This document shows positions 1 to 64,000 of a stretch of DNA of 64,000 nucleotides, one piece after another. The notes under the pieces are model-generated. The model was not told where the DNA came from and did not search any database. It saw only the letters and a list, made by a program, of their open reading frames with translations. Position numbers and translations under genes: made by a program. The stretch covers positions 916 to 64,915 of the forward strand of contig JAFGRO010000021.1 of assembly GCA_016935095.1 (NCBI GenBank). The letters are read 5' to 3'. Every line of letters begins with the position of its first letter. Position 1 is the first letter of the stretch. Origin of the DNA: Candidatus Woesearchaeota archaeon. Its GTDB lineage: Archaea > Nanobdellota > Nanobdellia > Woesearchaeales > GW2011-AR15.

Positions 1-1461
1 GGATATTCTAAAGATTCTTTTTCTAATTGGGTAGAGAAAAAGACGAAAGACATAGCAAGAATAAGTGGTGCTATTGGATTATCAGCAATGTTCGGTATAT
101 GGTCTAATGAAAGTTTAGTGCCTAATAATAAATTTATTATTAAAGAAAAACGTAAGAAGAAAGAAATAGATTTTATTGAAGCAAATGAGAAATTCAAAGA
201 CATTAAAAAAACAATACTCAAAATAATTGAATTTGGTAAAGAAGAAAACTTTAAAGAAATTGATGACTTACCCTATCTCTGGCACATTGCAAAATCAAAA
301 ATACTCTTCTTGTATTATCCAAATCTAACCACTTCTATCATGAAGAAAGATCATATATTATCAGTTTGCGATTACATAGGTGTAAAATACAGTCCTAAAT
401 ATCCAATAGAAGCAAACAATAAGCTACTAAGAACTATAAGAGAGATAGATTATTTTAAAGAATGGGATGGTTGGAAAATTGGCTCACTTTTCTATTGGGA
501 TAAAGAATTAAACCTCAAATCAAAAGAGGAATCTACTGAAAGAAATTATTATATATTAGGTTCTAAATACGGACAATACCATCAAAGAGATATTTTCCCA
601 TTAATGGTTAAAAAAAGTGCTTTAGGAATTGGTTTTTGTTGGAAACAAGATCTAACTCCTTTTGTAAATACATCAAAAGGAAAATTAGATACTTTTCTCA
701 GAAATAAGGGATATGAGTCTAATGATATCACATCAATAAAACATTTTTTGAGTATGAAAGAAGGAGATTTAGTCGCCATTAAAAGTTCAGGTGCTCCAAT
801 TGGGACAGAACCAAGATTAGCTATAAAGGCGTATGCTATTGTAAAAAAGAAAGGGGGTATCTTATATGAACATGACCCGGATAGAAGTACAGGTTTAGGT
901 CATTTAATGCATGCTGAATTTATTGAAAAAGACTTTACTAAAGAATTAAAGTTAGGTGGGTATGGTAAAGCAATTCACAAATTATCCAAAGTGGAGCATA
1001 TCAAAAAAATTTTTGGAGCATTTTATGAACCCGAACGCTTTGTAAAAAAATCAAGTGGTGTTACAACAAAAAATACAAATTCACAAATTAGAACAATAAA
1101 CTCTAGTCAGATTATTGTTGAAGCTGTTCATAACAAAATTCAAGAGAAATATTATAACATTTTGGTTAATAAATATGGTCAAAAAAATGTAAAAATGGAA
1201 AAAAATTATGTTGATATAACCCTAAATGTTGGAGATAAAACAGTATATTTTGAAGTTAAACCCTTTTTGTCAATAATAAGTTGTATTCAAGAAGCAACAG
1301 GTCAATTATTAAGATACTTATGGCAAGCAAATGCAGATCCTAATTTAAGTAAAATTATTGTTGTGGGACAATCTCAACCGAATGATAACGATAAAACTTA
1401 TATAGAGTACATGAAAAATAATCTAAAATTAGAATTTGAATATGTCTGGATATCTATTTAA
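1..1461 (+). CDS. Putative restriction-type nuclease, 5'-truncated: McrB-N-terminal-like region plus C-terminal PD-(D/E)XK-like domain
   Basis: The frame is open from base 1 (GYSKDSFSNWVEKKTKDIARISGAIGLSAMFGIW), so the real start lies upstream of the window. The C-terminus has HNKIQ...VDI...FEVK...EATGQLLRY, typical of PD-(D/E)XK nucleases. Confidence 0.5.
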   Translation, partial: GYSKDSFSNWVEKKTKDIARISGAIGLSAMFGIWSNESLVPNNKFIIKEKRKKKEIDFIEANEKFKDIKKTILKIIEFGKEENFKEIDDLPYLWHIAKSKILFLYYPNLTTSIMKKDHILSVCDYIGVKYSPKYPIEANNKLLRTIREIDYFKEWDGWKIGSLFYWDKELNLKSKEESTERNYYILGSKYGQYHQRDIFPLMVKKSALGIGFCWKQDLTPFVNTSKGKLDTFLRNKGYESNDITSIKHFLSMKEGDLVAIKSSGAPIGTEPRLAIKAYAIVKKKGGILYEHDPDRSTGLGHLMHAEFIEKDFTKELKLGGYGKAIHKLSKVEHIKKIFGAFYEPERFVKKSSGVTTKNTNSQIRTINSSQIIVEAVHNKIQEKYYNILVNKYGQKNVKMEKNYVDITLNVGDKTVYFEVKPFLSIISCIQEATGQLLRYLWQANADPNLSKIIVVGQSQPNDNDKTYIEYMKNNLKLEFEYVWISI

Positions 1462-1521
1462 GGATGATTTTTTCTCTAGATATTTTTATATACGGAACTC
1501 CTCCCAGTCCTGCGGACATGT

Positions 1522-2499
1522 TCAATCAGCATGCAATTCGCTACAAATATCAGAAACTTGATCTGAGAATAATGAATGTTTACAATTTAGAATGTAAGGT
1601 ATTAGATTGTTTATTCTACAAACTTTTACATATTGGAAGTCTGGATTGTAATTAATATTTCCTTGAACACTTACCAAAACTTTCTTTATTGGTAATTTGA
1701 AATCAAAACAATTATTTAGTACAACATATAATAGTAGTCCAGCCCTATCTATTTGTTCATGTGGTTCAAAATCTCTCTCTCTATTTGCAAATTCTTTACT
1801 CCAATTTTTTACTTCAAGCGGAAAAATTCCTGTTGGACCAATAACTAAAAAATCAATTTGAGAAGATCTAGCTTTCTGATTTCTTCTATATCTTACTGCT
1901 CTAGATAATTTAATTTTATAATCACAGAAAACATGGTATTTATCACTAAGATTCATAAGTTCTTTGAGTACTTTTCTCTCACCATATGTCCCTGAATAAT
2001 CACTTGATGTTTTTATTATATCATAAGTTTGTTTCATGTGAATTAATTCTTTATTTTCTCTTGAGAATACCTTTTCTGGACTAGTATCTAATTCTTTTAT
2101 TACTTGCCCCTTTTTATTGATTTGATGGTTCATATGCATATTAGTATGAATTTTCTTAACATGTTCTGCAACAATTCCTAATGTATTTCTTGTTCCAACA
2201 TTTATTTTTTTGAAAATTGATTTTTCATTCTTGAGATCAGAAATTTTTTGTTTTTTTTCTTTAATTGTTTTTTCATGTTTGGTTATTCTATCTCTCTTTG
2301 TTTTCTCAATAGCTTTTAGTTCATCACAGTGATTAGAAATTCTAGACGGCAATTCATTTGTGAATTGTTTCTTTTTCTTTCTAAATTTTTGAGAATATTC
2401 TTTACTCTTTTTATCTACATCATCAAAAGAACTAATATAATCAGAATGGTAATCTACTAATCTTTTTTCTGTTTCAATAGTTCCATAGATAATTGCCAT
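1522..2499 (-). CDS. NERD (nuclease-related domain) protein with N-terminal coiled coil
   Basis: G.YGE..V, QIDFLVIGPTGIFPLEVKNW and P..Q motifs match NERD; the N-half is Lys/Glu-rich and helical. Confidence 0.75.
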   Translation of the reverse strand: MAIIYGTIETEKRLVDYHSDYISSFDDVDKKSKEYSQKFRKKKKQFTNELPSRISNHCDELKAIEKTKRDRITKHEKTIKEKKQKISDLKNEKSIFKKINVGTRNTLGIVAEHVKKIHTNMHMNHQINKKGQVIKELDTSPEKVFSRENKELIHMKQTYDIIKTSSDYSGTYGERKVLKELMNLSDKYHVFCDYKIKLSRAVRYRRNQKARSSQIDFLVIGPTGIFPLEVKNWSKEFANRERDFEPHEQIDRAGLLLYVVLNNCFDFKLPIKKVLVSVQGNINYNPDFQYVKVCRINNLIPYILNCKHSLFSDQVSDICSELHAD

Positions 2500-3050
2500 T
2501 ATACTTCTTTAAAGAATTTGACTGCAAAATCACAAAATTGTTTTATAACCTCTTTATCCAATTCGAACTCTTTTCTATTGCCTAAGTAATTTTTACTGGT
2601 TGGAGTTACTTTTTTTCCTTCCTCGAGTTCTTTATATGAAATACATTTTATATGTTTTTTTGATACAATAATAAAAATTGCATTTTCATAAGGATAATTT
2701 CTCAATGAGTCATCATTAATATCAAAATATTCTTTTGCTCTAAATTTAACTTCAATAAAATAGACTTCATTAGTTTTAGGATGTTGTACAACGAAATCAG
2801 GCATTCTTCTAATTTCTTTAGCAACTTCCCCTCTTACACCTTTAAGAAGCTTCATGATACCTGGAACAGTATTTTCCATCCCATATCTAAAAACATTGAA
2901 TTCAAGAGATAAAAATAATTCTTCAATAAGTGTTTCAGCTATTCTTCCTTTTATCATACTCTCTTTGTACTTGGAGTCTTTTTTCGATAATCCAGAATTA
3001 AAATTTTCATTAGAAATTGGCTTCTTTTTATGATAATAGAATTTTTTCAT
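2499..3050 (-). CDS. PD-(D/E)XK superfamily nuclease (YraN/Hjc-like)
   Basis: KGRIAE..IEELF, PDFVV and FIEVKFR motifs; the stop overlaps the start of the NERD gene. Confidence 0.7.
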   Translation of the reverse strand: MKKFYYHKKKPISNENFNSGLSKKDSKYKESMIKGRIAETLIEELFLSLEFNVFRYGMENTVPGIMKLLKGVRGEVAKEIRRMPDFVVQHPKTNEVYFIEVKFRAKEYFDINDDSLRNYPYENAIFIIVSKKHIKCISYKELEEGKKVTPTSKNYLGNRKEFELDKEVIKQFCDFAVKFFKEV

Positions 3051-3146
3051 ATTAATTGGTATTTAATTGAATAATAAATATTTTTTTATTACAAGACATT
3101 CCCTCTAAGAACTGCACTCTCTCCCCCCCTCTCCTCATAATAACCC

Positions 3147-4934
3147 CTATATCTCCGGCTGGTTCATCTCTAAGAATACTATGAAAAGGACATTTAGCAT
3201 TGGTATTACAAGGTATGTGCCGATTGTGATTATAACATTAATATCTATGCCGCCGACATTCCCGCCGAGCATGCTCACTAAAGAGAGCGCTGTCACAAAA
3301 AATAAAGGAGCGGCTATCAGTACGCCTGTATAAATATCAGAGTATGTGGAAATTGACTCAACGTATTTCTGCCTTTCGAGCCTGTAATGGAGCAGTGCCT
3401 CTTTTGATTTCTGCTCCAGGTAATTTTTAATGTCGCCGCCAGTCTCAATAGTGGATACAAACCCGTCCAGGAATTCTTTAAATTCAGAAGAAGGCGTAGT
3501 AACAGATATTGCCCTTATGGCAGTAAGCGCATCATAACCGAAAACCTCAATGTAATTTGAGATTTTCTCCATCTCGACAGAGATCTGCCCGTATTCTTTT
3601 GAAGCTGACAACAGCTTGAACATTGTTGTGGGAGGGACGCCTGATGCAATCACAGAGGACATATGGTCTATTGCAAAAGGAAGATTTGTATTTATTGATC
3701 TCCTCCTGTTTTTAATTTCCATAAAAGGATAATAGAACAGCCCTGCAAAGAGCATCACACTAAGCAACATTGAAAATAACAGTGATTTAAGAATAATTAA
3801 AGGGGTTGCATTTCCCTGTATTGCAAAGAATAATGCAAAAACCGGAATTGTCACTATAAATGAGAATATTGTCAGTAAAAACATGATGTTAATATATGTG
3901 TTTGACAGTATTTTGAAATTCGCATATCTCAATGCCAGATACAGTTTTTTAAAGACATTCGGGAATTTCTCAATAAAATAGATACTTATTTTTCTTACTG
4001 TAATATTTGCCAGATACCCCAAAGAAGAAGGTTCGTATATCTTGGTTTTTTTCATAGATATTAACTCTTTTATTTCTTTAACCTCTTTTTCCAGGAGATA
4101 AGGATCAAGCACAGCCTTAACATCCTCTTCCATTATATTCCCGACTTCTTGCTGTTTATAGGTGAAGATAGAAGGCATAACACTTGTCTTATCTGAAATA
4201 AATTCTTTGTCAGGCTTCTTTTTCCCAAGTAAATATTTTAAAAAATCTTTGCTTAGAACACCGCCGACTTTAACCTGGTCTTCGCTTGAGATCTTATCTA
4301 GAATCGGTTTTTCCTTGGACTGGAAAGCATATGCCAGATTCCGTAAAAAGCCCAGTTTCCTGGGGGGCGGCACAGGCAGTTTTTCTGCAGGCTCAGGCCT
4401 GGGAATCTCAAGGCTATACCTGTCTGCTATTTTAATGAGGGCTAGTTCATGCTCAGGCTTTTCCAGGGCAACAGGCTTAAATGCCTGCTCTTTTTTTTCA
4501 GGTGCTTTTTTAAGAAACTGGCCTGGAAGGCCGGGAAGTTCTTCTTTTACCCTGTATATATTAACACTATCAACTCCAGGAAGTTTTTTGACTTTATAGG
4601 CCTTTTTAAGAAGAATCTTCTTATTAATTTTTAAATTGCGGTATGAATTGTCATTATATACAAGGGAGAGCAGCTTTGTATTTAAGCTGTCTGCTTTCTT
4701 AAGCAGGGTGTCTATGTATGAATTATAATATTCCATACATTCCGATTTACTTTTGTTTAATAAGAGCTCATTTTTCAGATTCATGTAAGTCCTGTAATTA
4801 AAATCCCCTCGTTGATACTGCCTGTCAAGAAGTTTAAGGTTGTTTATTAATTCCTGCTTATAATAATCATATGTCTTTATCTCCTGAATAAAACTTTTTA
4901 ACTCATTGCAGTCTTGTTTAATATCCTTTATCAT
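3147..4934 (-). CDS. Type IV pilus / type II secretion system F platform membrane protein (TadC/ArlJ-like) with long soluble N-terminal extension
   Basis: C-half has NLPFAIDHMSSVIASGVPP...FGYD...TPS..F..FL.G...I.TGG and TM helices. Start placed at ATG 4934 (MIKDIK) to avoid overlap with the upstream small ORF. Confidence 0.85.
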   Translation of the reverse strand: MIKDIKQDCNELKSFIQEIKTYDYYKQELINNLKLLDRQYQRGDFNYRTYMNLKNELLLNKSKSECMEYYNSYIDTLLKKADSLNTKLLSLVYNDNSYRNLKINKKILLKKAYKVKKLPGVDSVNIYRVKEELPGLPGQFLKKAPEKKEQAFKPVALEKPEHELALIKIADRYSLEIPRPEPAEKLPVPPPRKLGFLRNLAYAFQSKEKPILDKISSEDQVKVGGVLSKDFLKYLLGKKKPDKEFISDKTSVMPSIFTYKQQEVGNIMEEDVKAVLDPYLLEKEVKEIKELISMKKTKIYEPSSLGYLANITVRKISIYFIEKFPNVFKKLYLALRYANFKILSNTYINIMFLLTIFSFIVTIPVFALFFAIQGNATPLIILKSLLFSMLLSVMLFAGLFYYPFMEIKNRRRSINTNLPFAIDHMSSVIASGVPPTTMFKLLSASKEYGQISVEMEKISNYIEVFGYDALTAIRAISVTTPSSEFKEFLDGFVSTIETGGDIKNYLEQKSKEALLHYRLERQKYVESISTYSDIYTGVLIAAPLFFVTALSLVSMLGGNVGGIDINVIITIGTYLVIPMLNVLFIVFLEMNQPEI

Positions 4935-4941
4935 TTTCAAT

Positions 4942-5145
4942 TCAAGAATAAAACTGTATTTTTTCCAGCACTTTATGCATTTCATAAATCAGTTTAAGAA
5001 TTTCCTGCTTGGCAACCCTGGCCTTTGTCCTGGTAATATCCAGTTCTTCTTTTGTTGAAATATCTTTATTCAGGATGTCCTTATAAAGATCTGACAATAA
5101 CTGGATTTTTTTGATTTTGTCTTCAATATAATTTAATTCTTTCAT
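4942..5145 (-). CDS. Small helical/coiled-coil hypothetical protein in pilus operon
   Basis: 67 aa; 4-nt ATGA overlap with the ATPase stop; fills the gap to the platform gene. Confidence 0.6.
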   Translation of the reverse strand: MKELNYIEDKIKKIQLLSDLYKDILNKDISTKEELDITRTKARVAKQEILKLIYEMHKVLEKIQFYS

Positions 5146-6692
5146 ATTAATCCAAACTTCTGCAAAATCTTATTCTTATTTAAGTAGTATTCTTTAAAAA
5201 TTTCATTGATCTGTTTAAAGTCCTTGACTTTCATCTGGGCAAGTTTGTTCAATAGATCCGTCCTGGTCTGAAGCTCCTTGTTCAGCTCTTCAATATTTGC
5301 CCCTGAATCCTTGGAAATTTTTTCAAGAATAGTCAATTTTGATTTTTGTATTATAGTATCGGATACAGGATCCCATTCAAAGGGTATATTGACCTGGACT
5401 TTACCGAGTTCTTTTTCCTTTGCTTTTATCTCAACAAGCTGCTTTACTCTTCTTATATTTTTGTCTGCCTCTTTTACATGTGCCATCACACAAACCACAT
5501 CAAGAGATTCAATTAAGCTCGGAGAGAGATTTATAGGGGGTGTTTCTAACCTTCGGATTAATGTTTCAACAGAGCCTGCATGAAAAGTCCCGAATGAAGC
5601 ATGGCCTGAAGCCATTCCCTGGAAGAGGACATACGCTTCTTTGCCGCGAATCTCTCCCACAATCACATAATCCGGATTTTGCCTGAAGCTTTCTTTAAGA
5701 AGATCAAAAAGCGTAATCTCGCCATATTCTTTTCCCATTAAATTAGGAATCCCGAAACCAGTCCTGGTAACTGACGGCATCCAGTTATCATGGGTAAGGT
5801 TTAATTCACGTGTATCCTCTATAGAGCAGACTCTTGCTTCAGGAGGAATAAAACTTAAAATACTGTTTAAGAAAGTTGTTTTCCCGGATGCAGTCTCGCC
5901 GATTATCATAAAGTTTCTCCTGTGCTCAATAGCCAGCCATATATATGCAAATAACTTAGCAGGGGCTGTTTCAGCAGTAATCAAATGAACAGGTGTCCAT
6001 GGCTCACGGGTGAATTTACGGATTGTAAAAGTCGGACCCCTGGTTGTAACATCAGGGGAATATGTTGCATTAACTCTGCTGCCGTCAGGCAAAGTCCCGT
6101 CCAATAAAGGTTTTGCATATGAAACGTATCTCCCTGTTTTCTGGGCGATTTTTTCAACAAAATCAGTAAGTTCCTGCAGGTCTTTGTAGATTATGTTTGT
6201 TTTCAGGTTTTCATATTTCCTGTGGACAAGATAGATCGGGAAATCCAGGCCGTTGCATTCAATGTCCTCAATATAATAATCGTGGAGCAAAGGCTCAATC
6301 CTGTTCAGGCCGACTGAATTCCTGAAGATATAATACATTAATTTTAAATAAGTGTCCTGGGAAACCTTTGTGCCAAGCTCAATTAAGATTGACTGGACAT
6401 TCTTTTCCAGATAATTTATAACCAGGTTGAATTTATTAACGCCGCTATAACTTATATTTATCATCTCTTCCAATGCAAGAAGAACAAGTCTCAGAATCTC
6501 ATTTTCCTCCGGAGTCAGACTAGGCTCTTCAACTTCATATTTTAATTCATCATTATCCCAGAATATATGCGCATAAGCATATGGTTTAATCAAGGGATAC
6601 CTTATATTTATTGAAGTCCTGTCCTTAATATCCGGCAGTTCTATTATTTCCGGCCTGGTATCAATCTGAAAAATCGGCTTTTGCTCTGGCAT
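5142..6692 (-). CDS. Type II/IV secretion-pilus assembly ATPase (VirB11/TadA/ArlI family)
   Basis: Walker A GETASGKT, IEDTREL, RQNPDYVIVGEIRG and GH...TFHA motifs. Confidence 0.95.
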   Translation of the reverse strand: MPEQKPIFQIDTRPEIIELPDIKDRTSINIRYPLIKPYAYAHIFWDNDELKYEVEEPSLTPEENEILRLVLLALEEMINISYSGVNKFNLVINYLEKNVQSILIELGTKVSQDTYLKLMYYIFRNSVGLNRIEPLLHDYYIEDIECNGLDFPIYLVHRKYENLKTNIIYKDLQELTDFVEKIAQKTGRYVSYAKPLLDGTLPDGSRVNATYSPDVTTRGPTFTIRKFTREPWTPVHLITAETAPAKLFAYIWLAIEHRRNFMIIGETASGKTTFLNSILSFIPPEARVCSIEDTRELNLTHDNWMPSVTRTGFGIPNLMGKEYGEITLFDLLKESFRQNPDYVIVGEIRGKEAYVLFQGMASGHASFGTFHAGSVETLIRRLETPPINLSPSLIESLDVVCVMAHVKEADKNIRRVKQLVEIKAKEKELGKVQVNIPFEWDPVSDTIIQKSKLTILEKISKDSGANIEELNKELQTRTDLLNKLAQMKVKDFKQINEIFKEYYLNKNKILQKFGLI

Positions 6693-6781
6693 AGTCTCCC
6701 CTTTTTTATAATTGCATTAAGAATCTAATAAGTATTTAATATTTTCGGAATGAAAAAAATAATATTTAAAGAATAATTTAT

Positions 6782-7510
6782 CTATTTCGGTTCAAAATTT
6801 TTTACTTTGGTTATCAGGAAATCTGCATAGCTCTCAAGAATAAATTCAAGGTCATACTCTGCAAAACTGGAATTTATGTGTGCAATCACTTTAGCCCTGC
6901 CAAGATTTGTATTATTGCCAGAGGGAACAAGTTCTGTATAGCCTTTTCCATAAGAAGAATCCTCAATTCCGTTTATGCTAAAAAAAAATGTTCCGTTTAA
7001 TTCATTATCATTAAAACTAATTGAATCAATTAAACCAGAGGTGTTTATTTCCTGCCAGCTGGATTCAGTCCCTATCTTATTAATTTTAGCAGAAAAAGAA
7101 TCATCTTCAATAGTTGTTTTTAAGATATAGATCTCATCGGTTTCAGTTGTCTGGACATTGGCATTGCTTGTTATAATCAAGTTCCCGAATCTCTGGCTGG
7201 TTCTCGGATCAACAATCCTATTGTCTGTTTCAAATTCCCAGTTAATCTGATTCTCTGCAATAATGAGCTTGCCCTCCTTGATTTCAAGATTTACTATCCT
7301 TTGTGCGCCTTCTCCTTCACTGGCGACTTCATTTATATGCTCATCTAAATTCAGAAGTGCGTCTTTGGTTTTTGAAAAGGTTGTTGTGTCCTTTAATCTT
7401 TCAAGAATCGGAATTCCCGCTTCAAGAATCAGAACTAATGCGATTGTCGCAACTAAAGTATATAAAATCGCAGATACCCATACCTGTGATTTTCTTTTAA
7501 TTTTTTCCAC
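6782..7510 (-). CDS. Pilin-like protein with class III signal peptide
   Basis: KRKS|QVWVSAILYTLVATIALVLIL. Start uncertain (GTG 7528, GTG 7510 or ATT 7501); the ORF-track start at 7576 overlaps the upstream pilin. Confidence 0.75.
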   Translation of the reverse strand: MEKIKRKSQVWVSAILYTLVATIALVLILEAGIPILERLKDTTTFSKTKDALLNLDEHINEVASEGEGAQRIVNLEIKEGKLIIAENQINWEFETDNRIVDPRTSQRFGNLIITSNANVQTTETDEIYILKTTIEDDSFSAKINKIGTESSWQEINTSGLIDSISFNDNELNGTFFFSINGIEDSSYGKGYTELVPSGNNTNLGRAKVIAHINSSFAEYDLEFILESYADFLITKVKNFEPK

Positions 7511-7520
7511 CTCAAATTTA

Positions 7521-8051
7521 TCACTCACACTCAAAAACTTCCTCAATGTCGAGATTATTATTTGAACATAAAACACCCTGGGATGAGCCGGGTATTTTTA
7601 TTTTGGGGATAAGACTTGCAAAACTAATGCCTGAAAAATCTGACCTTGCGCCTAAATTAAATTCATATTTTTGTGCAAAGCCAGAAGATACTTTAGTATT
7701 GTCATCATAATTACTGACATCACCGTCTGCTTCCACCAACTGGACTTTTATCCCTATTATTTCCTCATTGCCTATATTATCAACAATCATCCTTAAAGTG
7801 GCATTAGTCCCAGTATTATTAATAAAGCAAACCTGATCATAGCCATTAATCTCAACCCAGTCAAGAAGTATATCAAGAGAGCATCTCATCTGTTTTGAAC
7901 TTTCTCCCTCAACACTTTCTGTCTGTGATGTTATAAAAGACCTGCCCCAGCTCATTACCACTGCTCCCAGGGCAACAGAAAATGCTATTAAAAGTACTGT
8001 AGCAATCAGAGGAGAAACCCCTTTTTTAATTTTAAAAAGTCTTCTAAACAT
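7521..8051 (-). CDS. Archaeal type IV pilin (archaellin/pilin N-terminal motif)
   Basis: KKG|VSPLIATVLLIAFSVALGAVV; GAGGTG Shine-Dalgarno upstream. Confidence 0.9.
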   Translation of the reverse strand: MFRRLFKIKKGVSPLIATVLLIAFSVALGAVVMSWGRSFITSQTESVEGESSKQMRCSLDILLDWVEINGYDQVCFINNTGTNATLRMIVDNIGNEEIIGIKVQLVEADGDVSNYDDNTKVSSGFAQKYEFNLGARSDFSGISFASLIPKIKIPGSSQGVLCSNNNLDIEEVFECE

Positions 8052-8082
8052 AACTTATTTCACCTCTTTATTTAAAATGAAG

Positions 8083-8643
8083 TCAAGATTCACATTCATT
8101 TAATTCAGCAATTTCCAGTTTAGTATTAGTGCATAATATATCTTCAGGCGAGCCCGGCACATCTATTTTCGGAATTACACCAATATAATTTATTCCTGAA
8201 AAAGAATCAATGCTTTCTAAACCAAATTCATATTTCCTTGCATTGCCTTCTAATAAGTTTGTATTATTTTCTATATTCAAAACATCTCCGTCCTTTTCTA
8301 TAACCTGTACTTTTATTCCTGAAATTTCCTTGGCACCGATATTACTTATCACCATTCTTAAAGTTGCATTGGGACCTACAAGGGAATCATTAATATAGCA
8401 TACCTGAGCAATGTTATTTGATTTAATCCAGGAAAGACTCACATCCAAGGCACAGCTGGTTTGTTTGGAAGTCTCGCTTTCGACATTCTCTGTCTGTGAT
8501 GTTATAAATCCGCGGCCCCATGTCATGAGGATTGCACCCAAAGCTACAGTAAAAGCAATCACCAAGACTACTGCAATAAGTGGGGAAACTGATTTTTTGT
8601 TATTAATTCTCTTTTTTATCAAGCTCTTCACCTTTTTTAACAT
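8083..8643 (-). CDS. Archaeal type IV pilin, paralog of 7521..8051
   Basis: KKS|VSPLIAVVLVIAFTVALGAIL; shares GR.FITSQTE.VE.E.SKQ..C, NATLRM and four Cys with its neighbour. Confidence 0.9.
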   Translation of the reverse strand: MLKKVKSLIKKRINNKKSVSPLIAVVLVIAFTVALGAILMTWGRGFITSQTENVESETSKQTSCALDVSLSWIKSNNIAQVCYINDSLVGPNATLRMVISNIGAKEISGIKVQVIEKDGDVLNIENNTNLLEGNARKYEFGLESIDSFSGINYIGVIPKIDVPGSPEDILCTNTKLEIAELNECES

Positions 8644-9098
8644 TGAGCAATATCTTCTTTTTCAACTGATTGTTCCTGGCAAAATATCTCCTGTCCCTCC
8701 TTTTTTACAATGGGCGTTATTTTCACATTGCTCAATGTTCCTTGTTTCAATATATCAAAATCAATTTCTGTTTCATCAGGATACAGGCTAATTTCTTTTT
8801 CTTTTGACTCTGAATTCCCATATAAATCTATTAATCTAAAGTGTAGCTTTTCTATTTTTATATTCTGTGTATTAGTAATATTAATATATAAAATTTGTGA
8901 ATTTTGACATATTTCGTCAACATTAAATGAAACTCCCACGCAAAAAGATTCATCTGTCCTTTTTTCCAGGTCTTCACTGGATTTTTTTACCTGGGAAAGA
9001 GTCCAGTTATACATAAGCACTCCCAATAATATTACCAAAGCTATAATCATTACCCAGCTCACATATACCGAAATCCCCTTTTTTGTTATTTTTTTCAT
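8637..9098 (-). CDS. Archaeal type IV pilin-like protein
   Basis: MKKITKKG|ISVYVSWVMIIALVILLGVLM; ATG 9098 preferred over TTG 9110. Confidence 0.85.
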   Translation of the reverse strand: MKKITKKGISVYVSWVMIIALVILLGVLMYNWTLSQVKKSSEDLEKRTDESFCVGVSFNVDEICQNSQILYINITNTQNIKIEKLHFRLIDLYGNSESKEKEISLYPDETEIDFDILKQGTLSNVKITPIVKKEGQEIFCQEQSVEKEDIAQC

Positions 9099-9145
9099 GG
9101 TGAAAACCAATTATTTTAAATGAATGTAAGCGCACTGTCTAAAAA

Positions 9146-9658
9146 TCATTGGTCCCTGAACAAAAATTCTAATTTGATATTTTCCCCGGATGACACATTA
9201 AAGTAATATTCCTGGTCATCTATTTCCAATGTAAAATTATTTCCCAGATTTATTATTTTTTCAGTGTCCGGAGGCACTGAATAAACAAAATCAACGTTTG
9301 CCTCTGAGTTTAAATAATTTACTATTATTGCTTCATTATCAGGATATATTAAAACATATAAAATGCCCAGCTCTACATTTTTTGAGTCAGCGTATTCGAT
9401 AAAATCCAATGTGAAATTTTTAAATTGTTCAGATATATCTCTACTTTCATAGATAGCGCTGTTTATTACTTCAGAGCTTTCAATAAGATAATTTTCATAA
9501 AAAGACTGGAATTTTTTTGAGGGCTCTTCTACAGTTATTTTATTAACAGTCCCGACAAACACCACACTACACAAAATAATAGCAGCAAATATATAAAACT
9601 GGGCTCGTTTATCCATATTTCCAAACTCTTTGTCAAAAGGATTTAAAGGAATTTTCAT
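9146..9658 (-). CDS. Minor pilin-like protein with class III signal peptide
   Basis: DKRA|QFYIFAAIILCSVVFV. Confidence 0.7.
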   Translation of the reverse strand: MKIPLNPFDKEFGNMDKRAQFYIFAAIILCSVVFVGTVNKITVEEPSKKFQSFYENYLIESSEVINSAIYESRDISEQFKNFTLDFIEYADSKNVELGILYVLIYPDNEAIIVNYLNSEANVDFVYSVPPDTEKIINLGNNFTLEIDDQEYYFNVSSGENIKLEFLFRDQ

Positions 9659-9671
9659 TTAAATTTATTAT

Positions 9672-12600
9672 TCATGCAAGTTTATCAATATACAATGTTC
9701 TCCTTCCAGAAACTGATTTGGTTTTTTTAATTATATATTTGTTAGTTCTTTCAATTTCTATAGGCTGATCAACCAGGATATCAATATCATCATATTTCAG
9801 GATTATATTTAAAAAATATTTTTTGGCAGAGGTGTATCCGAAACTCGGGTTTATTGATTCCAGGAAATCCTTTTTATTAAGGTATTTCTGCTTTTGGTTT
9901 AAATTTGCATTTGCCCTGGTTGAAAATATAAAGAGATTTTCATTGAAATTTGAACTAAGATTAATCTTAGAAGGATCTATCTGCGCATTTTCATCTTCAG
10001 AAGCTAAACCAAAATAACCATTTTCATCTTTATAGTAAACAAGCCGTGTAGATGCTGTGGGAACAATCGGTTCATCCGGATTATACACAATATCCAATGA
10101 AAGAGGTTTTAAATCAAGGTTTAGATCATTGCTCATATTGGAATTCACGTAGATTTGTACAATATAATCACCTTCAAAAGAAGGCGATATAAAAGAGATA
10201 TCATACTGGCCATAACCTGTTTCAAAAACACTAAAATCTATTTCCTCATCATTTAACTTGACCTGGAACGAATCAGGATAAATCCCGCCTAAAAATCTAT
10301 TCAATGAATCTGAAACAGTTAATGTAAAAAACACAAACTGGTCCTGATATATTTCTAATGTATCCGGAATATCAACATTCTCTACCAGATAATCCGGCTG
10401 TACATCCAGTGTTATTGAAAAAGAATCATCAAAATTGCCGTACGGGTCTGTACAATTAATGTAAATAACCTGAGAGCCAGCACCTGCCAATTTGACTTTT
10501 GCTTCATGATAAGTGGAATTGGTATATGCAAATTTCCTATCCATCCCTTCATGATTGTAATAACATGTAGCTTTTTCATTGGTACTTATCCAGATTATCG
10601 GCTCCTGAGTTATGATAATGCCTCCTAAAGAAGTATTTATTTCAGGAGGGTCAAAATCAGTTATGATCTCCTCCTGGTTAGACCATCTCCAGATCCCGGC
10701 CCCGTTCATTGCTCCGATTAATGCTATATAGGTATCTGAGCCAGCGCCAGTCACTGGATAAGATGTATCATTTACTCTTATGCTTCTATAAGGGGAACCA
10801 TCTTCGTAAGTCAGGTTTAACATATAGTCAGCTATACCAGACTCCTGATCATCTGAAGCACTCCATGTATATGTAATTGACTGTGATAAAGCATCAAAAT
10901 ATTCTGAAATAATTTCAGGTCTTGATGGGAGGGTATTATCAATATGGACAAAATAAGAATCATAATTATTCCTCCAGTTCCCTGCTTTATCTCTTGATTT
11001 TACATTAAAATAATAGGCTCCTGAAGGAATGCCTGAAAAGGTATGGTTAATTTCATTCTGGAAATTTCCTATTGTGCCCTCCGGGACATCATCAGGGAGT
11101 TTATCAGATTTACTTAAAATATAGCTGTAAGCCCCTATACGTGAATCCGCGTCATCTGACACCCATGTAAACTGTACTGTCCTTGTATTAAACCAGTCAT
11201 CTTCATTAAGGAATTTATAAGTATCTGTTGCCAGGTCATAAAACAGATAATCCACAATAGATATATAATATGGAGGAACAAGATCTATTATTATTTTTTC
11301 TGAAGTGGAGGTGTTTTTTAATCCTGCAGAATTAACTGCACTTACTTCTGCTGTCACTTCTTCTCCATGGGCTAAATTTAATCCGGAAAAAACATACTCT
11401 GTTTCAAAAGTAGAGGTATTTCCCAGCTCAACATTATTATGATCAAATATAAAAACTTCATAGATTATAGGAATGCCGAGAATTTCGACAGATTCATAAT
11501 CATAAGCAGGCTCCCATTTAATTTTTATTGATTCATTGTTGTTTGTATATCCTCCAACTGTTATTAAAGGTGCACTTGGCGGGCTTGTGTCTAAGCCGGC
11601 TCCGGATGAATTATAGTAAATTGAATCATTCATCACTACCTGGCTCCCGGTAGAATAATTTATCTGGACATATACTGTCTTGCTGCCTGCATTCTCACTC
11701 AACTGCCAGTATCTTTCATGGTTGCAGTTTTCCCAATCCAGCCAGCTATCCAAATCATCGCCTGGCCTGACAGAGGGATTGTCAAAATTTATGTATCTGC
11801 AGGTTTCTGTTCCCGGAAGATATATTAATTCCAGATATACTGTCCTCACTGAAGTAAATTCAGGGTTTGTTTCCTCAAATCCTGTAAGACCCATATTGTG
11901 AATTGTCAGTATTTCAGCATCTATCTCTCCGGGGTCTCCCCATTTCCATGCGGTTCCGTTGTTATAACATATATAATTCAGCAATTCATCTGCATTTGTT
12001 ATTAAATTATGAACATACTTGAACTCATTAGTGCTGTTGCATTTAACTGTCTGGATATCACAGCAACCTCCATTAGTGCAGCTTGGTATACAAGTGCCGC
12101 CTGAAACCTCTGACTCTGTCAGGATGCCGTCCTCTTTATCTGTATCGTCATAATTATCACAGTCCACGGTCTGGCATGCATTGTTACAGCATTCATCTGA
12201 ATTTAAATCTTCATCACCTTTAAACCTGCCATTGCAAAAAGCAGAGCCTGTACAATCTGCTCCGTAAGCTGTTCCCCTGCAGATATTATCTCCCATCTCC
12301 TGGGCAGTACATGATGCTGAACACTCATCTCCAAAATAGGCTTCACTTGCAAGATTACATTGTTCTATATCATAACCAGAGGGATGGCCATCACACTGGG
12401 ATATTACTCCTGAATCACATGAAGCTTCGCAAAGGTTATCTCCATTTGTACAAACAAGGGAAGTTCCTGAGCATTGCAAGGCTCTCCTGAACTGACTTGA
12501 ACAGCACGGCTCACCGTATGTGTTGCATGTACCGTCTATACATGCTATTCCTGAAACGGATGTACAACTGCAGCTGCCTCCGTTTATATTGCACTGGGAA

Positions 12601-13928
12601 CCGCAGCAAAAACCAGATGAGCAGGAAGTTCCCTGGGTACATTCATCATCAGCGCAATCTACATATGTATCTCCATCATCATCTACTCCATTATTACATA
12701 TTTCACTGCAAAAAGCAGTACAGTCTGCGTCATTACAGTCTGATTGGCCGTCACAGTCATTATCAATGCTGTCATCACAACTGGTTTCTGTCGGATATTC
12801 ATTCATACAATTATTTGCTGAATCAACACAATTATATCCTGAACCGCAACACGCTCCTGTACCTCCTGAACCCTGTTGCGTAGCTTCCCAGTGGTCTTCT
12901 CCAGAATCATCTCCGCAGCATTTTCCTGCTGAAGAGTCCCAGCAGCCAACTTCACCATCATTACAGGAACCCTGAGTCCCGGAAACGCCGCATTCGCATA
13001 TTGCTGAATAAGTATCAGCATCTGTCCTGTATGTCCCGTCTACACATGCTGAATAGCTTATGCCGTCGCACCAGTCATCAGAAGAACCGTCATCCCCGCA
13101 GCATTCTGACTGAGAGGAGTCCCAGCAGCCTGTTTCAGCATTGCCGCATGTTCCCTGCACACCGGATACACCGCATTCGCATACTGCTGCATAAGTATCT
13201 GCATCAGTACTATATGTCCCGTCTACACAGGCTGCATAGCTTATGCCGTCACACCAGTCATCAGAAGAACCGTCATCCCCGCAGCATTCCGCCTGAGAAG
13301 AGTCCCAGCAGCCTGTCTCAGCATTACCGCATGTACTTTGAGTTCCTGTCACTAAACATTCACATGCGCTTGAATAAGTATCCGGGTCTCTTCCACTACC
13401 TGAGCGGTCACAATCGCCTGTACCATCGCAATATCCCTGAGTTTCATAACCATAACCCACACCATATGCATTATTTGTATTTTCATTTGAGGTACATAAC
13501 CATATTGAGTTACATGGGCCTGTACCTGCAACTGATGGATCACACTGGCCAGAAGGAAGTGAACATTCTTGACATGTAGCACAGGGAATGCTTGGTGAGC
13601 ACTCACAATAATATAAATTAGAATTATCTCTATCAGCGTATGTTGTACCTGTATGAGTATGTGTAGCATCATTTGTATTGCTGCCCTGCACCCAGTTAAC
13701 ACTGTCATCTGTCCATGTATATCCCTGATACCAGCCTATTTTCTGGCAGTTAATTGTCCAGACACAGTTACAGGCATCAGGATCTGGCTGAGTAAAATCC
13801 ACAGAAACAGAACATTGTTTCACATTTATTCCATCAGGGTCTTCTACACCGCAATAAAATACTGCACCTTCAACAATTAATAAAACAGAAGTCAATAATA
13901 TAATTATTAAAAAAACTCTTAATTTCAT
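9672..13928 (-). CDS. Large secreted Cys/Asp-rich repeat surface protein (putative adhesin) with FN3/Ig-like C-terminal domains
   Basis: Signal peptide, Cys-rich N-half, EICNNGVDDDGDTYVDC-type Ca-binding motifs, and DTSPPSAP...W...D.ES / D.AGN patterns typical of FN3-like domains. First gene of the co-directional pilus run. Confidence 0.75.
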   Translation of the reverse strand: MKLRVFLIIILLTSVLLIVEGAVFYCGVEDPDGINVKQCSVSVDFTQPDPDACNCVWTINCQKIGWYQGYTWTDDSVNWVQGSNTNDATHTHTGTTYADRDNSNLYYCECSPSIPCATCQECSLPSGQCDPSVAGTGPCNSIWLCTSNENTNNAYGVGYGYETQGYCDGTGDCDRSGSGRDPDTYSSACECLVTGTQSTCGNAETGCWDSSQAECCGDDGSSDDWCDGISYAACVDGTYSTDADTYAAVCECGVSGVQGTCGNAETGCWDSSQSECCGDDGSSDDWCDGISYSACVDGTYRTDADTYSAICECGVSGTQGSCNDGEVGCWDSSAGKCCGDDSGEDHWEATQQGSGGTGACCGSGYNCVDSANNCMNEYPTETSCDDSIDNDCDGQSDCNDADCTAFCSEICNNGVDDDGDTYVDCADDECTQGTSCSSGFCCGSQCNINGGSCSCTSVSGIACIDGTCNTYGEPCCSSQFRRALQCSGTSLVCTNGDNLCEASCDSGVISQCDGHPSGYDIEQCNLASEAYFGDECSASCTAQEMGDNICRGTAYGADCTGSAFCNGRFKGDEDLNSDECCNNACQTVDCDNYDDTDKEDGILTESEVSGGTCIPSCTNGGCCDIQTVKCNSTNEFKYVHNLITNADELLNYICYNNGTAWKWGDPGEIDAEILTIHNMGLTGFEETNPEFTSVRTVYLELIYLPGTETCRYINFDNPSVRPGDDLDSWLDWENCNHERYWQLSENAGSKTVYVQINYSTGSQVVMNDSIYYNSSGAGLDTSPPSAPLITVGGYTNNNESIKIKWEPAYDYESVEILGIPIIYEVFIFDHNNVELGNTSTFETEYVFSGLNLAHGEEVTAEVSAVNSAGLKNTSTSEKIIIDLVPPYYISIVDYLFYDLATDTYKFLNEDDWFNTRTVQFTWVSDDADSRIGAYSYILSKSDKLPDDVPEGTIGNFQNEINHTFSGIPSGAYYFNVKSRDKAGNWRNNYDSYFVHIDNTLPSRPEIISEYFDALSQSITYTWSASDDQESGIADYMLNLTYEDGSPYRSIRVNDTSYPVTGAGSDTYIALIGAMNGAGIWRWSNQEEIITDFDPPEINTSLGGIIITQEPIIWISTNEKATCYYNHEGMDRKFAYTNSTYHEAKVKLAGAGSQVIYINCTDPYGNFDDSFSITLDVQPDYLVENVDIPDTLEIYQDQFVFFTLTVSDSLNRFLGGIYPDSFQVKLNDEEIDFSVFETGYGQYDISFISPSFEGDYIVQIYVNSNMSNDLNLDLKPLSLDIVYNPDEPIVPTASTRLVYYKDENGYFGLASEDENAQIDPSKINLSSNFNENLFIFSTRANANLNQKQKYLNKKDFLESINPSFGYTSAKKYFLNIILKYDDIDILVDQPIEIERTNKYIIKKTKSVSGRRTLYIDKLA
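12905..13390 (-). repeat. Intragenic tandem repeat, 183-nt (61-aa) period, about 2.7 copies
   Basis: ccgcagcatt recurs at 12913, 13096 and 13279; the unit encodes CEC.V.G.Q..CGNAETGCWDSSQ.ECCGDDGSSDDWCDGISY.ACVDGTY.TDADTY. Ends approximate. Confidence 0.9.
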
Positions 13929-14069
13929 AATGGTCCTCTTTTTTAAATTAATTTATTCTTTGGAATTTATTCTTTTTAAACTTTTCTTATAATCATTTAA
14001 ATTAAATCTGAATTATTTAAATCTTATTATGCAAAAATTAAATAAACTAAAATGCATTCAATTTAAATA

Positions 14070-15515
14070 ATGAGAATCCAATTTATCAATCCGCTTCTTG
14101 GAGGGGATTACAGTGCTTTAGACATTGCAATAACCTCTCTTGCAACGTATTTAAATGAAAGAACAAAGCACAGGGCAACAATCCTTGATTTTACATTTCA
14201 CAGGAGACACTGGAAAAAACACCTTCATAAATGGGTCAGGCAAGATAAACCACATGTAATAGGCATGTCCTCCAACACAATGTACATGCAGTATATAAAG
14301 ACCATTGCCAAAGAAATCAAAAAACATTACAGGATTCCGATAATCCTTGGAGGATACCATGCATCTCAATATCCGGATGAGACACTCAATATTAAGGAGA
14401 TTGATGCTGTCTGTATTGGCGACGGCGAGTATGCTTTAACAGAATATTTAAGTAAATCAGAGCAGAAAAAACCCCTAAAGGGCATTAAAGGCATATGGGC
14501 TAAAAACAAAAACAGAATCATTAAAAACCAGGGAGGATGCTTTATCAAAGAAATCAATGAGCTGCCAATTCCAAATTGGGATTTATGGAAAGACCTTGAC
14601 AAATATTTATATTATCTAGGGATGATTTATTTTATCGGCACCAGAGGATGCATTTACAAATGCAGCAACTGCGATGCAATCGGAATAAAAAATTCTGTCG
14701 AAGGCTCATATTACCGGATCAGGGATCCTGTTGATTATGCCCATGAAATAAAGCATCAATACGAAAAATATAAGAACAGGGGATTAAGATTAGCACAGTT
14801 ATTTGACCAGATTCCTACTATTGATTACAACTGGCTTAGAAAATTCTGTGATGAATACATCAAACTTAAGATGAATAAAAAATTAAAATACAGCATGTTT
14901 TCAAGAATTGACCATTTAAATGAAGAAAAGTTAAGAATTCTCGGTAAATCAGGCTGTGCATTGCTCAGGGCAGGCATTGAAACCGGAGATGAGTCTCTCA
15001 GAAAAAAAATTTTTAAGAAAAATATTTCAAATGCAAAAATAAAAAAGATTTTCAGGATTGCAAAGAGATACAATGTTGGATTTACAGCATTCTATATTCT
15101 CGGAAATCCAGGAGACAATAAAAAGACTATAAATAAAACTATAAAATTTGCACAAAGATTAGATGCAAACAGGAGCGCATTCTTTGTTTACAAGCCGTTT
15201 ACAAAAGAAAGTATTGAGCAGATCATTATGCATGGAGGTGAAATTGACAAGAAAAGATGGGAAAAAGCAGATAATATAATATATAAATCTGTTATAAAAT
15301 TAAAAGGTTTATCGCCAAGAGAGATTGAATTTTTACAGAAAAAAGCATATTTTGTAACGTTTGGAAAACGTTTAATTAAAATGATCAAAACACAAAAGAT
15401 AAAGTATTTTACCAGATTATTTAATTATGTAATTAAAGGACTTAAAGACGGATTAGATCCTGCTTATCTTCTGCCTTATTATCATATCTACGGATATGAC
15501 AACATTGACAATTAA
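14070..15515 (+). CDS. Cobalamin-binding radical SAM protein
   Basis: N-terminal B12-binding domain (ILGGYHAS, IGDGE); GTRGCIYKCSNC; GIETG. Confidence 0.9.
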   Translation: MRIQFINPLLGGDYSALDIAITSLATYLNERTKHRATILDFTFHRRHWKKHLHKWVRQDKPHVIGMSSNTMYMQYIKTIAKEIKKHYRIPIILGGYHASQYPDETLNIKEIDAVCIGDGEYALTEYLSKSEQKKPLKGIKGIWAKNKNRIIKNQGGCFIKEINELPIPNWDLWKDLDKYLYYLGMIYFIGTRGCIYKCSNCDAIGIKNSVEGSYYRIRDPVDYAHEIKHQYEKYKNRGLRLAQLFDQIPTIDYNWLRKFCDEYIKLKMNKKLKYSMFSRIDHLNEEKLRILGKSGCALLRAGIETGDESLRKKIFKKNISNAKIKKIFRIAKRYNVGFTAFYILGNPGDNKKTINKTIKFAQRLDANRSAFFVYKPFTKESIEQIIMHGGEIDKKRWEKADNIIYKSVIKLKGLSPREIEFLQKKAYFVTFGKRLIKMIKTQKIKYFTRLFNYVIKGLKDGLDPAYLLPYYHIYGYDNIDN

Positions 15516-15528
15516 ACATTGCAAAAAA

Positions 15529-16989
15529 CTATGAAAGTTTCTCTTTTACATTAACAAAAATTTTTTTCAAGACCGGCTCAAACATAAATGCAAAATTATT
15601 TCTGCTGAACCTGTATCTTGCAATCGGCTTATAAAGTTTTGCAAATGACTGGACAAAGGGATTATCAATCTCTTCATGTTTTTTATCAAGAAATAAAGAA
15701 AGAAAATTAAGTGCCTTAATCCTGCTCTGCATTGACTGTGAAAGCCAGGGATAATCAATTTTATCCATTGAATAATTGCCCCATTCTTCAAGTGAATCTG
15801 GAGGAACCAGGCCATGCTCTACAGAAAGGTCAAACAATTCATTGCCTGGAAGAGGCCTGTAGCAATGAAGGATTGATGTTTTTGCATTTTTGTTTTCTTT
15901 TAACAGTTTCATTATAAGTGATGTTGTCTGTTTCAGTTCTCTCTCATTTTCTGTCGGGAATCCGGCCATAAAGGAATATACAGGAGAAACATTTATCCTT
16001 GATATTTTTTTCCCGGCATCAATTACCTGTCTTACTGTAATCCCCTTTTTTATGAGTTTTAAAATCCTGTCTGAACCTGATTCAACACCCAAAGCAAATC
16101 TTTTCATGTTGCTTTTTTCCAATAGATTAAGATATGAACTGTCCATTTTCATTATATCTGTAATCCTGCCGCAGGTATTCCAGAAAATATCCATTTTCTC
16201 TTTGACAATCTGCCCGCAAATATTTCTCATCCTGCCTAAATCCACAAAAGAGTTCAGGTCCTGGAATTCAATTCCGTCAATATTAAATTTGTCTTTTATA
16301 CGGCTCATTGCACTGATTGTATTTTCAGGGCTTAATGCACGCCATTTCTCCTGATGCGGTGTATATTGTGCACAGCAGAAACTGCAGTTGTAAGGACATC
16401 CCCTGCTTGACTCCATAATGAACATCCGCTTTTTATTATATCTAAGTATATAATTTTTAATATCCACAAGATGATAGGGCAGCTCAGGCAAAGAATTCAT
16501 ATCAACTGTTTTCCCGGGCGGGTTGATTTTCAGCTTTTTTTTTGATTTATAGCCAATGCCCTTCAGTTTTCTGAGTGACCTTTTCTTTTCAAGAGATTTG
16601 ATTAATTCATAGAATGATATCTCTCCCTCACCGATTATAACATAATCTATATTAGGATTCCGCAAAGTCTGTCCAGGCAAAATACTTGGATGAATCCCTC
16701 CCCAGACAACTGGAATTTCTGAATGGTGTTTAACAAATCTGGAAATTTCCAAGGCATATTTTATCTGCTCACCTGTCAAAGAAGTCAGACCTATGCAAAT
16801 CGGGTTTTGATTTATTTCCCTGAGCAATTTTTTTTGCCAGAATTTTTCAGTTCTCTGATCTATTATCTTAACAGAATATTCCTTCTCAACATATACTGCG
16901 CAATTAAGCAAAGATAAGGGTAAATAATAGTGCTCCATTGCTTTTTCCAAAAAACTTGATTTTGGAAATATTAACACAACATCTGACAT
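15529..16989 (-). CDS. Cobalamin-binding radical SAM protein
   Basis: WGGIHPS, IGEGE, SSRGCPYNCSFC, GVESGS, GFPTE. Confidence 0.92.
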   Translation of the reverse strand: MSDVVLIFPKSSFLEKAMEHYYLPLSLLNCAVYVEKEYSVKIIDQRTEKFWQKKLLREINQNPICIGLTSLTGEQIKYALEISRFVKHHSEIPVVWGGIHPSILPGQTLRNPNIDYVIIGEGEISFYELIKSLEKKRSLRKLKGIGYKSKKKLKINPPGKTVDMNSLPELPYHLVDIKNYILRYNKKRMFIMESSRGCPYNCSFCCAQYTPHQEKWRALSPENTISAMSRIKDKFNIDGIEFQDLNSFVDLGRMRNICGQIVKEKMDIFWNTCGRITDIMKMDSSYLNLLEKSNMKRFALGVESGSDRILKLIKKGITVRQVIDAGKKISRINVSPVYSFMAGFPTENERELKQTTSLIMKLLKENKNAKTSILHCYRPLPGNELFDLSVEHGLVPPDSLEEWGNYSMDKIDYPWLSQSMQSRIKALNFLSLFLDKKHEEIDNPFVQSFAKLYKPIARYRFSRNNFAFMFEPVLKKIFVNVKEKLS

Positions 16990-17013
16990 TTTGCATTTGA
17001 TAATTAATTTTAA

Positions 17014-17057
17014 TATGTATTAAATAATTATGTATTAAATAATTATGTATTAATAAT
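17014..17057. repeat. Intergenic 15-nt tandem repeat x3 (tatgtattaaataat)
   Basis: Two exact copies (17014, 17029) and one copy with a 1-nt deletion (17044). Confidence 0.85.
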
Positions 17058-17062
17058 TCAAA

Positions 17063-18430
17063 TCAAAATCTCTTTAATTTTAATAAAGCTTTCTTAATTG
17101 ATGATATCTCTTTGAGTGTTTTGATGATTCTTCTCGGGTGCAGATAAAATCTTAGATATGCTGATTTTTTATAATAATCAAGTTTCCATCTTTTGAGTTC
17201 AGAAAAATTCTTTTTAGATACATTATAATAATCATAATACTGAAAGTCTTCTAAATCAGGCTCGTTTTTAATTATTTCATTATACAGGTAAGCTCCAGGC
17301 AAAAGGGTTGTTATTGAAAAAGTTGCAGAATCCAGTTTGGAATTTACTGCAAAGTTTATTGTATTTTTTATTTCATTTTCTGTTTCTCCCGGTGCTCCGA
17401 TCATAAAATAGCCAAAAGCATAGAGATTAAATTTTTTTATTAGCCTGATTGCATTGAATATTTGCTGGTTTGAGACATTTTTTTTAAATAAATCATTCCT
17501 GATTTTCGGTGAGATTGATTCTATTCCTACTCTTACCTCTTTTAATCCTGATTTTTTCATCCAGAAGAGCATTTCCTTGTCTAAAGTGTCTGCTCTTGAA
17601 TTGCATGACCAACAGAACCTTAATCCTGACTTAATAAGAGCCTTACAAAAATCAATCATCCATTTTTTTGAAACTGTCGATGTATCGTCCTGAAGATGAA
17701 ATGCATTAATCCCGTATCTTTTTTTTAATAATCTCAATTCACTAATTATACTATCAGGATTTCGTTTTCTTAGTTTTTTTCCAAAAAGTTTTTGTAAAGT
17801 CGGCTGGCAATAGCTGCAATTGAACAAACATCCTCTTGAACCGATAATTGAAGTTCCCCTTATTTCATTTAAATAGGAAAAATGATACCAGTTCTTGATA
17901 TATTTCCCAAAATCCAGTAAATCAAGCGCCGGAAAAGGCAGTTCATCCAGGTTCTCTATTGGTTTCCTGAAATTGTTTTTTATTATTTTATCATCTTTTT
18001 TAAACCATAATCCCTTAATTTTTTCAAAATTTTTATTTCCGTAAAATTCATGGATATATTCGGTAAAAGTGATTTCGCCCTCCCCTAAAATGACCGCATC
18101 AACATTATTGTCATTAATCACAGTTTCAGGCAACAGAGTAGGGTGAGGACCCCCTATGACAACATTTGAATTGGATCTTTTTGCAATAGAAGCAGTTTTA
18201 AGGGCATCGACATACATCATTGTGTCCATGTAAATCCCGACAATATCAGGCCTTGCCTTTTTTAGCTTTGACTCTAGATATTCAAAAGAAGGATTAAAAG
18301 TTGTATCTATAAAATGCAATTCAATATCTTTAATATTATTCCTGAGAAAAGAGGCAATATAAAGAATGCCTAAAGGAGGATCTCCCGAGGGATATCTCAT
18401 CCTGGGGAAAATCAGGCAAATTTTTTTCAT
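17063..18430 (-). CDS. Cobalamin-binding radical SAM protein
   Basis: PPLGILYIAS, GGPHPT, GEGE, SRGCLFNCSYC, GIES, GAPGET. Confidence 0.92.
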   Translation of the reverse strand: MKKICLIFPRMRYPSGDPPLGILYIASFLRNNIKDIELHFIDTTFNPSFEYLESKLKKARPDIVGIYMDTMMYVDALKTASIAKRSNSNVVIGGPHPTLLPETVINDNNVDAVILGEGEITFTEYIHEFYGNKNFEKIKGLWFKKDDKIIKNNFRKPIENLDELPFPALDLLDFGKYIKNWYHFSYLNEIRGTSIIGSRGCLFNCSYCQPTLQKLFGKKLRKRNPDSIISELRLLKKRYGINAFHLQDDTSTVSKKWMIDFCKALIKSGLRFCWSCNSRADTLDKEMLFWMKKSGLKEVRVGIESISPKIRNDLFKKNVSNQQIFNAIRLIKKFNLYAFGYFMIGAPGETENEIKNTINFAVNSKLDSATFSITTLLPGAYLYNEIIKNEPDLEDFQYYDYYNVSKKNFSELKRWKLDYYKKSAYLRFYLHPRRIIKTLKEISSIKKALLKLKRF

Positions 18431-18500
18431 TAAGAAGAATGAATATATTACAAATTTATAAATTTATAATGCTTGTCCTGTATGCACTTTACTTATAACT

Positions 18501-20210
18501 CTATACCTTTTTTGGCTTAATTAAATAGATCGTGGCATTCATGTAGTAAATGGCAGAGAAATCACCATAAATACCTCTGTCTTTAAGAGAACATGCAGAT
18601 AAGGGCAGGTAAGTAAAATCATCAGACAAATCTGGGAATGTTGAATTTATTATATTATATTCTGGGAATCTTTTTAAAAATGAATATTCAACATAATAAA
18701 ACCCTTCTTTTAATGATGGAGGATAATAGTTGTTGTTATTGAATATATTATTCCAGGAAAAAACCATATCACTATTCACGACTCTTTGTATACGCGGCAA
18801 AAGGCTGGTCGTCGGCTTTTTTTCATAAGATGCCAGGGTCTTTTCAACACAGGAAAGTATATTGGGCATAAATACTGTTTCATACTTCGGAAAGTATAAT
18901 ATGGGTGAAAATGAAGAAGCGATGGACAACATAAGTAAAAATACCATAAGAGATATTTGTATGATGCCATGTTTTTTATCACTCAACATAGATGCAAACT
19001 TATTATATATTAAAGAAGGGAAAATGAATGCGAGTACAAGCCAGATGAGATGGACCCTTAGATTTGACCCATCAGCAGGCTTCCATAACATATAGAAACC
19101 AAAATAAAACAGGATAATCATAAGAAATAATATAATCTTGTCCCGATAAGTCCTAGCTTTAATTCCGAATATGACAGAAAAGAAAAATATAGAAAAAATA
19201 AGCAGTGGGTGGATGAACCATTCATGCATTAGCTGGCTTTGCATTAATCTTGCATTTATCATAAAAGCTATGGGTGTCCAGCAGCCCTCTTCAAAATTTG
19301 AGATTCTATTTTGCGCAAAAAGAGGGAATATAAATAAAAGGATAAGCAGAACCTGAATGGCAAAAAAGATAATATACTTTTTTGTTAAACCTTTTTTACA
19401 TATTAAATAGACAAACAAGAAAAAGCCAAAAACAATCATTTCCTGGCGTGTCATGAACAGTAAATTAAGAAATAAAAAAAAGATTATTAAATCAATCAAC
19501 CGATTATTTCTTAGGTAAATGAAAAAAAATATTAATGATATCAACATAAAAAAGACCTGGGTGTAATTTGAAAATATTGTCTGGCTGAATAAGAAATAGT
19601 CTTTAAAAAAGAGGAACAGAATAAGAGGCAATATAGATGCTTTGAATGATTTTGTTAAAACATATGCAAGAATTATTGTGAGAAATGGTATTGAAAATGC
19701 AACTAATTTATTTGCAATAAAAATGTTTAATATTGAAGACCCAAATGGAATGAGAAGATATGCATAAAATATAATAAAACCATAATAGGGGTAGCCGATA
19801 ATAGGATGAAATACCCCCTGATTTGAAACCAAATCATAGTCAGGATAGCCAAAATAGCTGTCCCGAAATGCGTTCTGAATAAATTCGCAAAAATCCAGAG
19901 AATCTGTCCATACCTGAAAAAAATAATTTTTTAAGATAATAAATAAATAGACATAATAAACAAGGCAGACAAAAAAAATGATTGATGTCAATTTATTTTT
20001 TCTGAGCAGCAATATAAGAGAAAGGTTTTTATTTCCTGAAATCTTTTTCTTCAGATACATGAAAAGCCTGTAAAACAACAGGATAAAACAAAAAATAAAA
20101 AGAATATTTACATAATAATAAAATATGACCCTTCCAAAAGGGTTCCTGTCAATATCCTTAATCGGAGAAATTAAGATCAATAAATCAATCAGGAATAAGG
20201 CAAGATTCAT
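18501..20210 (-). CDS. Polytopic membrane protein, possible GT-C-fold glycosyltransferase
   Basis: Many TM segments, acidic first loop (WTDSLDFCE), TRQE motif and a soluble C-terminal domain. Confidence 0.5.
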   Translation of the reverse strand: MNLALFLIDLLILISPIKDIDRNPFGRVIFYYYVNILFIFCFILLFYRLFMYLKKKISGNKNLSLILLLRKNKLTSIIFFVCLVYYVYLFIILKNYFFQVWTDSLDFCEFIQNAFRDSYFGYPDYDLVSNQGVFHPIIGYPYYGFIIFYAYLLIPFGSSILNIFIANKLVAFSIPFLTIILAYVLTKSFKASILPLILFLFFKDYFLFSQTIFSNYTQVFFMLISLIFFFIYLRNNRLIDLIIFFLFLNLLFMTRQEMIVFGFFLFVYLICKKGLTKKYIIFFAIQVLLILLFIFPLFAQNRISNFEEGCWTPIAFMINARLMQSQLMHEWFIHPLLIFSIFFFSVIFGIKARTYRDKIILFLMIILFYFGFYMLWKPADGSNLRVHLIWLVLAFIFPSLIYNKFASMLSDKKHGIIQISLMVFLLMLSIASSFSPILYFPKYETVFMPNILSCVEKTLASYEKKPTTSLLPRIQRVVNSDMVFSWNNIFNNNNYYPPSLKEGFYYVEYSFLKRFPEYNIINSTFPDLSDDFTYLPLSACSLKDRGIYGDFSAIYYMNATIYLIKPKKV

Positions 20211-20311
20211 TATATACAGGGTATTATATAAGATTTAAATAATTTATTAAAAGAATCAACCATATTAGAACATAGATATCTGACTTAGCTTCATGAACTA
20301 AAAAAAAAATA

Positions 20312-21481
20312 TTGTTTATGGTATCGCTAATTCCTGTCATTATACTATTTCTGTTTATGATATTTTTTTCAATTTCCATAATTAAAGTTAATTTATTTGA
20401 TTATAAAACAACATATTTCGATATTAAAAATGATCTTGAAAATATTATGGTTATTAATGAGAGCATTATTATTACAAAGAATTCTGTGAATTTCAATAAT
20501 TATAATAGCGCAGGAAGCAATAACCAAGGTTTGCAAGAAATTGACTATGACAATAAAGGCTTAGTGTATGTATTCGGTGCTGCTTCTGTTGTTGCACCTA
20601 CCTATAACGCTTCTTTTCCATACTACCTTGAAGAATATATGAATAAAAATAACAGAAATATCAAAATTGTAAATCTCGGAATGGAGGGTATATACTCAGA
20701 CATTATTAAAACCAGAATCGCCTCATCTCTGAATAACAACATTCTTCCTGAATTGATCATCCCTTATTGCGGCCATAATGATTATGACAGGATCTACTGG
20801 GCTTATGTTAAAGGAAAGATGAACATAATAAGTAAGCTCTTTCCTAACGATCTTATTGAAAAGCTTGAAAAAAGGAACATGGAGCAAAGATTTAACCAAA
20901 TGCAAACAGACAATGAAAAATTGGCTCCTAAATATGTTCCAGTCTTCTCAAATATTGATGGAATTATTGAACCAAACATTAAAAAATATCTACAGATGAT
21001 AGGTATCCTAAGGTTAAATCAGGAATATTTTAACAGTTACAATAGACTTATCCTGGACCATTATTCTAAGAATATCGTTGCTATCATAAGAAGTGCAAAG
21101 GAAAAAAAAATACCCCGCCTAATTGTGACACCGATCAGCAACCTCGAAGCTGAACCTTTTGGGATAAATAAGGCTACTCTACACTTGTACAGGCAGGGAC
21201 TTAAAGAAAATGATTATAATAGAAGGATAAAATATCTTACAGATGCAAAGGACAGTGAGATATTCAGCTATCAACTGAGAGCAAAATCAGACCTTTCTTT
21301 ATTCCTTAATTCAATTAATGAAAGCAGAGTATATGTCCTTGACCTAAAAAAGGAACTTATGAATGACAAATTTAATTTCAGCTATGACAATTTCTATGAT
21401 TATGTCCACCTACGGCCTGCAGCTCACAAAAAGATTTCATTGATCCTGGGAAGCTATATCCTTGAAAGAAAAATAATATAA
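20312..21481 (+). CDS. Membrane-anchored SGNH/GDSL hydrolase-like protein
   Basis: Blocks VFGAASV, NLGMEG, GHND and DYVHL; N-terminal TM helix. Confidence 0.65.
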   Translation: MFMVSLIPVIILFLFMIFFSISIIKVNLFDYKTTYFDIKNDLENIMVINESIIITKNSVNFNNYNSAGSNNQGLQEIDYDNKGLVYVFGAASVVAPTYNASFPYYLEEYMNKNNRNIKIVNLGMEGIYSDIIKTRIASSLNNNILPELIIPYCGHNDYDRIYWAYVKGKMNIISKLFPNDLIEKLEKRNMEQRFNQMQTDNEKLAPKYVPVFSNIDGIIEPNIKKYLQMIGILRLNQEYFNSYNRLILDHYSKNIVAIIRSAKEKKIPRLIVTPISNLEAEPFGINKATLHLYRQGLKENDYNRRIKYLTDAKDSEIFSYQLRAKSDLSLFLNSINESRVYVLDLKKELMNDKFNFSYDNFYDYVHLRPAAHKKISLILGSYILERKII

Positions 21482-21512
21482 TGTAGAAAGAGTTCTTCTA
21501 ATATCATTGACA

Positions 21513-22877
21513 ATGAAACAGATCTTAATCCTGGAGCCGCTGCTGAATACATATTACAACAGTCTATTTTTCAAAAGCAGGGAACCCCATATCTCGACCT
21601 TGAGGGCAATTACGTTACTAAAAAAAGAATTTGATGTAGTATTTCTTGATTTTAAGACAGATAATGTATCAAAGAAGTCTTTACATAAGGAAATAATTAA
21701 TAGCAAGTATCTGTTTATTAATGTGAAATCCTATAATTTAAAATTATCAACTGAAATAATTGCTGAATCAATTAAATTAAATAAAGAGTTAATAATATTT
21801 GCATTCGGGCAATATGCTGAATATAATCCGGAATTTTTTTTTGAAAAATCATCAAAAATCCATGTAATTATAGGAGAATTATATGAATTTGCAGCAAGGT
21901 TCTGCTATCTTCAGAAAGAAAATAATAATATTACATTTAATAGTATTGAAAAAAGTAAATCTTCTATGGATATGGATCAGATTCCTAAAATAGATCTTCT
22001 GGAAATGAAAAAAAGGGATTATTATACTGTATATCCTCTTAAGACTATTAAGAAATACAAATGGGCTTTTATGAACCTTAGCGAGGGATGCCCTCATAAC
22101 TGTGTTTTCTGTTCACAGGCGCTAAGGATCTCGCATGGGAAGAGCATCAGGAACTTTTCAGAAAAAGAAGCCATTGACAGGATAATAAGAGTATTAGATT
22201 CAGGATTCAATGCAATAAGGTTTATTGATGATGACTTTTTAGCTAATAGAGAATTTGTTCAAAACCTGTGTAAGAGACTAATTAGAAGCAATCTTGATTT
22301 CAGGTGGATGGCACAGGTACGCGCAGACAAGATTGACAAGACTACAATTGCACTGATGAAAAAGGCAGGCTGTGAGTACCTGAATTTTGGGATAGAGTCA
22401 GCCTCTGATAGTGTTCTTAAAATCTTAAAAAAGGGCGAAACTATAAAACAGATGAAAAACGCAGCAATATTATGCAGAAAAGAAAAGATGCTTTTTGTTG
22501 CATATTTCATGATAGGCTCTCCCACCGAGACTATTAGTGATATTAATAATAGTATTAATCTTTCTTTTGAATTGAAACCAGATATGCTTCAGGTATGTTA
22601 TTTTACATCTTATGAAGGATCTGTCTTCTACTTAAAAAATAAAAAGAAGATCAGCTCAAGCATCAATCAGCAAAAATTCCACTATTTTGATATCTGCCAT
22701 AATTTCAGCAAGGTTCCAAACAGGATTTTGATGAAAATATGGAAAAGATGGTATCTTTGGTATTACTTGAATAATATACTAAAAATAATAAGGATTCTAA
22801 TTCTAACGTATCTTTTTTACCCCAGAAGAGTATTTGATTTAATTAAGCTTTGCATAAATATTAGAAAAAAAAAATGA
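21513..22877 (+). CDS. Radical SAM protein with divergent B12-binding domain
   Basis: SEGCPHNCVFC, FIDDDF, GIESAS, GSPTET; ATG 21513 preferred over TTG 21507. Confidence 0.88.
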   Translation: MKQILILEPLLNTYYNSLFFKSREPHISTLRAITLLKKEFDVVFLDFKTDNVSKKSLHKEIINSKYLFINVKSYNLKLSTEIIAESIKLNKELIIFAFGQYAEYNPEFFFEKSSKIHVIIGELYEFAARFCYLQKENNNITFNSIEKSKSSMDMDQIPKIDLLEMKKRDYYTVYPLKTIKKYKWAFMNLSEGCPHNCVFCSQALRISHGKSIRNFSEKEAIDRIIRVLDSGFNAIRFIDDDFLANREFVQNLCKRLIRSNLDFRWMAQVRADKIDKTTIALMKKAGCEYLNFGIESASDSVLKILKKGETIKQMKNAAILCRKEKMLFVAYFMIGSPTETISDINNSINLSFELKPDMLQVCYFTSYEGSVFYLKNKKKISSSINQQKFHYFDICHNFSKVPNRILMKIWKRWYLWYYLNNILKIIRILILTYLFYPRRVFDLIKLCINIRKKK

Positions 22878-23626
22878 TAATTAAAAAACTGAATAAAAAA
22901 GTCGATATAAAAGCATTGCCCTCATTGTATCTTCTTTTTTTAATAATTACTATTGTATATTCATTTTTACAGGAAAAGGTTATAATAATCATTCAAAATA
23001 TTAAATTATTATATCTAATTCTGTTTTTCATTGGATGTTATATCAGTGCCTTTGCATCAATTATCACATCAAGTAAAAGACCAATAAAAATTAATTTTAT
23101 AAAGAGTATTTTTAATGAAGCAGAAGAGGAAATATCATTTGAAAAAAACAGGTTTAGTATTCCCGAGTTAATTTCATTGTTAATCCTGCTCGCAACCGCA
23201 TTCATTGTAATAATTGACATATTGAATCAATGGCTTCTGCTAACATTCATAGGGGTGCTTGGACTTAGTTTTACATTTCTAAAAAATAATAACTGGAAGA
23301 CTATTGGAAAAAGCATTATTCGCTATTTGCTTGAAATTCCCAAACTATATTTTTTATTTCAATTGATTAACATTACTTCAAATCTTGCTGTAATCCTCTT
23401 TATCATCTCAATCGCAAGCATTTTTTATTATATTATTCCAAGAGGTATTTTTCTTCTTGAAATATATGTTGCAGTCCTGTTTTTTGTGTTAGGATTCAAT
23501 ATGGAAGTGTATTTGTTGTTTATAATTTTCGCCAGAGTAGTTGGTTCCATTTTTATATTAGCACCATATTTATTATTCATATTAAAAAATCATTTAAGAA
23601 TATGGCAATACAAAGACAAAAGATAG
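22874..23626 (+). CDS. Membrane protein, weakly flippase / lysylphosphatidylglycerol-synthase-TM-like
   Basis: About 8 hydrophobic segments; C-terminal IPRGIFLLE...R pattern; ATGA overlap with the upstream gene. Confidence 0.4.
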   Translation: MIIKKLNKKVDIKALPSLYLLFLIITIVYSFLQEKVIIIIQNIKLLYLILFFIGCYISAFASIITSSKRPIKINFIKSIFNEAEEEISFEKNRFSIPELISLLILLATAFIVIIDILNQWLLLTFIGVLGLSFTFLKNNNWKTIGKSIIRYLLEIPKLYFLFQLINITSNLAVILFIISIASIFYYIIPRGIFLLEIYVAVLFFVLGFNMEVYLLFIIFARVVGSIFILAPYLLFILKNHLRIWQYKDKR

Positions 23627-24807
23627 ATTATCCAGGATTTAGGTCAGAAAGGATATTCAGGAATACAGAAAAGATAGAGTCAAATGTTATAAATCTTATC
23701 AAAAAAAGGCTTAATCTTAAGACTGCAGAATTAATTATTACCAGTTCTGCAAGGGATTCCATATTTTATATATTAAGAGAACTAAAGAGAATAATAAAAA
23801 AAAAAAAAGTAATGATTGCTTCCTTTAATTTCAGCCTGATGTCGCATATAATAAGAAAAAGCGGGCTTGAACCTGTCTATGTTGATGTAGATATAAATAC
23901 GTTTAATATTTCTGAAAACGACCTAAAAGAAAAGATTGACCCTGAATGCGGAATTGCAATAATAACACATATACTTGGAAACCCTGTTGAATTATCAGTC
24001 ATTAGAATGTTACAAAAGAGAGGAATTATTGTCATTGAGGACTGCGCGCATTCATTTGATGCTCAATTCTCTTATAATAAGGATAATAAAAACAAATTTG
24101 TAAAAACAGGATGCTGTGGGGATATTGCTGTCTTCAGTTTTAATTATACAAAGCCATTGAATTCAATATATGGTGCTGCTATTGGCATTAATAATAGCTC
24201 ACTAAAAAGATCAATCTTGCTGAATAATTCATATAAATGTATAAAAAGAACATCTTTTTTATGTGAAATTAAATTGTATTTAAAATCCCTTATCACTTAT
24301 TTTCTTTTATCAACTCCTTTATTTGATATGTTCACATGGCAGGTTAATAGATTTATCTTTAGAACAATGGAAGGATTTGATATAATTGATTATTTTTCAC
24401 GTGACAATCAAGTCTATATGCCAAAACAAATTAAGAAAATGAATAAAATATCTCTATTAATTCTTGAAAATAATATTAAAAAATTTGATAGCAAATTAAA
24501 AAAAATATCATTGATAAGAAAAGAATACAGTACAAGGCTTAGAGAAGAAAAAATACAAAAAGGAAGTATAAAAACAGGATATCTTTATGCTTTACTTGTT
24601 AAAGATAAAAATAAATCAAAGAAAATATTGATAAAATTTGGAATAGACATAAAAACAGGATATTGCAGAGACATCTCAAAATCAGAATGTAATATGTCTG
24701 CCTTCCTTGAGAAGCATATGATATATCTTCCATTTTACCAATCACTTGACCTGGAAAAGATAGAAAAAATAACAGGGATAATTAAAGAGATAAATCTGGC
24801 ACTTTAA
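23602..24807 (+). CDS. DegT/DnrJ/EryC1/StrS PLP-dependent sugar aminotransferase
   Basis: PVYVDVD, THILGNP, IEDCAHS, FSFNYTKPL (PLP lysine) and YLPFY motifs. Confidence 0.88.
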   Translation: MAIQRQKIDYPGFRSERIFRNTEKIESNVINLIKKRLNLKTAELIITSSARDSIFYILRELKRIIKKKKVMIASFNFSLMSHIIRKSGLEPVYVDVDINTFNISENDLKEKIDPECGIAIITHILGNPVELSVIRMLQKRGIIVIEDCAHSFDAQFSYNKDNKNKFVKTGCCGDIAVFSFNYTKPLNSIYGAAIGINNSSLKRSILLNNSYKCIKRTSFLCEIKLYLKSLITYFLLSTPLFDMFTWQVNRFIFRTMEGFDIIDYFSRDNQVYMPKQIKKMNKISLLILENNIKKFDSKLKKISLIRKEYSTRLREEKIQKGSIKTGYLYALLVKDKNKSKKILIKFGIDIKTGYCRDISKSECNMSAFLEKHMIYLPFYQSLDLEKIEKITGIIKEINLAL

Positions 24808-24808
24808 A

Positions 24809-26311
24809 ATGAAAGGGAAAATAAATATTCTTTTGATAAGCCCGATAGCAGGGATTCATGATTTTTTATATAAGAACATTCCTCTTCCTCTGCTAGCAAT
24901 ATGCAGGAATATTGACCTGGAAAAATATAATATTATTATCATTGACCAGAAGTTTTCAGGCTGGAAAAAAAGACTAAAATATGTCTTGAAAAAAAGAAAG
25001 ATTCTACTTGCAGGTATTACTGCGCTAACAGGATATCAGCTGAAATTTGGAATATTGATCGCTGGATATATCAGGAAGCATAGACCAGACATTAAGATCG
25101 TATTTGGTGGGATTCATCCAACATCAACTCCAGAAATTTGTCTCAAAGAAGACTATATTGACTATATTGTTCTTGGCGAGGCAGAGGAAATATTTCCAAG
25201 ACTTGTTGAATGTCTTGCAAAGAATAAAAATCCTGTAGGAATAAAGGGCATCGGCTACAAGGATAAAAATAAAAAAATTATCATTAATGAAGAAAAAGAA
25301 TTTATTAATCTGGATAATCTTGCTGATCTTCCTTACAACCTTATTAATATGAAAAGATATATCAGCCATATCGGCAGGAGGGAGTTTTATATTGAGGGAG
25401 CCAGAGGTTGTCCATATAACTGCAGCTTCTGCTATAATACTATATATAATAGAAGGATACGAAGAGCAATCTCTCCTGAAAAGATCATTTCAAACATGAA
25501 GCATCTTTTATTAAACTATGGAATAGATAATTTTTTTATTATAGATGACAGCTTTTTTGTCTCCAAAAAAAGGGTTTTTAAATTCTGCAGATTAATAAAA
25601 GAAAACAGGCTTGCCATTAATTGGAGTTGCGAGGCCAATTATTGCTCAATAAAGAGTCTTGATAATGATGTAATAAAAGAATTGATAAGTTCAGGGATGA
25701 GCTGGATTGCAGTAGGTGTTGAAAGCGGCTCAGAAGGAATTCGCAGGAAACTAAATAAGCATATTGACAACAGTGAACTTATTGAATTCAACAGGAAAAT
25801 CAGTAAATACAATTTAAAGATCAGGTATAATTTCATGACAGGCATTGCTTTTGAAGAAGAAGAAGACCTGCATAAGACAATCACCCTAATAAAAATACTT
25901 CTAAGCGATAATCCGAATGCCATGATCCAGCCGATCTATATCACTGTGCCATTCCCAAAAACCAGATATTTTGACCAGTGTAAAAAGTACGGCTTAAAAG
26001 TACCAAAAACACTTGCTGAGTGGAGTAAATATGATTCTTATAGGGCAAGAGAATTTCTGCCATGGATCAGCGGCAAAAAAGGAGATGTATCTGAATTTCT
26101 TATGTATATCTCCTATTTTATTGACTTGAAAATTGAGCACCACATATCTGATTCAGCTATAGGAAAGGTATTAAAATTAATATGTAAAGTATATAATCCT
26201 TTTGCAAGATTTAGGTTCAATAATTTTTACTATTCATTTTTTTTTGAAAAATGGTTAATCAAGGAAATAAACAAAATGCAGCTGTCAGCAATTGAGAATA
26301 AATTAATATAG
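24809..26311 (+). CDS. Cobalamin-binding radical SAM protein (paralog of 15529..16989)
   Basis: FGGIHPT, LGEAE, ARGCPYNCSFC, GVESGS. Confidence 0.92.
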   Translation: MKGKINILLISPIAGIHDFLYKNIPLPLLAICRNIDLEKYNIIIIDQKFSGWKKRLKYVLKKRKILLAGITALTGYQLKFGILIAGYIRKHRPDIKIVFGGIHPTSTPEICLKEDYIDYIVLGEAEEIFPRLVECLAKNKNPVGIKGIGYKDKNKKIIINEEKEFINLDNLADLPYNLINMKRYISHIGRREFYIEGARGCPYNCSFCYNTIYNRRIRRAISPEKIISNMKHLLLNYGIDNFFIIDDSFFVSKKRVFKFCRLIKENRLAINWSCEANYCSIKSLDNDVIKELISSGMSWIAVGVESGSEGIRRKLNKHIDNSELIEFNRKISKYNLKIRYNFMTGIAFEEEEDLHKTITLIKILLSDNPNAMIQPIYITVPFPKTRYFDQCKKYGLKVPKTLAEWSKYDSYRAREFLPWISGKKGDVSEFLMYISYFIDLKIEHHISDSAIGKVLKLICKVYNPFARFRFNNFYYSFFFEKWLIKEINKMQLSAIENKLI

Positions 26312-26338
26312 ATACATGAAAGAGAAGTCATATATGTC

Positions 26339-26743
26339 TCAGGTGCAATTATAGTCGATGGTTACATCAGTCTCTCCATATGGCATGTCAACACGTTTCC
26401 TTATATGCTGAACTGACCTTGGTAATAAAGATAAATTAAATGTGTAATTTTCCTCCTCCACTTTAATATTAAAAAGGCAGAATTTATCAGATTTGAATAA
26501 ATTTACCACCTTGAATCTTACATACACATCTGAGTCATCATCTTCAAAATCAACATCTGGTATAAATATCTGCTCGGTGCTCATTCTTCTATCAAACATA
26601 AGGAGCGGGTCAATGTTAATTCCTTCAGGAAAATATTTGGTCCAGGTATTTACAATAATAAATGACACAAGAACCAGAATTGCAATAATCTCATAGATAT
26701 TTCCTTCTCTCAGAAAATGATTTTTCTTTTTTTTTTTAAGCAT
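26339..26743 (-). CDS. Small single-pass membrane protein, hypothetical
   Basis: Basic N-terminus, one TM helix and a beta-rich C-domain with two Cys. Confidence 0.6.
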   Translation of the reverse strand: MLKKKKKNHFLREGNIYEIIAILVLVSFIIVNTWTKYFPEGINIDPLLMFDRRMSTEQIFIPDVDFEDDDSDVYVRFKVVNLFKSDKFCLFNIKVEEENYTFNLSLLPRSVQHIRKRVDMPYGETDVTIDYNCT

Positions 26744-26841
26744 GTTCTTCTTGATTCTATTTAATAAAAAACATAGATAAGAATAAAAATATTTTTATGT
26801 ATTTTATATTTATTACTTTTTCCTTAATAGAGCTACGTTTA

Positions 26842-28611
26842 TCAAGTACAGGTATATTTTATTAATTCAACCGATCTTCCTTGAAATGAACTTTCAAATT
26901 CAATTGTTTTTTTGCATGAACCCATAAGTTTGTCTATTTCATTAACATCTATTCTGAAAACAAAATTTTGGTTATAGTCATAATCAGTATAATATTTTTG
27001 ATTATAATAATAAAAGCATTTCCCTTTTTTATTATATTTCCCAAGATTTTCATAAAATTCAGGCGGCATTCCAAAAAAAACCGCATTTTCCTGCAGGCCG
27101 TAAAAAAAGTCAAGAGGAGGCTGCCCCGAGTGGATTTTTATTATTTTGCATGATGAATCAAGCTCAATGTTTTTTTTAATATTCAGCATTTCAGCGTAAA
27201 GCGGCTGAGTTTCAAAAGCAAAAGAATAATTAAGGTTATCAGCTGTAATTATAGTTAAAACAATAAATAAAAGTATTAAAAAAAAGTTCAAGGCCTTCTG
27301 GTTTTTTATTTTTAAAAATTTTGATGCAACCCATCTAATCCCGTAAAAAGACAGCAGTATTGCGCATATAAAAACATGGACTGAATATTTAAAAGAATAT
27401 CTTAAACCATGGACTGTAAATCCCAGCTGAAAAAACATAAAAAAGAGATAAGCTATGGCGCAAAAGTGAAAAGGGAGATTATCTGATTTAATCTTTTTAT
27501 TCCAACTTAAATGCGTAATTAAATTAAAAACAAGGATTAATGAAACCAAAATACATACATAATCAAATAGATTTACAAACCCGTATTTAATATTGAGATC
27601 CTGATTTACAATAATATTATTATGAAATATATACACCGAATGCTTCAACACATTGAAAGTTGTAAATTCATTATAATGCGTGCCCTGCCTTTCAGCAACA
27701 TCCATTGTTGTAAAAGCCATAATCACTACCATCAGCCGGATTAATAGAAGAATTAAAAAAACCGCTGTTATTTTCTTTATAAACTTGTTTTTTTTAATGA
27801 ATATACTTACAAAAAATAGATACGGCACGCCCAGTAAAAATGACAATTCAATCCTGTAATAAGAAGCAATAAGCAGGCTTAATCCGGATAAAATAAAAGA
27901 TTCCTTGTTTTTTTTTGAAATATAATCAAAAAGAAAAAACATTGATAAATAAGTAAACAGCAATGAAATTAGGGTATAGTTTATTGTGCTAAGATTTAAT
28001 TTAACAAATTCAGAAGATATAAATGAAAAAAAAACAAATAAAGCTATAAAATTGCTTTTAAATAATTTTTTTGATATAAGGAAAACCACAAAAAGAAAAA
28101 ATACAGCAAGTATCTTGTTAATTACAAGGACTATCTCAGGAATTATCTTAACATGAAATATTCCTATTAAAATCGTATAAGGAACCATTGCAAAAGATTT
28201 GGGCCAGAAAAAAAGTGTGTCATAATATATTGGTTTAATAAACAAATTCCCCATAATAAATCTGAATTTCTGGAAAACCTGGCCTGTGCAGGTATCTTTC
28301 ATCAGTATAAAAATAATAAAAGCAGAGATTCCTATGACAAGGCATGAAAAAAAGACATCCTGCTTTTTGATTTTTTGAATTTTCAGTTTTCTGTGGTAAT
28401 TTAGTATAAAAACAACAAAATAGAATCCAAAAGCCAGGAAAAGAAGAGCCATAATTAAACAATTCAACCAAATGTAAAAATGAGTATGGACAATTGCCTT
28501 GTTTATATTTTTGAATAAAGTCATAAGTGCAAGAGAACATATAAGAATTGCCATGAAGGAATAATTAGTATGTAGGCTATCCAGTTTTTTTTTCAGCTTG
28601 TGAAATCTCAT
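26842..28611 (-). CDS. Polytopic membrane protein (GT-C-like), paralog of 34231..36030
   Basis: Many TMs, YYRIE motif, and a soluble C-domain GQP.LD..Y.LQ.N.V.FG.PPEFYENL shared with the paralog. Confidence 0.55.
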   Translation of the reverse strand: MRFHKLKKKLDSLHTNYSFMAILICSLALMTLFKNINKAIVHTHFYIWLNCLIMALLFLAFGFYFVVFILNYHRKLKIQKIKKQDVFFSCLVIGISAFIIFILMKDTCTGQVFQKFRFIMGNLFIKPIYYDTLFFWPKSFAMVPYTILIGIFHVKIIPEIVLVINKILAVFFLFVVFLISKKLFKSNFIALFVFFSFISSEFVKLNLSTINYTLISLLFTYLSMFFLFDYISKKNKESFILSGLSLLIASYYRIELSFLLGVPYLFFVSIFIKKNKFIKKITAVFLILLLIRLMVVIMAFTTMDVAERQGTHYNEFTTFNVLKHSVYIFHNNIIVNQDLNIKYGFVNLFDYVCILVSLILVFNLITHLSWNKKIKSDNLPFHFCAIAYLFFMFFQLGFTVHGLRYSFKYSVHVFICAILLSFYGIRWVASKFLKIKNQKALNFFLILLFIVLTIITADNLNYSFAFETQPLYAEMLNIKKNIELDSSCKIIKIHSGQPPLDFFYGLQENAVFFGMPPEFYENLGKYNKKGKCFYYYNQKYYTDYDYNQNFVFRIDVNEIDKLMGSCKKTIEFESSFQGRSVELIKYTCT

Positions 28612-28621
28612 TTTAGATATA

Positions 28622-30028
28622 TTATCTTATAAATATCATTTTAAAGGCTGCTTTCATATACCTGAAAAATTCATCCGTAGATTTAATATTTAGTATTGAC
28701 ATTATTATATATTTCGGCCTTAGATAAAAAGAAAGATAAGCTTTTTGAGTATATTGTTCAATCTCTTTTTCTGATAAGTCACACCATGGATTCGGCAGCC
28801 TTTTCGCCCCTGCTTTTCCAAGGACAAAATCCGCCCAGAAATCCTGTTTTATTGTTTTTTTTAAGCTTTCATACAGCTTTGAGCCGGGCTTAGCAATTGT
28901 CCTGGAAAACTGGATATAATCAAAGCCAATCTTTTTTGCAAAATCCACGTTTCTGAAAATAGTCTCTTTTGTTTCTCCCGGATTTCCTATCATAAAAAAG
29001 CCAAGGGTTTTGATTTTATATTTTTTTGTCAGAGCAATAGTTTTTTTAATAAGGTTCAGATTTATCTTCTTGTTTATTCTGTCCTGCGTAGTCTTATCTA
29101 TTGTCTCAATCCCGTAATATATCCTTGTGCATCCTGCGTCTGCCATTTTCTTCAGGGTTATTTTATCTACATTATCTATCCTGGACCTGCATGACCAGCT
29201 GATTTTTAAATTTCTTTTTTTAATTTCACTGCAGAAATCAAGAACCCATCTTTTATCTAAAGTAAAGACCGCATCAAAAAAATCTATCTCATTAATATTG
29301 AATTTTTTTTTGCATTCTTCCATTTCATCAACAACCTTTTTTGGCTGTCTTGCTTTGTATTTCATTAAAGGGATACAGCAAAAAGTGCAGGCGTAAGGGC
29401 ACCCGACAGAAGCAAGCATGACTGTAAAATTCTTTTTTTTTGAAATAAACTGGTAATATTTCTCATTTGGAAGCAAGTGCCTTGCGGGAAAAGGAAGTTT
29501 ATCAAGGTTCTCCCCTAATGCAGAGGTCTTATTGAAAAGAAGCTTATTATTTTTCCTGAAATATAATCCGTTAATATCCTTAAAGTCATTTTTTTTAGAT
29601 TCCAGTTTTTCAATAAACCTGATAAAATTGCTGCTTATGCTTCCTGAAAAGCCGAAATCAATTTCATTGTAACTGAGTATTTCCCTTGGATACAATATAA
29701 GATTTATGCCTCCCACTATTATCCTGGCTTTTGTTTTTGATTTTATTAATTTAATCCATTTTATTGTATCCTGGAAATCATATATTGAATGAAGATTAAA
29801 TCCAATTAATCCAGGATTGAATCGCCTGATCTTATTTAAGACCTGCTCTTTTGTCAGCCTGAGAGCATTTGCATCAATTATTATTGCATTATGATTGTGT
29901 TTTTCCAATAATGCAGCTATATATGCAAGATTAAGAGGAGGATATAGCCCAAACTCTTCAGAGACTGTCTGAAGGTTCTCTTCAAAGACCTGGTATTTCC
30001 TGGGAACATTAATTAAGGCTACCTTCAT
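28622..30028 (-). CDS. Cobalamin-binding radical SAM protein
   Basis: YPPLNLAYIAA, LPFPARHLL, SVGCPYACTFC, GIET, GNPGET. Confidence 0.92.
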   Translation of the reverse strand: MKVALINVPRKYQVFEENLQTVSEEFGLYPPLNLAYIAALLEKHNHNAIIIDANALRLTKEQVLNKIRRFNPGLIGFNLHSIYDFQDTIKWIKLIKSKTKARIIVGGINLILYPREILSYNEIDFGFSGSISSNFIRFIEKLESKKNDFKDINGLYFRKNNKLLFNKTSALGENLDKLPFPARHLLPNEKYYQFISKKKNFTVMLASVGCPYACTFCCIPLMKYKARQPKKVVDEMEECKKKFNINEIDFFDAVFTLDKRWVLDFCSEIKKRNLKISWSCRSRIDNVDKITLKKMADAGCTRIYYGIETIDKTTQDRINKKINLNLIKKTIALTKKYKIKTLGFFMIGNPGETKETIFRNVDFAKKIGFDYIQFSRTIAKPGSKLYESLKKTIKQDFWADFVLGKAGAKRLPNPWCDLSEKEIEQYTQKAYLSFYLRPKYIIMSILNIKSTDEFFRYMKAAFKMIFIR

Positions 30029-30114
30029 ATTTAAAAGATAATAATTTTTATATAATATTAAAATCTTTTCAAATCATAGAAACAATTTAATATTATTGAA
30101 GAATACTATTTTTA

Positions 30115-32124
30115 ATGGAAGTCTTACTTATTAATTCGCCAAGGCTCTTTTTTAAAAACACCTGTTTTTCTTTTACTGCACCGCCGTTGGGAATAAGCTA
30201 TATAAACGGCTATTTGCATAAAAAAGGGATTGAATCAAGAATAATAGACTTAAATATCCTATTAATGGAAAATAATGAGCTTATGAATCTTTTCCAGGAA
30301 ATTGACCCTAATCTTGATTTTAATGAGTTTTTTTTAAAAAAAGATAAGATAATTAAATCTGCTCTAGATTATTTTTTTTCTAAGATAAGGATTAATTGTC
30401 CAGATAATGACCCAGCTATTATAGGGATAAGCATACTTGAAGCACAGTCATTAAAGATAATGATACCCTTCATTGAAAAACTGAAATACAGATATCCAGA
30501 ATCAAAAATAATTGTAGGAGGCAATTCGGCCCCTTTAATTGAAGATAAATATGTTCTTAATAAAACAATTGACTATATTATATTCAAAGAGGGTGAAAAA
30601 ATATTTTATGAATTAATCAAAGCAATAGAAAACAAAAGAAGTATTTCCGGGATTCCTTCTATAAAATATCTTGACAACAGCTCAATAAAAGAGAACAAAT
30701 ATTGCGGGGATTTTGATATAGCTGGGCAGGCAATAAAATTCAATGAACATGACATTGAAAAATACAGGTTTTTGAACCGGTTCTATGAATCATTCAATGA
30801 TATTTTTGTTACGCCAGTACTGCCATATTCTTTTTCAAAAGGATGCTCATTTAAATGCACTTTTTGCGGAGCTCCTTATGACAATAGAAAGATCCAGCAT
30901 AAAAATACTGAAAAAATTGTACAGGACATTGAATTTCTAAAACAAAAATACAAACAGAATTATTTTTATTTTTTTAACCAGCATCTCACTATTAATAAAT
31001 CATTTATCAGTGAATTGTGCGACAGATTGATTGACTCAAAAACAGATATTCTGTGGTCTGATTCTATAAAGCCTCTTCCTTATTTATCCCAAAAAATTTA
31101 TTATAAATTAAGGGAAGCAGGATGCATCATGCTCAGCCATGGAATTGAAACAGGCTCTGAAAAGATAATGAAACTGATGAATAAAGGCCACTCTGTCAAG
31201 GATAATAAAAAAAACCTTAATTACTCGCATAAAGCAGGAATTTGGAATATGGCAAATTTCATGGTGGGATTCCCCACAGAAACAGAAAAAGAATTTAATG
31301 AAACTCTTGAGTTTATCAGAAAAAATTCAGAGCATATTGACTCTTTATTTGTGAATAAATTCAGGTTAGAAAAAAATTATATCAGATATCATCCGGAAGA
31401 ATTCGGGATAATGTCTCATGGAAATTTAGAGTTGAACAGCATTTCAAATGTAATGTTAGATGAATATGATGAGATTAAGGGTTTATCATATAAAGAGATT
31501 ATGAGATTAAATGATAAACGATATAATATAATCCATAGGTTAATAAAGCCTGAAGACAAATATAAACTTGATCTATTCTCCCACAGGATGATTTTCCCGT
31601 TGTATGATAATTTAATTGAAAAAGAGAAAGTCAGAGAATTCTACAGGGAAAATTATAATTTGATCAGCAGGTATGATAAAAGATATTATTCTGTGTTTAC
31701 TGGTGCTGTATCAAACCAGAAAATAAAAGGAAATTTAAATTACTGCAGTGCTGAAATTTTTAAAGAGACACCTAAAAAAGATATTTTTGAAGAACTCGCT
31801 AAAATTGCTGAACAGGGTTACAAAAGGCTTATCTTTACAGGAGGGGAGCCCCTGATAAGAAAGGATATATTTGAAATATTAAATAAAGCTAAAAAAATTG
31901 GCTTTGAATACATAATTGTAAAGACAAATGCAAGGATGCTCCAGTATAGATCTTTTTGTAAGAAATTATCACAGTATGTAGATGAGATTCTTGTCATCAG
32001 CCCTTCTGATAATGAAGAGGAGTATGATTCGATTTCAGGCATAAAAGGCTCTTTTATGCAGGCCAAACAGGGAATCGAAAACTGGAAAAACCTTGGAAAA
32101 AAAATAAGGCATTATTCTAAGTAA
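30115..32124 (+). CDS. Cobalamin-binding radical SAM protein fused to a C-terminal degenerate (cluster-motif-less) radical SAM-like domain
   Basis: PPLG, SKGCSFKCTFC, GIETGS. The C-terminal domain keeps TGGEPLIRKD and TNARML but has no CxxxCxxC. Confidence 0.88.
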   Translation: MEVLLINSPRLFFKNTCFSFTAPPLGISYINGYLHKKGIESRIIDLNILLMENNELMNLFQEIDPNLDFNEFFLKKDKIIKSALDYFFSKIRINCPDNDPAIIGISILEAQSLKIMIPFIEKLKYRYPESKIIVGGNSAPLIEDKYVLNKTIDYIIFKEGEKIFYELIKAIENKRSISGIPSIKYLDNSSIKENKYCGDFDIAGQAIKFNEHDIEKYRFLNRFYESFNDIFVTPVLPYSFSKGCSFKCTFCGAPYDNRKIQHKNTEKIVQDIEFLKQKYKQNYFYFFNQHLTINKSFISELCDRLIDSKTDILWSDSIKPLPYLSQKIYYKLREAGCIMLSHGIETGSEKIMKLMNKGHSVKDNKKNLNYSHKAGIWNMANFMVGFPTETEKEFNETLEFIRKNSEHIDSLFVNKFRLEKNYIRYHPEEFGIMSHGNLELNSISNVMLDEYDEIKGLSYKEIMRLNDKRYNIIHRLIKPEDKYKLDLFSHRMIFPLYDNLIEKEKVREFYRENYNLISRYDKRYYSVFTGAVSNQKIKGNLNYCSAEIFKETPKKDIFEELAKIAEQGYKRLIFTGGEPLIRKDIFEILNKAKKIGFEYIIVKTNARMLQYRSFCKKLSQYVDEILVISPSDNEEEYDSISGIKGSFMQAKQGIENWKNLGKKIRHYSK

Positions 32125-32167
32125 ATTAAATTTTGAATAATAAGAGTGAAAAATTTTAGATAAACTA

Positions 32168-32175
32168 TTTATAAA
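32168..32175 (+). promoter_or_regulatory. Archaeal TATA box (tttataaa), probable leaderless transcript of 32196 gene
   Basis: TTTATAAA ending 20 nt before the ATG, preceded by A-rich BRE-like sequence. Confidence 0.5.
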
Positions 32176-32195
32176 TCCAGCAATTCTCCTTATTT

Positions 32196-34223
32196 ATGAA
32201 AGTTGCTCTTATTAATGCTCCTAGATTGTTTTTTAAAGATGAGGCTTTTTTATTGACACCGCCGCCGATAGGCCTTGCCAGAATATATGGCTACTTAAAA
32301 AAAAAAAAAATCAATACTTCTTTTTTTGACCTTAACACGATGTTGATGAAGAAAAAAGAGCTGTTTCTTGAATTCAGCAGGATAAGGGCAGATATTGATA
32401 TTGAAGAATTCTGTAAGAAACACATTGAATTGATTGAAAAATCATTAGAATATTTCCTTTCTGAAATAAAAATCAAAAAGTATGATATTGCTGGCATAAG
32501 CATTCTTGAAAATAATTCAATGAAACTGATTGTTCCATTCCTCAGAAAAATAAAAAAGATAAATCCCTGCATTAAGACTGTAATAGGTACTTTATTCATA
32601 GATTCAATAAAAAAAGAATATTTTTCTGAAGGCATAGTTGATTTCATAGTTAACGGAGAAGGTGAAGATATATTATATTCCATTATAAACTCAGTAAAAG
32701 ATAATAAAAATCAAAAAGATAATAAGATTCAATATGAAATTCCTTCAATCATTTATCTTGATGGACAAAAGCTAATTCAAACAAAAAAAAGCAACAGCAA
32801 TATTTTTTTTAAACAGGTAATTGAATATGATAAAAAAAATCTAGATGAATACAGGTTTTTAAATAATGAATATAATATGTTCAATGATTTTTTCAATACG
32901 CCTTTATTAGCATATATTCCTTCAAAAGGATGTGAATTTAAATGCACTTTCTGCAGCACTTCTGATGATAACCGCATGAGTATAAACACTCCTGAAAAAA
33001 TTGTGGATGATCTGTTTCAGCTTGTAAAAAAGTATAGTTACAAATATTTTTATTTTTATGACCATCATATCTCAATATCACGTAAATTTCTAAATGAATT
33101 ATGTGATAATATTATTGACAGGAGATTAGATATTCTATGGAGCGATGCAATAAAACCCCTTGGATTTTTAACACAGGAAATTTATTATAAATTAAGGAAA
33201 GCAGGATGCATCAAATTAAGTTTCGGGATTGAGACCGGCTCTGAAAAGATAATGAGACTTATGAATAAAGGACATTCAGTAAAAGATTGTGAAAAAAACC
33301 TAAGATTTGCGCATAATGCAGGCATCTGGACTGAAGCCTTTTTTATTACAGGATTTCCTAGAGAAGGAAAAAAAGAGTTTAATGAAACTCTTGAATTTAT
33401 CAGGAGAAACATAAAATATATTGACTCTACTCCCTCTGGAAAATTTATGTTAACCCGTAATACTGATATTTTTAACAACCCTGAAAAATACGGAATAAGA
33501 ATCATAAACAAAGAAAAAGATATTCCTTCAATGGTCGGCACATACATAAAGTATGAAGATTTAAAGGGTGTTTCTTTTGAAGAACTGCAAAAGATAAATG
33601 AAACCCGGGCTCAGATATTAAATGCTTTTTTCAATAAATTAAAAAAATCAGATATTAACATGTCTTTTCCCAGAACTTTGCTTTTTCCGTTATATGATTA
33701 TCTGGAATCAAAAGAAAAAGTAAGAATCTTTTTAGAAGGAAATCATGAATTAATTGGAAGAGAAAAACCTGGTTATTTCTCTTTGTTTACAGGAGCCCAG
33801 TCCAACCAGAAAATGAAAGGCAACCTTCATGAATGCAGTATTAAAGAATTCAGAAACATTAAATTAAAAAAAATAATTATAAAACTTGAGGAGATTTATA
33901 ATGAAGGATATAGAAAACTTATTGTTTTTGGAGGAGAACCTTTAATCAGAAAAGACTTATTTGAAATACTCTCAGAAGCAAAAAAGATCGGGTTTGAGTA
34001 TATTATTATAAAGACAAATGCAAGGATGCTGCAGTATAGATCTTTTTGTAAGAAATTATCACAGTATGTAGATGAGATTCTTGTTATCAGCCCTTCTGAT
34101 AATGAAAATGAGTATGATTTGATATCCGGCATAAACGGCTCTTTTTTACAGGCTAAACTGGGAATCGAAAACTGGAAAAAGCTTGGAAAAAAGACAAGGT
34201 ATTATTCTACTGAAAAACAATAG
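32196..34223 (+). CDS. Cobalamin-binding radical SAM protein with C-terminal degenerate radical SAM-like domain (tandem paralog of 30115..32124)
   Basis: PPPIG, SKGCEFKCTFC, GIETGS; same C-terminal domain as its neighbour. Confidence 0.88.
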   Translation: MKVALINAPRLFFKDEAFLLTPPPIGLARIYGYLKKKKINTSFFDLNTMLMKKKELFLEFSRIRADIDIEEFCKKHIELIEKSLEYFLSEIKIKKYDIAGISILENNSMKLIVPFLRKIKKINPCIKTVIGTLFIDSIKKEYFSEGIVDFIVNGEGEDILYSIINSVKDNKNQKDNKIQYEIPSIIYLDGQKLIQTKKSNSNIFFKQVIEYDKKNLDEYRFLNNEYNMFNDFFNTPLLAYIPSKGCEFKCTFCSTSDDNRMSINTPEKIVDDLFQLVKKYSYKYFYFYDHHISISRKFLNELCDNIIDRRLDILWSDAIKPLGFLTQEIYYKLRKAGCIKLSFGIETGSEKIMRLMNKGHSVKDCEKNLRFAHNAGIWTEAFFITGFPREGKKEFNETLEFIRRNIKYIDSTPSGKFMLTRNTDIFNNPEKYGIRIINKEKDIPSMVGTYIKYEDLKGVSFEELQKINETRAQILNAFFNKLKKSDINMSFPRTLLFPLYDYLESKEKVRIFLEGNHELIGREKPGYFSLFTGAQSNQKMKGNLHECSIKEFRNIKLKKIIIKLEEIYNEGYRKLIVFGGEPLIRKDLFEILSEAKKIGFEYIIIKTNARMLQYRSFCKKLSQYVDEILVISPSDNENEYDLISGINGSFLQAKLGIENWKKLGKKTRYYSTEKQ

Positions 34224-34230
34224 CTGAAAT

Positions 34231-36030
34231 TCAGCATATGTATCTTATCAAAGAAAAAGGCCGGTTTTCCAACGGGCTTTCAAAATCAATTGATTTTATG
34301 CATTCTTTAAATATATTGTCCATTTTTTCTATATCCGCCTTAAACAAATTTTCACTATTATAATCTCTTTCTGTGTAATATTTTTCATCATAAAAATAAA
34401 AGCATTTGCCTTTTTTATCATATCTTTCAAGATTTTCATAAAATTCAGGAGGAATACCAAAATAAACTGAGTTTTTCTGCAGACTATAATAATAATCCAG
34501 TACCGGCTGGCCGACAGAGATTTTAATAATTTCACATGATTCATTTATAAGTATATTTTCAGTAAGAATATTAAGCTCATCAACAGTTGGATTCCAAACA
34601 GATAATCTATCTAAAGAAAGCCCAGGAGATGTAAAAAAAGCAATTAAAAAAAATAAAAAGACAGCTGAAAATTTAACAGAATTAATAATTGTATAGGAGT
34701 ATTTATTAAAGATTCTTTCAATCAAAAATAATATCATATAATACACAATAATAATCTCACAGAAGATATGCTGGGCATAGTATTTCCATGATTCACGAAA
34801 TCCTTCCATTGTAAAGAACAATTCAAAAACAATATAGATTAGATTATAAAAAACAAAGATAAAAATAAGGTTATTAACATTAAATTTATTGCTCTTTTTA
34901 CTATTTGTGATTAATCTGAAAATAAGAAATAAAAACAAAATTGCAGAAAATGCCACTCCAAAATAAGTGAACAGTGAAACATACCCTGAAGATAAGCTCA
35001 AGTCTTTATTTGCAATAACATTATATTTAAAGATATAAAAGGATTTGCCTATAAATGAAAAAAGCCTGTTTTCCCCGAGCTCATTATTTCTAAATAAAAG
35101 AAAGTCAAACTCCTGGACTGTAAACAGTTTCACCAGCGCCATTGAAATTAAAATCAAAATAATCATGGTAAGAGCAATTATCTTTCTTCTTTTTCCTGTG
35201 TGTTTTAAGAAAACACTGAAATATGCAAGATATGCCATTGCAAATAAAAATGCAAGCTCATACCTATAATAAGCAGCCAGGATAAGCGAGATATTTGATA
35301 ATATAAACAAAGACAAGTCTTTTTCTTTAATAAATAATAATAAGAACAACATAGAGGAATATGCAAAAAACATAGCGCCTATTGAATATTCAATTGAATG
35401 CATATTAAACTGTATCCATTTAGATGAGATAAAGGTCATATATACAACCAGGCTTATCCAGGTCTGCTTAAAAATAATTTTTGAAAGAAAGAAGATTACC
35501 AACAGAAGAAAAACAGAAAGGATTTTATTAAAAAATAATACTGTGAAAGGTGTTACTCTGAATTGAAAAAATTCCTGAAGTACAGAAAATATTATAGTTG
35601 AGTAAGTCCTGGGCATAGACTGAAATGCTCTAAATATATCTCCTATAAAAACATTTCCGAGAATATGAGTTAGGTTAACAAATCTGCCGAAAAATGAACC
35701 ATGCATTAAGTAAAATACAAAAAAGACCGAAAAAAGTAAAATAAAAACAAAATAAAAGATATTGTGTTTATCAAACCATGCAGGTTCTTTTTTTGTAATC
35801 TTTTTTATCATATATCTAAAAAAAAGAAAGAAAAAAAGAAGGAACATGCATAAAAAGATAATGCTGTTCAGGATTATATAAAGAGGAGAAAAGGATATCA
35901 TGTTATTAATGTCTTTAAATATTATTAAAAAAAGATAAGCCGAAAAATAAACCAAAGGATAAATAAATTTTTGTATCAGGATTATAAATCTGTTTGCCAC
36001 ACCGCTTAAAAAAAATCTTAATGATTTCAT
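34231..36030 (-). CDS. Polytopic membrane protein (GT-C-like), paralog of 26842..28611
   Basis: Many TMs, YYRYE motif; ATGA overlap with the upstream rSAM gene. Confidence 0.55.
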   Translation of the reverse strand: MKSLRFFLSGVANRFIILIQKFIYPLVYFSAYLFLIIFKDINNMISFSPLYIILNSIIFLCMFLLFFFLFFRYMIKKITKKEPAWFDKHNIFYFVFILLFSVFFVFYLMHGSFFGRFVNLTHILGNVFIGDIFRAFQSMPRTYSTIIFSVLQEFFQFRVTPFTVLFFNKILSVFLLLVIFFLSKIIFKQTWISLVVYMTFISSKWIQFNMHSIEYSIGAMFFAYSSMLFLLLFIKEKDLSLFILSNISLILAAYYRYELAFLFAMAYLAYFSVFLKHTGKRRKIIALTMIILILISMALVKLFTVQEFDFLLFRNNELGENRLFSFIGKSFYIFKYNVIANKDLSLSSGYVSLFTYFGVAFSAILFLFLIFRLITNSKKSNKFNVNNLIFIFVFYNLIYIVFELFFTMEGFRESWKYYAQHIFCEIIIVYYMILFLIERIFNKYSYTIINSVKFSAVFLFFLIAFFTSPGLSLDRLSVWNPTVDELNILTENILINESCEIIKISVGQPVLDYYYSLQKNSVYFGIPPEFYENLERYDKKGKCFYFYDEKYYTERDYNSENLFKADIEKMDNIFKECIKSIDFESPLENRPFSLIRYIC

Positions 36031-38456
36031 TTGTTATTCAAAATATGTTGAGGAATATATTTTTTTCCAACAAAAAACAATAAGTAAGGATATAGTTTTT
36101 TCTCATCATTTGCTTTAAAAATAACCTTTTCTCCTGTTACCTCAATTATATCAAGAAGTTCCAAGGCTTTTATCGCATAGGGGAAATCATCAGCAATATC
36201 CTTGCCGTACATGTTTTTATAGTCTTTCCTTATTACAGAAAAATGCTCATAGGCAGAATGGGTTATAAATTTCACTTTAGCATAATGCGGGGCAAATAAA
36301 TGTATAGAATAAAAGAAATCTTTTTTATCAGGAGGAAAATTTTTACAGAACATGCTGTCTTTATTGTTTTTGTGCACGATTATATATCTAAATAAATTAT
36401 TAATACATCCTTCCCCATAAAATCCAAGGGCAAAATTTGAATACGGCTCTGTCCTGTAATTTGTGTAAACATATTTAATTTTTCTCGGAGTCTGATTTTT
36501 AAGACAAAAATCCATCGGATGCACATAACTTAATTTAGAAGGGTCATCAAAATGAGTAAAATTATGTTTGTCTGATATTACAGGGATTTCTTTAACAACA
36601 GCATCAAATAAAGGATAATAAAAATCAAGGAAATTCTTGAGCTTTCCATCATATCTCTTTTTAATATAATTATCATTGGTCTTGATAGGGTAAAGCGATA
36701 TTATGCTTGGCTTCATCTTAAGGATTTCCTCAAAAGTGTAAAGAAAATCTTTTGGAGAATCGCCTTTTAATCCAAGCAGGAGATCAACATTAAGATAGCC
36801 TATTTTTGTTTTTTTGAAATCAGAGATTGTCTTTTTTACTTTTTCAATTGTCTGATAGGGCCTGTTGTTTTTTTTAAGGACACTAGGGGATAGAGACTGC
36901 ACGCCAATAGACAGTTTATTAAAACCAAAATTATCAATAATCTTCAGTTTTTCAAATGTGGTTGTATTCGGATTGAATTCTATGCCTCTTTCTGCATATT
37001 CATCAAATTCAAAATACCTGTAAATTGAGCTGATGTATTTTTTTAACTGGTCCTCCGACATTAAGCTTGGAGTGCCTCCTCCAAGAGACAATGCCTTGAA
37101 TTTCAGTCCTTTAAACAGAGGCGAAAATAATTTCATGTCCTTGATTAAATAATCAATATAATCATCAATCTGTTTCCTGTCCTGCAAAGTTGTAGATGGA
37201 TAAACACAATATGCGCATGTTGACTGGCAGAAGGGAAAATGAATATAAAAAGCAAGAAGATCAGGCTCAAGTCCTTTTTTCACCTTATCTGTAAATATCT
37301 TCCACCCCGTATATACAAATGACTTGTTTTTTAAGCCGATATTATTCATTAAAAAAAAGCTGTAAGTATCATATATATTATTTTTATTCGGCTTATTCTT
37401 AATTGCCGTTTTAAATAATTCCAAATCTTTAATAACCTTATCATGAAATGAACCTGATTTCAATATATTATTATTTCCATGATTATTTTCAGGAAGTCTG
37501 ACTCCGGTATTATTCATTCTGGTCAGGATATCCTCTACTTCAATAAACACAGGATAAACTTCAGTTACTCCATGTACAGCAGCATAATTCGGATTTATAC
37601 CTGGGCATATATCTCTCAAAGTGCAGTGCCTGCATGCCTCTGCCTGAATATATTGCTTTTTTTCTTCAATCATTAAATTGTTTATATCCTCTGTGTCTTC
37701 TTTTGCAAAGTATGTTAAACGTTTTTCCTTTAAGCCTGAAAGCCTTACCTCTGTAGAAAATTCCTCAATTCCTGTCATATAGCACAATGGAACTCTCTCA
37801 AGCCTGAAAGTAAGATTATTCTTTTTAATATAATCAATTGTTTCCCTGATATAACGCTCTGTCTCGGCTAATCCTGGCACAATCCACTTGTTTTTTTTAG
37901 CGCGGCCGGCAGGATCTACAAAATTAAAACTAAAATGGGTTATATTAGGGAAATGTTTTCTTATAAACATAACATGGTTTTTCAGTTTTTTATAATTTAA
38001 TTCATTAATGACAATCGTCATAAAAACATTAACATCATAATCAAGGACATTTTCTAAGCCCTGTAAAATTTTCTCATAATTATCTTTAGTAGAGAGTCTG
38101 TTGCAGACTTCTTTTTCATATGAATGAAATGAAAGGTTAAATTTTACATTGCCGTATGTTTTTATTTTTTTAACAAATTCCTGAGTCAAGTTAACACAGT
38201 TTGACTGGATTGTAATTTCTATGAAATCCTGTTTTTTAGCGAAATCAATTATCTTAAAAAGATCAGGATGAATAGTTGGTTCCCCTCCTGTAATAAAGAG
38301 GTCATTTGTTCCAAGTTTCCTCAATTTAATTATTCTTCTTTTTATTTCATCTAAACTAGGGTTATCCGGAGGCCCTTCCGGCACTGAGCAGAATATGCAC
38401 TCCTGGTTGCATTCAGTGCTTATCTGCAGTCTTCCCGGTATGTGTCTGTATGTCAT
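36027..38456 (-). CDS. Double radical SAM fusion: HxsC-like domain plus HemN-like (class C) domain
   Basis: CNQECIFC/TGGEPT...VPLC...CRHCTLRDICPG, then YIHFPFCQSTCAYC, LGGGTPS, SIGVQS and NVDLLLG. Confidence 0.85.
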   Translation of the reverse strand: MTYRHIPGRLQISTECNQECIFCSVPEGPPDNPSLDEIKRRIIKLRKLGTNDLFITGGEPTIHPDLFKIIDFAKKQDFIEITIQSNCVNLTQEFVKKIKTYGNVKFNLSFHSYEKEVCNRLSTKDNYEKILQGLENVLDYDVNVFMTIVINELNYKKLKNHVMFIRKHFPNITHFSFNFVDPAGRAKKNKWIVPGLAETERYIRETIDYIKKNNLTFRLERVPLCYMTGIEEFSTEVRLSGLKEKRLTYFAKEDTEDINNLMIEEKKQYIQAEACRHCTLRDICPGINPNYAAVHGVTEVYPVFIEVEDILTRMNNTGVRLPENNHGNNNILKSGSFHDKVIKDLELFKTAIKNKPNKNNIYDTYSFFLMNNIGLKNKSFVYTGWKIFTDKVKKGLEPDLLAFYIHFPFCQSTCAYCVYPSTTLQDRKQIDDYIDYLIKDMKLFSPLFKGLKFKALSLGGGTPSLMSEDQLKKYISSIYRYFEFDEYAERGIEFNPNTTTFEKLKIIDNFGFNKLSIGVQSLSPSVLKKNNRPYQTIEKVKKTISDFKKTKIGYLNVDLLLGLKGDSPKDFLYTFEEILKMKPSIISLYPIKTNDNYIKKRYDGKLKNFLDFYYPLFDAVVKEIPVISDKHNFTHFDDPSKLSYVHPMDFCLKNQTPRKIKYVYTNYRTEPYSNFALGFYGEGCINNLFRYIIVHKNNKDSMFCKNFPPDKKDFFYSIHLFAPHYAKVKFITHSAYEHFSVIRKDYKNMYGKDIADDFPYAIKALELLDIIEVTGEKVIFKANDEKKLYPYLLFFVGKKYIPQHILNNK

Positions 38457-39316
38457 TTTAGTGGTTTTAAATTACCTATCCCGAATCTTTTTATATCATT
38501 TAAAAAAAAACCCTCACACTTATAAGATAAAGAGCAGCTCCTGCACATTGGAACCTTGACCTTGGGCTTTTCATGCTTAAAAGCATTTTTAGGCATATTA
38601 ATAAATTCATAATCTCTTCCAAAAACACAATAAGGGATATCATTAAATGAAATATTAGGGATATTATTTTTTATTTTAAACTCAATTAATTCTCTCAGGT
38701 ATTTTCCTAATTCTGCATAAGGCACACAGAAGGAGTAGCTTTTTACATCAGGATATAAGTGAGCCACATCAATGCCGAAATTTACCGGATTAAAGCTCAT
38801 TGCTAATTTTAAAATCCCTATCAAATCCTCCTTGTTTTGCTGTACCACAACTGTAAGCAATCTTAACTGGGATTTTCCTGCCTCATTTATTAATTTAATC
38901 CCTCTTATTGCCTCATCAAAACTTCCTATAGCTTGAGTTACAGAATCATGTATCTCTGCATTTGATCCATATACCGGAATCCTGAAAGAAGTAACTCCTG
39001 CATCAATTAATTCAATTATTAAGCCTGAATTTTGACTTATTCTTCCGTGGGTGCATAATAATATTTGCTTAAATCCAATTTTTTTAATATATTTTATCAT
39101 CGGCACTAATTTGTCATATTCAAGAGCATCATTTCCTGAAATATTTATATTTTCACAGCCCTGTTTTTTGTATTTAATAAGCTTTTTTGCAATAATAATT
39201 TCCTGATTTCTGATTCCTTCCGCTGTCAGCGGCCGTGTATATGTGTTCAGGCAAAAAACACACCTGTTTTTACAGCCGGGACTGATAATAATTACACCTG
39301 TTTTAGGTTCAGCCAT
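38453..39316 (-). CDS. HxsC-like radical SAM protein
   Basis: CKNRCVFC, IHDSVT..GSF, IPYC...CRSCSLSYKCEG; GGE motif replaced by SGNDA. Confidence 0.75.
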   Translation of the reverse strand: MAEPKTGVIIISPGCKNRCVFCLNTYTRPLTAEGIRNQEIIIAKKLIKYKKQGCENINISGNDALEYDKLVPMIKYIKKIGFKQILLCTHGRISQNSGLIIELIDAGVTSFRIPVYGSNAEIHDSVTQAIGSFDEAIRGIKLINEAGKSQLRLLTVVVQQNKEDLIGILKLAMSFNPVNFGIDVAHLYPDVKSYSFCVPYAELGKYLRELIEFKIKNNIPNISFNDIPYCVFGRDYEFINMPKNAFKHEKPKVKVPMCRSCSLSYKCEGFFLNDIKRFGIGNLKPLK

Positions 39317-40196
39317 TTTTCATATCCTCTTTAATAAAACAGAAGATTTCCTCATCTCCAAACTGTTCTATATAAGCTCTCCAGACACCATCGCACATTT
39401 TATTATATTCACATCCTGAACATTTTCCCGGTTTAATTTTTGACTGTGTATAATAATCCTTATTGTCTTCCGGTTGCTTCAAGTCTGAAACCCAGTTTAT
39501 AAAATCCTTTGCTATGCACAAGGGAAAATTCTCAATATATAAATTCTGAAAATCAAGCTCTTTTGCTTTTTCAAATGATTTTTTAATAAAAGGCATTACC
39601 TCTGTATAAGAGACTGCCATTGTTGATCTGCCATCTTTTACACTTTCTCCTATTGGGTTCATAAATGCCAGCTGTATATAATTAACACCTGTTTTTACCA
39701 AATGTTCAACAATAGCCGGCAAAGCCCGGTAATTAAGTCTGTGCACAACAGTATTAATATGGACTTTCTTATTGTGTTTAATAATATTTTTAATGCCTTT
39801 ATTAACCAGTTCAAAAGAACCTTTTCTCCTGGAAACTGCATCATATCCTTTTTTATCCGGCGCAAAATAAGATACCTGGAAGACATCCACACCAAGATTA
39901 ATTAATTTTTTTACAAAATTTTCATAAGACATCAATAATGCATTGGTTGCAATTGAAATCCTGCTGTATTCACATGTTTTTTTTGCATATCCTATTATTT
40001 CAAACAGCCTTTTATGAATAGTCGGTTCACCCCCTGTAATAATCATGGAATCAAATTTCTTCCTGTTTTTTTTAATTCCGGCTAAAATTTCATTAAAATC
40101 AGGATCAGGCAAATTTCTCTTTTCCTGCGTATCACCGCAAAACAGACAGTTCATATTGCACTTGTGGTTCAATTCCAAAATATAATGGCCTGTCAT
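39309..40196 (-). CDS. HxsC-like radical SAM protein
   Basis: CNMNCLFC, TGGEPT, FPLC...CSGCEYNKMCDGVW..Y...FG. Confidence 0.8.
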   Translation of the reverse strand: MTGHYILELNHKCNMNCLFCGDTQEKRNLPDPDFNEILAGIKKNRKKFDSMIITGGEPTIHKRLFEIIGYAKKTCEYSRISIATNALLMSYENFVKKLINLGVDVFQVSYFAPDKKGYDAVSRRKGSFELVNKGIKNIIKHNKKVHINTVVHRLNYRALPAIVEHLVKTGVNYIQLAFMNPIGESVKDGRSTMAVSYTEVMPFIKKSFEKAKELDFQNLYIENFPLCIAKDFINWVSDLKQPEDNKDYYTQSKIKPGKCSGCEYNKMCDGVWRAYIEQFGDEEIFCFIKEDMKNG

Positions 40197-40227
40197 TTTT
40201 TAATCTGAAAATATTATTTAATTAATG

Positions 40228-41118
40228 CTATTTATATACAGGAAAAATCTCTGTAAAAAAACCTTCCTCAAAATATTTTTTGCAGATTCCCATACAATTA
40301 TTAATAAATATACAACCAATGCATTCTTTTACTTTTGTAAAATGTCCTTTATATGATTCAACGATAAATGAATCTGAAAATTCAGGAGCAATACATACAG
40401 GAAGCTTTTCAATATAAAAGGGAATATTTAGTTTTATGCAGTATTCAAGAACATCCCTGATTTTTGCTTTCAGTTCATCAAAAGGCACTGCAAGCTTTAA
40501 ATCAATATCTTTTTTAGAGATTGGCATAAAACCTGAAAAATATATTCCTGAAACATTATAAGAGTTTAGCAAGTCTACTGTCTTAGAAAGATACTTCACA
40601 TTTGATTTTGTGATGACTATATTTACATCAAATGGTATTTTCATCTCAGAAAGATTGGCAAACCCTTTTATCGTTTGTGCAAAACTGCCTTTTGTCCTTG
40701 TAAGAGAGTCGTGAATCTCCTGGTTTGGACCGTGAATGGAGCACCTGATACAAAGATTTGGTATCTTTTTTAGGTCAGAAACAAATTTGCGATAGCATAA
40801 CATTCTTGCATTTGTTGTAAATGTAATAACCTTAAATTTGTCAGCACAATACTCAAGTATTTTAAAAAAACCCTTATGAAGTGTCGGTTCAGCCCCTCCT
40901 ATTTCAATGCCTTTTTTTTTGTCTGCATTTGCATCTACCATATTTTTAATATTCTCAAGACTCAGGGATTGGTTATTTCGGACATGGGCTGCTGAACAAA
41001 AAATACAATTGTTGTTGCACTTTTCAGTAATTCTAACCAGAAAATAATTCATGCAAGAATTATTCCTTTTTGTATAAATATTCATAACTTTTTGCTTTTC
41101 AAAAATAGTATTTTCCAT
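40228..41118 (-). CDS. HxsC-like radical SAM protein
   Basis: CNNNCIFC, GGAEPT, TNARML, LPVC...CIGCIFINNCMG. Confidence 0.8.
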   Translation of the reverse strand: MENTIFEKQKVMNIYTKRNNSCMNYFLVRITEKCNNNCIFCSAAHVRNNQSLSLENIKNMVDANADKKKGIEIGGAEPTLHKGFFKILEYCADKFKVITFTTNARMLCYRKFVSDLKKIPNLCIRCSIHGPNQEIHDSLTRTKGSFAQTIKGFANLSEMKIPFDVNIVITKSNVKYLSKTVDLLNSYNVSGIYFSGFMPISKKDIDLKLAVPFDELKAKIRDVLEYCIKLNIPFYIEKLPVCIAPEFSDSFIVESYKGHFTKVKECIGCIFINNCMGICKKYFEEGFFTEIFPVYK

Positions 41119-41120
41119 TT

Positions 41121-42041
41121 TTAATTTAAAATCTTTGTAATCTTTTTACCCTCTACCGGCCTGAATTCAAGGCTGCCGCGTTTTTCAGGATATTCTTTCC
41201 AGGGCCCTTCACAGATTAAATCATATCTGCATTTTTTACATTGAGAGAATTTCATTTTTCCCTCTTCTTTTCTTACTTTTTCCCAGTTTAATGTAACTGC
41301 ATTAATATCCCTGATCTCTCCTTGTGGGATATAAAGTTCTGAAACATATTTTTCATAGCCTTTCATCACACAATAAGGCATTGCCTCTGCCATTACTTTT
41401 AAACCTGAACTGATACCTACCTGCAATCCCTTATGAATATAGGGGGCTGCCAAGCTGACGCACGGAACCATCTGGTCAAAATTTTTATGTGCATTTGCAA
41501 TTGGATGTGGAAAGGCTAATTGAAACTGATTTACACCTAAATCAACAAGCATTTGTGCCATTTCAGGAAGATGCCTGTAGTTTGGCTTTACTACAACAGT
41601 ATTTGTTACAGTATATATGTCAAGTTTCCTTATATTTTTTATTGCCTGATATGTCTGTTTAAAACTTCCAGGGCTTCTCGTGAGATAATCATGCAATTCA
41701 GGAATATGGCCGTGTATAGCAGGCCCGAACTCATTCATGCCTGCATTAACAGCTTTTTTACTGAAATCCATATAACTGAATCTCCTGGCATTTGTCTGGA
41801 CCTGGATTGTCATAAACTGCAGTTTTTTTGCATAGGTTAGTAATTCAAAAAAATCTTTTCTTATAGAGACTTCTCCTCCTGTAAAAACAACACCTGTACA
41901 GCCTGTTTTCCTGGCTTTTTTTAAGTCATTTACTATATCTTTCGTTGGTCTGTTGCCGAATTTCTTTTTATGCGCCTGGACACAGAACCTGCAGTTGTTA
42001 TTGCAAAGAAATCCTGTCTTAATATCAACCCGCTTCCCCAT
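41121..42041 (-). CDS. HxsC-like radical SAM protein
   Basis: CNNNCRFC, FTGGEVS, QTNAR, MPYC...CKKCRYDLICEGPW..Y...G..EF.P. Confidence 0.82.
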   Translation of the reverse strand: MGKRVDIKTGFLCNNNCRFCVQAHKKKFGNRPTKDIVNDLKKARKTGCTGVVFTGGEVSIRKDFFELLTYAKKLQFMTIQVQTNARRFSYMDFSKKAVNAGMNEFGPAIHGHIPELHDYLTRSPGSFKQTYQAIKNIRKLDIYTVTNTVVVKPNYRHLPEMAQMLVDLGVNQFQLAFPHPIANAHKNFDQMVPCVSLAAPYIHKGLQVGISSGLKVMAEAMPYCVMKGYEKYVSELYIPQGEIRDINAVTLNWEKVRKEEGKMKFSQCKKCRYDLICEGPWKEYPEKRGSLEFRPVEGKKITKILN

Positions 42042-42120
42042 GAGCTTATAGGAATAGATGAATTCTATTAAAGATTTTGGTAATAGGGTACTAAATCACA
42101 ATCTTCCAAAAATATGGTTA

Positions 42121-42162
42121 GAAACCAAAGGTTTCTGGTGCACCAGAAATCCAAAGGATTTC
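42121..42162. mobile_element. 42-bp palindromic miniature insertion element flanked by TTA direct repeats
   Basis: tta[GAAACC-aaa-GGTTTC tggtgcacca GAAATCC-aaa-GGATTTC]tta, with a perfect 18-bp central palindrome at 42132-42149. Confidence 0.6.
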
Positions 42163-42267
42163 TTAATGAATCCAATTGACGATGTTCTCAAGTTTAATAC
42201 TAATAGGTGCCAGATAGAATTAAAAGGAAAATTGAAAATTGGTGATTTAAATAAATATTAATTTCTA

Positions 42268-43746
42268 TCACGTTGTTGCATAGATCTCCACTTGTTTCGG
42301 ATTGTATCTATGGATTAGGATATCACCATAAAATTCAGTTGTATTCTGATAATCCATAGTGTCATTTAAATACTTATAGAGGTTAGAGTCTTTATAAAAA
42401 TTTTGGCTACGAACATCTACTACCCACAGGGGAATAGAAGTATAGTCCCCCATGTAATTATTTTCAGTTGTGCTTGTGAGAATAGTGCTTCCATTACAGC
42501 ATTTAGCAAGAGGAGGTAAAGACAAAATATCTTTAGTTCTATAGTTACAGGCATACATATTAGATTCAGTAAAACACTGTCTGTTGTAATAATATGTAAA
42601 GGGATACTGTTGATAAAAAGGATGAATAAAAATTATCTCGCCATTTTTTACATTTTCATTTAAAAATTCACTAGCAGTAATCCAATCATCTTTATTTGTG
42701 GTATAGTACTGTTCATAGATTGGAGGAAAAGATAATATTATAATTAAGGCAACAACTCCGCTTAGAACCCATTTATTTCCAAAAGACACTTTAATAGCCC
42801 AACTGATAATTAAAATTATTGCCGGAACAACAAATTGGAAAAATCTTTCATGAAACAAAGGTCTAACTACAAAAGAGAAAAGGAACATAATTCCAATTGG
42901 TATAATAATCCACATACTCAGTAGAGAAATTTGCTTAAGGGGAATTTTTTTACGTGCTTTTATAAAAGCATATATTATAATTACAATAAATACAATAAAC
43001 AGTATTGTGCTCCCCGAATATTTCACTATAACAACCAGCGGACTATACCAATGAAGCACAGGAATCCATTTTAAATTTAGATGATCTTGTTTTGTAATCT
43101 GCTTTAACAGTATAGGAAACCAGGGAATATACAATATTAATAATTGAATTTGAATAAAAATCCATTTTTTTATAATTTTAAGAGATTTATATTGTATCAA
43201 TAAGAAATATATATTTTGTACAAAAATAATAAGTAAAGAAAATACATGAGTATAAATTAATATTAAAGTACTGAAGAGATAAAGTAGAGAATTCTTCAGG
43301 GATAATTTTTCTAAAGACAATATAAAATAATAAAAGGAAACTAATGTTAAAAACACAAGAAAGGAATAGGCTCTTGTTTCTTGAGCATAATAAATATTAA
43401 AATTTGAAAAAGCAAGAATGACAGAAGCTATTAATCCTACTTTCTCAGAGAATAATTTTTTCCCCACTAAATATATCACAAATATTGTCATAATGGAAAA
43501 TAGTGTACTAAGCAATCTAGTAGCTATTGGCGTAATACCAAAGAATCTGACCCATACCCATAATGTAAGCATATACATTGGGGGATACAGCTCAGAATTA
43601 ACAAAAACATCAAGGGCTGTTTTAAGTGGCTCTTGCACCCACCGTACAGTTATGACCTCATCGGTCCAATAAGGTTCAGAACCTATTCCTGCCAAACGTA
43701 AAATTAAGGCAATTAACAAAATGAATAAAAGTATGCGCTTCTTCAT
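42268..43746 (-). CDS. GT-C glycosyltransferase, PMT/ArnT-like (family 39/83-like)
   Basis: LILRL...YWTDE, YPPMY...W, RLLS.LF, YAQETRAY and YTH motifs; polytopic. Confidence 0.85.
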   Translation of the reverse strand: MKKRILLFILLIALILRLAGIGSEPYWTDEVITVRWVQEPLKTALDVFVNSELYPPMYMLTLWVWVRFFGITPIATRLLSTLFSIMTIFVIYLVGKKLFSEKVGLIASVILAFSNFNIYYAQETRAYSFLVFLTLVSFYYFILSLEKLSLKNSLLYLFSTLILIYTHVFSLLIIFVQNIYFLLIQYKSLKIIKKWIFIQIQLLILYIPWFPILLKQITKQDHLNLKWIPVLHWYSPLVVIVKYSGSTILFIVFIVIIIYAFIKARKKIPLKQISLLSMWIIIPIGIMFLFSFVVRPLFHERFFQFVVPAIILIISWAIKVSFGNKWVLSGVVALIIILSFPPIYEQYYTTNKDDWITASEFLNENVKNGEIIFIHPFYQQYPFTYYYNRQCFTESNMYACNYRTKDILSLPPLAKCCNGSTILTSTTENNYMGDYTSIPLWVVDVRSQNFYKDSNLYKYLNDTMDYQNTTEFYGDILIHRYNPKQVEIYATT

Positions 43747-43899
43747 TGTTTAATAAAAACTGCAATTTGTATAAAAGGTTTTTTATATGGCATGTTGTTT
43801 TTTAATGTAGCTTTAAACACACTTAAAAGAGAATATATCTTTAAATATTAACTCTCATTTAATATAAACTGGGGGAATCTTGACATTTTAAATAAAATG

Positions 43900-44544
43900 A
43901 CCTCCTCTTGTGACTAAAGTCACAAGTATCCTTTAAGGGGCTCAAGCAACAGCGTGATGCTTTGCTTGGTTTAAAATGTATAAAACAATATCATTCAGTT
44001 GGTTGTAGCCAACTGTTACTGCTGTTCCACCTCTGCTCCATAGATGTGTCCTTATGGATATCTTAAACGACCTTTTGGATGGTTTTTAAAGAATGAATAA
44101 GCAGAACAACCTTTAAGAAGTTGAAATGCTTTTTCATCAGTCATTCCTTTAGGAAAAGTAACTAAGGTATGAATGTGATCAGGCATAACTGTTAAAACAT
44201 GAATTTTAATGTTATGTCGTTTGGCTGCTTTGCGAATGCAAGCTTCGCAAAGTTTTTCATATTTGAAATTGGCAAACATATTATAACGATATTTTGTCTG
44301 CCATGTCAAATGCCAAAAATTTATCCCAACTTTGTGGTTGTAATGTTCAAGTTCAATATTCACAAACTCCATTTTCGTTGCCTCCCGCAACGATTTTTTG
44401 GAGCTAACGCTAAAAAAATGTTAAAAAAAGTGCGCACGCCATTTTCGCTGCGTACTTTTTATTATTGAAAATGCTAAAAAAAAATTTAACGGAGATAAGC
44501 AAGGCAATTCCCCTACAGACTAAAGTCTGTATGAGTATCCTTGC
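43900..44544 (-). mobile_element. Defective IS200/IS605-family element (tnpA only, no tnpB)
   Basis: Related terminal hairpins cttgtgac-TAAA-gtcacaag (43907-43926) and tacagac-TAAA-gtctgta (44514-44531), both overlapping or followed by agtatcctt, bracket tnpA. Exact ends uncertain. Confidence 0.8.
43942..44390 (-). pseudogene. tnpA: IS200/IS605 Y1 (HUH) transposase, disrupted
   Basis: HLTWQTKYR, MPDHIH and LKGCSA, then TAA at 44052-44054. The C-terminus continues in another frame: HLWSRGGTAVTVGYNQLNDIVLYILNQAKHHAVA*, which contains the catalytic YxxxQ. Confidence 0.9.
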
Positions 44545-44552
44545 CTAAGAAA

Positions 44553-47500
44553 ATGAAATATGTCTTTTTTGTTGAAGGTAATAATTGCTTAGGCCATATA
44601 ACCAGGTGTTTAGTTCTTGCTGATTCAATAAAAAAAGCAGAGCCTGATTCAGAAATAGTTTTTCTTCTCAACTCAGAATTTACTTTGCCAATTGAGGAAC
44701 AAAAATTCAGGTTTATTAAATTAAAATTTGATAATCCTGATATTACAAGCAAAGGGGGGAATTTACCTGAAAAATTTTCAAAATTTATCCTGCCGGCAAT
44801 TATAGAAGAAAAACCTGATGTCCTTATTTTTGATACTTTTTTTTCTATAGATATTGTCAGGAATAAGCAATTGACAAATATAAAAAAGGTTTTGATTTTA
44901 AGGAAATATGAAGACAAGGAAATGAAAGTTTTTTTTAATTGTAATTTTTACAGAGACTTTGATTTAGTATTAGCGCCGCATGAAAGAAGAGAATTTGAAA
45001 ATCTTGAAAAAGAATATTCTGTTAAACTAAATACCCTTGATTTTATCGGGCCCCTTGTAAAAGACACTGCTTTTGACAACTCATATGATGATAAGAATAA
45101 CAAAGGATTTAAAATATTAGCTTTGTGCGGCGGCGGAGGGTTTGATGATGCAGAGAAATTTGTGAATTCCTGTATGGATATATATTATTTAACAAACAAG
45201 AAAATTGAAAATCTGAAATTTGAAATAATACCCGGGCCATTTAATAAGAGATTTGAAAATTTGAAAAATAAAAAAGAAACTAATCTTAAAATAAGCAGAT
45301 ATAAAACCAATGTCCTTAATTTAATGAATCAGGCTGACTTAATAATAAGCCAGGCAGGTTATAACACATCAAATGAAATTATTATTGCAAAAACTCCTGC
45401 AATAATCATGCCTCTTATAATTGACTATGATGATCAGCTTGAAAGAGCACTGAATCTGGAAAAATCAGGAATAGCTAAAGTTGTAAAAGACTATAATGCA
45501 AATGCTGCTGCTGAAATTTGTATAGAGCTTGCATTGGATAGAACTAAACTTGAAATTATGGAAGAAAATTTTAAAAAAATTAAATTTCATAGTGGAAATA
45601 AACAAGCTGCAGAGAAAATTATTAATTTAACTAAAATTAAAAAATATAAGTTAAGAATAAGTAATAAATGCAATAATAATTGCATTTTCTGCAGATACTT
45701 AAACATTAAGGCTAATCATGAAAAAAGCTGTGATGAAATTAAAAAAGAACTGGAAGAATTAAAAGAAAAAAATATCACTGAGATTATATTCCCCTGCAAT
45801 TCCGAGATTAGGAAAGATTTTTTTGAATTGTTGGAATACACTAAGAGGTTAGGATTCAGAATAATTCTGGAATCCAATGGCAGGATGTTTTTATATAGAG
45901 ATTTTTATGAAAAAGTGGCTGACTATGTTAATAAATTTGAAATATTTCTAAATTCAGGTAGATCAGAAACCAATGATAAAATTACGAATACAAAAGACAC
46001 TTTTAATCAGACAATCCAGGGGATAAAGAATATTGAGGGGAATATTCAGGTCAATACAGTCATCACAAGATATAATTATATGCATCTAAAAAATATTGCC
46101 TCGTTGGTAAAAAATTTAGGAGCTCAGGATATTAGGCTGATATTTCCTGTTTTGAAGAAGGAAAATGATCATATTCCAGAAGTTTTTGACTGCTATCAGA
46201 ATATTGATGAAGCCATTGAGTATGCAAAAAGCATTGGACTGAACATCATAACTGGTGAACTGTTTTACAATCCTTTTATCCCTGAGGATCTGAATCTGGA
46301 CTATGAAACCGCAGAGGTGATGTATGAATTTAAAATACCGCAAAATTCAGCAATTGTATTCAATAGGAACAAAATTGAAAGGACAAAGACGCTGATTTGG
46401 GAACTAACAGACACATGCAATTATGGTTGTTCTTATTGTACTTTAAATTTAAAAAGAAAGGAAAAAATAAGAATTAATGATTTTAAAGATGTAATAGAAG
46501 GATTAAAAAAACTTCAGGGCTCATGGAATATTGTGCTTTCCGGAGGAGAGCCATTGATTGTTGAAAATATTTCAGAGATAATAAATGATATAATAAAGAA
46601 AACAAAGCACACAATATCCATTGTGACAAATCTTTCACTGGGTGCAGACAAAACAATGAAAATTTTGGATATTCCCAATGACAGAATAGGTGAAATAACT
46701 GCCTCTTTACATTTGGAATACTGCAGCTATGATAATTTCCTGAAAAAAGCAAAAAAAATTAATAAGTTTCTCAGAAAAAAAGGCAAACAAATACATGTGG
46801 AATCTGTCGCGACAAAAGGAAACCTTGTAAAATTAAAAATGATTGGAAAAAAATTCATGAATAATGGAATTCATTTTCAACTTGAGCCTTTAAAAAAGAG
46901 TTATAATAACAAAGAGCATTACTTAAATTACGAAAGAAGTATTATTAAGGAATTCGGAAGAACCTATGGTTTAGATTCTGTAGATTTTTCTAACAAAAGG
47001 TGTTACGCAGGCATGAATTATTTTGTAATAGATAGCAAAGGAAATGCTTACCAATGCCACTCTGCAATGAAAGACGGTTATGGTTCTAACGGTTATCTGG
47101 GTAATTTTCACGATAGTACGTTTAATCTATCAGAATCACCCACAAGATGCATTTACAACTGTTGTGCATGTATTGTTCCTTCTGAGGCAAATATGATAGA
47201 AAATCCTTTTGACAGCAAAGGAGACAAAAAAGAGATAAGCATAATAATTCCAACTTATAACAGAAAAGATGTATTAGAGGTTAGTTTAACTTCTTTATTT
47301 TATCTAAATTATCCTAAAAATAAATATGAAATCATTATTGTTGATGATGGGAGCGATGATAATACTGTTGAGATGATAAAAAAACTTAAACCAAGCTGTA
47401 ATCTAAATTATATATATTGGCCAAGAAAGAAGCCTTATAGTTTCGGAAAAGCTGGCAATAGAGCAGGACCTGCAAGAAATATTGGAGCCAAATATGCTTC

Positions 47501-48047
47501 AGGAGAAATACTTCTTTTCATAGATTCAGATATAATTGCTGATCCAGATATTTTACAAAATTTAATCAAAGGATTCAATACAAATATAGTCTTTCTGGGT
47601 GTAAGGAAAGAACTAAAAAAATATCCTTTTACTAAAGACAAGATAAAAAGATTATTAAAAGAAAATAAATTTAGAGTTAGTGAAGATAAAGTTGAGTATA
47701 CACGCGTAAGTAAGCTTCTTAAAAAATTCAATTTCAATATAATGAATCATGAATTTCCATGGTTTCTCTTGATCTCCTGTATAGTGTTCATGGATAAAAA
47801 ATTATTTAATATGTATGGTGGATTTAGTAAGGATTTTGTATTCTGGGGATTTGAAGATCAGGAGTTTGCATACAGGCTCTCTAAAAACAAGGTTAAATTC
47901 AGTGTTAAAAAAAATGCTATTGGATATCATCAGCCACATGAAAAAGAATTTATCAACAAGGCAATATTTCTCAGAAATCAGGACATTCAAAAAAATATTT
48001 TTTATAAAAAACATCTAGATAAGGATATATATGAATTATATGAGTAG
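44553..48047 (+). CDS. Four-domain fusion: GT-B (GT28-like) glycosyltransferase, HxsC-like rSAM, rSAM with Cys-rich tail, GT2
   Basis: LGHITR...ADLIISQAGYNT; CNNNCIFC; CNYGCSYC/SGGEP...CYAG...C; IIPTYNR, DDGS, FIDSD and WGFED. ATG 44553 preferred because TTG 44541 lies in the IS end. Confidence 0.85.
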   Translation: MKYVFFVEGNNCLGHITRCLVLADSIKKAEPDSEIVFLLNSEFTLPIEEQKFRFIKLKFDNPDITSKGGNLPEKFSKFILPAIIEEKPDVLIFDTFFSIDIVRNKQLTNIKKVLILRKYEDKEMKVFFNCNFYRDFDLVLAPHERREFENLEKEYSVKLNTLDFIGPLVKDTAFDNSYDDKNNKGFKILALCGGGGFDDAEKFVNSCMDIYYLTNKKIENLKFEIIPGPFNKRFENLKNKKETNLKISRYKTNVLNLMNQADLIISQAGYNTSNEIIIAKTPAIIMPLIIDYDDQLERALNLEKSGIAKVVKDYNANAAAEICIELALDRTKLEIMEENFKKIKFHSGNKQAAEKIINLTKIKKYKLRISNKCNNNCIFCRYLNIKANHEKSCDEIKKELEELKEKNITEIIFPCNSEIRKDFFELLEYTKRLGFRIILESNGRMFLYRDFYEKVADYVNKFEIFLNSGRSETNDKITNTKDTFNQTIQGIKNIEGNIQVNTVITRYNYMHLKNIASLVKNLGAQDIRLIFPVLKKENDHIPEVFDCYQNIDEAIEYAKSIGLNIITGELFYNPFIPEDLNLDYETAEVMYEFKIPQNSAIVFNRNKIERTKTLIWELTDTCNYGCSYCTLNLKRKEKIRINDFKDVIEGLKKLQGSWNIVLSGGEPLIVENISEIINDIIKKTKHTISIVTNLSLGADKTMKILDIPNDRIGEITASLHLEYCSYDNFLKKAKKINKFLRKKGKQIHVESVATKGNLVKLKMIGKKFMNNGIHFQLEPLKKSYNNKEHYLNYERSIIKEFGRTYGLDSVDFSNKRCYAGMNYFVIDSKGNAYQCHSAMKDGYGSNGYLGNFHDSTFNLSESPTRCIYNCCACIVPSEANMIENPFDSKGDKKEISIIIPTYNRKDVLEVSLTSLFYLNYPKNKYEIIIVDDGSDDNTVEMIKKLKPSCNLNYIYWPRKKPYSFGKAGNRAGPARNIGAKYASGEILLFIDSDIIADPDILQNLIKGFNTNIVFLGVRKELKKYPFTKDKIKRLLKENKFRVSEDKVEYTRVSKLLKKFNFNIMNHEFPWFLLISCIVFMDKKLFNMYGGFSKDFVFWGFEDQEFAYRLSKNKVKFSVKKNAIGYHQPHEKEFINKAIFLRNQDIQKNIFYKKHLDKDIYELYE

Positions 48048-48270
48048 TTGATATTGTATGATAAACGCCGTAATAATAATTAAGTGCTATTAATATATGA
48101 TTAGGAAAAAAGAGGTTAATATGCAAGATTAAAAAATGAATTTCTAATCTGTTATAAAAAATGAAATAATCAGAAATAGAAAAAATTGAAAAAAATTTTT
48201 GAGTCTAATAAGAATAACTTATCCAATTATATCTATTAGTAAACAAAAATTTTGTGCAATAACAGAAAGA

Positions 48271-50970
48271 TCATGATAGGAATATACCTGGTTTTGCCAA
48301 AGGATCCATAGCATCGTACCTTCCATTGACAAGTTTTGCCGCAAACCTGCATCCTCCAAGACAACCATTTAAGTATTTGCACTCCTTGCATCTGTCCGGA
48401 AAGACCTTCAATTTTCTTATGTCTGCAGATAAACCGCAGGTCCAAGCTTTTTCTAATGGATCATTCAATATTCTTCCTATCTCTTCATTAATAGAATAAC
48501 AGGGTTTGATATTGCCGGAAGGATCAATAACAAGCTTATCAAATATTCCGCATATAGTTGCGCCTTTTGAAAAAAGTTTTACCTTCTCAGGTTCATATGC
48601 ACAAAAAGGGATTCCGTCAACAAATATTTCATCATACCTTTTAGTCAATAAAAGAAGCTTTTCAATCAATATCCTAACATCATCATTGTCAATAGGCATC
48701 TTATTATCAGCTGTCGGTACAGGCCTTGCCAAGAACCATTCAACCTCCATTTCACCTATCAGCCTGAAATATTTTTCCAGCTGATAAATATTGTCCTTTA
48801 TCAAGACAGTGTTTAGCCTAAAAGGAATATTGTTTTTATTAAGAGAAGTAATTAGCTTTTTTTTGAAAGAGACTTCATCCTGGTTTAGAGAATGAAACGG
48901 CAGAAGCATATAATCAACAATGCCCCTCAGTGCGGAAAAATCATTGATAAGTGTGCCATTAGTGTTAACCAAAGTATATAGTGATTTAGATTTGGCATAT
49001 TTCAATATTTCATATAAATCTTTCCTAAGAAATGGCTCACCTCCTGTGAATCTAATGTTCCTGACTCCTGAACTTGCGATTTTATCAATAATATCAAATA
49101 TCTTTTTTTTCGGTAAATCTGGCAGGTTTCTTGAAAAACTATTCTTATTATAACAGAAATTGCATTTAAGATTGCATCTGGAAGTTATTTCAAACTTGAT
49201 TTCGTATGGTTTGTCAATTATGGAGATGTTTTTGTTTTTATCTATCTTTACCAATTCTTTATATATTCCAGGATGAGGATGAACCACCTTGACCTCAATT
49301 TTTTCAACATCTGGCAATGAATAAATAGTCTCAAGAAGAGTCTCAGCATTTATAATGGTTAAAGGCAATATTATAGACACCTCCTTTCCTAGAGAAACAA
49401 TATTTTTTAAGCCAGTTATGGATTGAGATAATGTATTTTCTGTATCTGTCATAAAATCATTAATTTTATTATTCACTGCCGTAAAAAGAACAAAATAAAA
49501 ATTATCTACAAAATCAGCTGTCTTTTCACAAAATTGTCTATAACAAAACATTCGTCCATTTGTATACAAACTAATATTGAATCCCTGCCCTTTAGCAAAA
49601 GCCAGAATATCAACGAAGTCTTTTCTGATATCTGCATTGCAGGGAAATATAATTTCTGAAATACCCTTTTTCTTAAGATCTACAATTTCCTTTCTTATAT
49701 CCTCATAAGATTTGTCAAATAGTTCTTTGTCACCAAAGTCCGTGCAAAAAGTGCAATTATTATTGCAGATACTTCCACATTTAATCAAAGCAGGCTCAGT
49801 ATAGGTATCTTGAAGAGAATTTTCATTTATTCCCTGTTCTTCAGATAAAGTATTTTCTTTTAAGTGTATTTGCTGTATTGCTCCGATGGAGCAGACTTCT
49901 AGACAGCACAAACATTGTATGCATTTTTTTTTATTAATAATATATTTTCCGTGAGACTTTTTAATAGCATCTGCAGGGCAGGATTTAATACACGCACCAC
50001 ATAATTTACATTTTTCAGTAATCCATAATTCAAATGATTCTGTCGTTTTATTCAGCATTTTTTTATAAGATGAATGCTTCTTAAATGAATCTATTGCTTG
50101 CAATCTCTGACCATAAATTTTTATTTTTCTAAAGTCATTAGTACCAAACCCCCGAAGTGCTGCATATCTTGATGTTAATATTTTGGAAGGTGTGTGTCCT
50201 GTTAATTTTGATGCGACTGTATCAATGGCCACAGCATCTTCTGATGTAATAATATAGCCTATCTTAACTGGTAAACCTGTTGTAGGACCTCCCTCGCCTT
50301 CCATTGCAACAACTGCATCCATAATATTAAGCTTTATCTTAGGCCGGATAAAAGAAAAAACATCAACGATTGCCTGATTGAAGTCTGTTATATCCTTGAT
50401 TAGACTGTCCAAGCATTTCCTTCCTTCAGGAGATAAAAAACCAATACAGTTTTTTATCGCACCTGTCAAATATGTTATTGAATGGGACTTGAGTTTTGGA
50501 AGATTTATTATTACATCCGCATCAAAATATGCTTCTGCAAAACCTGTTTTATTCAGTACCACACTATCTTTAATATATTTTTCCACAAATCCTTCATACT
50601 GAAAATCCCTGAAAGAGGAATTAGTATCCTGGATAATTTTTTTAATTCCTGTCTTTTCAATGGCCTCTTTGGGGCTTCCTGAAAGAGTTGATGCTGTCTG
50701 TTCGCCAACATAAACATAAGGCGTGATTTCTTTTACCAGTTCTATGACTGCTCTAATTAAAAGTGGATGAGTAACTGCAGCTTTTTCAGGAGTTCTGCAA
50801 GTACATATATTCGGTTTTATAAGTACTTTATCTTTTTGTTTTACATATTTATTCAATCCTCCAAGCAAATCTAAGGATTTTTGGATAGCTTTTTTTATAT
50901 TCTTATATCCATCACATTTCACTAATGCTAAATCTGACATCATGATATTGTTAATACATGTTTTATCCAT
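48271..50970 (-). CDS. Fusion: DUF362-like domain, 2x[4Fe-4S] ferredoxin, HxsC-like rSAM, rSAM/SPASM
   Basis: VLIKPN...THP, INLPKLKSH..TGAIKN, D.VAID; CKLCGACIKSCP and CIQCLCCLEVC; CNNNCTFC; CNLKCNFC/TGGEP with CKECKYLNGCLGGC. Confidence 0.85.
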   Translation of the reverse strand: MDKTCINNIMMSDLALVKCDGYKNIKKAIQKSLDLLGGLNKYVKQKDKVLIKPNICTCRTPEKAAVTHPLLIRAVIELVKEITPYVYVGEQTASTLSGSPKEAIEKTGIKKIIQDTNSSFRDFQYEGFVEKYIKDSVVLNKTGFAEAYFDADVIINLPKLKSHSITYLTGAIKNCIGFLSPEGRKCLDSLIKDITDFNQAIVDVFSFIRPKIKLNIMDAVVAMEGEGGPTTGLPVKIGYIITSEDAVAIDTVASKLTGHTPSKILTSRYAALRGFGTNDFRKIKIYGQRLQAIDSFKKHSSYKKMLNKTTESFELWITEKCKLCGACIKSCPADAIKKSHGKYIINKKKCIQCLCCLEVCSIGAIQQIHLKENTLSEEQGINENSLQDTYTEPALIKCGSICNNNCTFCTDFGDKELFDKSYEDIRKEIVDLKKKGISEIIFPCNADIRKDFVDILAFAKGQGFNISLYTNGRMFCYRQFCEKTADFVDNFYFVLFTAVNNKINDFMTDTENTLSQSITGLKNIVSLGKEVSIILPLTIINAETLLETIYSLPDVEKIEVKVVHPHPGIYKELVKIDKNKNISIIDKPYEIKFEITSRCNLKCNFCYNKNSFSRNLPDLPKKKIFDIIDKIASSGVRNIRFTGGEPFLRKDLYEILKYAKSKSLYTLVNTNGTLINDFSALRGIVDYMLLPFHSLNQDEVSFKKKLITSLNKNNIPFRLNTVLIKDNIYQLEKYFRLIGEMEVEWFLARPVPTADNKMPIDNDDVRILIEKLLLLTKRYDEIFVDGIPFCAYEPEKVKLFSKGATICGIFDKLVIDPSGNIKPCYSINEEIGRILNDPLEKAWTCGLSADIRKLKVFPDRCKECKYLNGCLGGCRFAAKLVNGRYDAMDPLAKPGIFLS

Positions 50971-51204
50971 TTATTTTAATAGGAAATTGGAGTATATATT
51001 TAAAAAAATCCTTTAATCCTCAAACTTAAAAGTACAGATAGTTGCAAGCAGTGCAATTTACACATGATAATTCTCTTCCTGTCCACCTGTTCAAGGAAAA
51101 TACAAAAATACCTCTTAAAATTGAGAGATAATATGTGTTGAAATGCAAAAAAGTGTAGATATCTCTTTGCTGAATTGAATTAATAAATATGAGACTAATT
51201 AGTA

Positions 51205-51597
51205 CTAGTAGCTTGCATGGCTGCCGTGGCTGCTGTGGCTACCGTGGCTGCTGTGGCTGCCGTGGCTGCTGTGGCTGCTGTGGCTGCCGTGGCTGCCGTG
51301 GCTGCCGTGGCTGCCGTGACTGCTGTGACTGCCGTGACTGGCGTGACTGGCGTGGCTGCTGTGGCTGGCGTGATGTGTGTGTGTTGCTGTGACTGTACAG
51401 GACGTGGCTGTACAACTTCCCCCCAATACAATCGTTCCTGCTTTTACCTCTTTTGCACTCAGAACAGCTGAAATTGCCGCTGTGCCAATAAAAGTTCCAA
51501 GAGTAAATAAAGAATGCTTTGATATATTCCCCTCTTCATTCATTATAAAAGAAGATATTTTTTTCTTAATTTTAGGCAACACGCTCTTTTTTGGCAA
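51205..51597 (-). CDS. hxsA: His-Xaa-Ser repeat precursor peptide (HxsA-like) with prepilin-like hydrophobic leader
   Basis: 18 consecutive H-[AGS]-S triplets, then Tyr-stop. TTG start with GAGGT SD upstream. Directly downstream of HxsB/HxsD homologs. Third-position variants (AGC/AGT, GGC/GGT, CAC/CAT) are synonymous in this frame. Confidence 0.9.
   Translation of the reverse strand: MPKKSVLPKIKKKISSFIMNEEGNISKHSLFTLGTFIGTAAISAVLSAKEVKAGTIVLGGSCTATSCTVTATHTHHASHSSHASHASHGSHSSHGSHGSHGSHGSHSSHSSHGSHSSHGSHSSHGSHASY
51211..51372 (-). repeat. 9-nt tandem repeat x18 encoding (His-Xaa-Ser)18
   Basis: Plus-strand units such as gctgccgtg, gctgctgtg and actggcgtg, counted directly; 162 nt. Confidence 0.97.
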
Positions 51598-51648
51598 TTT
51601 CAGGTACCTCTAAATAAAATTACAAATATTACCAATAAAAGCCATTAT

Positions 51649-51663
51649 ATTTATAATTTTTTC
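51649..51663 (-). promoter_or_regulatory. BRE/TATA-like promoter dedicated to the HXS precursor
   Basis: The minus strand reads gaaaaaa-ttataaat about 52 nt upstream of the TTG, between the hxsB stop and the precursor start. Confidence 0.5.
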
Positions 51664-51680
51664 TAATTAGAAAAAGAAAA

Positions 51681-53099
51681 TCACAGCTTATAAGGGGTTT
51701 TTAATTTTCCTTTTTTAAGATTTTCATTAAATTTAGTGTCAAAAATAATCTTTTCAAATAAATAATCAAACTGTCCTTTTAAAATCCTGCACCTGAAATC
51801 TGTTGCAAGCTTCGGGATCAGGTTTCCTGTGGACATATAACAGTTTACAGGGCACAAACCACAATAAGGCTGGTATGTACATGAATTGCACAAACAGGCA
51901 TCATTAACAGATGATGAAATTAAGCTACATGTTTTCTCAGAACATAGGACTTCCCTATAACTGTTTTCAAAAACAGTACCAAGCTTAAAAATTTCTTCAC
52001 CAACCATCCGTCCTTCATCACAACTGTAAATACTGCCATTAAACTGGTAAGCCAGCTGGCCAATTGCCGCGCCGCAGGGACTCATCAAATCTAAGTACAT
52101 AGGATCTTCTTTAGTCATGATTTTCAATAACATGTATAAACTCGAAACCTCGATTATATTATCTTGCAAATAAACATAATCAATTATTTTTTTCCAGAAT
52201 TCAAGATATTCCTCTGGAGAGTATGAGATTTTTTTCCATATATTTAATGCATATCCAAGATTATTAAGGAATCTGATCCATAATCTGGATAGTTTTAAAC
52301 TCTGATATGCATCAATTATTTCCATAGGGTATTTTAAAGAATTTTTAGTAGTAACCATCAATGCATTTATACCTATTTTATTTCTTTTTTTTATTGCTTT
52401 TATCCATTTTATTACATCAGGATAAGAGCTTCCCCTGTTTAATAATTTCCTGTTGAAATCATGTACTATTTTCGGCCCGTCTAATGAAGTGCATATACCA
52501 ACTTTATTATCTTCTAAAAATTTCAGGATTTCATCATTCATCAAGGTTAGGTTAGTTACAATTGAAAACCTTAAATCTTTCTTATATTCTGAATTGAGCT
52601 TTTTAGCATAATTTATAATGAATTTTACAATATCAAAATTAACCAGAGGCTCGCCTCCCTGGAATTCAATTGTAAGGGCATTTGAAGGGGCCTGAAAAAT
52701 AAATTCAACTGTTTTTTGAGCTGTTATTTTGTCCATATCATATTCTTTTTTAGATATGTGTTTAGAGGCTGAATGGCAATAAACGCATGCCATATTGCAT
52801 CTAAGTGTTACTACAATTATATGCAGTGATGTTCCCTGAAAAAGCTGCCTTTTTTTCCTTTTATAAGAGTCTACAATCATGTCAAAATTATTTTTAGTTA
52901 GAATAATTCCCTTTTCTTCCAGATTGAGATATAATTCTTCAGTTAGAGTATGCCCCATTAGTTTTGCATATTCTTCTCTTTTCAGAGCAGCCCAAGAGCC
53001 GGAATCTGTCACTATTAAAATCCTGTCCCTGATTTTTTTGGTCTTAATATTATTCAGCTTATAATCAGAAAGAATTTTTCTCCCGTTAATAAATTGCAT
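51681..53099 (-). CDS. hxsB: His-Xaa-Ser system radical SAM/SPASM maturase HxsB
   Basis: TSLHIIVVTLRCNMACVYC, IEFQGGEPL, TSLDGP..HD.NR, DLMSPCGAAIGQLAY...YSCDEGRM and C..C.YQPYCG.CP, all characteristic of HxsB. Confidence 0.9.
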   Translation of the reverse strand: MQFINGRKILSDYKLNNIKTKKIRDRILIVTDSGSWAALKREEYAKLMGHTLTEELYLNLEEKGIILTKNNFDMIVDSYKRKKRQLFQGTSLHIIVVTLRCNMACVYCHSASKHISKKEYDMDKITAQKTVEFIFQAPSNALTIEFQGGEPLVNFDIVKFIINYAKKLNSEYKKDLRFSIVTNLTLMNDEILKFLEDNKVGICTSLDGPKIVHDFNRKLLNRGSSYPDVIKWIKAIKKRNKIGINALMVTTKNSLKYPMEIIDAYQSLKLSRLWIRFLNNLGYALNIWKKISYSPEEYLEFWKKIIDYVYLQDNIIEVSSLYMLLKIMTKEDPMYLDLMSPCGAAIGQLAYQFNGSIYSCDEGRMVGEEIFKLGTVFENSYREVLCSEKTCSLISSSVNDACLCNSCTYQPYCGLCPVNCYMSTGNLIPKLATDFRCRILKGQFDYLFEKIIFDTKFNENLKKGKLKTPYKL

Positions 53100-53337
53100 T
53101 TTGCATTAATCCTAATACATAATTATAAAAGTCATAACCTAAATTATTTATATCAATTTCTTTGGATTTAGGCTTTAAATTTACTGAAATTTGGTCATTC
53201 TTGTCTCCGTCCATAAATATCCAGCAGCTTTCAGTAAAGTCCTTAGAAGCAGCTAAAATTGCAGCAAAACCATAAAACCTTGTATCAAAATTCAGTTTAA
53301 CTTCATTCTTTTTTTTGTCAATAATAAGTTTATTCAT
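53086..53337 (-). CDS. Short HxsD-like protein
   Basis: Likely start ATG 53337 overlapping the upstream stop (ATGAATAA), 83 aa. FDTRFY...AIL.A...F...C.I...LKPK...LGYDFYNYVL parallels the neighbouring HxsD. Confidence 0.65.
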   Translation of the reverse strand: MNKLIIDKKKNEVKLNFDTRFYGFAAILAASKDFTESCWIFMDGDKNDQISVNLKPKSKEIDINNLGYDFYNYVLGLMQNAIY

Positions 53338-53851
53338 TGTCATTGCATGAATCACTTTCGTCCTTTTCCTGATCTTTGCCATATTTTTCTTCCCAGGGCA
53401 CTGCAATTCCAAGAGGATCATCAATATAATCCAGACCATCACTATCTGAATCATCATCATTTGTATCAACTTTATCATCGTCTGAACCTGGCTCTTCAAA
53501 TTCATCAATCAGATTGGTTGCAAGTGCTTTGCTAACAATTGCTTCTTTCACAGGTCTTGTTTTTTCTGAATTGATACTAAAAACAGCATAGTTAAGAAGT
53601 TCATTATTAAAATCCCTTCCAAGAGATTCAATATCCTGTGGATTTTTAGGCCTGAGCTCTACAATGATTTCTTCTTCGGGATCTCCTCCTAATAAGATAT
53701 ATGCCCTGTCTAAAAAAATATAACATGCAGAATAAACAATGTCCAGTGGATAAAAAACAGGATTCACCGAAACTGCTACATAACCCTCTTCATCATGTAA
53801 CTCAAGATTGTCTATTTTTCTTGTTTTGAAAGAAGATTCTTCTGAACTCAT
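53330..53851 (-). CDS. hxsD: His-Xaa-Ser system protein HxsD-like, with acidic C-terminal tail
   Basis: YPLDIVYSACY.F.DR...FNNELLNY.......T..VKE.IV..AL; tail DDPLGIAVPWEEKYG. ATG 53851 follows a G-rich SD. Confidence 0.8.
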   Translation of the reverse strand: MSSEESSFKTRKIDNLELHDEEGYVAVSVNPVFYPLDIVYSACYIFLDRAYILLGGDPEEEIIVELRPKNPQDIESLGRDFNNELLNYAVFSINSEKTRPVKEAIVSKALATNLIDEFEEPGSDDDKVDTNDDDSDSDGLDYIDDPLGIAVPWEEKYGKDQEKDESDSCNDNE

Positions 53852-53888
53852 TTTCCCCCCCACTTGTTTCTAGTTATCAGATATAAAA

Positions 53889-55025
53889 TTAATTTATAAA
53901 GCTTTCCAATAATTGTCTGAGAAATATTAAAAAATTTCCCCTGCACAGCAAGGTGATAATTACGCCTATGAACATGGATACGGCAAAGTGAATCTTTTCA
54001 TGTATAAAGATAATATGCTCTTTAATTTTTCCTCCTGAATGCAGAGTATTTATCTTTTTTACATCTTCTTTTGTAAGGGACTTGTAATTATCAAGGATAG
54101 TCTCCTTTTTCTGGAATGCTTCAAAAATACTATTAACAAATGAAATTGAGGTTTCTTTTTTTTTAGTGTATTCTCCCTTACTTTCAATTATATCCTCTGC
54201 CAGGCACATTCCCTGCTTTAATGATTCAATATAAATTGGTTTTGAAAAAGCAATAAAAGAGAGATTTAAGACAAAATATCTCAGCAAAACAAAGAAGAGA
54301 AACAGCATTAAGAAATTTATTAAAAAAGTTAAGCTAAATATATTCTGAAAATCAAACACAAATCTGATAATCGAGAGCAAGAATCCTATTGCTGTCATAT
54401 TAATATTCAGAATATTTGTAAAGAAAAGCATTAATATCAAAATAAATATTACATTGAATACCATTGTTGACTGTATTTTCAGGAATTGTAATACTGCTGT
54501 GGTTATTGTATAAAATCCAAAAAGGAATATTGCCGAGCTGAACAAAAATTTCGGGTCTAATACAAGTATAAATTGTCTCAACAGAATCTTAAATTTTATT
54601 TTAAAGATTATTTTTACTATAAAATACAAAAAAACAGGGGTGACTGTGTTTATAAGGAGGATATAAGACGGAAAATACCCTGTATTGCCCCATTTATAAA
54701 CTGATAACGGCACAAGCGCGGCATAAGCTAAAAATAATTTTGCATCTCCGGGAGCCCAGAGATTAGAGAGCCATAAAAAAAATCCAAAAACCAATGAGAT
54801 CAGGATATTAATAAAATAGATTTTTATATAGTCTATATTTATTTCTGTCCCTTTACTCTTTAAATAGAAAATAGCAATGAGCAGGCTTAATACAGAGCTT
54901 AAAATTGCAATAACAACCCATTTGTTCCTGATTTTATTGTATTTCAGGTCCTGGTAAGAGGTTATTATTCCAAAGACAATAATTATTATAATATTTATTG
55001 ATTCAAATATTGTAAAATAATCCAT
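53889..55025 (-). CDS. A24-family prepilin/preflagellin peptidase (GxGD aspartic protease)
   Basis: SYQDLKYNKIRN (first Asp) and WAPGDAKL (GxGD-type); polytopic, with an archaeal-type C-terminal region (L..GM.LAE...LT.EDV...HFA..MFIG). Confidence 0.85.
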   Translation of the reverse strand: MDYFTIFESINIIIIIVFGIITSYQDLKYNKIRNKWVVIAILSSVLSLLIAIFYLKSKGTEINIDYIKIYFINILISLVFGFFLWLSNLWAPGDAKLFLAYAALVPLSVYKWGNTGYFPSYILLINTVTPVFLYFIVKIIFKIKFKILLRQFILVLDPKFLFSSAIFLFGFYTITTAVLQFLKIQSTMVFNVIFILILMLFFTNILNINMTAIGFLLSIIRFVFDFQNIFSLTFLINFLMLFLFFVLLRYFVLNLSFIAFSKPIYIESLKQGMCLAEDIIESKGEYTKKKETSISFVNSIFEAFQKKETILDNYKSLTKEDVKKINTLHSGGKIKEHIIFIHEKIHFAVSMFIGVIITLLCRGNFLIFLRQLLESFIN

Positions 55026-55153
55026 GTTATTCCTTCATCCTCATTTATCCTCATGCATTCTGAAAATAAATATCTTCCTTAAAAAATATCAATCAGTAAA
55101 TAATAGCTAAATAAATATAAATTTTTATATATTTCAGTCATAATATAGATGTT

Positions 55154-55825
55154 ATGAAAAAAAACAAAAAGATCTCACTTGTTATCCCGACTCTTAACGA
55201 GGAAAAAAACATTGCATTTCTTTTAAAAAAAATTCCGGGATATATTGACGAGATAATAATTGTAGACGGATATTCCAGAGACAGGACAGTTGCTGTTGCA
55301 AAGAAATTTAATTGCAGAATGTTCTTTGACAAATTCGGCAAAGGCTCTGCAATAACAAAAGGGATTAAAAAAAGCAAAGGGGATTTTATAATCATCATGG
55401 ATGCTGATTTATCCCATAAAACAGATGAAATAAATCTTCTTATTAATGGTTTGCTAAAAGGATATGATGTAACAATGGGATCAAGGTTCATTAAAGGAGG
55501 TGGCAGCAGGGATATTTCTTTTATCAGGGTAATGGGAAATAAATTTTTTGTCATCCTTGTAAACTTCCTGTTTAGAGCAAAATATACAGATCTATGTTAT
55601 GGGTACCGTGCTTTTAAAAGAGAATCTGTTAATGTCCTTAACCTCAAAAGCAAAGGATTTTCAATTGAAACAGAAATTTCTATTAAATGCGCAAAAAAAA
55701 AACTAAAGGTCCTGGAAATCCCGAGTTTTGAAAAAAAGAGGAGATTCGGCAAAGGGAAACTAAGGGCTATAGAAGACGGACTTAAAATTATGGAAACAAT
55801 AATTAAAGAGGTAGTAAACAGATGA
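55154..55825 (+). CDS. GT2 glycosyltransferase (polyprenol-phosphate glycosyltransferase-like)
   Basis: VIPTLNEE, VDGYS.D.T, GKG.A, MDADLSH, GSRF and TDLCYGYRAF motifs. Confidence 0.92.
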   Translation: MKKNKKISLVIPTLNEEKNIAFLLKKIPGYIDEIIIVDGYSRDRTVAVAKKFNCRMFFDKFGKGSAITKGIKKSKGDFIIIMDADLSHKTDEINLLINGLLKGYDVTMGSRFIKGGGSRDISFIRVMGNKFFVILVNFLFRAKYTDLCYGYRAFKRESVNVLNLKSKGFSIETEISIKCAKKKLKVLEIPSFEKKRRFGKGKLRAIEDGLKIMETIIKEVVNR

Positions 55826-56859
55826 GAAGATTATCTTATTTTTCATTAAATATCATAAAAGCAAACTTTGGTTTAAATAAAAGGCCGTTTAAACTAAATC
55901 TTTTTATTACAAAAGACTGCAATTGCAGGTGTAAAGCATGCAGTATATGGAAAAAAAAAGAAAGTAATGAATTAAATAATCAGGAACTGCAAAGATTTTT
56001 TAAAAAGAACAGTTATTTTTCATGGATTGACATAACCGGCGGTGAGATTTTTTTACGCAAAGACATAATTGAAATTTTTGAAATCATAATAAACAGCAAT
56101 AAAAATCTTTATTTACTGCATTTTCCGACAAACGGGATATTAACTGAGAAGATTATTGAAACAGTAAAAAAAATATTTTCAATATATAATAAAAAATTAA
56201 TAGTCACAGTCAGCATTGACGGCCCTGAGAAATTGCATGATTATATGCGCGGGAAAAAAGGCACATGGAAGAAAGCAGTAGAGACCTTTAAAAAAATAGA
56301 TTCCATAAAAAAAGGCATTGCTTATATTGGTTTTACTTCTTCTGAATATAATTCAGGAAAACTGAAAGAGACATATACTGCCTTAAAAAAAGAATTGCCT
56401 TTCCTTACTTATGACCAAATTCACATAAATCTGGCACAGAATTCAGAAATATATTATATGAAAAGAGATATAGATACTATGCACAATAAAAAAGAAAAGC
56501 TGAAAGATATTGATTTGTCAATCACAAGCAAAAAGATCGGATTTAATCCTTTTTCTTATTTTGAAAAAAAATATCTGGTATTGCTGAAAAAATTCCTGGA
56601 AACAGGGGAATATCCGTTTGCAATATGCAGTGCGCTTAACAGCACAATTACAATTAATCCCGAGGGAGATATTTATCCGTGCCTGTTTTTTAATAAAAAG
56701 CTTGGGTCTATTAGAGAAACAAATTATAATCTAGATTCTGTTTTTGACAAGAAAAGAAGAGAATTAAAAAAAAATATTTTAAAGCATTGTCCCAACTGCT
56801 GGTCCGCATGTGAAGCCTATCCTTCATTAATATCAAGAATATATGATCGTTTTTTTTAG
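55822..56859 (+). CDS. Radical SAM protein with SPASM/twitch-type C-terminal domain
   Basis: CNCRCKAC, TGGE, SIDGP..HD, CSA...INPEGDIYPC...CPNCWSAC; ATGA overlap with the GT2 gene. Confidence 0.88.
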   Translation: MRRLSYFSLNIIKANFGLNKRPFKLNLFITKDCNCRCKACSIWKKKESNELNNQELQRFFKKNSYFSWIDITGGEIFLRKDIIEIFEIIINSNKNLYLLHFPTNGILTEKIIETVKKIFSIYNKKLIVTVSIDGPEKLHDYMRGKKGTWKKAVETFKKIDSIKKGIAYIGFTSSEYNSGKLKETYTALKKELPFLTYDQIHINLAQNSEIYYMKRDIDTMHNKKEKLKDIDLSITSKKIGFNPFSYFEKKYLVLLKKFLETGEYPFAICSALNSTITINPEGDIYPCLFFNKKLGSIRETNYNLDSVFDKKRRELKKNILKHCPNCWSACEAYPSLISRIYDRFF

Positions 56860-56871
56860 TTTCAGGAATAT

Positions 56872-58572
56872 TCATTCTTTTTTTACAAGAAAATCATTTA
56901 TAAGCATAAATTTTATCTCTGTGTTTAAAAATATATTAATTGCATCTTCAGGAGAACGGACAATAGGAAAACCATGTATGTTGAAACTGGTATTTAATAT
57001 AACACCAAAACCGAGTTTTTTCCTGATTTTTTTTAAAAGCCTGTAATAAAATCCATTGGTTGGCAATACAAACTGCGGCCTGCATATATCATCATATGAG
57101 ATTACAGCCTTCATTAAATTTACATGGTTTTTTTTAACCTTATATCCCATCGTCATAAAAAGATTAGTTCTGTTATCATATTCAATAAAAAGCTTTTCTG
57201 CATCCTCTTCCAGAACAGAAGGACAAAAAGGCTGGTACCATGCCCTCTTTTTAATGATCAGGTTTAATTTGTCCTTGATTTCAGGAGAGTCAGGCCTTGC
57301 TATAATGCTCCTGTTTCCCAGTGCTCTCGGACCATATTCCATTCTTCCCTGAAAAAGCAGAATGATTTCATTTTTTAAAATTAAATCTGCAATAATTTTC
57401 TCAGGATTTTTTAATTTGGCATAATTTAATTTGTATCTTTTCAAGAATTCAATGACTTCACTGTCAGAGTAACCGGTTCCAAGATAAAGGCTATTGAATT
57501 TATAAGAATCTACTTTATTTAACCTGTAATTAAGAGCAACAGCAGCTCCCAATCCAAGACCCCCGTCGCCCATATGGGGAAAGACATAGCATTTTTTTAC
57601 TTCTTCAATATTCCTGATCTTCATATTAAGGACAATATTTGCAAAAATTCCGCCTGAGAGGCAGATATTTGAGCATTTAAATTGTTTTACAGCATTTTTA
57701 ATTAATTGGATAACCCAGTATTCAAGACATTGCTGGGCAAGATAGCAAAACTGTTCTCTTGGATATAAAAAGCAAAGATTCTTCAATTTTCTATACATCA
57801 TAAGAGCAGAATATTTGCCCTTTATTTGTATGCCCCTAACTTCAAAAAAATTTTTCATAGGGTTTTTAGAAATATCTGTCGGATAGGCGTAGCCTGCCAA
57901 AGCCATGACCTTGCCCTCATCCTCCAATTCCCTGAAATTCATTATCTGAGTTATGAATTCAAAATATATACCTACGGAATCCAGTGAAGATATGCTGCTG
58001 TATCTCTTTAACCTGCCTTCAGAAAAAAAACTAACTGTGCCTGAAAGACCGTCTCCTAAACCGTCTATTGTTATGATTACTGCTTCCTTAAACCCGCTTG
58101 TTCTTGCAGCTGCCTCTGCATGACACTGATGATGATCAACAAAATAAACCTTTTTATTATTTAATCCAAGAAGCCTTAATTTTTTTTTAATTATGATACC
58201 ACTGATAAGCCTTGTTAAATAATTTGAACCAAATTGAGTAATCTTATACTTAATAATTTTCATTAAAAAATCAGTCATAGAAGGTTGTTTTTTATGCCTT
58301 CTTACAAGATAATATCTCTCTTTCAAAGCAGGAATAACTCTTGTCAATGTTTTTGTAAAGTCTGAAGTAGACACAGCAACTGCAGATATTTCCCCCTGGT
58401 TTTTTTTAACATATTTCAGAATTTCATTTATTGAATTTATCGGGAATTTTATTTCAAGCTTTCTTCTTGTATATCTTTCCTCATTTACAGCAATAATAAT
58501 TTTATCATCCTTAATTAGTGCTGCTCCTGAATCATGACCATCCCATATCCCGAGAATAGCTCTATTTTTCAT
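56872..58572 (-). CDS. NodU/CmcH-family carbamoyltransferase
   Basis: GHDSGAAL, EERYTR.K, HHQCHA, EGKVMALA, GRMEYGPRALGNRS and LNTSFN.HG motifs. Confidence 0.95.
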   Translation of the reverse strand: MKNRAILGIWDGHDSGAALIKDDKIIIAVNEERYTRRKLEIKFPINSINEILKYVKKNQGEISAVAVSTSDFTKTLTRVIPALKERYYLVRRHKKQPSMTDFLMKIIKYKITQFGSNYLTRLISGIIIKKKLRLLGLNNKKVYFVDHHQCHAEAAARTSGFKEAVIITIDGLGDGLSGTVSFFSEGRLKRYSSISSLDSVGIYFEFITQIMNFRELEDEGKVMALAGYAYPTDISKNPMKNFFEVRGIQIKGKYSALMMYRKLKNLCFLYPREQFCYLAQQCLEYWVIQLIKNAVKQFKCSNICLSGGIFANIVLNMKIRNIEEVKKCYVFPHMGDGGLGLGAAVALNYRLNKVDSYKFNSLYLGTGYSDSEVIEFLKRYKLNYAKLKNPEKIIADLILKNEIILLFQGRMEYGPRALGNRSIIARPDSPEIKDKLNLIIKKRAWYQPFCPSVLEEDAEKLFIEYDNRTNLFMTMGYKVKKNHVNLMKAVISYDDICRPQFVLPTNGFYYRLLKKIRKKLGFGVILNTSFNIHGFPIVRSPEDAINIFLNTEIKFMLINDFLVKKE

Positions 58573-60179
58573 TTTTCTCCTGGTTTTAATTTTATTTCAT
58601 AAATTCTATAATTATAGTTCGGCTCTTTATATACAAGCTCGTAATCAAATTTTTTTGTATTATTAAAAAAAGAGTTTTCAACTGATTCAAAGACAGTGTT
58701 GATATAGTATATTTTTTTTCCTGATTTCAGCTTTTCAATTGCAAGTGAATAATCATAAAAAAAATTTTTAATTCTTTTTATCTGCCCAAGATAAGACGCC
58801 TTAAAAAAAAGATAAGAATCTCCATTATAACCAGGCAATAGTGCATCCAGTTTTTCTCCTGAAATCAGGTCAAGAAAATATTTATGATATTTAGTCTGAG
58901 TCAGCAACACCTGTTTTTCTTTAAAAGAGCTATTGACAAAACAGACTGAAATTAAAGACAAAGAAATTATTAATGCAATATAAACTATTTTCTTATTTTT
59001 AATAAACAACCTGAATAAAGAGTACATCCCTGCTGATGAAAAAATTAAGTAGATAGAGGATACTGGTATTATAAATCTGAATACATCAGGATGATTATAA
59101 AAAGTATATAAAATAATATAAAACAGGAAGATGCCTAAAATTAAGAATTTTAATTTTATATTCTGCTTATCTTCTTCTTTGTTCAAAAAAATTCCCAAAA
59201 CAGAAATGAAAAAACAGGTTGTCAAAAAAATAAAAACAGGATTTTTCATGAAAAAAATCATATAAGTCATATTAAGATATGTTAAACCGAAATATGCCCC
59301 CCCTCCTGAAAAAAGCTTTTGTTTTATATAAAATAAGAAATAGAGATATAAAAGTATTATTCCCGAAAACATGGTTAATAAAGCAATTGTTTTTACATGT
59401 GAATTTAGAATCCTATCAATTGTTTTTTTATTCTTAAATTTAAAAAAGATATAAATTAAAGCTAAACTTAAAATAAGGCAGTATTCCACCCTGAAAGAAG
59501 AAACAAGCATTAATGAGACAACCAACAGCAGGTATAGATAAAGATTATCATATTTAAACCTGATTAGCAAAACCAACGCAATTAAGGATATAATCAAAAA
59601 AGTATTAGTCAATGTTGCCGGCATTATATTTGTTGAATAGATTAAATTATAGGGATAAAAAACAGACAGGATAAATGAAATCCACTTGATGATTTTACCT
59701 GAAAAAAGCAAAGAGGCAAGACAGAATACCAAAATCGCATTCATTACATACATCACCAGGACAAATATTGAAGCAGTTACATAGAATCTTTCAAAGTCAT
59801 AATCATAAAAAAATGAATATAATGTAAATATGCCTATGCCATGCGCTGGAACAGAATATTGCAGACATGAGCCCTCATCATGAGTATTGCATATTGCATT
59901 TACCTTATTTTCTATTAAATTCTGGGAGGAAAGCAAATAGGTCTGCTCATCAAAATACACAACAGGGTTAAAAGGAAAACATTTTAATGAAATAAATACC
60001 CCTAAAAAAATAAAAGGCAGCATAAACAAAATGTTCTTTAAAAGGAGTTTTTTTAATTTTGAAAATACACCTGATTTAACAAATGAATATAAGAAAAGGA
60101 TCAATAAAAAATACATCACATAATGAAACTTTTTTGCAAAAAAATCATCCAGGATATAAAAAATATCATTTACAAACAT
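58569..60179 (-). CDS. GT-C-like polytopic membrane glycosyltransferase
   Basis: YFDE in the first loop, FRVE and RFIIP motifs, many TMs; ATGA overlap with the carbamoyltransferase. Confidence 0.65.
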   Translation of the reverse strand: MFVNDIFYILDDFFAKKFHYVMYFLLILFLYSFVKSGVFSKLKKLLLKNILFMLPFIFLGVFISLKCFPFNPVVYFDEQTYLLSSQNLIENKVNAICNTHDEGSCLQYSVPAHGIGIFTLYSFFYDYDFERFYVTASIFVLVMYVMNAILVFCLASLLFSGKIIKWISFILSVFYPYNLIYSTNIMPATLTNTFLIISLIALVLLIRFKYDNLYLYLLLVVSLMLVSSFRVEYCLILSLALIYIFFKFKNKKTIDRILNSHVKTIALLTMFSGIILLYLYFLFYIKQKLFSGGGAYFGLTYLNMTYMIFFMKNPVFIFLTTCFFISVLGIFLNKEEDKQNIKLKFLILGIFLFYIILYTFYNHPDVFRFIIPVSSIYLIFSSAGMYSLFRLFIKNKKIVYIALIISLSLISVCFVNSSFKEKQVLLTQTKYHKYFLDLISGEKLDALLPGYNGDSYLFFKASYLGQIKRIKNFFYDYSLAIEKLKSGKKIYYINTVFESVENSFFNNTKKFDYELVYKEPNYNYRIYEIKLKPGEK

Positions 60180-60311
60180 AATTTAATTAAAAACATAACC
60201 TTATTTTTAATTGTTTAGATTATAGTCAATTCCCTGAAATAAATACTCCAAGATTACATCCGCAGATTGCAAAACTTTTATATAATATCCTAATTTCCCT
60301 TTCAGAATATT

Positions 60312-60433
60312 GCCGGAGTAGCTTAGCTGGTTATAGCGCAGGACTCATATGCTTATGAGTGTTGAGCTTTTGCTGTGATATTCCATATGCGCTAGAAATC
60401 CTGAGGTCGCGAGCTCAAATCTCGCCTCCGGCA
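60312..60433 (+). tRNA. tRNA-Met(CAT), elongator-type, with 48-nt intron at 37/38 (60350-60397)
   Basis: GCCGGAG/CTCCGGC acceptor stem, CAGGA/TCCTG anticodon stem and GCGAG/CTCGC T-stem. The intron folds as a long hairpin. TATA-like ttttatata about 28 nt upstream. Confidence 0.88.
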
Positions 60434-60442
60434 CTCATTTTT

Positions 60443-61069
60443 CTAAAAATACGTGAATATATTAACCATGCCCTGAAAAAAAGTCATAATTATAATTAAA
60501 ATCAGATATTTAGTCAACTGACCCAGGAAAACAAAAAGTATACATTTTCTAAAATTATATTTTACAACACCGAGAATCGCAGTAAGTATATCCGCTGGCA
60601 AGGGAAAAACATTTGCCAAAAAAATGAACAATGAATCATGCCTGATTAAAAAGCCGGAATATTCTTTTCTTGTCTGGTAGATGAAGATATGAAGTATTTT
60701 TGCCCCGAGAAAATAGCCGATATAATAATTTATTATCTGCGAGAGCATAATAAATAAAAGCATTATCCCCAAAGCATAAAAAGGGTTATATCCGAATCCT
60801 GAATATAAAAGGAAAACCAATTCAGCAGGGTATGAAATAAAAAACAGAGAGCCGAAAAAAGAGACAAAAACCATGCCATTCACTGACTTGCTGGCAATCT
60901 CATGCTTTACAGCCTGGTAGAGAGGGGAGATGAAGATTATTGAAGAAAATAATTTATCTAAAAATTTATGGAATATCAGGATAAGGACATATATTGTAAG
61001 AATAATTACAACTGCTGATATAATCCTTTTTTTGAACTGTGAATTAAACAAGGATTTAATTTTTTTCAA
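60443..61069 (-). CDS. VTT/DedA (SNARE-associated) family membrane protein
   Basis: PAE..F, INYYIGY.LG, PLP.D...A.LG...F...F.G...KY. Confidence 0.75.
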   Translation of the reverse strand: MKKIKSLFNSQFKKRIISAVVIILTIYVLILIFHKFLDKLFSSIIFISPLYQAVKHEIASKSVNGMVFVSFFGSLFFISYPAELVFLLYSGFGYNPFYALGIMLLFIMLSQIINYYIGYFLGAKILHIFIYQTRKEYSGFLIRHDSLFIFLANVFPLPADILTAILGVVKYNFRKCILFVFLGQLTKYLILIIIMTFFQGMVNIFTYF

Positions 61070-61155
61070 TTTAGCTCTTTATTAGTAAGGTAGGTTTATA
61101 AATCTTTTCTGAAAAGAAAGCTTTTAAAATAAATCCCTTTTTCCTAATTCTTAGC

Positions 61156-61282
61156 GGGCCTGTGGTCTAGTGGCTTGACTTATACAAAAAGTTCCACAAA
61201 TGACATCGCCTCGACATTAGCAGCGAAGAAAGCGTTGCTTTCCAACCGGCGGGAATCTCCGGTTCGAGTCCGGACAGGCCCA
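61156..61282 (+). tRNA. tRNA-Val(GAC) with two introns (D-loop 61176-61199; anticodon loop 61217-61246)
   Basis: GGGCCTG/CAGGCCC acceptor stem, TCGCC/GGCGG anticodon stem and TCCGG-TTCGAGT-CCGGA T-arm. The D-loop intron has a clean BHB (GTGG/CCAC helix, two 3-nt bulges). Confidence 0.85.
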
Positions 61283-61306
61283 TTTCTCTAATTTCCAATC
61301 ACAAAA

Positions 61307-61314
61307 TTTATATA
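61307..61314 (+). promoter_or_regulatory. Archaeal TATA box (tttatata), probable leaderless transcript of 61338 gene
   Basis: acaaaa-TTTATATA ending 23 nt before the ATG. Confidence 0.5.
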
Positions 61315-61337
61315 GGTTTCTTCTTATAGAAACCTTT

Positions 61338-62357
61338 ATGTACAGGGAAGTTTTTAAAAAATATATTTCAGTTATAATTGTAGTCCTGCTTGGTGTCTTT
61401 TGTCTGCTGATTATCAAGCCGTATATTATTTCTATTGTGTCTGCAATGATCATTGTGTATGTTTTTTACCCTATCTACAAAATAATTGAAAAAAGAATAA
61501 AACACAGGATAATTTCCTCTGTCATTATGTGTTCTATGGTCATATTAATAATCATTTTGCCTGTGCTTTCAATTATGAATTCCCTTTTAGGAGAGGCGCC
61601 GAAAATCATCTCGGTAATCAGGAATGATTTCAATTTTTCGGAAATACATTTAGTTGAAATTACTGAATTCATGGCAGAACATTTCGGTATACAATTAGAT
61701 TTTTCAGGCATACTTAATTCCCTTGTCAGTTCAATTATAGGCATATCAAAAAATTTCTTGCTGGCACTGCCAAATACAATTTTAAATTTTTTTATTATGT
61801 TTTTCTTTATGTATTATCTGTTCAAAGACGGAGAAATTTTTGTTAAAAACATAGAAAAATATATCCCTTTCAGCAGTGAACAGAAAACTTTGCTGATTAA
61901 CAGGATCAGGAAGACTACAAGTGCTGTTTTATACGGCCATATTGTAACTGCAATTGCACAGGGTATTATCGCAGGCATTGGTTATTTTATTTTCGGGACA
62001 ATAGCTCCTATTTTTTTAGGATTGCTGACAACATTTTTTGCTTTATTTCCTGTTGCAGGCCCCCCATTAATTTATGTACCTATCTCTGTTTATTTGTTTT
62101 TGACCAGCCTGCAGGCATCGGATTATTTTGGAGTGGCAAGATCAATCGGTCTTTTAATTTACGGAATAGGAATAGTAAGCACTGTTGATAATATCATCAA
62201 ACCAAAGATTATCAGTGATCAGGCACAAATCCATCCTTTAATCATTATAATCGGTGTTTTCGGAGGATTAAGCTTATTCGGTTTTATAGGCTTTATCCTT
62301 GGCCCGTTGATTTTTGCTGTGTTTTTTGAAATTCTCAAAGCATACCAAATTGAATAA
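61338..62357 (+). CDS. AI-2E family transporter (UPF0118)
   Basis: YVFYP.Y, YYLFKDG, A..QG, P..G, DNIIKP, IHPL...GVFGG..LFG..G.ILGP motifs. Confidence 0.92.
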   Translation: MYREVFKKYISVIIVVLLGVFCLLIIKPYIISIVSAMIIVYVFYPIYKIIEKRIKHRIISSVIMCSMVILIIILPVLSIMNSLLGEAPKIISVIRNDFNFSEIHLVEITEFMAEHFGIQLDFSGILNSLVSSIIGISKNFLLALPNTILNFFIMFFFMYYLFKDGEIFVKNIEKYIPFSSEQKTLLINRIRKTTSAVLYGHIVTAIAQGIIAGIGYFIFGTIAPIFLGLLTTFFALFPVAGPPLIYVPISVYLFLTSLQASDYFGVARSIGLLIYGIGIVSTVDNIIKPKIISDQAQIHPLIIIIGVFGGLSLFGFIGFILGPLIFAVFFEILKAYQIE

Positions 62358-62373
62358 ATAGGGAGGGAAGAAA

Positions 62374-64000
62374 ATTAAGAAAAGAAATTTTATTATATTT
62401 GTTATATTAGTTACTTTCCTATTTTTAAATACTCTTGGCCAAGAAAATTTCTCAAAGTGCGATATTAATAAAGATAATATAATTAAATTAGATGATCTTA
62501 ATTTATTAATGACAATATTACAAAATAACCAAGATTCTAATAATTTAACCTATGACTTAAATAATGATCAATTAGTTAACCTAGCTGATTATGAATTTTG
62601 TATGGATTATTTTGGGATGCGCACAGAACTAGAGCCACACAGTGAACTTAAATGTGGTTTTGATCAGGAACAAAGAAATTACAATAGTGAATATGGTTCT
62701 AAAGAAATTGGGCAATCATTTATTCCCTCCAATACACAGTCATTACAATATATAGAAATATGTGCAAATCCAAATAATGAACAATATATTGCAGAGATAA
62801 GGTCTGGTGAAGATTTTAATGGAAACCTATTAACAAACTCAATTTTAACTATTAATACAGGTGAGTATTGTGCAGGAGGTTATACTAAATGGATTAGATT
62901 TAACTTTGAATCAGTTGAATTAATTGAAGGTGAAAAATATACACTTAAAATAATTCAAACAGGTGGTTCAAATTACGCTCCAGGAGCAAACAACAAAAAT
63001 GTATATTTAAGAGGTAAAGCTTATTATGGAGATAGTTGGCACCCACGCATAGATTTTATGTTTAGGACTTATGTATGCGGAATAGACAATGAAATCTGTG
63101 ATGACAAAATAGATAATGATAATGATGGATTAGTGGATTGTGAAGATAATGATTGTTCAGCTAGTTCAGATTGTAAAGATTATTGTAGGACAGATGATGA
63201 TTGTTTTGAGGGATGCTCTGGTTATAAGACTTCACTGAATCAATGCTTTGATAATAAATGCCATTATGTTGATAGTAAAGTCTGTTCAAGAGAATTATGC
63301 AATGCACCTTGTGATGCTTCTCATCCCTGCGATGGAGGAGCTGAATGTAATCCAGTAACTTGTGAATGTGGATTTGCGGGTGAAAATGAATTATGTAATA
63401 ATGAAATAGACGATGATGGTGATGGATTTGTAGACTGTTATGATTTTGATTGTGGAAGTGATCCTGAAAGTGGTTGTTGCCCTGTAAGAGATTTATGTAA
63501 AATGGGATGTAATCAAGAATTTGGATGTGTTTGTTGTGAAGAAACATGTTATGAAGCAGGACATGAATGTGAAAATCTTATTGAGGGATATATAATTCTT
63601 TTTACTGAAAAAGAGGTCTACAAAATTGGAGAACAGATTAAATTAACTCAATTTCAAATTCCTTGTTTTGATTCAGATGGTGGAGATAATGTTTATGTAA
63701 AAGGAGTTATTGATGGTCCTAATCTTGTAACTGGAGATGACCCTACTGATTATTGTTTATCAGATTCTGGAAAATTAGTTGAGTATTCCTGTGAAAAAAC
63801 AGAGGGATTCTACGACACTGTTGTTCTTGGTTTATATTCTAAATCAGTAGGATGTGAAGGTGAAAAGGATTGTGAAAATGGTGTTTGCCCTATCCCAGAT
63901 GACTCCTGTAATGACTCTGATGGTTTTGATTATTTTACGAAGGGTAATGTTGGTGGTTTCCTAAACGGAGAAAAATACTTACTCGAAGATTCTTGTGTAG
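62374..64000 (+). CDS. Secreted Cys-rich surface protein with N-terminal dockerin-like Ca-binding pair; 3'-truncated and absent from the ORF track
   Basis: The frame is open from 62362 to the window end. It encodes signal peptide IKKRNFIIFVILVTFLFLNTLG, loops CDINKDNIIKLDD and DLNNDQLVNLAD, EICDDKIDNDNDGLVDC motifs and C.DSDG repeats. The start appears to be ATT. Confidence 0.8.
   Translation, partial: MKKRNFIIFVILVTFLFLNTLGQENFSKCDINKDNIIKLDDLNLLMTILQNNQDSNNLTYDLNNDQLVNLADYEFCMDYFGMRTELEPHSELKCGFDQEQRNYNSEYGSKEIGQSFIPSNTQSLQYIEICANPNNEQYIAEIRSGEDFNGNLLTNSILTINTGEYCAGGYTKWIRFNFESVELIEGEKYTLKIIQTGGSNYAPGANNKNVYLRGKAYYGDSWHPRIDFMFRTYVCGIDNEICDDKIDNDNDGLVDCEDNDCSASSDCKDYCRTDDDCFEGCSGYKTSLNQCFDNKCHYVDSKVCSRELCNAPCDASHPCDGGAECNPVTCECGFAGENELCNNEIDDDGDGFVDCYDFDCGSDPESGCCPVRDLCKMGCNQEFGCVCCEETCYEAGHECENLIEGYIILFTEKEVYKIGEQIKLTQFQIPCFDSDGGDNVYVKGVIDGPNLVTGDDPTDYCLSDSGKLVEYSCEKTEGFYDTVVLGLYSKSVGCEGEKDCENGVCPIPDDSCNDSDGFDYFTKGNVGGFLNGEKYLLEDSCV

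Follow-up and report, generated by a model that had tools for sequence, protein, structure and literature searches.

Bacterial HXS (His-Xaa-Ser) systems, organised as HxsD-HxsB-HxsC-HxsA, have been described as an antiphage defense in which the precursor HxsA is processed N-terminally, modified by radical SAM (rSAM) enzymes and exported, and which blocks the entry of phage DNA (PMC13128918, Nat Commun 2026). According to this report 99.7% of HXS systems reside in Pseudomonadota, and the word 'archaea' does not occur in its main text. The locus analysed here, from a Candidatus Woesearchaeota archaeon (GCA_016935095.1; positions count from the first letter of the window, a stretch of 64,000 nt, JAFGRO010000021.1:916-64915), shares with the systems described there an HxsB rSAM/SPASM maturase, an HxsD-type protein, HxsC-type rSAMs and a His-x-Ser precursor with an N-terminal export or processing region. 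In contrast to the five repeats reported for bacterial HXS (PMC13128918), however, the archaeal precursor is of the HxsA4 type, with about 18 repeats behind a long conserved leader, and Pfam and NCBIfam searches of the locus gave neither a match to the classical HxsA model nor a peptidoglycan-binding domain. Furthermore, the archaeal locus adds a paralog of the A24 proteases, a second HxsD-like gene, B12-rSAMs and glycan genes, while HxsC is replaced by 11 HxsC-like domains that score below threshold and lie about 9 kb away or further, and the host is an archaeon.

Parts of this gene set are also known from other systems. The NCBIfam models for HxsA4 (NF038313) and an HxsD-like protein (NF038315) are passed by the precursor and reached at the cut-off by the second HxsD-like protein, respectively, and no gene attains the cut-off of HxsC4 (NF038332, described as 'rare'); the A24 protease, the B12-rSAMs and the glycan genes are absent from the visible descriptions of these models. 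With multi-rSAM RiPP clusters that encode class B (B12-dependent) methyltransferases the locus has in common one leader-bearing precursor, several rSAM/SPASM proteins and B12-rSAMs, and the RiPP C-methyltransferase models TIGR03975 and ApyD are among the best NCBIfam matches, all below cut-off, but the archaeal product keeps a signal-like hydrophobic segment, and GT-C and Dol-P-sugar genes are atypical of such clusters. Likewise, an AglJ-like GT2, an Agl23/PMT_2-like GT-C and other GT-C-resembling membrane proteins are shared with archaeal Agl protein glycosylation; in the locus, however, the glycan genes are interleaved with rSAM enzymes, the AglJ and Agl23 cut-offs are not reached, and no AglB was identified with Pfam and NCBIfam. 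Finally, archaea possess paralogous class III signal peptidases with distinct substrates, such as FlaK, PibD and EppA. Like these paralogs, the Hxs-linked enzyme is a second A24 protease that keeps both catalytic Asp residues and is encoded beside its presumed substrate, although here this substrate would be an rSAM-modified repeat protein with no Pfam match to pilin or class III signal models.

We consider it somewhat better than an even chance (roughly 0.55) that the block represents an archaeal form of the HXS maturation system typical of the family, in a very large version with tailoring and glycan genes around a conserved core. It would then be an oversized archaeal counterpart of a system only recently reported to act against phages in bacteria, in which about half of the rSAM-domain matches of the genome are gathered.

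Results

Within the block 14070-60179, Pfam and NCBIfam searches of the ORFs identified 17 genes with Radical_SAM domains, located between 14070 and 56859 (Table 1), and the locus accounts for 22 of the 45 PF04055 matches of the genome on 2.6% of its 1.77 Mb. Our analysis agrees with the first-pass annotation, made from the sequence alone, in the number of rSAM genes, in HxsB, in two multi-rSAM fusions (the 1168-aa and 899-aa proteins), in one further rSAM (the 345-aa rSAM/SPASM protein), in the GT2, carbamoyltransferase and DegT aminotransferase, and in the very large tailoring investment around a single precursor. Its count of 20 intact cluster motifs also holds, as 20 of the 21 CX3CX2C motifs found by regular expression open an rSAM domain, whereas the remaining one, at residue 870 of the 1168-aa protein, does not. 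The genome had been taken as probably reduced, but among the sampled members of its order, which span 0.6 to 2.3 Mb, it ranks as large. The loci closest to the block carry the record titles Woesearchaeota or Nanoarchaeota, in line with a DPANN-like host. For comparison 79 related loci and 60 relatives' genomes were available, which overlap in part and, being kin, do not represent independent samples.

Table 1. Features in and beside the Woesearchaeota block, with positions in the window.
Feature	Position	Strand	Length	Evidence
B12-binding radical SAM 1	14070..15515	+	481 aa	Pfam B12-binding 57.3 bits, Radical_SAM 51.9 bits
B12-binding radical SAM 2	15529..16989	-	486 aa	Pfam B12-binding and Radical_SAM; CX3CX2C at residue 198
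B12-binding radical SAM 3	17063..18430	-	455 aa	Pfam B12-binding and Radical_SAM
Membrane protein, ~15 TM, possibly GT-C	18501..20210	-	569 aa	Hydropathy; weak PMT_2, E 0.014
SGNH-like protein, N-terminal TM segment	20312..21481	+	389 aa	Weak Lipase_GDSL_2, E 0.016; GxND and DxxH blocks by eye
B12-type radical SAM by full-length similarity	21507..22877	+	456 aa	Pfam Radical_SAM only, no Pfam B12 match
6-TM membrane protein without family	22874..23626	+	250 aa	Overlaps neighbours by 4 and 25 nt
DegT/DnrJ/EryC1-type sugar aminotransferase	23602..24807	+	401 aa	PF01041 101.5 bits
B12-binding radical SAM 5	24809..26311	+	500 aa	Pfam
Small 1-TM protein without family	26339..26743	-	134 aa	
GT-C-like membrane protein, ~15 TM	26842..28611	-	589 aa	ESM Atlas features to RgtA-D/PMT_2 clusters, score 0.99
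B12-binding radical SAM 6	28622..30028	-	468 aa	Pfam
B12-rSAM with C-terminal HxsC-like half-domain lacking CX3CX2C	30115..32124	+	669 aa	Two Radical_SAM stretches (Pfam)
Paralog of the 669-aa fusion	32196..34223	+	675 aa	51% identity
GT-C-like membrane protein	34231..36030	-	599 aa	Paralog of 26842-28611, 36% identity
HxsC-like + HemN-like double rSAM fusion	36027..38456	-	809 aa	Two Radical_SAM domains
Four tandem HxsC-like rSAM genes	38453..42041	-	287, 295, 296, 306 aa	Best NCBIfam HxsC or HxsC4, all below cut-off
GT-C glycosyltransferase, PMT_2/Agl23-like	42268..43746	-	492 aa	Pfam PMT_2 33.3 bits, cut-off 26.1; weak NCBIfam Agl23
IS200/IS605-type transposase fragment	44052..44390	-	112 aa	Pfam Y1_Tnp; NF033573 55 bits, at cut-off
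GT28C + HxsC-like rSAM + second rSAM + GT2 fusion	44541..48047	+	1168 aa	Pfam, NCBIfam
DUF362 + ferredoxin (Fer4) + HxsC-like rSAM + rSAM/SPASM fusion	48271..50970	-	899 aa	Pfam, NCBIfam
HxsA4 precursor	51205..51597	-		NF038313 66.1 bits, cut-off 55
HxsB rSAM/SPASM maturase	51681..53099	-	472 aa	TIGR03978 429 bits, cut-off 370
HxsD' (second HxsD-like small protein)	53086..53343	-	~85 aa	NF038315 41 bits, at cut-off; start inferred from homolog lengths
HxsD	53330..53863	-	177 aa	TIGR03976 49.6 bits, just under cut-off 50
Hxs-linked A24-family aspartyl protease paralog	53889..55025	-	378 aa	~13 TM; Arc_PepC 34.2 bits, cut-off 23.4
AglJ-like GT2, polyprenyl-phosphate hexose synthase type	55154..55825	+	223 aa	Pfam GT2 93 bits
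rSAM/SPASM protein	55822..56859	+	345 aa	Pfam, NCBIfam
NodU/CmcH-type carbamoyltransferase	56872..58572	-	566 aa	Carbam_trans_C 180.5 bits, Carbam_trans_N 119.9 bits
GT-C-like membrane protein	58569..60179	-	536 aa	ESM Atlas features to PMT_2 clusters, score 0.99; no Pfam match
tRNA gene, right edge of block	60312..60433	+		Rfam RF00005, 56.5 bits

The order A24-HxsD-(HxsD')-HxsB was found in nine of the ten relatives' loci examined (eight obtained via BLAST, G047 via PF01478), and the complete core A24-HxsD-HxsD'-HxsB-HxsA4 recurs in relatives titled Woesearchaeota and Nanoarchaeota. HxsD is present in 69 of the 79 related loci, while the HxsD' homologs of relatives have 64-112 aa. An A24-like paralog and HxsB each occur in 17 of the 60 relatives, in 14 of them together, and among the loci with archaeal titles 20 of 23 have the A24-like gene, compared to only 7 of the 56 bacterial ones.

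The A24 paralog scored 21.8 bits against Peptidase_A24 on the protein level and 30.4 bits in a six-frame search, and its catalytic residues D26 and D94 are unchanged in all 21 sequences compared. In most relatives a further A24 gene encodes about 290 aa and scores strongly in Pfam, in contrast to the Hxs-linked copies, which have 355-387 aa and weak scores. Since a six-frame search of the Woesearchaeota genome found no such housekeeping A24 gene, the Hxs-linked paralog may serve pilins as well. In complex predictions the A24 protein and residues 1-62 of HxsA4 reached a score of 0.60 (0.03 for the best of three controls), with at least 87% of the contacts agreeing between runs and a partner pLDDT of at least 67. 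Of 157 solved complexes 116 passed the mark for such scores, as did 2 of 215 mismatched pairs, and passes at 0.60 or under comprise 18 of the 157 solved complexes as well as both mismatches. Because our own alignments were used, these counts apply here only approximately. The prediction thus lends weak support to a contact between the protease and the precursor. Neither the A24 paralog nor the published antiphage role of bacterial HXS had figured in the first-pass annotation.

From its N terminus onwards, HxsA4 comprises a conserved leader, then a hydrophobic segment and finally, at the C-terminal end, a His-x-Ser array, encoded by a 9-nt tandem unit in 17.2 copies (51218-51372), and it is the only ORF of the whole genome with its leader motif, in agreement with the single plausible precursor noted before. 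Conservation across 16 aligned precursors of the family extends to the leader and to the THxHHxSHSSY motif of the core, and ORFs with the leader motif were found in 18 of the 23 archaeal loci and in 28 of the 56 bacterial ones. The Pfam class III signal and pilin models gave no match to 11 HxsA4-family precursors, even at E values up to 10, and the AxA-like motif that closes the hydrophobic segment in many of them could suit an ordinary signal peptidase. From relative to relative, the repeat number of HxsA4 and the set of tailoring genes both change quickly.

The four stand-alone HxsC-like genes show pairwise identities of 22-33% and intergenic gaps of -8 to 31 nt, and HxsC4 is the best NCBIfam match for two of them (41121-42041 and 38453-39316). 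In the adjoining 809-aa fusion an HxsC-like domain (109 bits, residues 12-228) is combined with a HemN/HemW/STM4012-type domain (residues 392-603), with CX3CX2C motifs at 16 and 410. What had been reported as five tandem HxsC-like genes therefore corresponds to four genes and one HxsC-like/HemN-like fusion, none of which passes the NCBIfam cut-off for HxsC or HxsC4 (best HxsC 119.8 versus 267.9 bits, best HxsC4 152.3 versus 500 bits). One HemN-like rSAM accompanies the HxsC-like domains around the core. The 899-aa fusion is encoded directly downstream of HxsA4 on the same strand, and the 1168-aa fusion has no full-length homolog in the 60 relatives. Of the 79 loci, 53 have at least one HxsC-like gene at a distance of up to 10 kb from HxsB and 18 have four or more, so that such an array is not unique to this genome. 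HxsC-like arrays beside HxsD-HxsB are common in DPANN, CPR and other bacterial loci and hence typical, though this example is very large; in several relatives arrays and HxsB lie on different contigs, and contiguity is assumed there. HxsC4-like matches with E < 1e-25 were confined to HxsB-positive genomes (10 of 10, including the present one), and one genome of the same genus has 12 HxsC4-like matches.

Eight B12-type rSAMs had been claimed and are retained, six of them above the Pfam B12-binding cut-off, whereas the gene at 32196 scores below it (28.0 versus 32.1 bits) and the one at 21507 is assigned only by full-length alignments to B12-rSAM families (NCBIfam) and to its paralogs. B12-binding radical SAM 1 reached no NCBIfam equivalog cut-off, and its clear orthologs, in only two relatives (70% in G002:C99, 57% in G007:C16), both stand amid HxsC-like genes. 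Orthologs with 42% identity were found for B12-binding radical SAM 3 in G007:C16 and for B12-binding radical SAM 6 next to the Hxs core in G006:C32. The 669-aa fusion has a single CX3CX2C motif, and its residues 549-660 align with residues 28-140 of an HxsC4-like protein at 40% identity.

The five large membrane proteins, previously called GT-C-like, are probable GT-C transferases, one of them (42268-43746) passing Pfam PMT_2 and the other four resting on weaker evidence. For the 589-aa protein (AF2 model, pLDDT 60.6) the top 23 Foldseek matches in the PDB are all GT-C enzymes, with E values from 5e-4 and TM scores of 0.21-0.39, and homologs among 61 genomes were restricted to this genome and the Hxs locus of G001. 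The 569-aa protein has only three distant homologs among 1.84 billion representative proteins. The 223-aa GT2 scored 146.9 bits against AglJ, below the cut-off of 325 bits (NCBIfam). The protein previously called SGNH-like owes this name to the weak match and the sequence blocks listed in Table 1.

Discussion

In an archaeal HXS variant of this kind, HxsB together with HxsD and HxsD' would recognise the HxsA4 leader in the cytoplasm and modify the HxS core, while the HxsC-like, HemN-like and B12-rSAM paralogs could carry out additional radical chemistry, for instance methylation or cross-linking, on the many repeats or on sugars. The leader would be cut off at the membrane by the dedicated A24 protease, and the hydrophobic helix would export or anchor the product. 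The GT2 may make polyprenyl-phosphate sugars that are tailored by the DegT protein and the carbamoyltransferase, and that GT-C enzymes outside the cell might transfer to the Ser-rich product or to surface proteins nearby. The HxsA4 product could form a layer of the cell envelope that hinders viruses from entering, an antiviral function inferred only by analogy with bacterial HXS.

Less probable, though a real possibility, is that separate systems lie side by side in a variable cell-surface island, namely Hxs (core and HxsC-like arrays) and an independent modified-glycan pathway (B12-rSAM, DegT, GT2, GT-C, carbamoyltransferase), the glycan being destined for S-layer proteins, pilins or other envelope parts and the region being a hypervariable stretch between the pilus locus and the tRNA/DedA flank. 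Consistent with such an origin, the relative G003, in which HxsB, an A24-like gene and an HxsC4-like match were all looked for and not found, contains a cluster of DegT, three B12-rSAMs and GT2 as well as a second B12-rSAM and GT2 pair, and B12-rSAM paralogs (26-34% identity) are spread over 28 of 61 genomes irrespective of Hxs, many of these genomes being without HxsB. In addition, rSAM richness is general in the order, with up to at least 48 scored domain candidates per genome, including G012, in which no HxsB was found. Within 10 kb of HxsB, B12-rSAMs are present in only 17 of the 79 loci and glycan-type genes in only four, or eight when domain matches to the 1168-aa fusion are counted. Moreover, the A24 gene directly abuts DedA in G007 and G011, so that the GT2-rSAM-carbamoyltransferase-GT-C block (55154-60179) looks inserted next to the tRNA gene, the mid-cluster IS200 fragment is compatible with rearrangement, and gene content differs strongly even within the genus, where HxsB is only 55-65% identical.

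On the other hand, the two gene types are tied together by domain fusions, two genes joining a B12-rSAM to a truncated HxsC-like domain and a third combining GT28C, two rSAMs and GT2. The GT-C-like gene 34231-36030 overlaps by 4 nt with the upstream HxsC-like/HemN-like fusion gene and hence with the HxsC-like operon, and overlaps of 4 nt likewise connect the AglJ-like GT2 gene with the 345-aa rSAM/SPASM gene and the GT-C-like gene 58569-60179 with the carbamoyltransferase gene. The same order of pilins, Cys-rich proteins, HxsC/HemN fusion, B12-rSAM orthologs and DegT was found in G007:C16, from another genus, where the B12-rSAM orthologs (42% and 56-57%) are interleaved with an HxsC4-like gene (60%). 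Such interleaving also occurs in G001 and L065, HxsB and HxsA4 are separated in L058 by a PMT_2-like gene, DegT and an AglJ-like GT2, and carbamoyltransferase genes flank the Hxs core in G006, L077 and L082. The restriction of clear B12-binding radical SAM 1 orthologs to surroundings of HxsC-like genes points in the same direction. A link of the B12-rSAM/GT-C block to Hxs is thus supported but not proven. The first-pass annotation had proposed that peptide modification could be combined with the making of a methylated, aminated or carbamoylated glycan on the HXS serines, the pilins or lipids, and had named separate occurrence of the two blocks in relatives as the sign of chance proximity; the physical mixing, seen here and in L058 and G007, and the fusions in the present locus stand, yet a free-standing glycan-type cluster in G003 and the wide distribution of B12-rSAMs show that separate occurrence is partly the case.

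Assuming the same archaeal HXS architecture, its product might instead be a metal-binding peptide (Ni, Zn or Cu via His at every third residue) or a host-contact surface peptide of an episymbiont, which we regard as unlikely. The HxS repeats of the core peptide would suit this function, and the precursor and HxsB type appear in DPANN, CPR, Omnitrophota, Elusimicrobiota, Myxococcota and Bdellovibrio records. Many of these groups are episymbiotic or predatory, and 4 of the 79 loci have PilB-like ATPase genes upstream of HxsD-HxsB, at most 10 kb from HxsB. However, Pfam and NCBIfam identified neither a metal transporter nor a regulator in the locus, and the sole experimental result for any HXS system is antiphage defense, as reported in PMC13128918. 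An action of the B12-rSAMs and membrane proteins on membrane lipids or polyprenyl carriers (e.g. isoprenoid methylation or cyclisation) instead of peptide or glycan is very improbable, for although HpnJ, HpnR and 'lipid biosynthesis B12-binding/radical SAM protein' are among the best NCBIfam matches of several B12-rSAMs, the HxsC-like proteins gave Tes-type matches in the NCBIfam search, and the genes are paired with multi-TM proteins without assigned family, these matches are far below cut-off (HpnJ 172 versus 577.6 bits), the models for RiPP C-methyltransferase, ApyD and BchE give scores just as good, the membrane proteins resemble GT-C glycosyltransferases, and DegT, GT2 and carbamoyltransferase indicate sugars.

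The tRNA gene that borders the block on the right was not detected by ARAGORN, and its length of 122 nt indicates that it probably contains an intron.

Hxs core and precursor

Within the supercluster, five genes on the minus strand, from position 55025 to 51205, make up an Hxs core with the order A24-HxsD-HxsD'-HxsB-HxsA4 (HxsD' denoting the HxsD-like protein); neighbors either overlap by 14 nt or are separated by 25 and 83 nt. HxsB also exceeded its cut-off of 370 in a six-frame search (428.8 bits), and HxsD and the HxsD-like protein both occupy the conserved position upstream of it. In contrast, bacterial HXS systems have their genes arranged as HxsD-HxsB-HxsC-HxsA in 99.6% of cases according to the accessible part of the HXS study (PMC13128918), whereas the HxsC-like genes of the present locus lie downstream of or away from the core. 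The best scores in the locus were 119.8 bits for HxsC (TIGR03977, cut-off 267.9) and 152.3 bits for HxsC4 (NF038332, cut-off 500), both short of the cut-off, and the top-scoring family of the four stand-alone HxsC-like genes was HxsC or HxsC4. The classical HxsA model was absent among the precursor matches at E ≤ 0.001. PADLOC v2.0, which contains no Hxs model, yielded solely generic radical SAM (rSAM) similarity of the pVip/viperin type, which we dismissed as evidence of defence.

Features of the window, in order of position
Feature	Position	Strand	Details
PD-T4-1-like and NERD-domain genes	88-2499		457-aa PD-T4-1-like protein
Type IV pilus-like locus	3147-13928	minus	PilC-like, PilB-like, five small proteins
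rSAM supercluster	14070-60179		coding fraction 96%
569-aa membrane protein	18501-20210
589-aa membrane protein	26842-28611
Paralog of 589-aa protein	34231-36030		36% identity
809-aa fusion	36027-38456		HxsC-like/HemN-like
PMT_2 protein	42268-43746		Pfam cut-off passed
IS200/IS605 Y1-transposase fragment	44052-44390	minus	112 aa, profile positions 8-88 of 121
1168-aa fusion	44541-48047		GT28C, two rSAM domains, GT2 (Pfam, NCBIfam)
899-aa fusion	48271-50970		DUF362, ferredoxin, rSAM, rSAM/SPASM (Pfam, NCBIfam)
HxsA4 precursor (fifth in core)	51205-51597	minus	NF038313 66.1 bits, cut-off 55
HxsB rSAM/SPASM maturase (fourth)		minus	TIGR03978 429 bits, cut-off 370
HxsD-like (third)		minus	NF038315 41.0 bits, at cut-off 41
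HxsD (second)		minus	TIGR03976 49.6 bits, cut-off 50
A24-family membrane protein (first)	53889-55025	minus	378 aa
Block next to tRNA gene	55154-60179
536-aa membrane protein	58569-60179
tRNA	60312-60433	plus	122 nt, Rfam 56.5 bits
Cys-rich ORF	62509-63999	plus	open-ended

The conserved HxsA4 leader follows the consensus LPKIKKKIxxFLxxEEGKISK, and all 16 aligned sequences share E21, G23 and K27. After the leader come some 19 hydrophobic residues, a linker that varies and a core of the type (A)THxHHxSH...SY. The core of the window's precursor contains 18 H-x-S matches and is encoded by a 9-nt tandem repeat (17.2 copies, 88% matches); relatives in the family carry between 9 and 19 HxS repeats, and at more distant loci the leader is kept while the cores are short or different. 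The first-pass annotation had noted a single visible precursor, and the leader motif was indeed found in only one ORF genome-wide, that of HxsA4. Eleven precursors of the HxsA4 family gave no match to a class III signal or pilin model (Pfam, E up to 10), and in many of them an AxA-like motif ends the hydrophobic stretch. The precursor may be cut by the A24 paralog, by signal peptidase or by both. One HxsB locus (L062:11511-12335) has a tandem pair of HxsA4-type precursor genes, nearly identical in their leaders and divergent in their repeat tails, followed by two B12-rSAM genes, and the precursor ORF of a Myxococcales-titled locus contains a masked run (X) within its HGS repeat.

A24-type protease paralog

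The first protein of the core is polytopic, with about 13 transmembrane segments, and has the two catalytic aspartates of the A24 family, D26 and D94, the latter in a GxGD-like motif (AGDAKLF; family motif AGDxKLF); both are invariant in 21 of 21 aligned sequences. It scored 34.2 with Arc_PepC (cut-off 23.4), and PF01478 (cut-off 26.5) gave 21.8 bits for the protein sequence and 30.4 bits when six frames were searched. Among 60 relatives of the same order, HxsB was found in 17, A24-like homologs in 17 and both in 14, and the A24-like gene adjoins HxsB in nine of the ten relatives' loci that were mapped. Most relatives have a second A24 gene, which is shorter (about 290 aa) and scores strongly with PF01478, whereas the Hxs-linked copies are longer (355-387 aa) and score weakly. 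The latter thus represent a distinct paralog rather than the housekeeping prepilin peptidase. In the assembly of the source genome the Hxs-linked paralog is the sole PF01478 match and no housekeeping A24 was detected, while one is present in both relatives of the same genus. The gene may sit in the 5% that the assembly lacks, or it may truly have been lost. One enzyme might thus cover both roles here.

When a complex between the A24 protein and HxsA4 residues 1-62 was predicted, the score was 0.60, compared to 0.03 for the best of three controls, with runs agreeing in at least 87% of contacts and partner pLDDT of at least 67. Among solved complexes, 116 of 157 attain the mark used for this score, compared to 2 of 215 mismatched pairs, and values at the mark up to 0.60 were given by just 18 of the 157 solved complexes and by both passing mismatches, a calibration that is only rough here as we used our own alignments. 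The prediction thus weakly suggests a contact between the protease and the precursor.

Radical SAM enzymes of the locus

The window covers nearly all of a 65.9-kb contig in an assembly of 1.77 Mb that is 95% complete. Searches with Pfam and NCBIfam bore out the gene inventory originally read from the sequence. All eight B12-type rSAM genes carry CX3CX2C, and six pass both Pfam cut-offs for an N-terminal B12-binding domain and an rSAM domain, as expected of class B (cobalamin-dependent) enzymes; another reached 28.0 for B12-binding against a cut-off of 32.1, and one, with no Pfam B12 match, was assigned to the type solely because it resembles B12-rSAM families and its paralogs over the full length. 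None of the eight reached a functional equivalog cut-off in NCBIfam. Four stand-alone HxsC-like genes adjoin the 809-aa fusion, and besides the 1168-aa and 899-aa fusions the locus encodes one more rSAM/SPASM protein of 345 aa. A regex search found 21 CX3CX2C motifs, 20 of which open an rSAM domain, in agreement with the 20 intact motifs counted earlier. The 669-aa and 675-aa B12-rSAMs possess an extra C-terminal half-domain, aligned to residues 28-140 of the HxsC4-like protein, that has no cluster motif. HxsC-like domains number 11 in total (four stand-alone, one in the 809-aa, two in the 1168-aa and two in the 899-aa protein, and two truncated). Judged by their sequence identity of 20-35%, except for two pairs at 51% and 36%, the rSAM paralogs of the locus are old. 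Of 45 PF04055 matches genome-wide, 22 (17 genes) fall inside the locus, which in 2.6% of the genome thus holds half of the rSAM domains. A scan for sigma-70 promoters and terminators gave no meaningful excess over shuffles, the sigma-70 model not being applicable to archaea. In the middle of the supercluster, an IS200/IS605 fragment has the PMT_2 gene on one side and the 1168-aa fusion on the other.

Membrane proteins probably of the glycosyltransferase type

The proposal that the supercluster encodes five GT-C-like proteins is probable for the set and firmly shown for one member only, the PMT_2 protein. For the 589-aa protein, ESM features pointed to RgtA-D/PMT_2 clusters (0.99), and the top 23 Foldseek matches of an AF2 model of mediocre confidence (pLDDT 60.6), used solely for the ranking of fold matches, were all GT-C enzymes (E from 5e-4, TM 0.21-0.39), among them ALG12, ALG9, PglB, DPY19, STT3, ArnT and AglB. 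This protein and its paralog are almost without sequence relatives. The assignment of the 536-aa protein is based solely on ESM features (0.99, the outcome being that of the 589-aa protein), and that of the 569-aa protein on a PMT_2 match at E 0.014, its sole family match; a full HMMER search of 1.84 billion representative proteins retrieved just three distant homologs of the latter. Word-index homolog searches with three of the membrane proteins returned 3, 1 and 1 matches, the query itself included.

Relation of the B12-rSAM and glycan genes to the Hxs core

We consider it somewhat probable, at roughly 55%, that the Hxs locus of this family has recruited, and is integrated with, a B12-rSAM/glycan module that is separable and widespread in the order. 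The gene structure of the locus argues for such an integration, since a B12-rSAM is fused to an HxsC-like half-domain in two cases and GT28C and GT2 are fused to two rSAM domains in the 1168-aa protein. Likewise, the GT-C-like paralog of the 589-aa protein closes a string of six genes and shares 4 nt with the HxsC-like/HemN fusion, further 4-nt overlaps join GT2 with rSAM and a GT-C-like gene with the carbamoyltransferase, and three more GT-C-like or transmembrane genes lie in strings with B12-rSAMs. The alternative, a mere juxtaposition of the B12-rSAM/GT-C block and Hxs, appears rather unlikely, with the four-domain GT-rSAM fusion, which had no full-length homolog in the 60 relatives, and the presence of the IS200 fragment within the cluster speaking in its favor.

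The comparison with relatives similarly provides arguments on both sides. Juxtaposition would fit the relative G003, which has no HxsB, A24-like gene or HxsC4-like match, yet carries DegT, three B12-rSAMs and GT2 together with a second B12-rSAM/GT2 pair. It would also fit the occurrence of B12-rSAM paralogs (26-34% identity) in 28 of 61 genomes, many of them without Hxs, the high rSAM number as an order-wide trait, and the scarcity of glycan-type genes near HxsB, only 4 of 79 loci having them at a distance of up to 10 kb. Recruitment into the Hxs locus is favored by the left-hand gene order of the window, which recurs in a relative from another genus (G007:C16), where pilins and Cys-rich proteins are followed by the HxsC/HemN fusion (40%), B12-rSAM 3 (42%), B12-rSAM 1 (56-57%) and an HxsC4-like gene (60%), and then by a 680-aa B12-rSAM, a DUF362-rSAM fusion, rSAM/SPASM, DegT and more B12-rSAMs. 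Clear orthologs of B12-rSAM 1 (70% and 56-57%) occur in only two relatives, in both amid HxsC-like genes, and the 589-aa GT-C-like family is present in just 2 of 61 genomes, its second copy lying in the Hxs locus of the relative G001. Moreover, locus L058 has a PMT_2-like GT-C, DegT and an AglJ-like GT2 between HxsB and HxsA4, and carbamoyltransferase genes flank the core in the relative G006 and two Elusimicrobiota loci. A chimeric contig was dismissed, as the same gene order with orthologs at 40-60% is found in G007:C16.

In two relatives (G007 and G011) the A24 gene directly abuts DedA, so that the block next to the tRNA gene looks inserted in the window, which again speaks for juxtaposition. 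The tRNA sits precisely where the last GT-C-like gene gives way to the conserved DedA/AI-2E flank. Rfam found it and ARAGORN missed it, which together with its length makes an intron probable, and the site could be a hotspot at which the block was inserted.

Distribution of the architecture

With a profile built from 19 HxsB sequences we collected 79 loci, examined up to 10 kb on either side with BLAST annotation against the window's proteins. Their titles name Woesearchaeota, Nanoarchaeota, other DPANN MAGs, CPR groups, Elusimicrobiota, Omnitrophota, Myxococcota and Bdellovibrio; the loci partly overlap the 60 relatives, and kin are not independent.

Genes within 10 kb of HxsB, by title of the locus
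Feature	All loci (79)	Archaeal (23)	Bacterial (56)
HxsD	69	21	48
At least one HxsC-like gene	53	10	43
At least four HxsC-like genes	18
A24-like gene	27	20	7
B12-rSAM	17	9	8
Leader-motif ORF (regex, some false positives)	46	18	28

Some CPR loci, e.g. L092 and L095, have about seven HxsC-like genes and an A24-like gene each; with HemN-like genes counted, L092 has 8 downstream of HxsB, or 12 with four more upstream, and L095 has 7. Within the family, the relative G002 gave 12 HxsC4-like matches, and multi-HxsC fusions occur as well, e.g. as a 1082-aa frame in G006:C116. HxsC4-like matches at E < 1e-25 were confined to HxsB-positive genomes (10 of 10 including the source genome). A multi-rSAM array around HxsD-HxsB is thus typical of this family branch rather than a singular oddity, the window's array being among the largest encountered. 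Dense rSAM runs were also observed in genomes of the order in which HxsB was not found (G012:C3, G032:C19, G013:C22 and G057:C22/C112), including five B12-rSAM paralogs within 20 kb in G032:C19. G012 has 45 PF04055 matches among those listed, many on C3; this contig ends inside an A24-like gene, so that an Hxs core may lie just past its end.

Possible function and significance

At the outer face of the membrane, GT-C enzymes take their sugars from polyprenyl-phosphate donors, and such donors are made by AglJ-type GT2 enzymes. DegT enzymes aminate keto-sugars, NodU/CmcH enzymes carry out O-carbamoylation, and class B rSAMs mostly methylate unactivated carbons. For bacterial HXS, the published study describes an N-terminal processing dependent on HxsB/C/D, an HxS motif altered by +8 Da, export of the product and a barrier to the entry of phage DNA (PMC13128918). 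The combination of these two lines suggests a staged maturation of HxsA4, with rSAM modification in the cytoplasm, leader removal at the membrane, export or anchoring and glycosylation outside; every chemical step, the glycan acceptor and the antiviral role are inferred. A bolder reading, which we regard as distinctly doubtful, would make HxsA4 a pilin-like surface protein whose leader is cut by the A24 protease and whose hydrophobic helix anchors it in the membrane or lets it join a type IV-filament-like assembly. The HxsC-like and B12-rSAM arrays would cross-link and methylate its long His/Ser tail, and GT-C enzymes outside the cell would O-glycosylate it with sugars that are aminated and carbamoylated. 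DPANN cells would thereby carry a modified 'brush' that evolves fast and blocks virus entry or mediates host-cell contact, with variation arising from 9-nt repeat slippage and module swapping. Relatives in CPR and other bacteria that lack A24 may build something similar.

The literature bearing on the locus, as far as accessible, consists of the HXS paper (PMC13128918, two versions) and PMC9062424. The antiphage function was published in 2026, and the accessible text reports the system as almost confined to Pseudomonadota (PMC13128918). The families HxsA4, HxsC4 and HxsD-like are already curated in NCBIfam. In the accessible main texts searched, nothing was found on archaeal Hxs systems, an A24 protease partner for Hxs, a cross-domain HxsA4 leader family, or a recruitment of B12-rSAM or GT-C to Hxs; likewise, the searched literature held nothing joining radical SAM with prepilin peptidase and precursor peptide, or on Woesearchaeota/DPANN radical SAM with glycosyltransferase. 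Our results widen the reach of HXS, as DPANN archaea, CPR bacteria and other phyla also have a precursor and an HxsB/HxsD core of a related kind. The archaeal version differs from bacterial HXS by its own A24-type protease and large rSAM paralog arrays, and this family further by the attached B12-rSAM and glycan modules. The processing of HxsA-type effectors thereby becomes testable with the A24 paralog as candidate protease, as do the chemistry of HxsC-type enzymes on HxS repeats and the question whether ultra-small episymbiotic archaea spend 2.6% of the genome on envelope defence or host contact. The locus is also a source of divergent B12-rSAM enzymes and near-orphan GT-C-like proteins.

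Neighboring genes

At least two of the five small proteins in the pilus-like locus have pilin-type N-termini (KKGVSPLIA...), and a 1418-aa secreted protein with 84 cysteines is encoded beside it. Such a pilin and Cys-rich block also precedes the rSAM cluster in G007:C16, and 4 of the 79 loci have PilB-like genes no more than 10 kb from HxsB. The Cys-rich ORF at the right end of the window, with 41 Cys in 497 aa, matched no family and shares a 38%-identical segment with the 1418-aa protein. At the left end, the 457-aa protein gave a match to PD-T4-1, a family that PADLOC lists as candidate defence (E 4.5e-12), and its gene adjoins that of a NERD-domain nuclease-like protein, suggesting that defence genes may lie at this end of the contig.

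Follow-up and report, generated by a model that had tools for sequence, protein, structure and literature searches.

Reduced HxsC-like domains form conserved subfamilies beside an HXS core in a woesearchaeal genome

HXS systems were reported in 2026 as a bacterial defence that stops the entry of phage DNA, with antiphage function shown for a system from E. coli (PMC13128918). Both HxsB and HxsC were required for HxsA maturation, and in E. coli HxsD was pulled down by HxsC (Li et al., Nat Commun 2026, PMC13128918). The accompanying survey covers bacteria only, with the word archaea absent from its text; more than 99.8% of the systems have exactly four genes, and 99.7% are found in Pseudomonadota (PMC13128918). 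In the literature outside subscription journals, we found no paper on archaeal HXS or on the reduced domains described below.

Here we analyse a locus from a Candidatus Woesearchaeota archaeon (GCA_016935095.1, contig JAFGRO010000021.1, positions 916 to 64,915, forward strand; GTDB lineage Archaea; Nanobdellota; Nanobdellia; Woesearchaeales; GW2011-AR15). Coordinates are positions within this whole 64,000-nt stretch, which we call the window. The locus holds the same four component families as bacterial HXS (HxsD-HxsB-HxsC-HxsA), HxsD scoring marginally under the cut-off of its model, and contains these core genes:

53330..53863, minus strand: HxsD homologue (TIGR03976, 49.6 bits against a cut-off of 50)
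53086..53508, minus strand: HxsD-like small protein (NF038315 HxsD_rel, 41 bits, just at the cut-off of 41)
51681..53099, minus strand: HxsB, a radical SAM (rSAM)/SPASM maturase (TIGR03978, 429 bits against a cut-off of 370)
51205..51597, minus strand: HxsA4-type precursor (NF038313, 66.1 bits against a cut-off of 55)

The precursor consists of a conserved N-terminal region, a single hydrophobic segment and a C-terminus of 18 consecutive H-x-S triplets, and is the sole H-x-S repeat ORF of the whole genome. The HxsD homologue carries an acidic tail with a C-terminal GIA.PWEEKYGK motif that is invariant in the archaeal alignment. The true start of the HxsD-like gene probably lies downstream of the listed TTG, and counterparts of its product of 77-80 aa were found in two other archaeal loci (L045 and L046). 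With HxsB above its cut-off, an H-x-S repeat precursor and a marginal HxsD, the HxsD/HxsB/HxsA4 core beside nine HxsC-like domains is, on sequence grounds, genuine.

Complete and reduced HxsC-like domains occupy the region 30115..50970. Sixteen rSAM-derived domains fall within 28.6-53.1 kb, namely the nine HxsC-like domains, GT_b, DUF_b, three B12-rSAM cores, the HemN-like domain and HxsB. The features on which the analysis turns are the following:

41121..42041, minus strand: C4, complete standalone HxsC-like rSAM, the conserved core paralogue of the system
40228..41118, minus strand: C3, complete standalone HxsC-like rSAM with G-A-E for GGE
39309..40196, minus strand: C2, complete standalone HxsC-like rSAM (profile matches and motifs)
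38453..39316, minus strand: C1, standalone HxsC-like rSAM with G-N-D for GGE and THGRI for TNARM
37542..38456, minus strand: HemN_N, complete HxsC-like domain (cluster, GGE, 4-Cys) fused to a HemN-like rSAM
36027..37541, minus strand: HemN/HemW-like rSAM and C-terminal region of the same fusion
44541..48047, plus strand: whole glycosyltransferase (GT) fusion, with GT28-C (residues 198-344), GT_a, GT_b and GT2 (residues 893-1150)
45627..46397, plus strand: GT_a, HxsC-like domain in the GT fusion, residues 363-619
46374..47180, plus strand: GT_b, second, divergent rSAM of the GT fusion, residues 612-880, with CNYGCSYC at residue 626
49900..50970, minus strand: DUF362 and two [4Fe-4S] ferredoxin domains, N-terminus of the DUF362 fusion
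49228..49806, minus strand: DUF_a, short HxsC-like domain, residues 389-581 of the DUF362 fusion
48301..49215, minus strand: DUF_b, complete rSAM/SPASM domain of another subfamily, residues 586-890
30115..31674, plus strand: B12b catalytic part, with B12-binding domain, rSAM core and helical bundle (Pfam)
31675..32121, plus strand: B12b_C, cluster-less half-barrel HxsC-like C-terminus, residues 521-669
32196..33803, plus strand: B12c catalytic part (Pfam matches)
33804..34220, plus strand: B12c_C, second cluster-less half-barrel, residues 537-675

An earlier note on this DNA had placed nine HxsC-like domains here, and a profile built from C1-C4 (38453-42041) confirmed all of them. Besides the four standalone genes it matched five further domains, all within fusions: the HemN fusion (residues 10-303, 143 bits, i-E 9e-45), the GT fusion (366-615, 111 bits), the DUF362 fusion (394-571, 88 bits), B12b (540-665, 84 bits) and B12c (550-668, 67 bits). 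When every ORF of the genome that reaches 100 aa was scanned (2035 in total), these nine came out on top, followed by the second rSAM of the DUF362 fusion at 61 bits and unrelated rSAMs at no more than 54 bits. That the nine are monophyletic and related to HxsC, without which the note's reading would fall, finds support in a tree with HxsC references: one clade of 69 of the 101 rows holds, among the domains of the window, exactly these nine, together with four canonical bacterial HxsC taken from plasmid records, and excludes HxsB, GT_b, DUF_b, the SPASM rSAMs and the other rSAMs of the genome, with an SH-aLRT support of 88 that is not decisive (144 columns, quick search). An archaeal HxsC-like profile, built without rows from the window or from B12 fusions, was the best-scoring profile for all nine domains (91-177 bits) and exceeded the SPASM profile by 31-97 bits. 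With a profile of the N-terminal half of the four bacterial HxsC sequences, the nine reached 12-57 bits, below the SPASM profile, so that it is the tree, together with the C-terminal motif and the genomic setting, that ties them to HxsC proper. No protein of the genome reached the 267.9-bit cut-off of the HxsC equivalog TIGR03977 (C1, 66.5; C2, 110.2; C3, 119.8; C4, 84.6; HemN fusion, 109.1; GT fusion, 72.2 bits).

The CxxxCxxC cluster motif is present in seven of the nine domains (C1-C4, HemN_N, GT_a and DUF_a). A C-terminal 4-Cys motif (P-x-C ... C-x-x-C-x5-C) is found in five (C1-C4 and HemN_N) and in all four bacterial HxsC, which align with the profile over its full length; it is missing from GT_a, DUF_a and both B12 tails. 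We take it to be family-defining from our alignment rather than from a published definition. Among the complete copies, C4 has orthologues in nine related loci (326-470 bits) and 1366 database relatives at E<=1e-20; its best family is HxsC4 (NF038332), at 152.3 bits against a cut-off of 500, which leaves it outside HxsC4 by NCBI's rule. C3 is the copy closest to bacterial HxsC, as judged from its TIGR03977 score, the tree and tblastn against plasmids, which returned 485 records, 317 of them from Klebsiella, with 11 of the 15 listed annotated hxsC. The variant motifs of C1 recur in two database proteins (P0158 and P0203), and residues 392-600 of the HemN fusion match the STM4012, HemN and HemW models. 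Judging from their motifs, C1-C4 and HemN_N are most likely active maturases that would act on HxsA.

The other four fused copies have each lost one motif, as had been noted earlier, the B12 tails the cluster and GT_a and DUF_a the GGE. Two things had escaped that account: truncation also affects DUF_a and both B12 tails, which end at profile positions 187 and 148 of 293, respectively, and the GT and DUF362 fusions each contain, besides their HxsC-like copy, a second rSAM of another subfamily. All four reduced copies share their polypeptide with a complete rSAM domain, the partner of DUF_a being of SPASM type. The description of such copies as degenerate is misleading because the changes are conserved subfamily signatures under selection; what is new here, as read from the alignments, is that the reduced HxsC-like forms are conserved subfamilies and not decay.

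The reading that we favour, with about even confidence, is that this is an archaeal HXS locus in expanded form, in which the reduced HxsC-like domains are built-in accessories that aim the fused enzymes at the substrate complex. An HxsC-type maturase would have multiplied into nine paralogous domains beside HxsD, the HxsD-like protein, HxsB and HxsA4; a half-barrel of 150 residues closes two B12-rSAM methylase-like enzymes, and a short form with P-C-N stands before the second rSAM of the DUF362 fusion and of the GT fusion. The reduced forms would then be accessory domains, either non-catalytic or no longer independently catalytic. If they have kept the HxsC-family surface, the enzyme fused to each would be directed to the same substrate complex, which by analogy with bacteria would be HxsA, perhaps reached via HxsD, the binding partner of HxsC there. 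A docking-module role for these domains is plausible.

GT_a and DUF_a keep the cluster motif, have P-C-N for GGE and are sisters in the tree (SH-aLRT 97). This form was expected to be conserved in homologous fusions, and it is: seven database proteins carry the P-C-N signature, in six of which a second rSAM directly follows the P-C-N domain, the seventh (P0122) having only a weak 18-bit match. P0105 matches the whole DUF_a-DUF_b cassette in a single alignment, at 53% identity, and the AlphaFold2 (AF2) model of the cassette has a pLDDT of 77.5 and a pTM of 0.76. Within the cassette, DUF_b scores best with the profile of its own group (113.7 bits); GT_b sits on a long branch outside the HxsC-like clade. 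The N-terminal part of the DUF362 fusion matches PF04015 at 157 bits, with Fer4 at residues 316-365. As a whole, this fusion has almost no close relatives, and a word-based search with the DUF_a region, covering proteins between 494 and 1574 aa in length, returned only itself and one protein at 32% identity. We had considered DUF_a as a case of recent private decay, which is ruled out by the conservation of the P-C-N cassette in other proteins.

A canonical GGE is missing from many active rSAMs, so the P-C-N copies may have remained catalytic, and all three cysteines of the cluster are without variation across the P-C-N subfamily. Both points suit an alternative that we rate as rather unlikely, in which the reduced copies still bind ligands or catalyse: the P-C-N domains would be rSAM half-sites completed by their neighbour, and the B12 tail would bind SAM, SAH or a cofactor, which might feed the cobalamin methylation cycle with no protein partner involved. 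In both B12b and B12c, a B12-binding domain precedes an rSAM core that carries CxxxCxxC (motifs at residues 244 and 246), the arrangement of cobalamin-dependent rSAM enzymes; PF02310 scores 40.6 bits in B12b, where PF04055 is also matched, and 28.0 bits in B12c, under the cut-off of 32.1. In both tails, S-N-Q-K-[IM]-K-G-N replaces CxxxCxxC, GGEPLIRKD is kept and the domain ends after strand 5, so that strand 6 and beyond are missing.

The cluster-less tail shows no or almost no variation at the G-G-E-P, T-N-A-R and G-S-F..Q positions, and overall 13 of 149 columns are invariant over 18 sequences. In active rSAMs the G-G-E-P and T-N-A-R positions bind SAM, and a small-molecule site may exist there in the tail. 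Tails with an intact CxxxCxxC also occur in the same B12-fusion clade (P0157, P0170 and P0152), the first two branching at the base of the cluster-less clade (SH-aLRT 98). Against ligand binding, the missing strand 6 and beyond also contributes to the SAM pocket of the rSAM fold, and all three cluster cysteines are substituted in the 14 rows that make up the cluster-less clade of the tree, none being present in the tails scored by motif. The AF2 model of B12b is one compact body (pLDDT 90.3, pTM 0.90), in which ten-residue blocks from residue 551 on average pLDDT 93-98 and residues 541-550 average 68. A tail lying within one compact enzyme would suit a ligand site; its predicted place as a rigid part of the enzyme is no less compatible with a built-in accessory domain, or one that binds substrate, than with a tethered docking module. 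Foldseek aligned the model with the solved structures of the cobalamin-dependent rSAMs TsrM, OxsB, MgmA, CysS and TokK at E 4e-20 to 5e-14, in a table that does not give the aligned residues. A predicted complex of the B12b tail with HxsD residues 18-177 scored 0.01 and 0.06 against a mark of 0.32, without controls, and is uninformative either way.

The half-domain is 71% identical between B12b and B12c, against 54% for the rSAM core. A profile search found tail-bearing B12 fusions, about 630-680 aa long, in about 20 clusters, counted by eye, of a library of 1.84 billion representatives; in keeping with what had been anticipated for homologous fusions, those of other archaeal MAGs keep the cluster-less tail. 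In genome samples the tailed fusion is sparse, with 3 of 301 genomes in the order sample and the source genome (G000) alone of 401 in the phylum sample; the source genome and its 40 nearest relatives contain none besides its own two copies. Searching genome and metagenome contigs with the B12-fusion alignment returned distant, tail-less B12-rSAMs only (25 and 10 loci), and the tailed B12 fusion was seen in its genomic context in no Hxs locus but this one. G281 encodes the B12 fusion and HxsB on different contigs, and HxsB was not found in G282, a genome that is 86% complete and has a B12 fusion. The B12 fusion P0002 and the C4 orthologue P0214 come from a MAG labelled Thorarchaeota, with a longest contig of 9338 bases for each.

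The HXS core with its HxsC-like array recurs in other archaea. Of 301 genomes sampled from the same order, 70 encode an HxsB that passes its cut-off, archaeal loci hold 3 to 11 HxsC-like domains each, and 11 of 20 fetched loci have at least four. Fusion partners in these loci are HemN-like, DUF362, GT, HxsB-like or another HxsC-like domain. The earlier proposal that B12-rSAM and GT genes are linked to the Hxs core gains some support, since in other genomes, too, HxsC-like arrays have B12-rSAM, GT, HemN-like and DUF362 genes beside them. An unlikely alternative holds that the B12-rSAM and GT genes are unconnected with the Hxs peptide and form part of an island for the modification of surface glycans or lipids, that the HxsC-like domain is a general-purpose rSAM module of these archaea and that its place beside the Hxs core is a coincidence within a gene-dense island. 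Eight B12-rSAM genes lie between 14 and 34 kb of the window, two of them with the tail, and the window also encodes a DegT-type aminotransferase, an AglJ-like GT, a carbamoyltransferase and three polytopic GT-C-like membrane proteins; moreover, B12-rSAM genes are numerous in relatives from the same family, yet none of the four sampled has HxsB. Six of 48 genomes with an HxsC-like match have no HxsB at E<=1e-40, among them G166, in which locus L054 encodes a GT fusion with a cluster-less HxsC-like domain. Against coincidence, HxsB is present in 42 of these 48 genomes and in 41 of the other 253, an association overstated by kinship since related genomes are not independent. Furthermore, HxsC-like arrays directly adjoin HxsD, HxsB and HxsA in four loci (L045, L048, L049 and L060), and B12-rSAM genes lie inside the arrays of L044, L049, L050 and L052.

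That the reduced copies are what is left of tandem rSAM fusions, retained only to stabilise the fold of the neighbouring enzyme and with no part in recognition or chemistry, is very unlikely: tandem fusions of 2-4 HxsC-like domains, many with truncated pieces, are indeed very common among the nearest database relatives and C-terminal-half-only fragments exist (L047, L059, P0076 and P0120), but the tail is the best-conserved region, ahead of the catalytic core, in 13 of 17 comparisons of B12 fusions with B12b, its surface-loop motifs are invariant, the P-C-N signature is fixed across distant proteins, and a pure packing role would seldom keep so many invariant polar residues.

The favoured reading of built-in accessory domains has a bolder extension, which we consider doubtful. 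Here the reduced copies would constitute a new class of HxsC-derived pseudo-radical-SAM adaptors through which tailoring enzymes (B12 methylases, glycosyltransferases, DUF362/ferredoxin redox modules and HemN-like enzymes) plug into a common HxsD/HxsA scaffold. In small-genome archaea, this would allow combinatorial decoration of a membrane-anchored H-x-S repeat protein, the product possibly being a variable antiviral or cell-surface barrier, and the acidic-tail motif of archaeal HxsD could tether many HxsC-like domains.

HXS is common, in a much expanded form, in an order of small-genome archaea. The natural fusions (HxsC-HxsB-like, HxsC-HxsC, HxsC-HemN, DUF362-HxsC and B12-rSAM-half-HxsC) suggest which proteins cooperate and offer single-chain constructs for biochemistry. 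A cluster-less half rSAM barrel that is better conserved than the catalytic core to which it is fused is a clear candidate for a pseudo-enzyme domain.

Several known systems resemble parts of this locus. The analogy with RiPP recognition elements drawn in the earlier note holds at the level of proposed function, that of a non-catalytic module taking an enzyme to a peptide, and fails at the level of descent: these elements (PqqD-like) are winged helices, whereas the domains here are truncated rSAM barrels of other fold and origin, and no PqqD-type Pfam match occurs in the 15 proteins of the region. The 'pseudo-SAM/SPASM' family TIGR04347, which we compare by name, is likewise derived from rSAMs and named as not a true rSAM; it is a full-length standalone protein with SPASM, in contrast to the half-barrel that ends the B12-rSAMs here. 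TsrM, OxsB, MgmA, CysS and TokK share with B12b and B12c a B12 domain followed by an rSAM core, and to our knowledge an rSAM-derived half-barrel as fourth domain has not been described for any of them. NCBIfam's 'rare' HxsA4 (NF038313) and HxsC4 (NF038332), compared by names and cut-offs only, are matched by HxsA, which passes the former, and by C4, which falls below the latter's cut-off. HxsA here has no Pfam match beside its NCBIfam HxsA4 match, and thus no peptidoglycan-binding domain is seen in it. The closest described relative remains bacterial HXS. Its HxsC (n=4) has roughly 90-115 residues before the cluster motif that are missing here, and HxsD here has an acidic tail with a conserved motif, where the Klebsiella gene measures 273 nt. 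Finally, by comparison with the bacterial systems, the archaeal locus has nine HxsC-like domains and two HxsD-type genes, and its precursor carries 18 H-x-S triplets as opposed to five (PMC13128918).

The HxsC-like domains of the window are radical SAM (rSAM) domains that stand alone in four genes (C1–C4) or are joined to other enzymes. They are encoded with an HxsB gene and a precursor gene on contig C41 of the home genome (1.77 Mb, ~30% G+C), as follows.

Genes of the locus
53330–53863, minus strand: HxsD, first in minus-strand order
53086–53508, minus strand: HxsD-like gene, after HxsD
51681–53099, minus strand: HxsB (429 bits against a cut-off of 370)
51205–51597, minus strand: HxsA4-type precursor (66.1 bits against a cut-off of 55), with 18 consecutive H-x-S triplets as its C-terminal end
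48271–50970, minus strand: DUF362-ferredoxin-rSAM-rSAM fusion
Downstream of the DUF362 fusion and ahead of C4–C1, minus strand: PMT_2-type membrane glycosyltransferase
42041 down to 38453, minus strand: C4 to C1, four HxsC-like genes, overlapping or abutting
36027–38456, minus strand: HxsC-like/HemN-like fusion, after C1
34231–36030, minus strand: membrane protein with 11 segments, after the HemN-like fusion
44541–48047, plus strand: GT28-rSAM-rSAM-GT2 fusion
30115–32124, plus strand: B12b, a B12-rSAM protein with an extra C-terminal domain
32196–34223, plus strand: B12c, likewise

The surroundings of the locus include archaeal families, namely Agl23-like and AglJ-like proteins and the C-terminal domain of archaeal A24 peptidase. 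The nearest relatives of the encoded proteins bear the source labels Woesearchaeota, Nanoarchaeota or Aenigmarchaeota, and the order comprises >130 genome families, mostly with genomes of 0.6–2.7 Mb; on these three grounds the host is probably a DPANN-type archaeon with a small genome. The B12-rSAM architecture occurs in eight genes inside 20 kb (window 14070–34223; starts at 14070, 15529, 17063, 21507, 24809, 28622, 30115 and 32196), of which 21507 passed Pfam with its rSAM domain alone and only 30115 and 32196 have the HxsC-like tail. Three polytopic membrane proteins with 9–13 hydrophobic segments (26842–28611, 34231–36030 and 42268–43746, all minus strand) include one PMT_2-like protein and two without a family, one of these with a faint glycosyltransferase hint. 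PMT-type enzymes glycosylate Ser and Thr residues, and the Ser-rich HxsA is conceivable as their substrate, though this is only a thought. At 55154–58572, an AglJ-like GT2 gene overlaps an rSAM/SPASM gene (55822–56859) and is followed by a NodU/CmcH-type carbamoyltransferase, further tailoring capacity adjoining the Hxs core. In the minus-strand region 1522–13928, a T2SSF/T2SSE pair like those of type IV pili or the archaellum is accompanied by a NERD-domain protein, five small family-less ORFs and one 1418-aa ORF without any Pfam match.

The earlier note had placed nine HxsC-like domains here: four standalone genes (C1–C4), a copy fused to the HemN-like domain, one copy each in the GT and DUF362 fusions, and one appended to each of B12b and B12c. 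The fused copies are called HemN_N (the N-terminal domain of its fusion), GT_a, DUF_a and, for the C-terminal half-domains of B12b and B12c, the tails. All nine are borne out, as are the motif states the note described: a C1–C4 profile recovers all five fused domains (i-E-values 9e-45 to 1e-21), and when it is run on every ORF of the home genome from 100 aa upward (2035 ORFs), its top nine matches are these nine. The motifs of HemN_N are complete. GT_a and DUF_a retain CxxxCxxC and have F-P-C-N-[SA]-[ED]-I-R-K-D at the G-G-E position of the other copies; the B12 tails retain G-G-E-P-L-I-R-K-D, and where the cluster motif would be they have S-N-Q-K-[IM]-K-G-N. DUF_a ends at profile position 187 of 293 and the tails at 148 of 293; the C-terminal 4-Cys motif is retained in C1–C4 and HemN_N only. 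A G-N-D / T-H-G-R variant in C1 is found again in database proteins P0158 and P0203. Beyond the earlier account, the GT and DUF362 fusions each carry a further rSAM domain that belongs to another subfamily (GT_b, DUF_b).

The tie to HxsC draws on tblastn, profile span, the 4-Cys motif, a tree and competitive profile scores. C3 matched 485 plasmid records (317 from Klebsiella) at 22–25% identity over ~90% of the query, with an hxsC annotation in 11 of the 15 matches listed. Four canonical bacterial HxsC proteins match the C1–C4 profile from position 5–11 to 277–283 and share the 4-Cys motif; SPASM rSAMs match it in the core only. The best NCBIfam family is HxsC or HxsC4 for C1–C4 and HxsC for the N-terminal domain of the HemN fusion, at scores (66–152 bits) so far under the cut-offs of 268 (HxsC) and 500 (HxsC4) that none is a member by NCBI's rule. 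In a quick IQ-TREE analysis of 101 N-terminal half-domains, one clade of 69 rows (SH-aLRT 88, moderate over only 144 columns) holds exactly the nine. The four bacterial HxsC proteins (support 99) belong to it too, and the rest comprises 28 domains encoded in related loci, 13 of tandem proteins and 15 tails of B12 fusions. HxsB, GT_b and DUF_b lie outside it, as do twelve SPASM proteins, the rSAM at 55822 and three further rSAMs encoded in the home genome. All nine score highest against an archaeal HxsC-like profile from which window and B12-fusion rows were left out; on their N-terminal half, a small bacterial HxsC profile scores below the SPASM profile, a contest that favours the SPASM set because it was selected for likeness to the B12b tail.

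The copies had been called often degenerate. The motif losses are real, but decay is not what they reflect, since the same reduced forms recur, conserved, in other proteins. In a word-based search, other archaeal MAGs supplied five B12 fusions (651–681 aa) with tails 56–64% identical; searching 1.84 billion representatives by profile yielded 6722 matches at E ≤ 1e-3, 24 of them at E ≤ 1e-30, and about 20 tail-bearing B12 fusions of ~630–680 aa, or their fragments, were counted from its tables. Between B12b and B12c, identity is 71% in the tail, 54% in the rSAM core and 39% in the B12 domain. In an 18-sequence alignment considered as four regions, with 13 of 149 tail columns invariant, conservation relative to B12b is highest in the tail for 13 of the 17 other sequences (exceptions P0004, P0080, P0157 and P0170). 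Three B12 fusions (P0152, P0157, P0170) retain CxxxCxxC in the tail, and the position of P0157 and P0170 at the base of the cluster-less clade (14 rows, support 98) points to a single cluster loss within a pre-existing B12-plus-half-domain lineage.

The AlphaFold2 model of B12b (669 residues, mean pLDDT 90.3, pTM 0.90) has a catalytic part resembling TsrM, OxsB, MgmA, CysS and TokK. Its tail is predicted to form five strands alternating with helices (ten-residue blocks from 551 onward average pLDDT 93–98). Since the pTM places the tail confidently relative to the rest, we read it as an integral domain rather than a loosely tethered one.

The second reduced form has the signature [ILV]-[FL]-P-C-N...R.DF...GF...[ST]-N-G-R, found in P0095, P0102, P0105, P0122, P0156, P0189 and P0193. 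In six of these seven the domain is directly followed by a second rSAM with G-G-E and T-N-x-T-L motifs; P0122 has only a weak 18-bit match there. The DUF_a–DUF_b cassette aligns whole with six of the seven (P0105, 53% identical); its AlphaFold2 model, from a shallow alignment, reached pLDDT 77.5 and pTM 0.76. GT_a, DUF_a and the first domain of P0095 form a clade (support 97), and DUF_b groups with the second domain of P0095 (support 86).

Every one of the four reduced copies is on the same chain as a complete catalytic rSAM domain (DUF_b, GT_b or the core of a B12-rSAM). Related loci encode fusions of HxsC-like with HxsB-like domains (L061, 682 aa; L045 and L048, whose second domains fall inside the HxsB clade, support 95), with a second HxsC-like domain (L046, L047), with HemN-like domains in either order (L047, L048, L049, L060) and, for a complete HxsC-like domain, with DUF362 (L044). 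Bacterial HxsB and HxsC are a working pair (PMC13128918). The fusions suggest that an HxsC-type domain habitually works alongside a second rSAM; in some pairs the complete catalytic equipment is retained by one partner only. A 1326-aa GT2 fusion (L054:6880–10860) combines a cluster-less, otherwise long HxsC-like domain (profile positions 32–230, GGE retained) with a second rSAM, in a genome (G166) where a search for HxsB at E ≤ 1e-40 found none. Class I methyltransferase, fused to close C4 relatives (P0226, P0235, P0279; 61–70% identity), is another partner of that paralogue. Same-family relatives of the home genome carry several B12-rSAM units in series in open frames of 965–2105 aa (G008:C2:152345–157978, G014:C1:824474–830007, G016:C53:80462–86125).

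Matches to the B12b tail at E ≤ 1e-12, mostly standalone HxsC-like paralogues, occur in 48 of 301 genomes of the order, and HxsB in 70 over the cut-off or 83 at E ≤ 1e-40. HxsB is present in 42 of the 48, which as related genomes are not independent, and was not found in G154, G166, G195, G248, G275 and G282. Without the unpublished G225, included here, the tallies are 47/300, 69/300, 82/300 and 41/47. The HXS locus is patchy, because HxsB is absent from all four genomes sampled in the window's own family. Among 20 loci fetched for their B12b-tail matches, 11 have at least four HxsC-like domains (maximum 11, in L044), seven an HxsD homologue, six an H-x-S repeat ORF and four HxsB inside the stretch; B12-rSAM genes occur in five, a GT related to the GT fusion in six, a HemN-like gene in five and DUF362 in one. 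C4 is the conserved core paralogue: nine loci have orthologues (326–470 bits), and at E ≤ 1e-20 the database relatives number 1366; labelled relatives are mostly "radical SAM protein", and none of the 120 matches listed is labelled HxsC. P0002, a B12 fusion with tail, and P0214, a C4 orthologue, both come from a Thorarchaeota-labelled MAG and list the same longest-contig value (9338 bases), so their genes may be adjacent.

Most likely, HxsA would be matured by HxsB and the complete HxsC-like paralogues. Further functions (B12 methylase-like, HemN-like, glycosyl-transfer, DUF362/ferredoxin) would be recruited by being fused to a domain of HxsC type. If such an enzyme has rSAM chemistry of its own, the HxsC-type domain would have been pared down to the part still selected, which, we think, helps to bind the substrate complex or the partner domain. 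The strongest rival reading is a small-molecule site kept by the reduced domains. In full-text literature searches, the pertinent papers were the 2026 Nat Commun paper (PMC13128918) with its preprint and a 2022 JBC paper (PMC9062424), which in the passages found only mentions HxsB and HxsC; a search directed at DPANN archaea gave unrelated papers. The original description is reportedly that of Haft and Basu.

By analogy with E. coli, HxsD would probably act in complex with an HxsC-type protein (PMC13128918, section 9); an AlphaFold 3 HxsC–HxsD model in the supplement of that paper bears on whether the interface falls in the stretch that the half-domain retains. In archaeal HxsD homologues there is an acidic linker, and the C-terminal motif GIA.PWEEKYGK is invariant; L044 and L046 have it in duplicate.

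HxsD homologues with the motif
Window, 53330–53863, minus strand
L044:171–821
L045:16717–17157
L046:18888–19481
L048:1759–2163
L060:2174–2638

The motif looks like a candidate short linear docking motif. The Klebsiella hxsD gene, in contrast to archaeal HxsD with its linker and motif, is only 273 nt long.

What the first reader, a model, noticed from the sequence alone, without database searches (positions are those of the whole stretch)
51205..55025. Candidate new system: His-Xaa-Ser RiPP precursor with a prepilin-like leader, co-encoded with a prepilin peptidase
Seen: one co-directional run of A24 GxGD peptidase, HxsD, short HxsD-like, HxsB and precursor. The precursor begins MPKKSVLPKIKKKISSFIMNEEG|NISKHSLFTLGTFIGTAAISAVLSAKEVKAG. 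Its basic stretch, then F-x-x-[ND]-E-E-G, then a ~20-aa hydrophobic segment resemble Flp/type IVb prepilin leaders that A24 peptidases cut after Gly. The precursor has its own TATA-like box and SD. Established: Hxs systems (HxsA-D) pair HXS-repeat peptides with radical SAM enzymes, and A24 peptidases cleave class III signal peptides. Inference: the modified HXS peptide may be matured like a pilin and membrane-anchored or polymerised into a filament that displays a modified His-rich tail, rather than released as a diffusible product. Caveats: there is no Glu at +5; ISKHSLF also resembles a degenerate Tat motif; EVKA|G could be an SPase I site; and the peptidase may serve the ordinary pilins instead.
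Basis: partly seen in the sequence, partly recalled or inferred. Interest (0 to 1): 0.92.

Follow-up and report, generated by a model that had tools for sequence, protein, structure and literature searches.

The report
Archaeal Hxs peptide locus with dedicated peptidase
A small archaeon (Woesearchaeota-like) carries a radical-SAM "His-Xaa-Ser" peptide system whose gene cluster, unlike the bacterial version, regularly includes its own divergent prepilin-type membrane protease, which probably trims the peptide's conserved leader at the membrane.

Summary
On the minus strand lie an A24-family peptidase (55025-53889), HxsD, a short HxsD-like gene, HxsB (429 bits, cut-off 370) and a 130-aa precursor that meets NCBIfam HxsA4 (66.1, cut-off 55).

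The adjacency is not chance. The peptidase belongs to a distinct A24 subclade of about 340-390 aa with an Arc_PepC domain. Both catalytic Asp are invariant, and xAGD replaces GGGD. It separates from the about 285-aa housekeeping A24 with 100% support.

In 400 other genomes of the phylum, 39 of 49 with HxsB carry this subclade, against 8 of 351 without. Of 49 subclade genes, 29 sit directly beside HxsD, in 23 GTDB families.

The precursors share a leader: PKIKKK..SFL..E-x-G-K-I-S-K, with Gly in 34 of 36. After it come a short charged spacer, an 11-21-aa hydrophobic stretch and an AxA-like site. A complex model supports peptidase-leader binding (0.63, best control 0.01).

Best reading: a dedicated leader peptidase of an archaeal Hxs variant. 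Pilin-like filament assembly is not supported, because the leader looks like a Sec signal with a long conserved n-region. The cleavage site is untested. This is a new variant of a known kind.

The parts
53889..55025 (-). Hxs-linked A24-family aspartyl peptidase (378 aa). It is a divergent FlaK-like paralogue with a cytoplasmic Arc_PepC domain. Putative catalytic residues are D26 and D94.
   Evidence: Pfam Arc_PepC 34.2>23.4 and Peptidase_A24 21.8/30.4. D26 and D94 are invariant in 30 of 30 paralogues. The clade separates from canonical A24 with SH-aLRT 100. AF2 model pLDDT 87.6.
53330..53863 (-). HxsD (177 aa)
   Evidence: TIGR03976 49.6 bits against cut-off 50. An HxsD homologue lies within 1.5 kb of HxsB in 51 of 53 loci.
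53086..53343 (-). Short HxsD-like protein. The ORF is listed as 53086-53508; the likely start is the ATG near 53343.
   Evidence: NF038315 41 bits against cut-off 41, on residues 72-135 of the listed ORF. A 61-104-aa homologue lies between HxsD and HxsB in most loci.
51681..53099 (-). HxsB radical SAM/SPASM maturase (472 aa)
   Evidence: TIGR03978 429 bits against cut-off 370.
51205..51597 (-). HxsA4-family precursor (130 aa): leader, hydrophobic stretch, AxA-like site and His-Xaa-Ser core
   Evidence: NF038313 66.1 bits against cut-off 55. 18 H-x-S motifs. 36 further leader-family hits in the fetched loci and 5 more from the whole-genome leader searches.
51517..51576 (-). Conserved leader core, residues 8-27: P-K-I-K-K-K-I-S-S-F-I-M-N-E-E-G-N-I-S-K. 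E21 lies at 51535-51537, G23 at 51529-51531 and K27 at 51517-51519.
   Evidence: E21 and K27 are invariant and G23 is at least 90% conserved in alignment A2. G in 34 of 36 and A in 2 of 36. Leader residues 16-45 lie in the predicted interface with the peptidase.
51439..51513 (-). Residues 29-48 form the bulk of the 21-residue uncharged stretch (H28-A48). Residues 49-53 (K-E-V-K-A) form a c-region with a small-x-small site.
   Evidence: Uncharged stretch of 21 residues. Relatives end the stretch with AxA-like sites. An archaeal signal peptidase I is present in the genome.
51208..51381 (-). His-Xaa-Ser repeat core (residues 73-130), ending ...S-H-A-S-Y
   Evidence: Read directly from the sequence. 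21 of 37 family members end in Y or W, many as H-x-S-[YW].
48271..50970 (-). 899-aa fusion protein (DUF362, 4Fe-4S dicluster, two radical SAM domains) directly downstream. It is a possible stand-in for HxsC; its membership of the system is uncertain.
   Evidence: Pfam DUF362 157 bits and Radical_SAM 105.7 bits. HxsC4 NF038332 scores only 64 bits against cut-off 500, on residues 395-529.

Best explanation
This is an archaeal (Woesearchaeota/DPANN-type) variant of the His-Xaa-Ser radical-SAM maturation system. A dedicated, divergent A24-family aspartyl peptidase is a regular fifth component.

Proposed sequence of events:
1. The HxsA4 precursor is made with a long conserved N-terminal leader. HxsD, the HxsD-like protein and HxsB recognise it in the cytoplasm (inferred).
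2. HxsB, perhaps with an HxsC-like domain, modifies the C-terminal His-Xaa-Ser core. This is inferred from the bacterial system.
3. The short hydrophobic stretch inserts into the membrane and docks on the peptidase. The peptidase then cuts the cytoplasmic leader in the conserved E-x-G-x-[IV]-x-K segment. The site is inferred; G23|N24 is one candidate.
4. Signal peptidase I cuts at the AxA-like site on the outer face and releases the modified His-rich peptide at the cell surface (inferred).

Shown here: the gene set, the distinct peptidase clade with intact catalytic Asp, its conserved linkage to Hxs genes and to leader-bearing precursors, and the conservation pattern of the leader. Not shown: any cleavage, its position, the order of the steps, or the biological role. 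An antiviral surface barrier, as in bacteria, is one possibility.
For: (1) Families. HxsB scores 429>370 and HxsA4 66.1>55. HxsD (49.6 vs 50) and HxsD-like (41 vs 41) sit at their cut-offs. Arc_PepC scores 34.2>23.4.

(2) A distinct clade. The paralogue signature is TSYEDIKxGKIRNKW ... W[ST]AGD[AG]KLF. The canonical one is DIKxREVPDW ... QWGGGD[AS]K. The split has SH-aLRT 100 on 71 rows. D26 and D94 are invariant in 30 of 30.

(3) Genome association in 400 other genomes of the phylum. 39 of 49 genomes with HxsB (>=320 bits) carry the paralogue (E<=1e-8), against 8 of 351 without. Four of the 10 'missing' genomes have more divergent clade members.

(4) Linkage. Of 49 paralogue genes, 29 lie within 300 bp of HxsD on the same strand. 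A further 7 lie within 1.5 kb of HxsD, HxsB or a precursor. The 29 come from 23 GTDB families in at least two orders (labels). The peptidase also follows the precursor when HxsB is elsewhere (L093, L082, L095), and follows HxsD when HxsB is absent (L087-L090).

(5) Link to the precursor type. Among 38 HxsB loci with at least 3 kb of flank on both sides: paralogue and leader-type precursor 21, leader only 3, paralogue only 4, neither 10.

(6) Leader conservation.

(7) Complex model of peptidase plus leader. Score 0.63, best of 3 controls 0.01. That mark was reached by 58 of 80 solved complexes and 2 of 110 mismatched pairs. The runs agree in at least 90% of contacts and the partner's pLDDT is at least 70. 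The interface includes peptidase residues 26 and 88-95 (both Asp regions) and leader residues 16-45. Own alignments were used, so the calibration holds only roughly.

(8) Bacterial HxsA undergoes non-canonical N-terminal cleavage by an unidentified protease (PMC13128918, sections 8-9 read).

(9) HxsD-like/leader fusion proteins in G181 suggest that HxsD contacts the leader (both domains score below cut-off).
Against: - No cleavage is shown, and no tool here can locate the scissile bond.
- The leader departs from class III signal peptides: acidic residues before the Gly, and a charged spacer of 4-12 residues before the hydrophobic stretch. The conserved AxA-like site could by itself account for maturation through Sec and signal peptidase I.
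- The peptidase is the only A24 found in this genome. A profile of canonical A24 finds nothing else even with filters off. The window also holds a type IV pilus-like locus. Here the peptidase may therefore also, or instead, serve the pilins.
- Three genomes of one genus (G378, G351, G192; two are single contigs) have HxsB and leader-like proteins with E-E-D-A-K-V-I-D-K but no paralogue.
- Two paralogues (G364, G389) sit beside an archaellin gene, not Hxs genes.
- One paralogue (L091:8005-9123) has His in place of the second Asp.
- Four paralogue-bearing HxsB loci with at least 3 kb of flank on both sides showed no leader-type precursor, and seven of all 53 HxsB loci, three of those cut at a contig end.
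- Kin are not independent, so the counts overstate significance.
- Leaders were sought genome-wide in only 10 genomes.
Confidence: 0.6

Rival explanations
1. The peptidase is simply the cell's housekeeping prepilin/prearchaellin peptidase that happens to lie next to the Hxs genes. HxsA is exported by Sec and matured by signal peptidase I alone.
For: It is the only A24 in this 95%-complete assembly. A pilus-like locus with canonical KKG|VS pilins lies at 3.1-9.7 kb. An AxA-like site is conserved in the precursors, and signal peptidase I is present. Two clade members lie beside an archaellin gene.
Against: In the phylum, 387 of 401 genomes have an A24, and the usual one is a different protein of about 285 aa. 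The window's type occurs in only 48 of 401 genomes and tracks HxsB (39 of 49 against 8 of 351). It abuts HxsD in 29 of 49 cases across 23 families. Most Hxs genomes have both types; in G311 both lie in one locus. The complex model favours leader binding.
Confidence: 0.12
2. One reading: after cleavage behind G23 the modified peptide behaves as a pilin. It is either membrane-anchored by its hydrophobic segment or polymerised into a filament that displays the His-rich tail.
For: The protease is of prepilin-peptidase type. G/A is conserved at the putative -1 position. Some members have Glu at +5 (K-I-S-K-E). The genome has a pilus ATPase and platform.
Against: - There is a charged spacer (1-3 Lys) of 4-12 residues between the Gly and the hydrophobic stretch.
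- That stretch is short and ends in an AxA-like site.
- The +5 Glu is not conserved; the window has His.
- No ATPase or platform gene is in the conserved neighbourhood. Only the peptidase, HxsD and radical SAM families recur in at least 25 of 28 loci.
- Cores vary from 30 to more than 200 residues without a pilin-like globular domain.
Confidence: 0.05
3. The peptidase acts after signal peptidase I, like a signal-peptide peptidase. It would clear or recycle the long leader-plus-signal remnant left in the membrane. Alternatively it serves mainly as a membrane dock that brings the HxsD/HxsB-precursor complex to the translocon, with proteolysis secondary.
For: A24 enzymes are GxGD proteases like signal-peptide peptidases (recalled). 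The precursor looks like a Sec signal with a 25-35-residue conserved n-region. The model packs leader residues 30-45 against peptidase helix 121-135. One clade member lacks the second Asp.
Against: Both Asp are invariant in 30 of 30 aligned members, which argues for catalysis. Nothing distinguishes the order of the cuts. No known A24 enzyme is reported with this role (recalled, not searched specifically).
Confidence: 0.18

Closest known systems
Bacterial HXS antiphage system (HxsD-HxsB-HxsC-HxsA; Li et al., Nat Commun 2026, PMC13128918)
   Same: It has an HxsB radical SAM/SPASM enzyme, HxsD, and a precursor with His-Xaa-Ser repeats and an N-terminal export signal. [quoted passage not shown]
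   Different: The paper reports more than 99.8% four-gene systems, 99.7% of them in Pseudomonadota. The words archaea, peptidase, protease and prepilin do not occur in its main text; its supplements could not be seen. Here there is no stand-alone HxsC and no peptidoglycan-binding domain. There is an extra short HxsD-like gene, a different conserved leader, and a co-encoded A24 peptidase. An antiviral role here is only an analogy.
NCBIfam HxsA4 (NF038313), HxsA3 (NF038309), HxsD_rel (NF038315), HxsC4 (NF038332)
   Same: The window's precursor and short HxsD-like protein meet or reach these curated models. HxsC4 is the best match of the radical SAM gene that follows HxsB in L039, L062 and L069, at 148-163 bits.
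   Different: No NCBIfam model matches the peptidase. Public records call its relatives 'hypothetical protein', 'A24 family peptidase C-terminal domain-containing protein' or 'CpaA'. Of nine relatives' precursors scanned (plus one repeat protein), none reached the HxsA3/HxsA4 cut-offs; the best was 52.8 against 55. No paper in the library holds the names HxsA4, HxsA3, HxsC4 or HxsD-like.
Archaeal A24 prepilin/prearchaellin peptidases (FlaK, PibD, EppA; properties recalled)
   Same: It is a polytopic membrane protein with one Asp at the end of TM1 and one in an xGD motif at the start of TM4. It has an Arc_PepC soluble domain, the type that rings in Methanocaldococcus in the tool's control. Two clade members lie beside an archaellin gene.
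   Different: The motif is xAGD or PGD instead of GxGD, and KIRN replaces EVPD after the first Asp. The gene is linked to Hxs genes rather than to pilus or archaellum genes. The presumed substrate has acidic residues before the Gly and a charged spacer after it. phmmer and Foldseek against the PDB gave no match to any solved A24 structure.
Dedicated leader peptidases of RiPP clusters, such as peptidase-containing ABC transporters (recalled)
   Same: A protease is co-encoded with a maturase and a leader-bearing precursor, and a conserved small residue (Gly) lies in the leader.
   Different: The protease class differs: an intramembrane-type aspartyl A24 enzyme rather than a cysteine or serine protease. 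No transporter domain is present. No paper holding 'prepilin peptidase', 'radical SAM' and 'precursor peptide' (or 'RiPP' and 'archaea') was found.

Membership tests
His-Xaa-Ser (Hxs) system | HxsB radical SAM/SPASM maturase (TIGR03978) | tested here: met
   429 bits against cut-off 370.
His-Xaa-Ser (Hxs) system | Precursor with tandem His-Xaa-Ser repeats (an HxsA family) | tested here: met
   18 H-x-S motifs. NF038313 HxsA4 66.1 against 55. The classic HxsA model TIGR03979 is not matched by the window's protein.
His-Xaa-Ser (Hxs) system | HxsD (TIGR03976) | tested here: inconclusive
   49.6 bits against cut-off 50, just under. The position next to HxsB is conserved in 51 of 53 loci.
His-Xaa-Ser (Hxs) system | Second radical SAM enzyme HxsC (TIGR03977 or NF038332) paired with HxsB | tested here: not met
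   There is no stand-alone HxsC beside HxsB. The 899-aa fusion downstream scores 64 bits against 500 for HxsC4. The radical SAM gene at 55822-56859 scores 50 bits against 267.9 for HxsC.
Peptidase family A24 (type IV prepilin peptidase) | Two catalytic aspartates in conserved membrane-boundary motifs | tested here: met
   D26 and D94 are invariant in 30 of 30 paralogues and align with the Asp of canonical A24. Catalysis itself was not tested.
Peptidase family A24 (type IV prepilin peptidase) | GxGD motif around the second Asp | tested here: not met
   The window has A-P-G-D. The clade has [ST]-A-G-D, A-A-D or P-G-D. Canonical neighbours have G-G-G-D.
Peptidase family A24 (type IV prepilin peptidase) | Pfam model scores | tested here: met
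   Arc_PepC 34.2>23.4. Peptidase_A24 scores 21.8<26.5 by hmmscan but 30.4 (over cut-off) in the six-frame search.
Class III (prepilin-type) signal peptide | Gly or Ala at -1 of a conserved site in a short N-terminal leader | tested here: met
   G in 34 and A in 2 of 36 leaders.
Class III (prepilin-type) signal peptide | Basic residue just before the cut, and a hydrophobic helix starting at about +1 (consensus recalled; seen in the window's own pilins) | tested here: not met
   The motif is E-[EDTSKQ]-G, followed by 4-12 residues (median 9) with 1-3 Lys. The window's pilins read KKG|VSPLIATVLLIAF.
Class III (prepilin-type) signal peptide | Cleavage by an A24 peptidase | not testable with these tools
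   Only a complex model exists (0.63 against 0.01 for the best control).
Sec-type signal peptide cut by signal peptidase I | Positive n-region, h-region of about 10-20 residues, small-x-small site (rule recalled) | tested here: met
   The uncharged stretch has a median of 18.5 residues, and AxA-like ends were seen by eye in nearly all of the 37 leader hits (36 with the motif). The n-region is unusually long (25-35 residues) and conserved. No signal-peptide predictor was available.
Twin-arginine (Tat) signal | R-R motif and a Tat translocase | tested here: not met
   No R-R in the leaders. TatC was not found in the 95.45%-complete genome.

The most novel reading that the evidence does not exclude
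A whole clade of prepilin-type (A24, GxGD-class) aspartyl proteases has been recruited in DPANN archaea as the dedicated leader peptidase of a radical-SAM-modified His-Xaa-Ser peptide. It cuts a new kind of site (E-x-G|K-I-S-K), set back from the membrane helix. This would couple cytoplasmic maturation to export. It would also supply the 'missing protease' logic for the non-canonical N-terminal processing seen in the bacterial HXS antiphage system. The secreted His-rich product might then act as an archaeal antiviral surface barrier.
Probability: 0.4. Interest if true: 0.85.

Novelty: new variant of a known kind. Interest (0 to 1): 0.72.

Why it matters
- The Hxs system was recently shown in bacteria to be an antiphage defence. 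Its effector needs an unexplained N-terminal cleavage (PMC13128918). The archaeal variant carries a candidate protease in the operon, which makes that step directly testable.
- It would be the first A24 prepilin-type peptidase assigned to a RiPP-like maturation pathway. No paper linking the two was found. It would also widen the known substrate rules of this protease family.
- It defines a recognisable five-gene module, a leader motif and a peptidase signature. Annotation pipelines currently label these proteins 'hypothetical' or 'CpaA'.
- It raises the question of how this genome, and G376 and G233, process their pilins when the only A24 found is the Hxs-linked one.

Tried and rejected
- Solved structures: phmmer of the peptidase against the PDB gave only a chance hit at E 0.029. 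Foldseek of the good AF2 model gave no hit at E<=0.001. No structural link to a solved A24 enzyme could be shown, which is probably a limit of the method on helical membrane proteins.
- PADLOC 2023: only viperin-like radical SAM matches and no Hxs models.
The single HxsB protein then found only 2 loci. These gave the organism labels ('Candidatus Woesearchaeota archaeon'; one record labelled Methanosarcinales that is the contig of G332) but no wider survey.
- Precursors in loci of the HxsB-HxsC-like type or without a leader hit (L052-L056, L059, L062-L064, L066, L067, L069-L072, L074, L077, L079, L081, L083 and others): a scan for His-rich or motif-bearing small ORFs found nothing convincing. 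Their precursors remain unidentified.
- Tat route considered and rejected.
- 'Housekeeping peptidase' was my starting favourite (65%). It was rejected.
- I considered a second candidate cut site at the semi-conserved K-[TA]-G just before the hydrophobic stretch. It fits class III geometry better. However, the window has F-T-L-G there, and many members have A or S. Neither site can be preferred from sequence. The complex model only places residues 16-29 near the two Asp regions.
- The promoter and terminator scan is uninformative in this A/T-rich region: 35 promoter-like sites against 21.6 expected.
- Supplements of PMC13128918 were not available. They may list rare gene architectures that bear on the claim that no peptidase accompanies bacterial systems.

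Full report
WHAT IS THERE. The minus strand of window 51205-55025 carries five co-directional genes.
- An A24-family peptidase lies at 55025..53889 (378 aa). Pfam Arc_PepC scores 34.2 bits (cut-off 23.4). Peptidase_A24 scores 21.8 by hmmscan and 30.4 in the six-frame search.
- HxsD lies at 53863..53330 (TIGR03976, 49.6 against 50).
- A short HxsD-like gene scores 41 against 41 on NF038315. Its ORF is listed as 53508..53086, and its likely start is near 53343.
- HxsB lies at 53099..51681 (TIGR03978, 429 against 370).
- A 130-aa precursor lies at 51597..51205. It has 18 H-x-S motifs and meets the curated NCBIfam model HxsA4 (66.1 against 55). Its leader also matches HxsA3 below cut-off.

An 899-aa fusion (DUF362, ferredoxin, two radical SAM domains) follows at 50970..48271. 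It resembles HxsC4 only weakly (64 bits against 500). Close relatives of HxsB and of the peptidase come from records labelled Candidatus Woesearchaeota or Nanoarchaeota. The genome held here is 1.77 Mb in 82 contigs and 95.45% complete.

THE PEPTIDASE IS A SEPARATE CLADE. In 401 genomes of the phylum, 387 have a Peptidase_A24 match, mostly a single one. That common enzyme is about 285 aa and reads DIKxREVPDW ... QWGGGD[AS]K. The window's enzyme and its relatives are about 340-390 aa and read TSYEDIKxGKIRNKW ... W[ST]AGD[AG]KLF (A-P-G-D in the window). They carry Arc_PepC, whereas only a weak Arc_PepC_II match was seen in one canonical member.

A maximum-likelihood tree of 71 rows splits 21 canonical from 50 paralogue rows with SH-aLRT 100 (quick search, several long branches flagged). 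I left the 244-aa fragment L104:8333-9067 out of that tree. Both presumed catalytic Asp (D26, D94) are invariant in a 30-row alignment. One member outside that alignment, L091:8005-9123, has His at the second position. An AlphaFold2 model is confident (pLDDT 87.6, pTM 0.83). It places D26 at the end of the first helix and D94 at the start of the fourth.

THE LINKAGE IS CONSERVED.
- With the window's peptidase as query, 48 of 401 genomes (own included) have a match at E<=1e-8.
- Among the 400 others, 49 have HxsB at >=320 bits. Of these, 39 have the paralogue, against 8 of the remaining 351. One of those 8, G295, has an HxsB cut by a contig end.
- Of the 10 HxsB genomes without a match, G104, G010 and G084 have more divergent clade members in the HxsB locus. 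G361 has one elsewhere.
- I fetched 52 loci around HxsB or HxsB-like radical SAM genes, plus two short contigs already held, and 18 loci around paralogues lying away from HxsB. I scanned them with profiles iterated from the window's proteins.
- Of 49 paralogue genes, 29 lie within 300 bp of HxsD on the same strand. Three more lie divergently within 1.3 kb. One abuts HxsB, two lie 35 bp from a precursor, and one lies 1.2 kb from a precursor.
- The 29 come from 23 GTDB family labels, including two genomes of another order.
- Of the 13 others, four sit at contig ends. Two (G318, G150) lie beside a different His-rich repeat protein that is cut by the contig end. Two (G364, G389) lie beside an archaellin gene (Arch_flagellin, 106 bits).
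- The peptidase keeps company with HxsD where HxsB is absent (L087-L090), and with the precursor where HxsB lies on another contig (L093).
- Clustering the neighbourhoods of 28 loci shows only the peptidase (28 loci), HxsD (26) and radical SAM proteins (25) recurring widely. An RNase P p30 gene occurs in 12 loci. No pilus ATPase, platform or signal peptidase gene belongs to the module.

THE PRECURSORS SHARE A LEADER.
- The locus scans gave 37 leader hits, the window's included.
- A 29-row alignment of the first 60 residues has E21 and K27 invariant and G23 at least 90% conserved. Its consensus is P-K-I-K-K-K-x-x-S-F-L-x-x-E-x-G-K-I-S-K.
- Of 36 leaders with the motif, 34 have G and 2 have A at the Gly position.
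- Then follow 4-12 residues (median 9) with 1-3 Lys, and an uncharged stretch (median 18.5 residues).
- By inspection, nearly all then have a small-x-small end such as N-A-A-A, V-Q-A, S-A-S-A or V-K-A.
- The cores vary from about 30 to more than 200 residues, and 21 of 37 end in Y or W, often as H-x-S-[YW].
- Of nine relatives' precursors scanned (plus one repeat protein), none reached the NCBIfam cut-offs, so the family is wider than the curated models.
- Among 38 HxsB loci with at least 3 kb on both sides, paralogue and leader-type precursor co-occur in 21. Leader alone occurs in 3, each in a genome with a paralogue elsewhere. Paralogue alone occurs in 4, and neither in 10.

EXCEPTIONS. A whole-genome leader search in 10 genomes showed that G378, G351 and G192 carry leader-like proteins with E-E-D-A-K-V-I-D-K but no paralogue. 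These three belong to one genus, and two of them are single contigs. Two A24 genes of other kinds in those genomes lie far from the Hxs genes.

HOW IT PROBABLY WORKS. The leader is not a canonical class III signal. The window's own pilins read K-K-G|V-S-P-L-I-A-T-V-L-L-I-A-F, with basic residues before the cut and the hydrophobic helix directly after it. In HxsA4 the residues before the Gly are acidic, a charged spacer follows, and the hydrophobic stretch has the length and ending of a Sec signal. TatC was not found, and an archaeal signal peptidase I is present (75.4 bits against 51.85).

I therefore read the N-terminus as a Sec-type signal with a long conserved n-region that serves as the recognition leader. 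HxsD-like/leader fusion proteins in G181 point to HxsD as a leader binder (both domains are below cut-off).

A complex model of the peptidase (alignment A1) with the leader (A2) passed the tool's test.
- The score was 0.63, with 0.01 for the best of 3 controls.
- That mark was reached by 58 of 80 solved complexes and 2 of 110 mismatched pairs.
- The runs agree in at least 90% of contacts, and the partner's pLDDT is at least 70.
- Own alignments were used, so the calibration holds only roughly.
- Leader residues 30-45 pack on peptidase helix 121-135.
- The interface includes peptidase residues 26 and 88-95. Leader F17 lies near P92 and K27 near residue 345.

This supports binding and places residues 16-29 at the active-site face. 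It does not fix the scissile bond. Cutting after G23 would leave K/N-I-S-K..., an h-region and an AxA site, which is an ordinary signal peptide. An alternative cut at the K-[TA]-G just before the h-region cannot be excluded.

RELATION TO WHAT IS KNOWN. I read the abstract, sections 8-10 and word-search passages of Li et al. 2026 (PMC13128918). The bioRxiv version was seen only in the search listing.
- The bacterial HXS system is an antiphage defence whose HxsA is exported.
- HxsA is modified (+8 Da) on an S-H-R-S-S motif.
[quoted passage not shown] No protease is named.
- More than 99.8% of systems have four genes, and 99.7% are in Pseudomonadota.

In PMC9062424 I read only three passages, which merely mention HxsB. 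No paper in the library holds HxsA4, HxsA3, HxsC4 or HxsD-like. None combines 'prepilin peptidase' with 'radical SAM' and 'precursor peptide', or with 'RiPP' and 'archaea'. Only one paper holds both 'His-Xaa-Ser' and 'archaea'. Public records name the peptidase's relatives 'hypothetical protein', 'A24 family peptidase C-terminal domain-containing protein' or 'CpaA'. What I state about FlaK, PibD and EppA specificity, the -3/-1 rule of signal peptidase I and peptidase-containing ABC transporters is recalled, not from a call.

OPEN POINT FOR THIS GENOME. The Hxs-linked enzyme is the only A24 found here. A profile of 21 canonical A24 sequences, run with filters off over all six-frame ORFs, hits only this gene, at 25 bits. 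The window also holds a pilus-like locus: T2SSF at 3147-4985, T2SSE at 5142-6692 and pilin-like genes at 6782-9658. Either the canonical gene lies in the missing 5% of the genome, or this paralogue also serves the pilins. G376, whose enzyme is the closest relative at 42% identity, and G233 likewise show only a weak single A24 match.

VERDICT. The pilin-like filament reading is not supported. This is a new variant of a known kind of system, and an ordinary co-expression experiment can test it. The counts rest on related genomes and overstate independence. Leaders were searched genome-wide in only 10 genomes. Cleavage itself is unproven.

Noticed in passing
window 3147-9658 (minus strand): A type IV pilus-like locus: T2SSF platform (3147-4985), T2SSE ATPase (5142-6692) and four or five pilin-like genes with canonical class III N-termini (for example K-K-G then V-S-P-L-I-A). 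No canonical A24 peptidase is found anywhere in the assembly.
   Followed up: partly
window 9672-13928 (minus strand); 12001-14000: A 1418-aa ORF with a signal-like N-terminus and no Pfam match lies next to the pilin genes. The 12-14 kb stretch has 43% G+C against about 30% elsewhere.
   Followed up: no
window 44541-48047 (+), 48271-50970 (-), 55822-56859 (+); also L036, L037, L046, L058, L094: The Hxs module sits in radical-SAM-rich neighbourhoods. The window has a 1168-aa fusion of glycosyltransferase and two radical SAM domains, the 899-aa DUF362/ferredoxin/double radical SAM protein, and a radical SAM/SPASM gene. Other loci hold four to six radical SAM genes in a row. Their role is unknown.
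   Followed up: partly
L091:11605-12207 (-) and L104:10843-11463 (-), genome G181: Single proteins fuse an HxsD-like domain to an HxsA-type leader, a hydrophobic stretch and a Cys/Gly-rich core without H-x-S repeats. G181 has three paralogue matches; one of the two full-length copies in L091 has His in place of the second catalytic Asp.
   Followed up: partly
L053:14400-14897 (-) and L067:1-183 (+), genomes G318 and G150: The paralogue peptidase lies next to a different repeat protein (units like N-C-T-H-N-S-E-T-G-T-A) that is cut by the contig end. This lies 9-12 kb from HxsB and may be another precursor type.
   Followed up: no
L097:9173-9784 (+), and L096, genomes G389 and G364: Here a member of the same peptidase clade lies 127 bp upstream of an archaellin gene (Arch_flagellin, 106 bits), while HxsB and a leader-type precursor sit on another contig.
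   Followed up: partly
L127:7961-8416, L130:7768-8151, L131:7759-8118, L129:7363-8214 (genus g113): Leader-like proteins with E-E-D-A-K-V-I-D-K (Ala at the Gly position) and H-G-N-H-[YF]-N-H near the C-terminus. They are not next to HxsB, and no paralogue peptidase is present in three of the four genomes.
   Followed up: partly
L048:5677-6276 and 11 other loci: An RNase P p30 gene lies directly upstream of the paralogue peptidase in 12 of 28 loci. This is probably inherited synteny rather than function.
   Followed up: partly
window 51189-51471, both strands: Several overlapping ORFs (Ala/Val-rich, Cys/Arg-rich, Gln/Pro-rich) are frame artefacts of the His-Xaa-Ser repeat DNA, not genes.
   Followed up: no
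L046 (G311:C2): Both A24 types lie in one locus: the paralogue at 10095-11264 beside HxsD, and a canonical 285-aa A24 at 12403-13260, about 1.1 kb away.
   Followed up: partly
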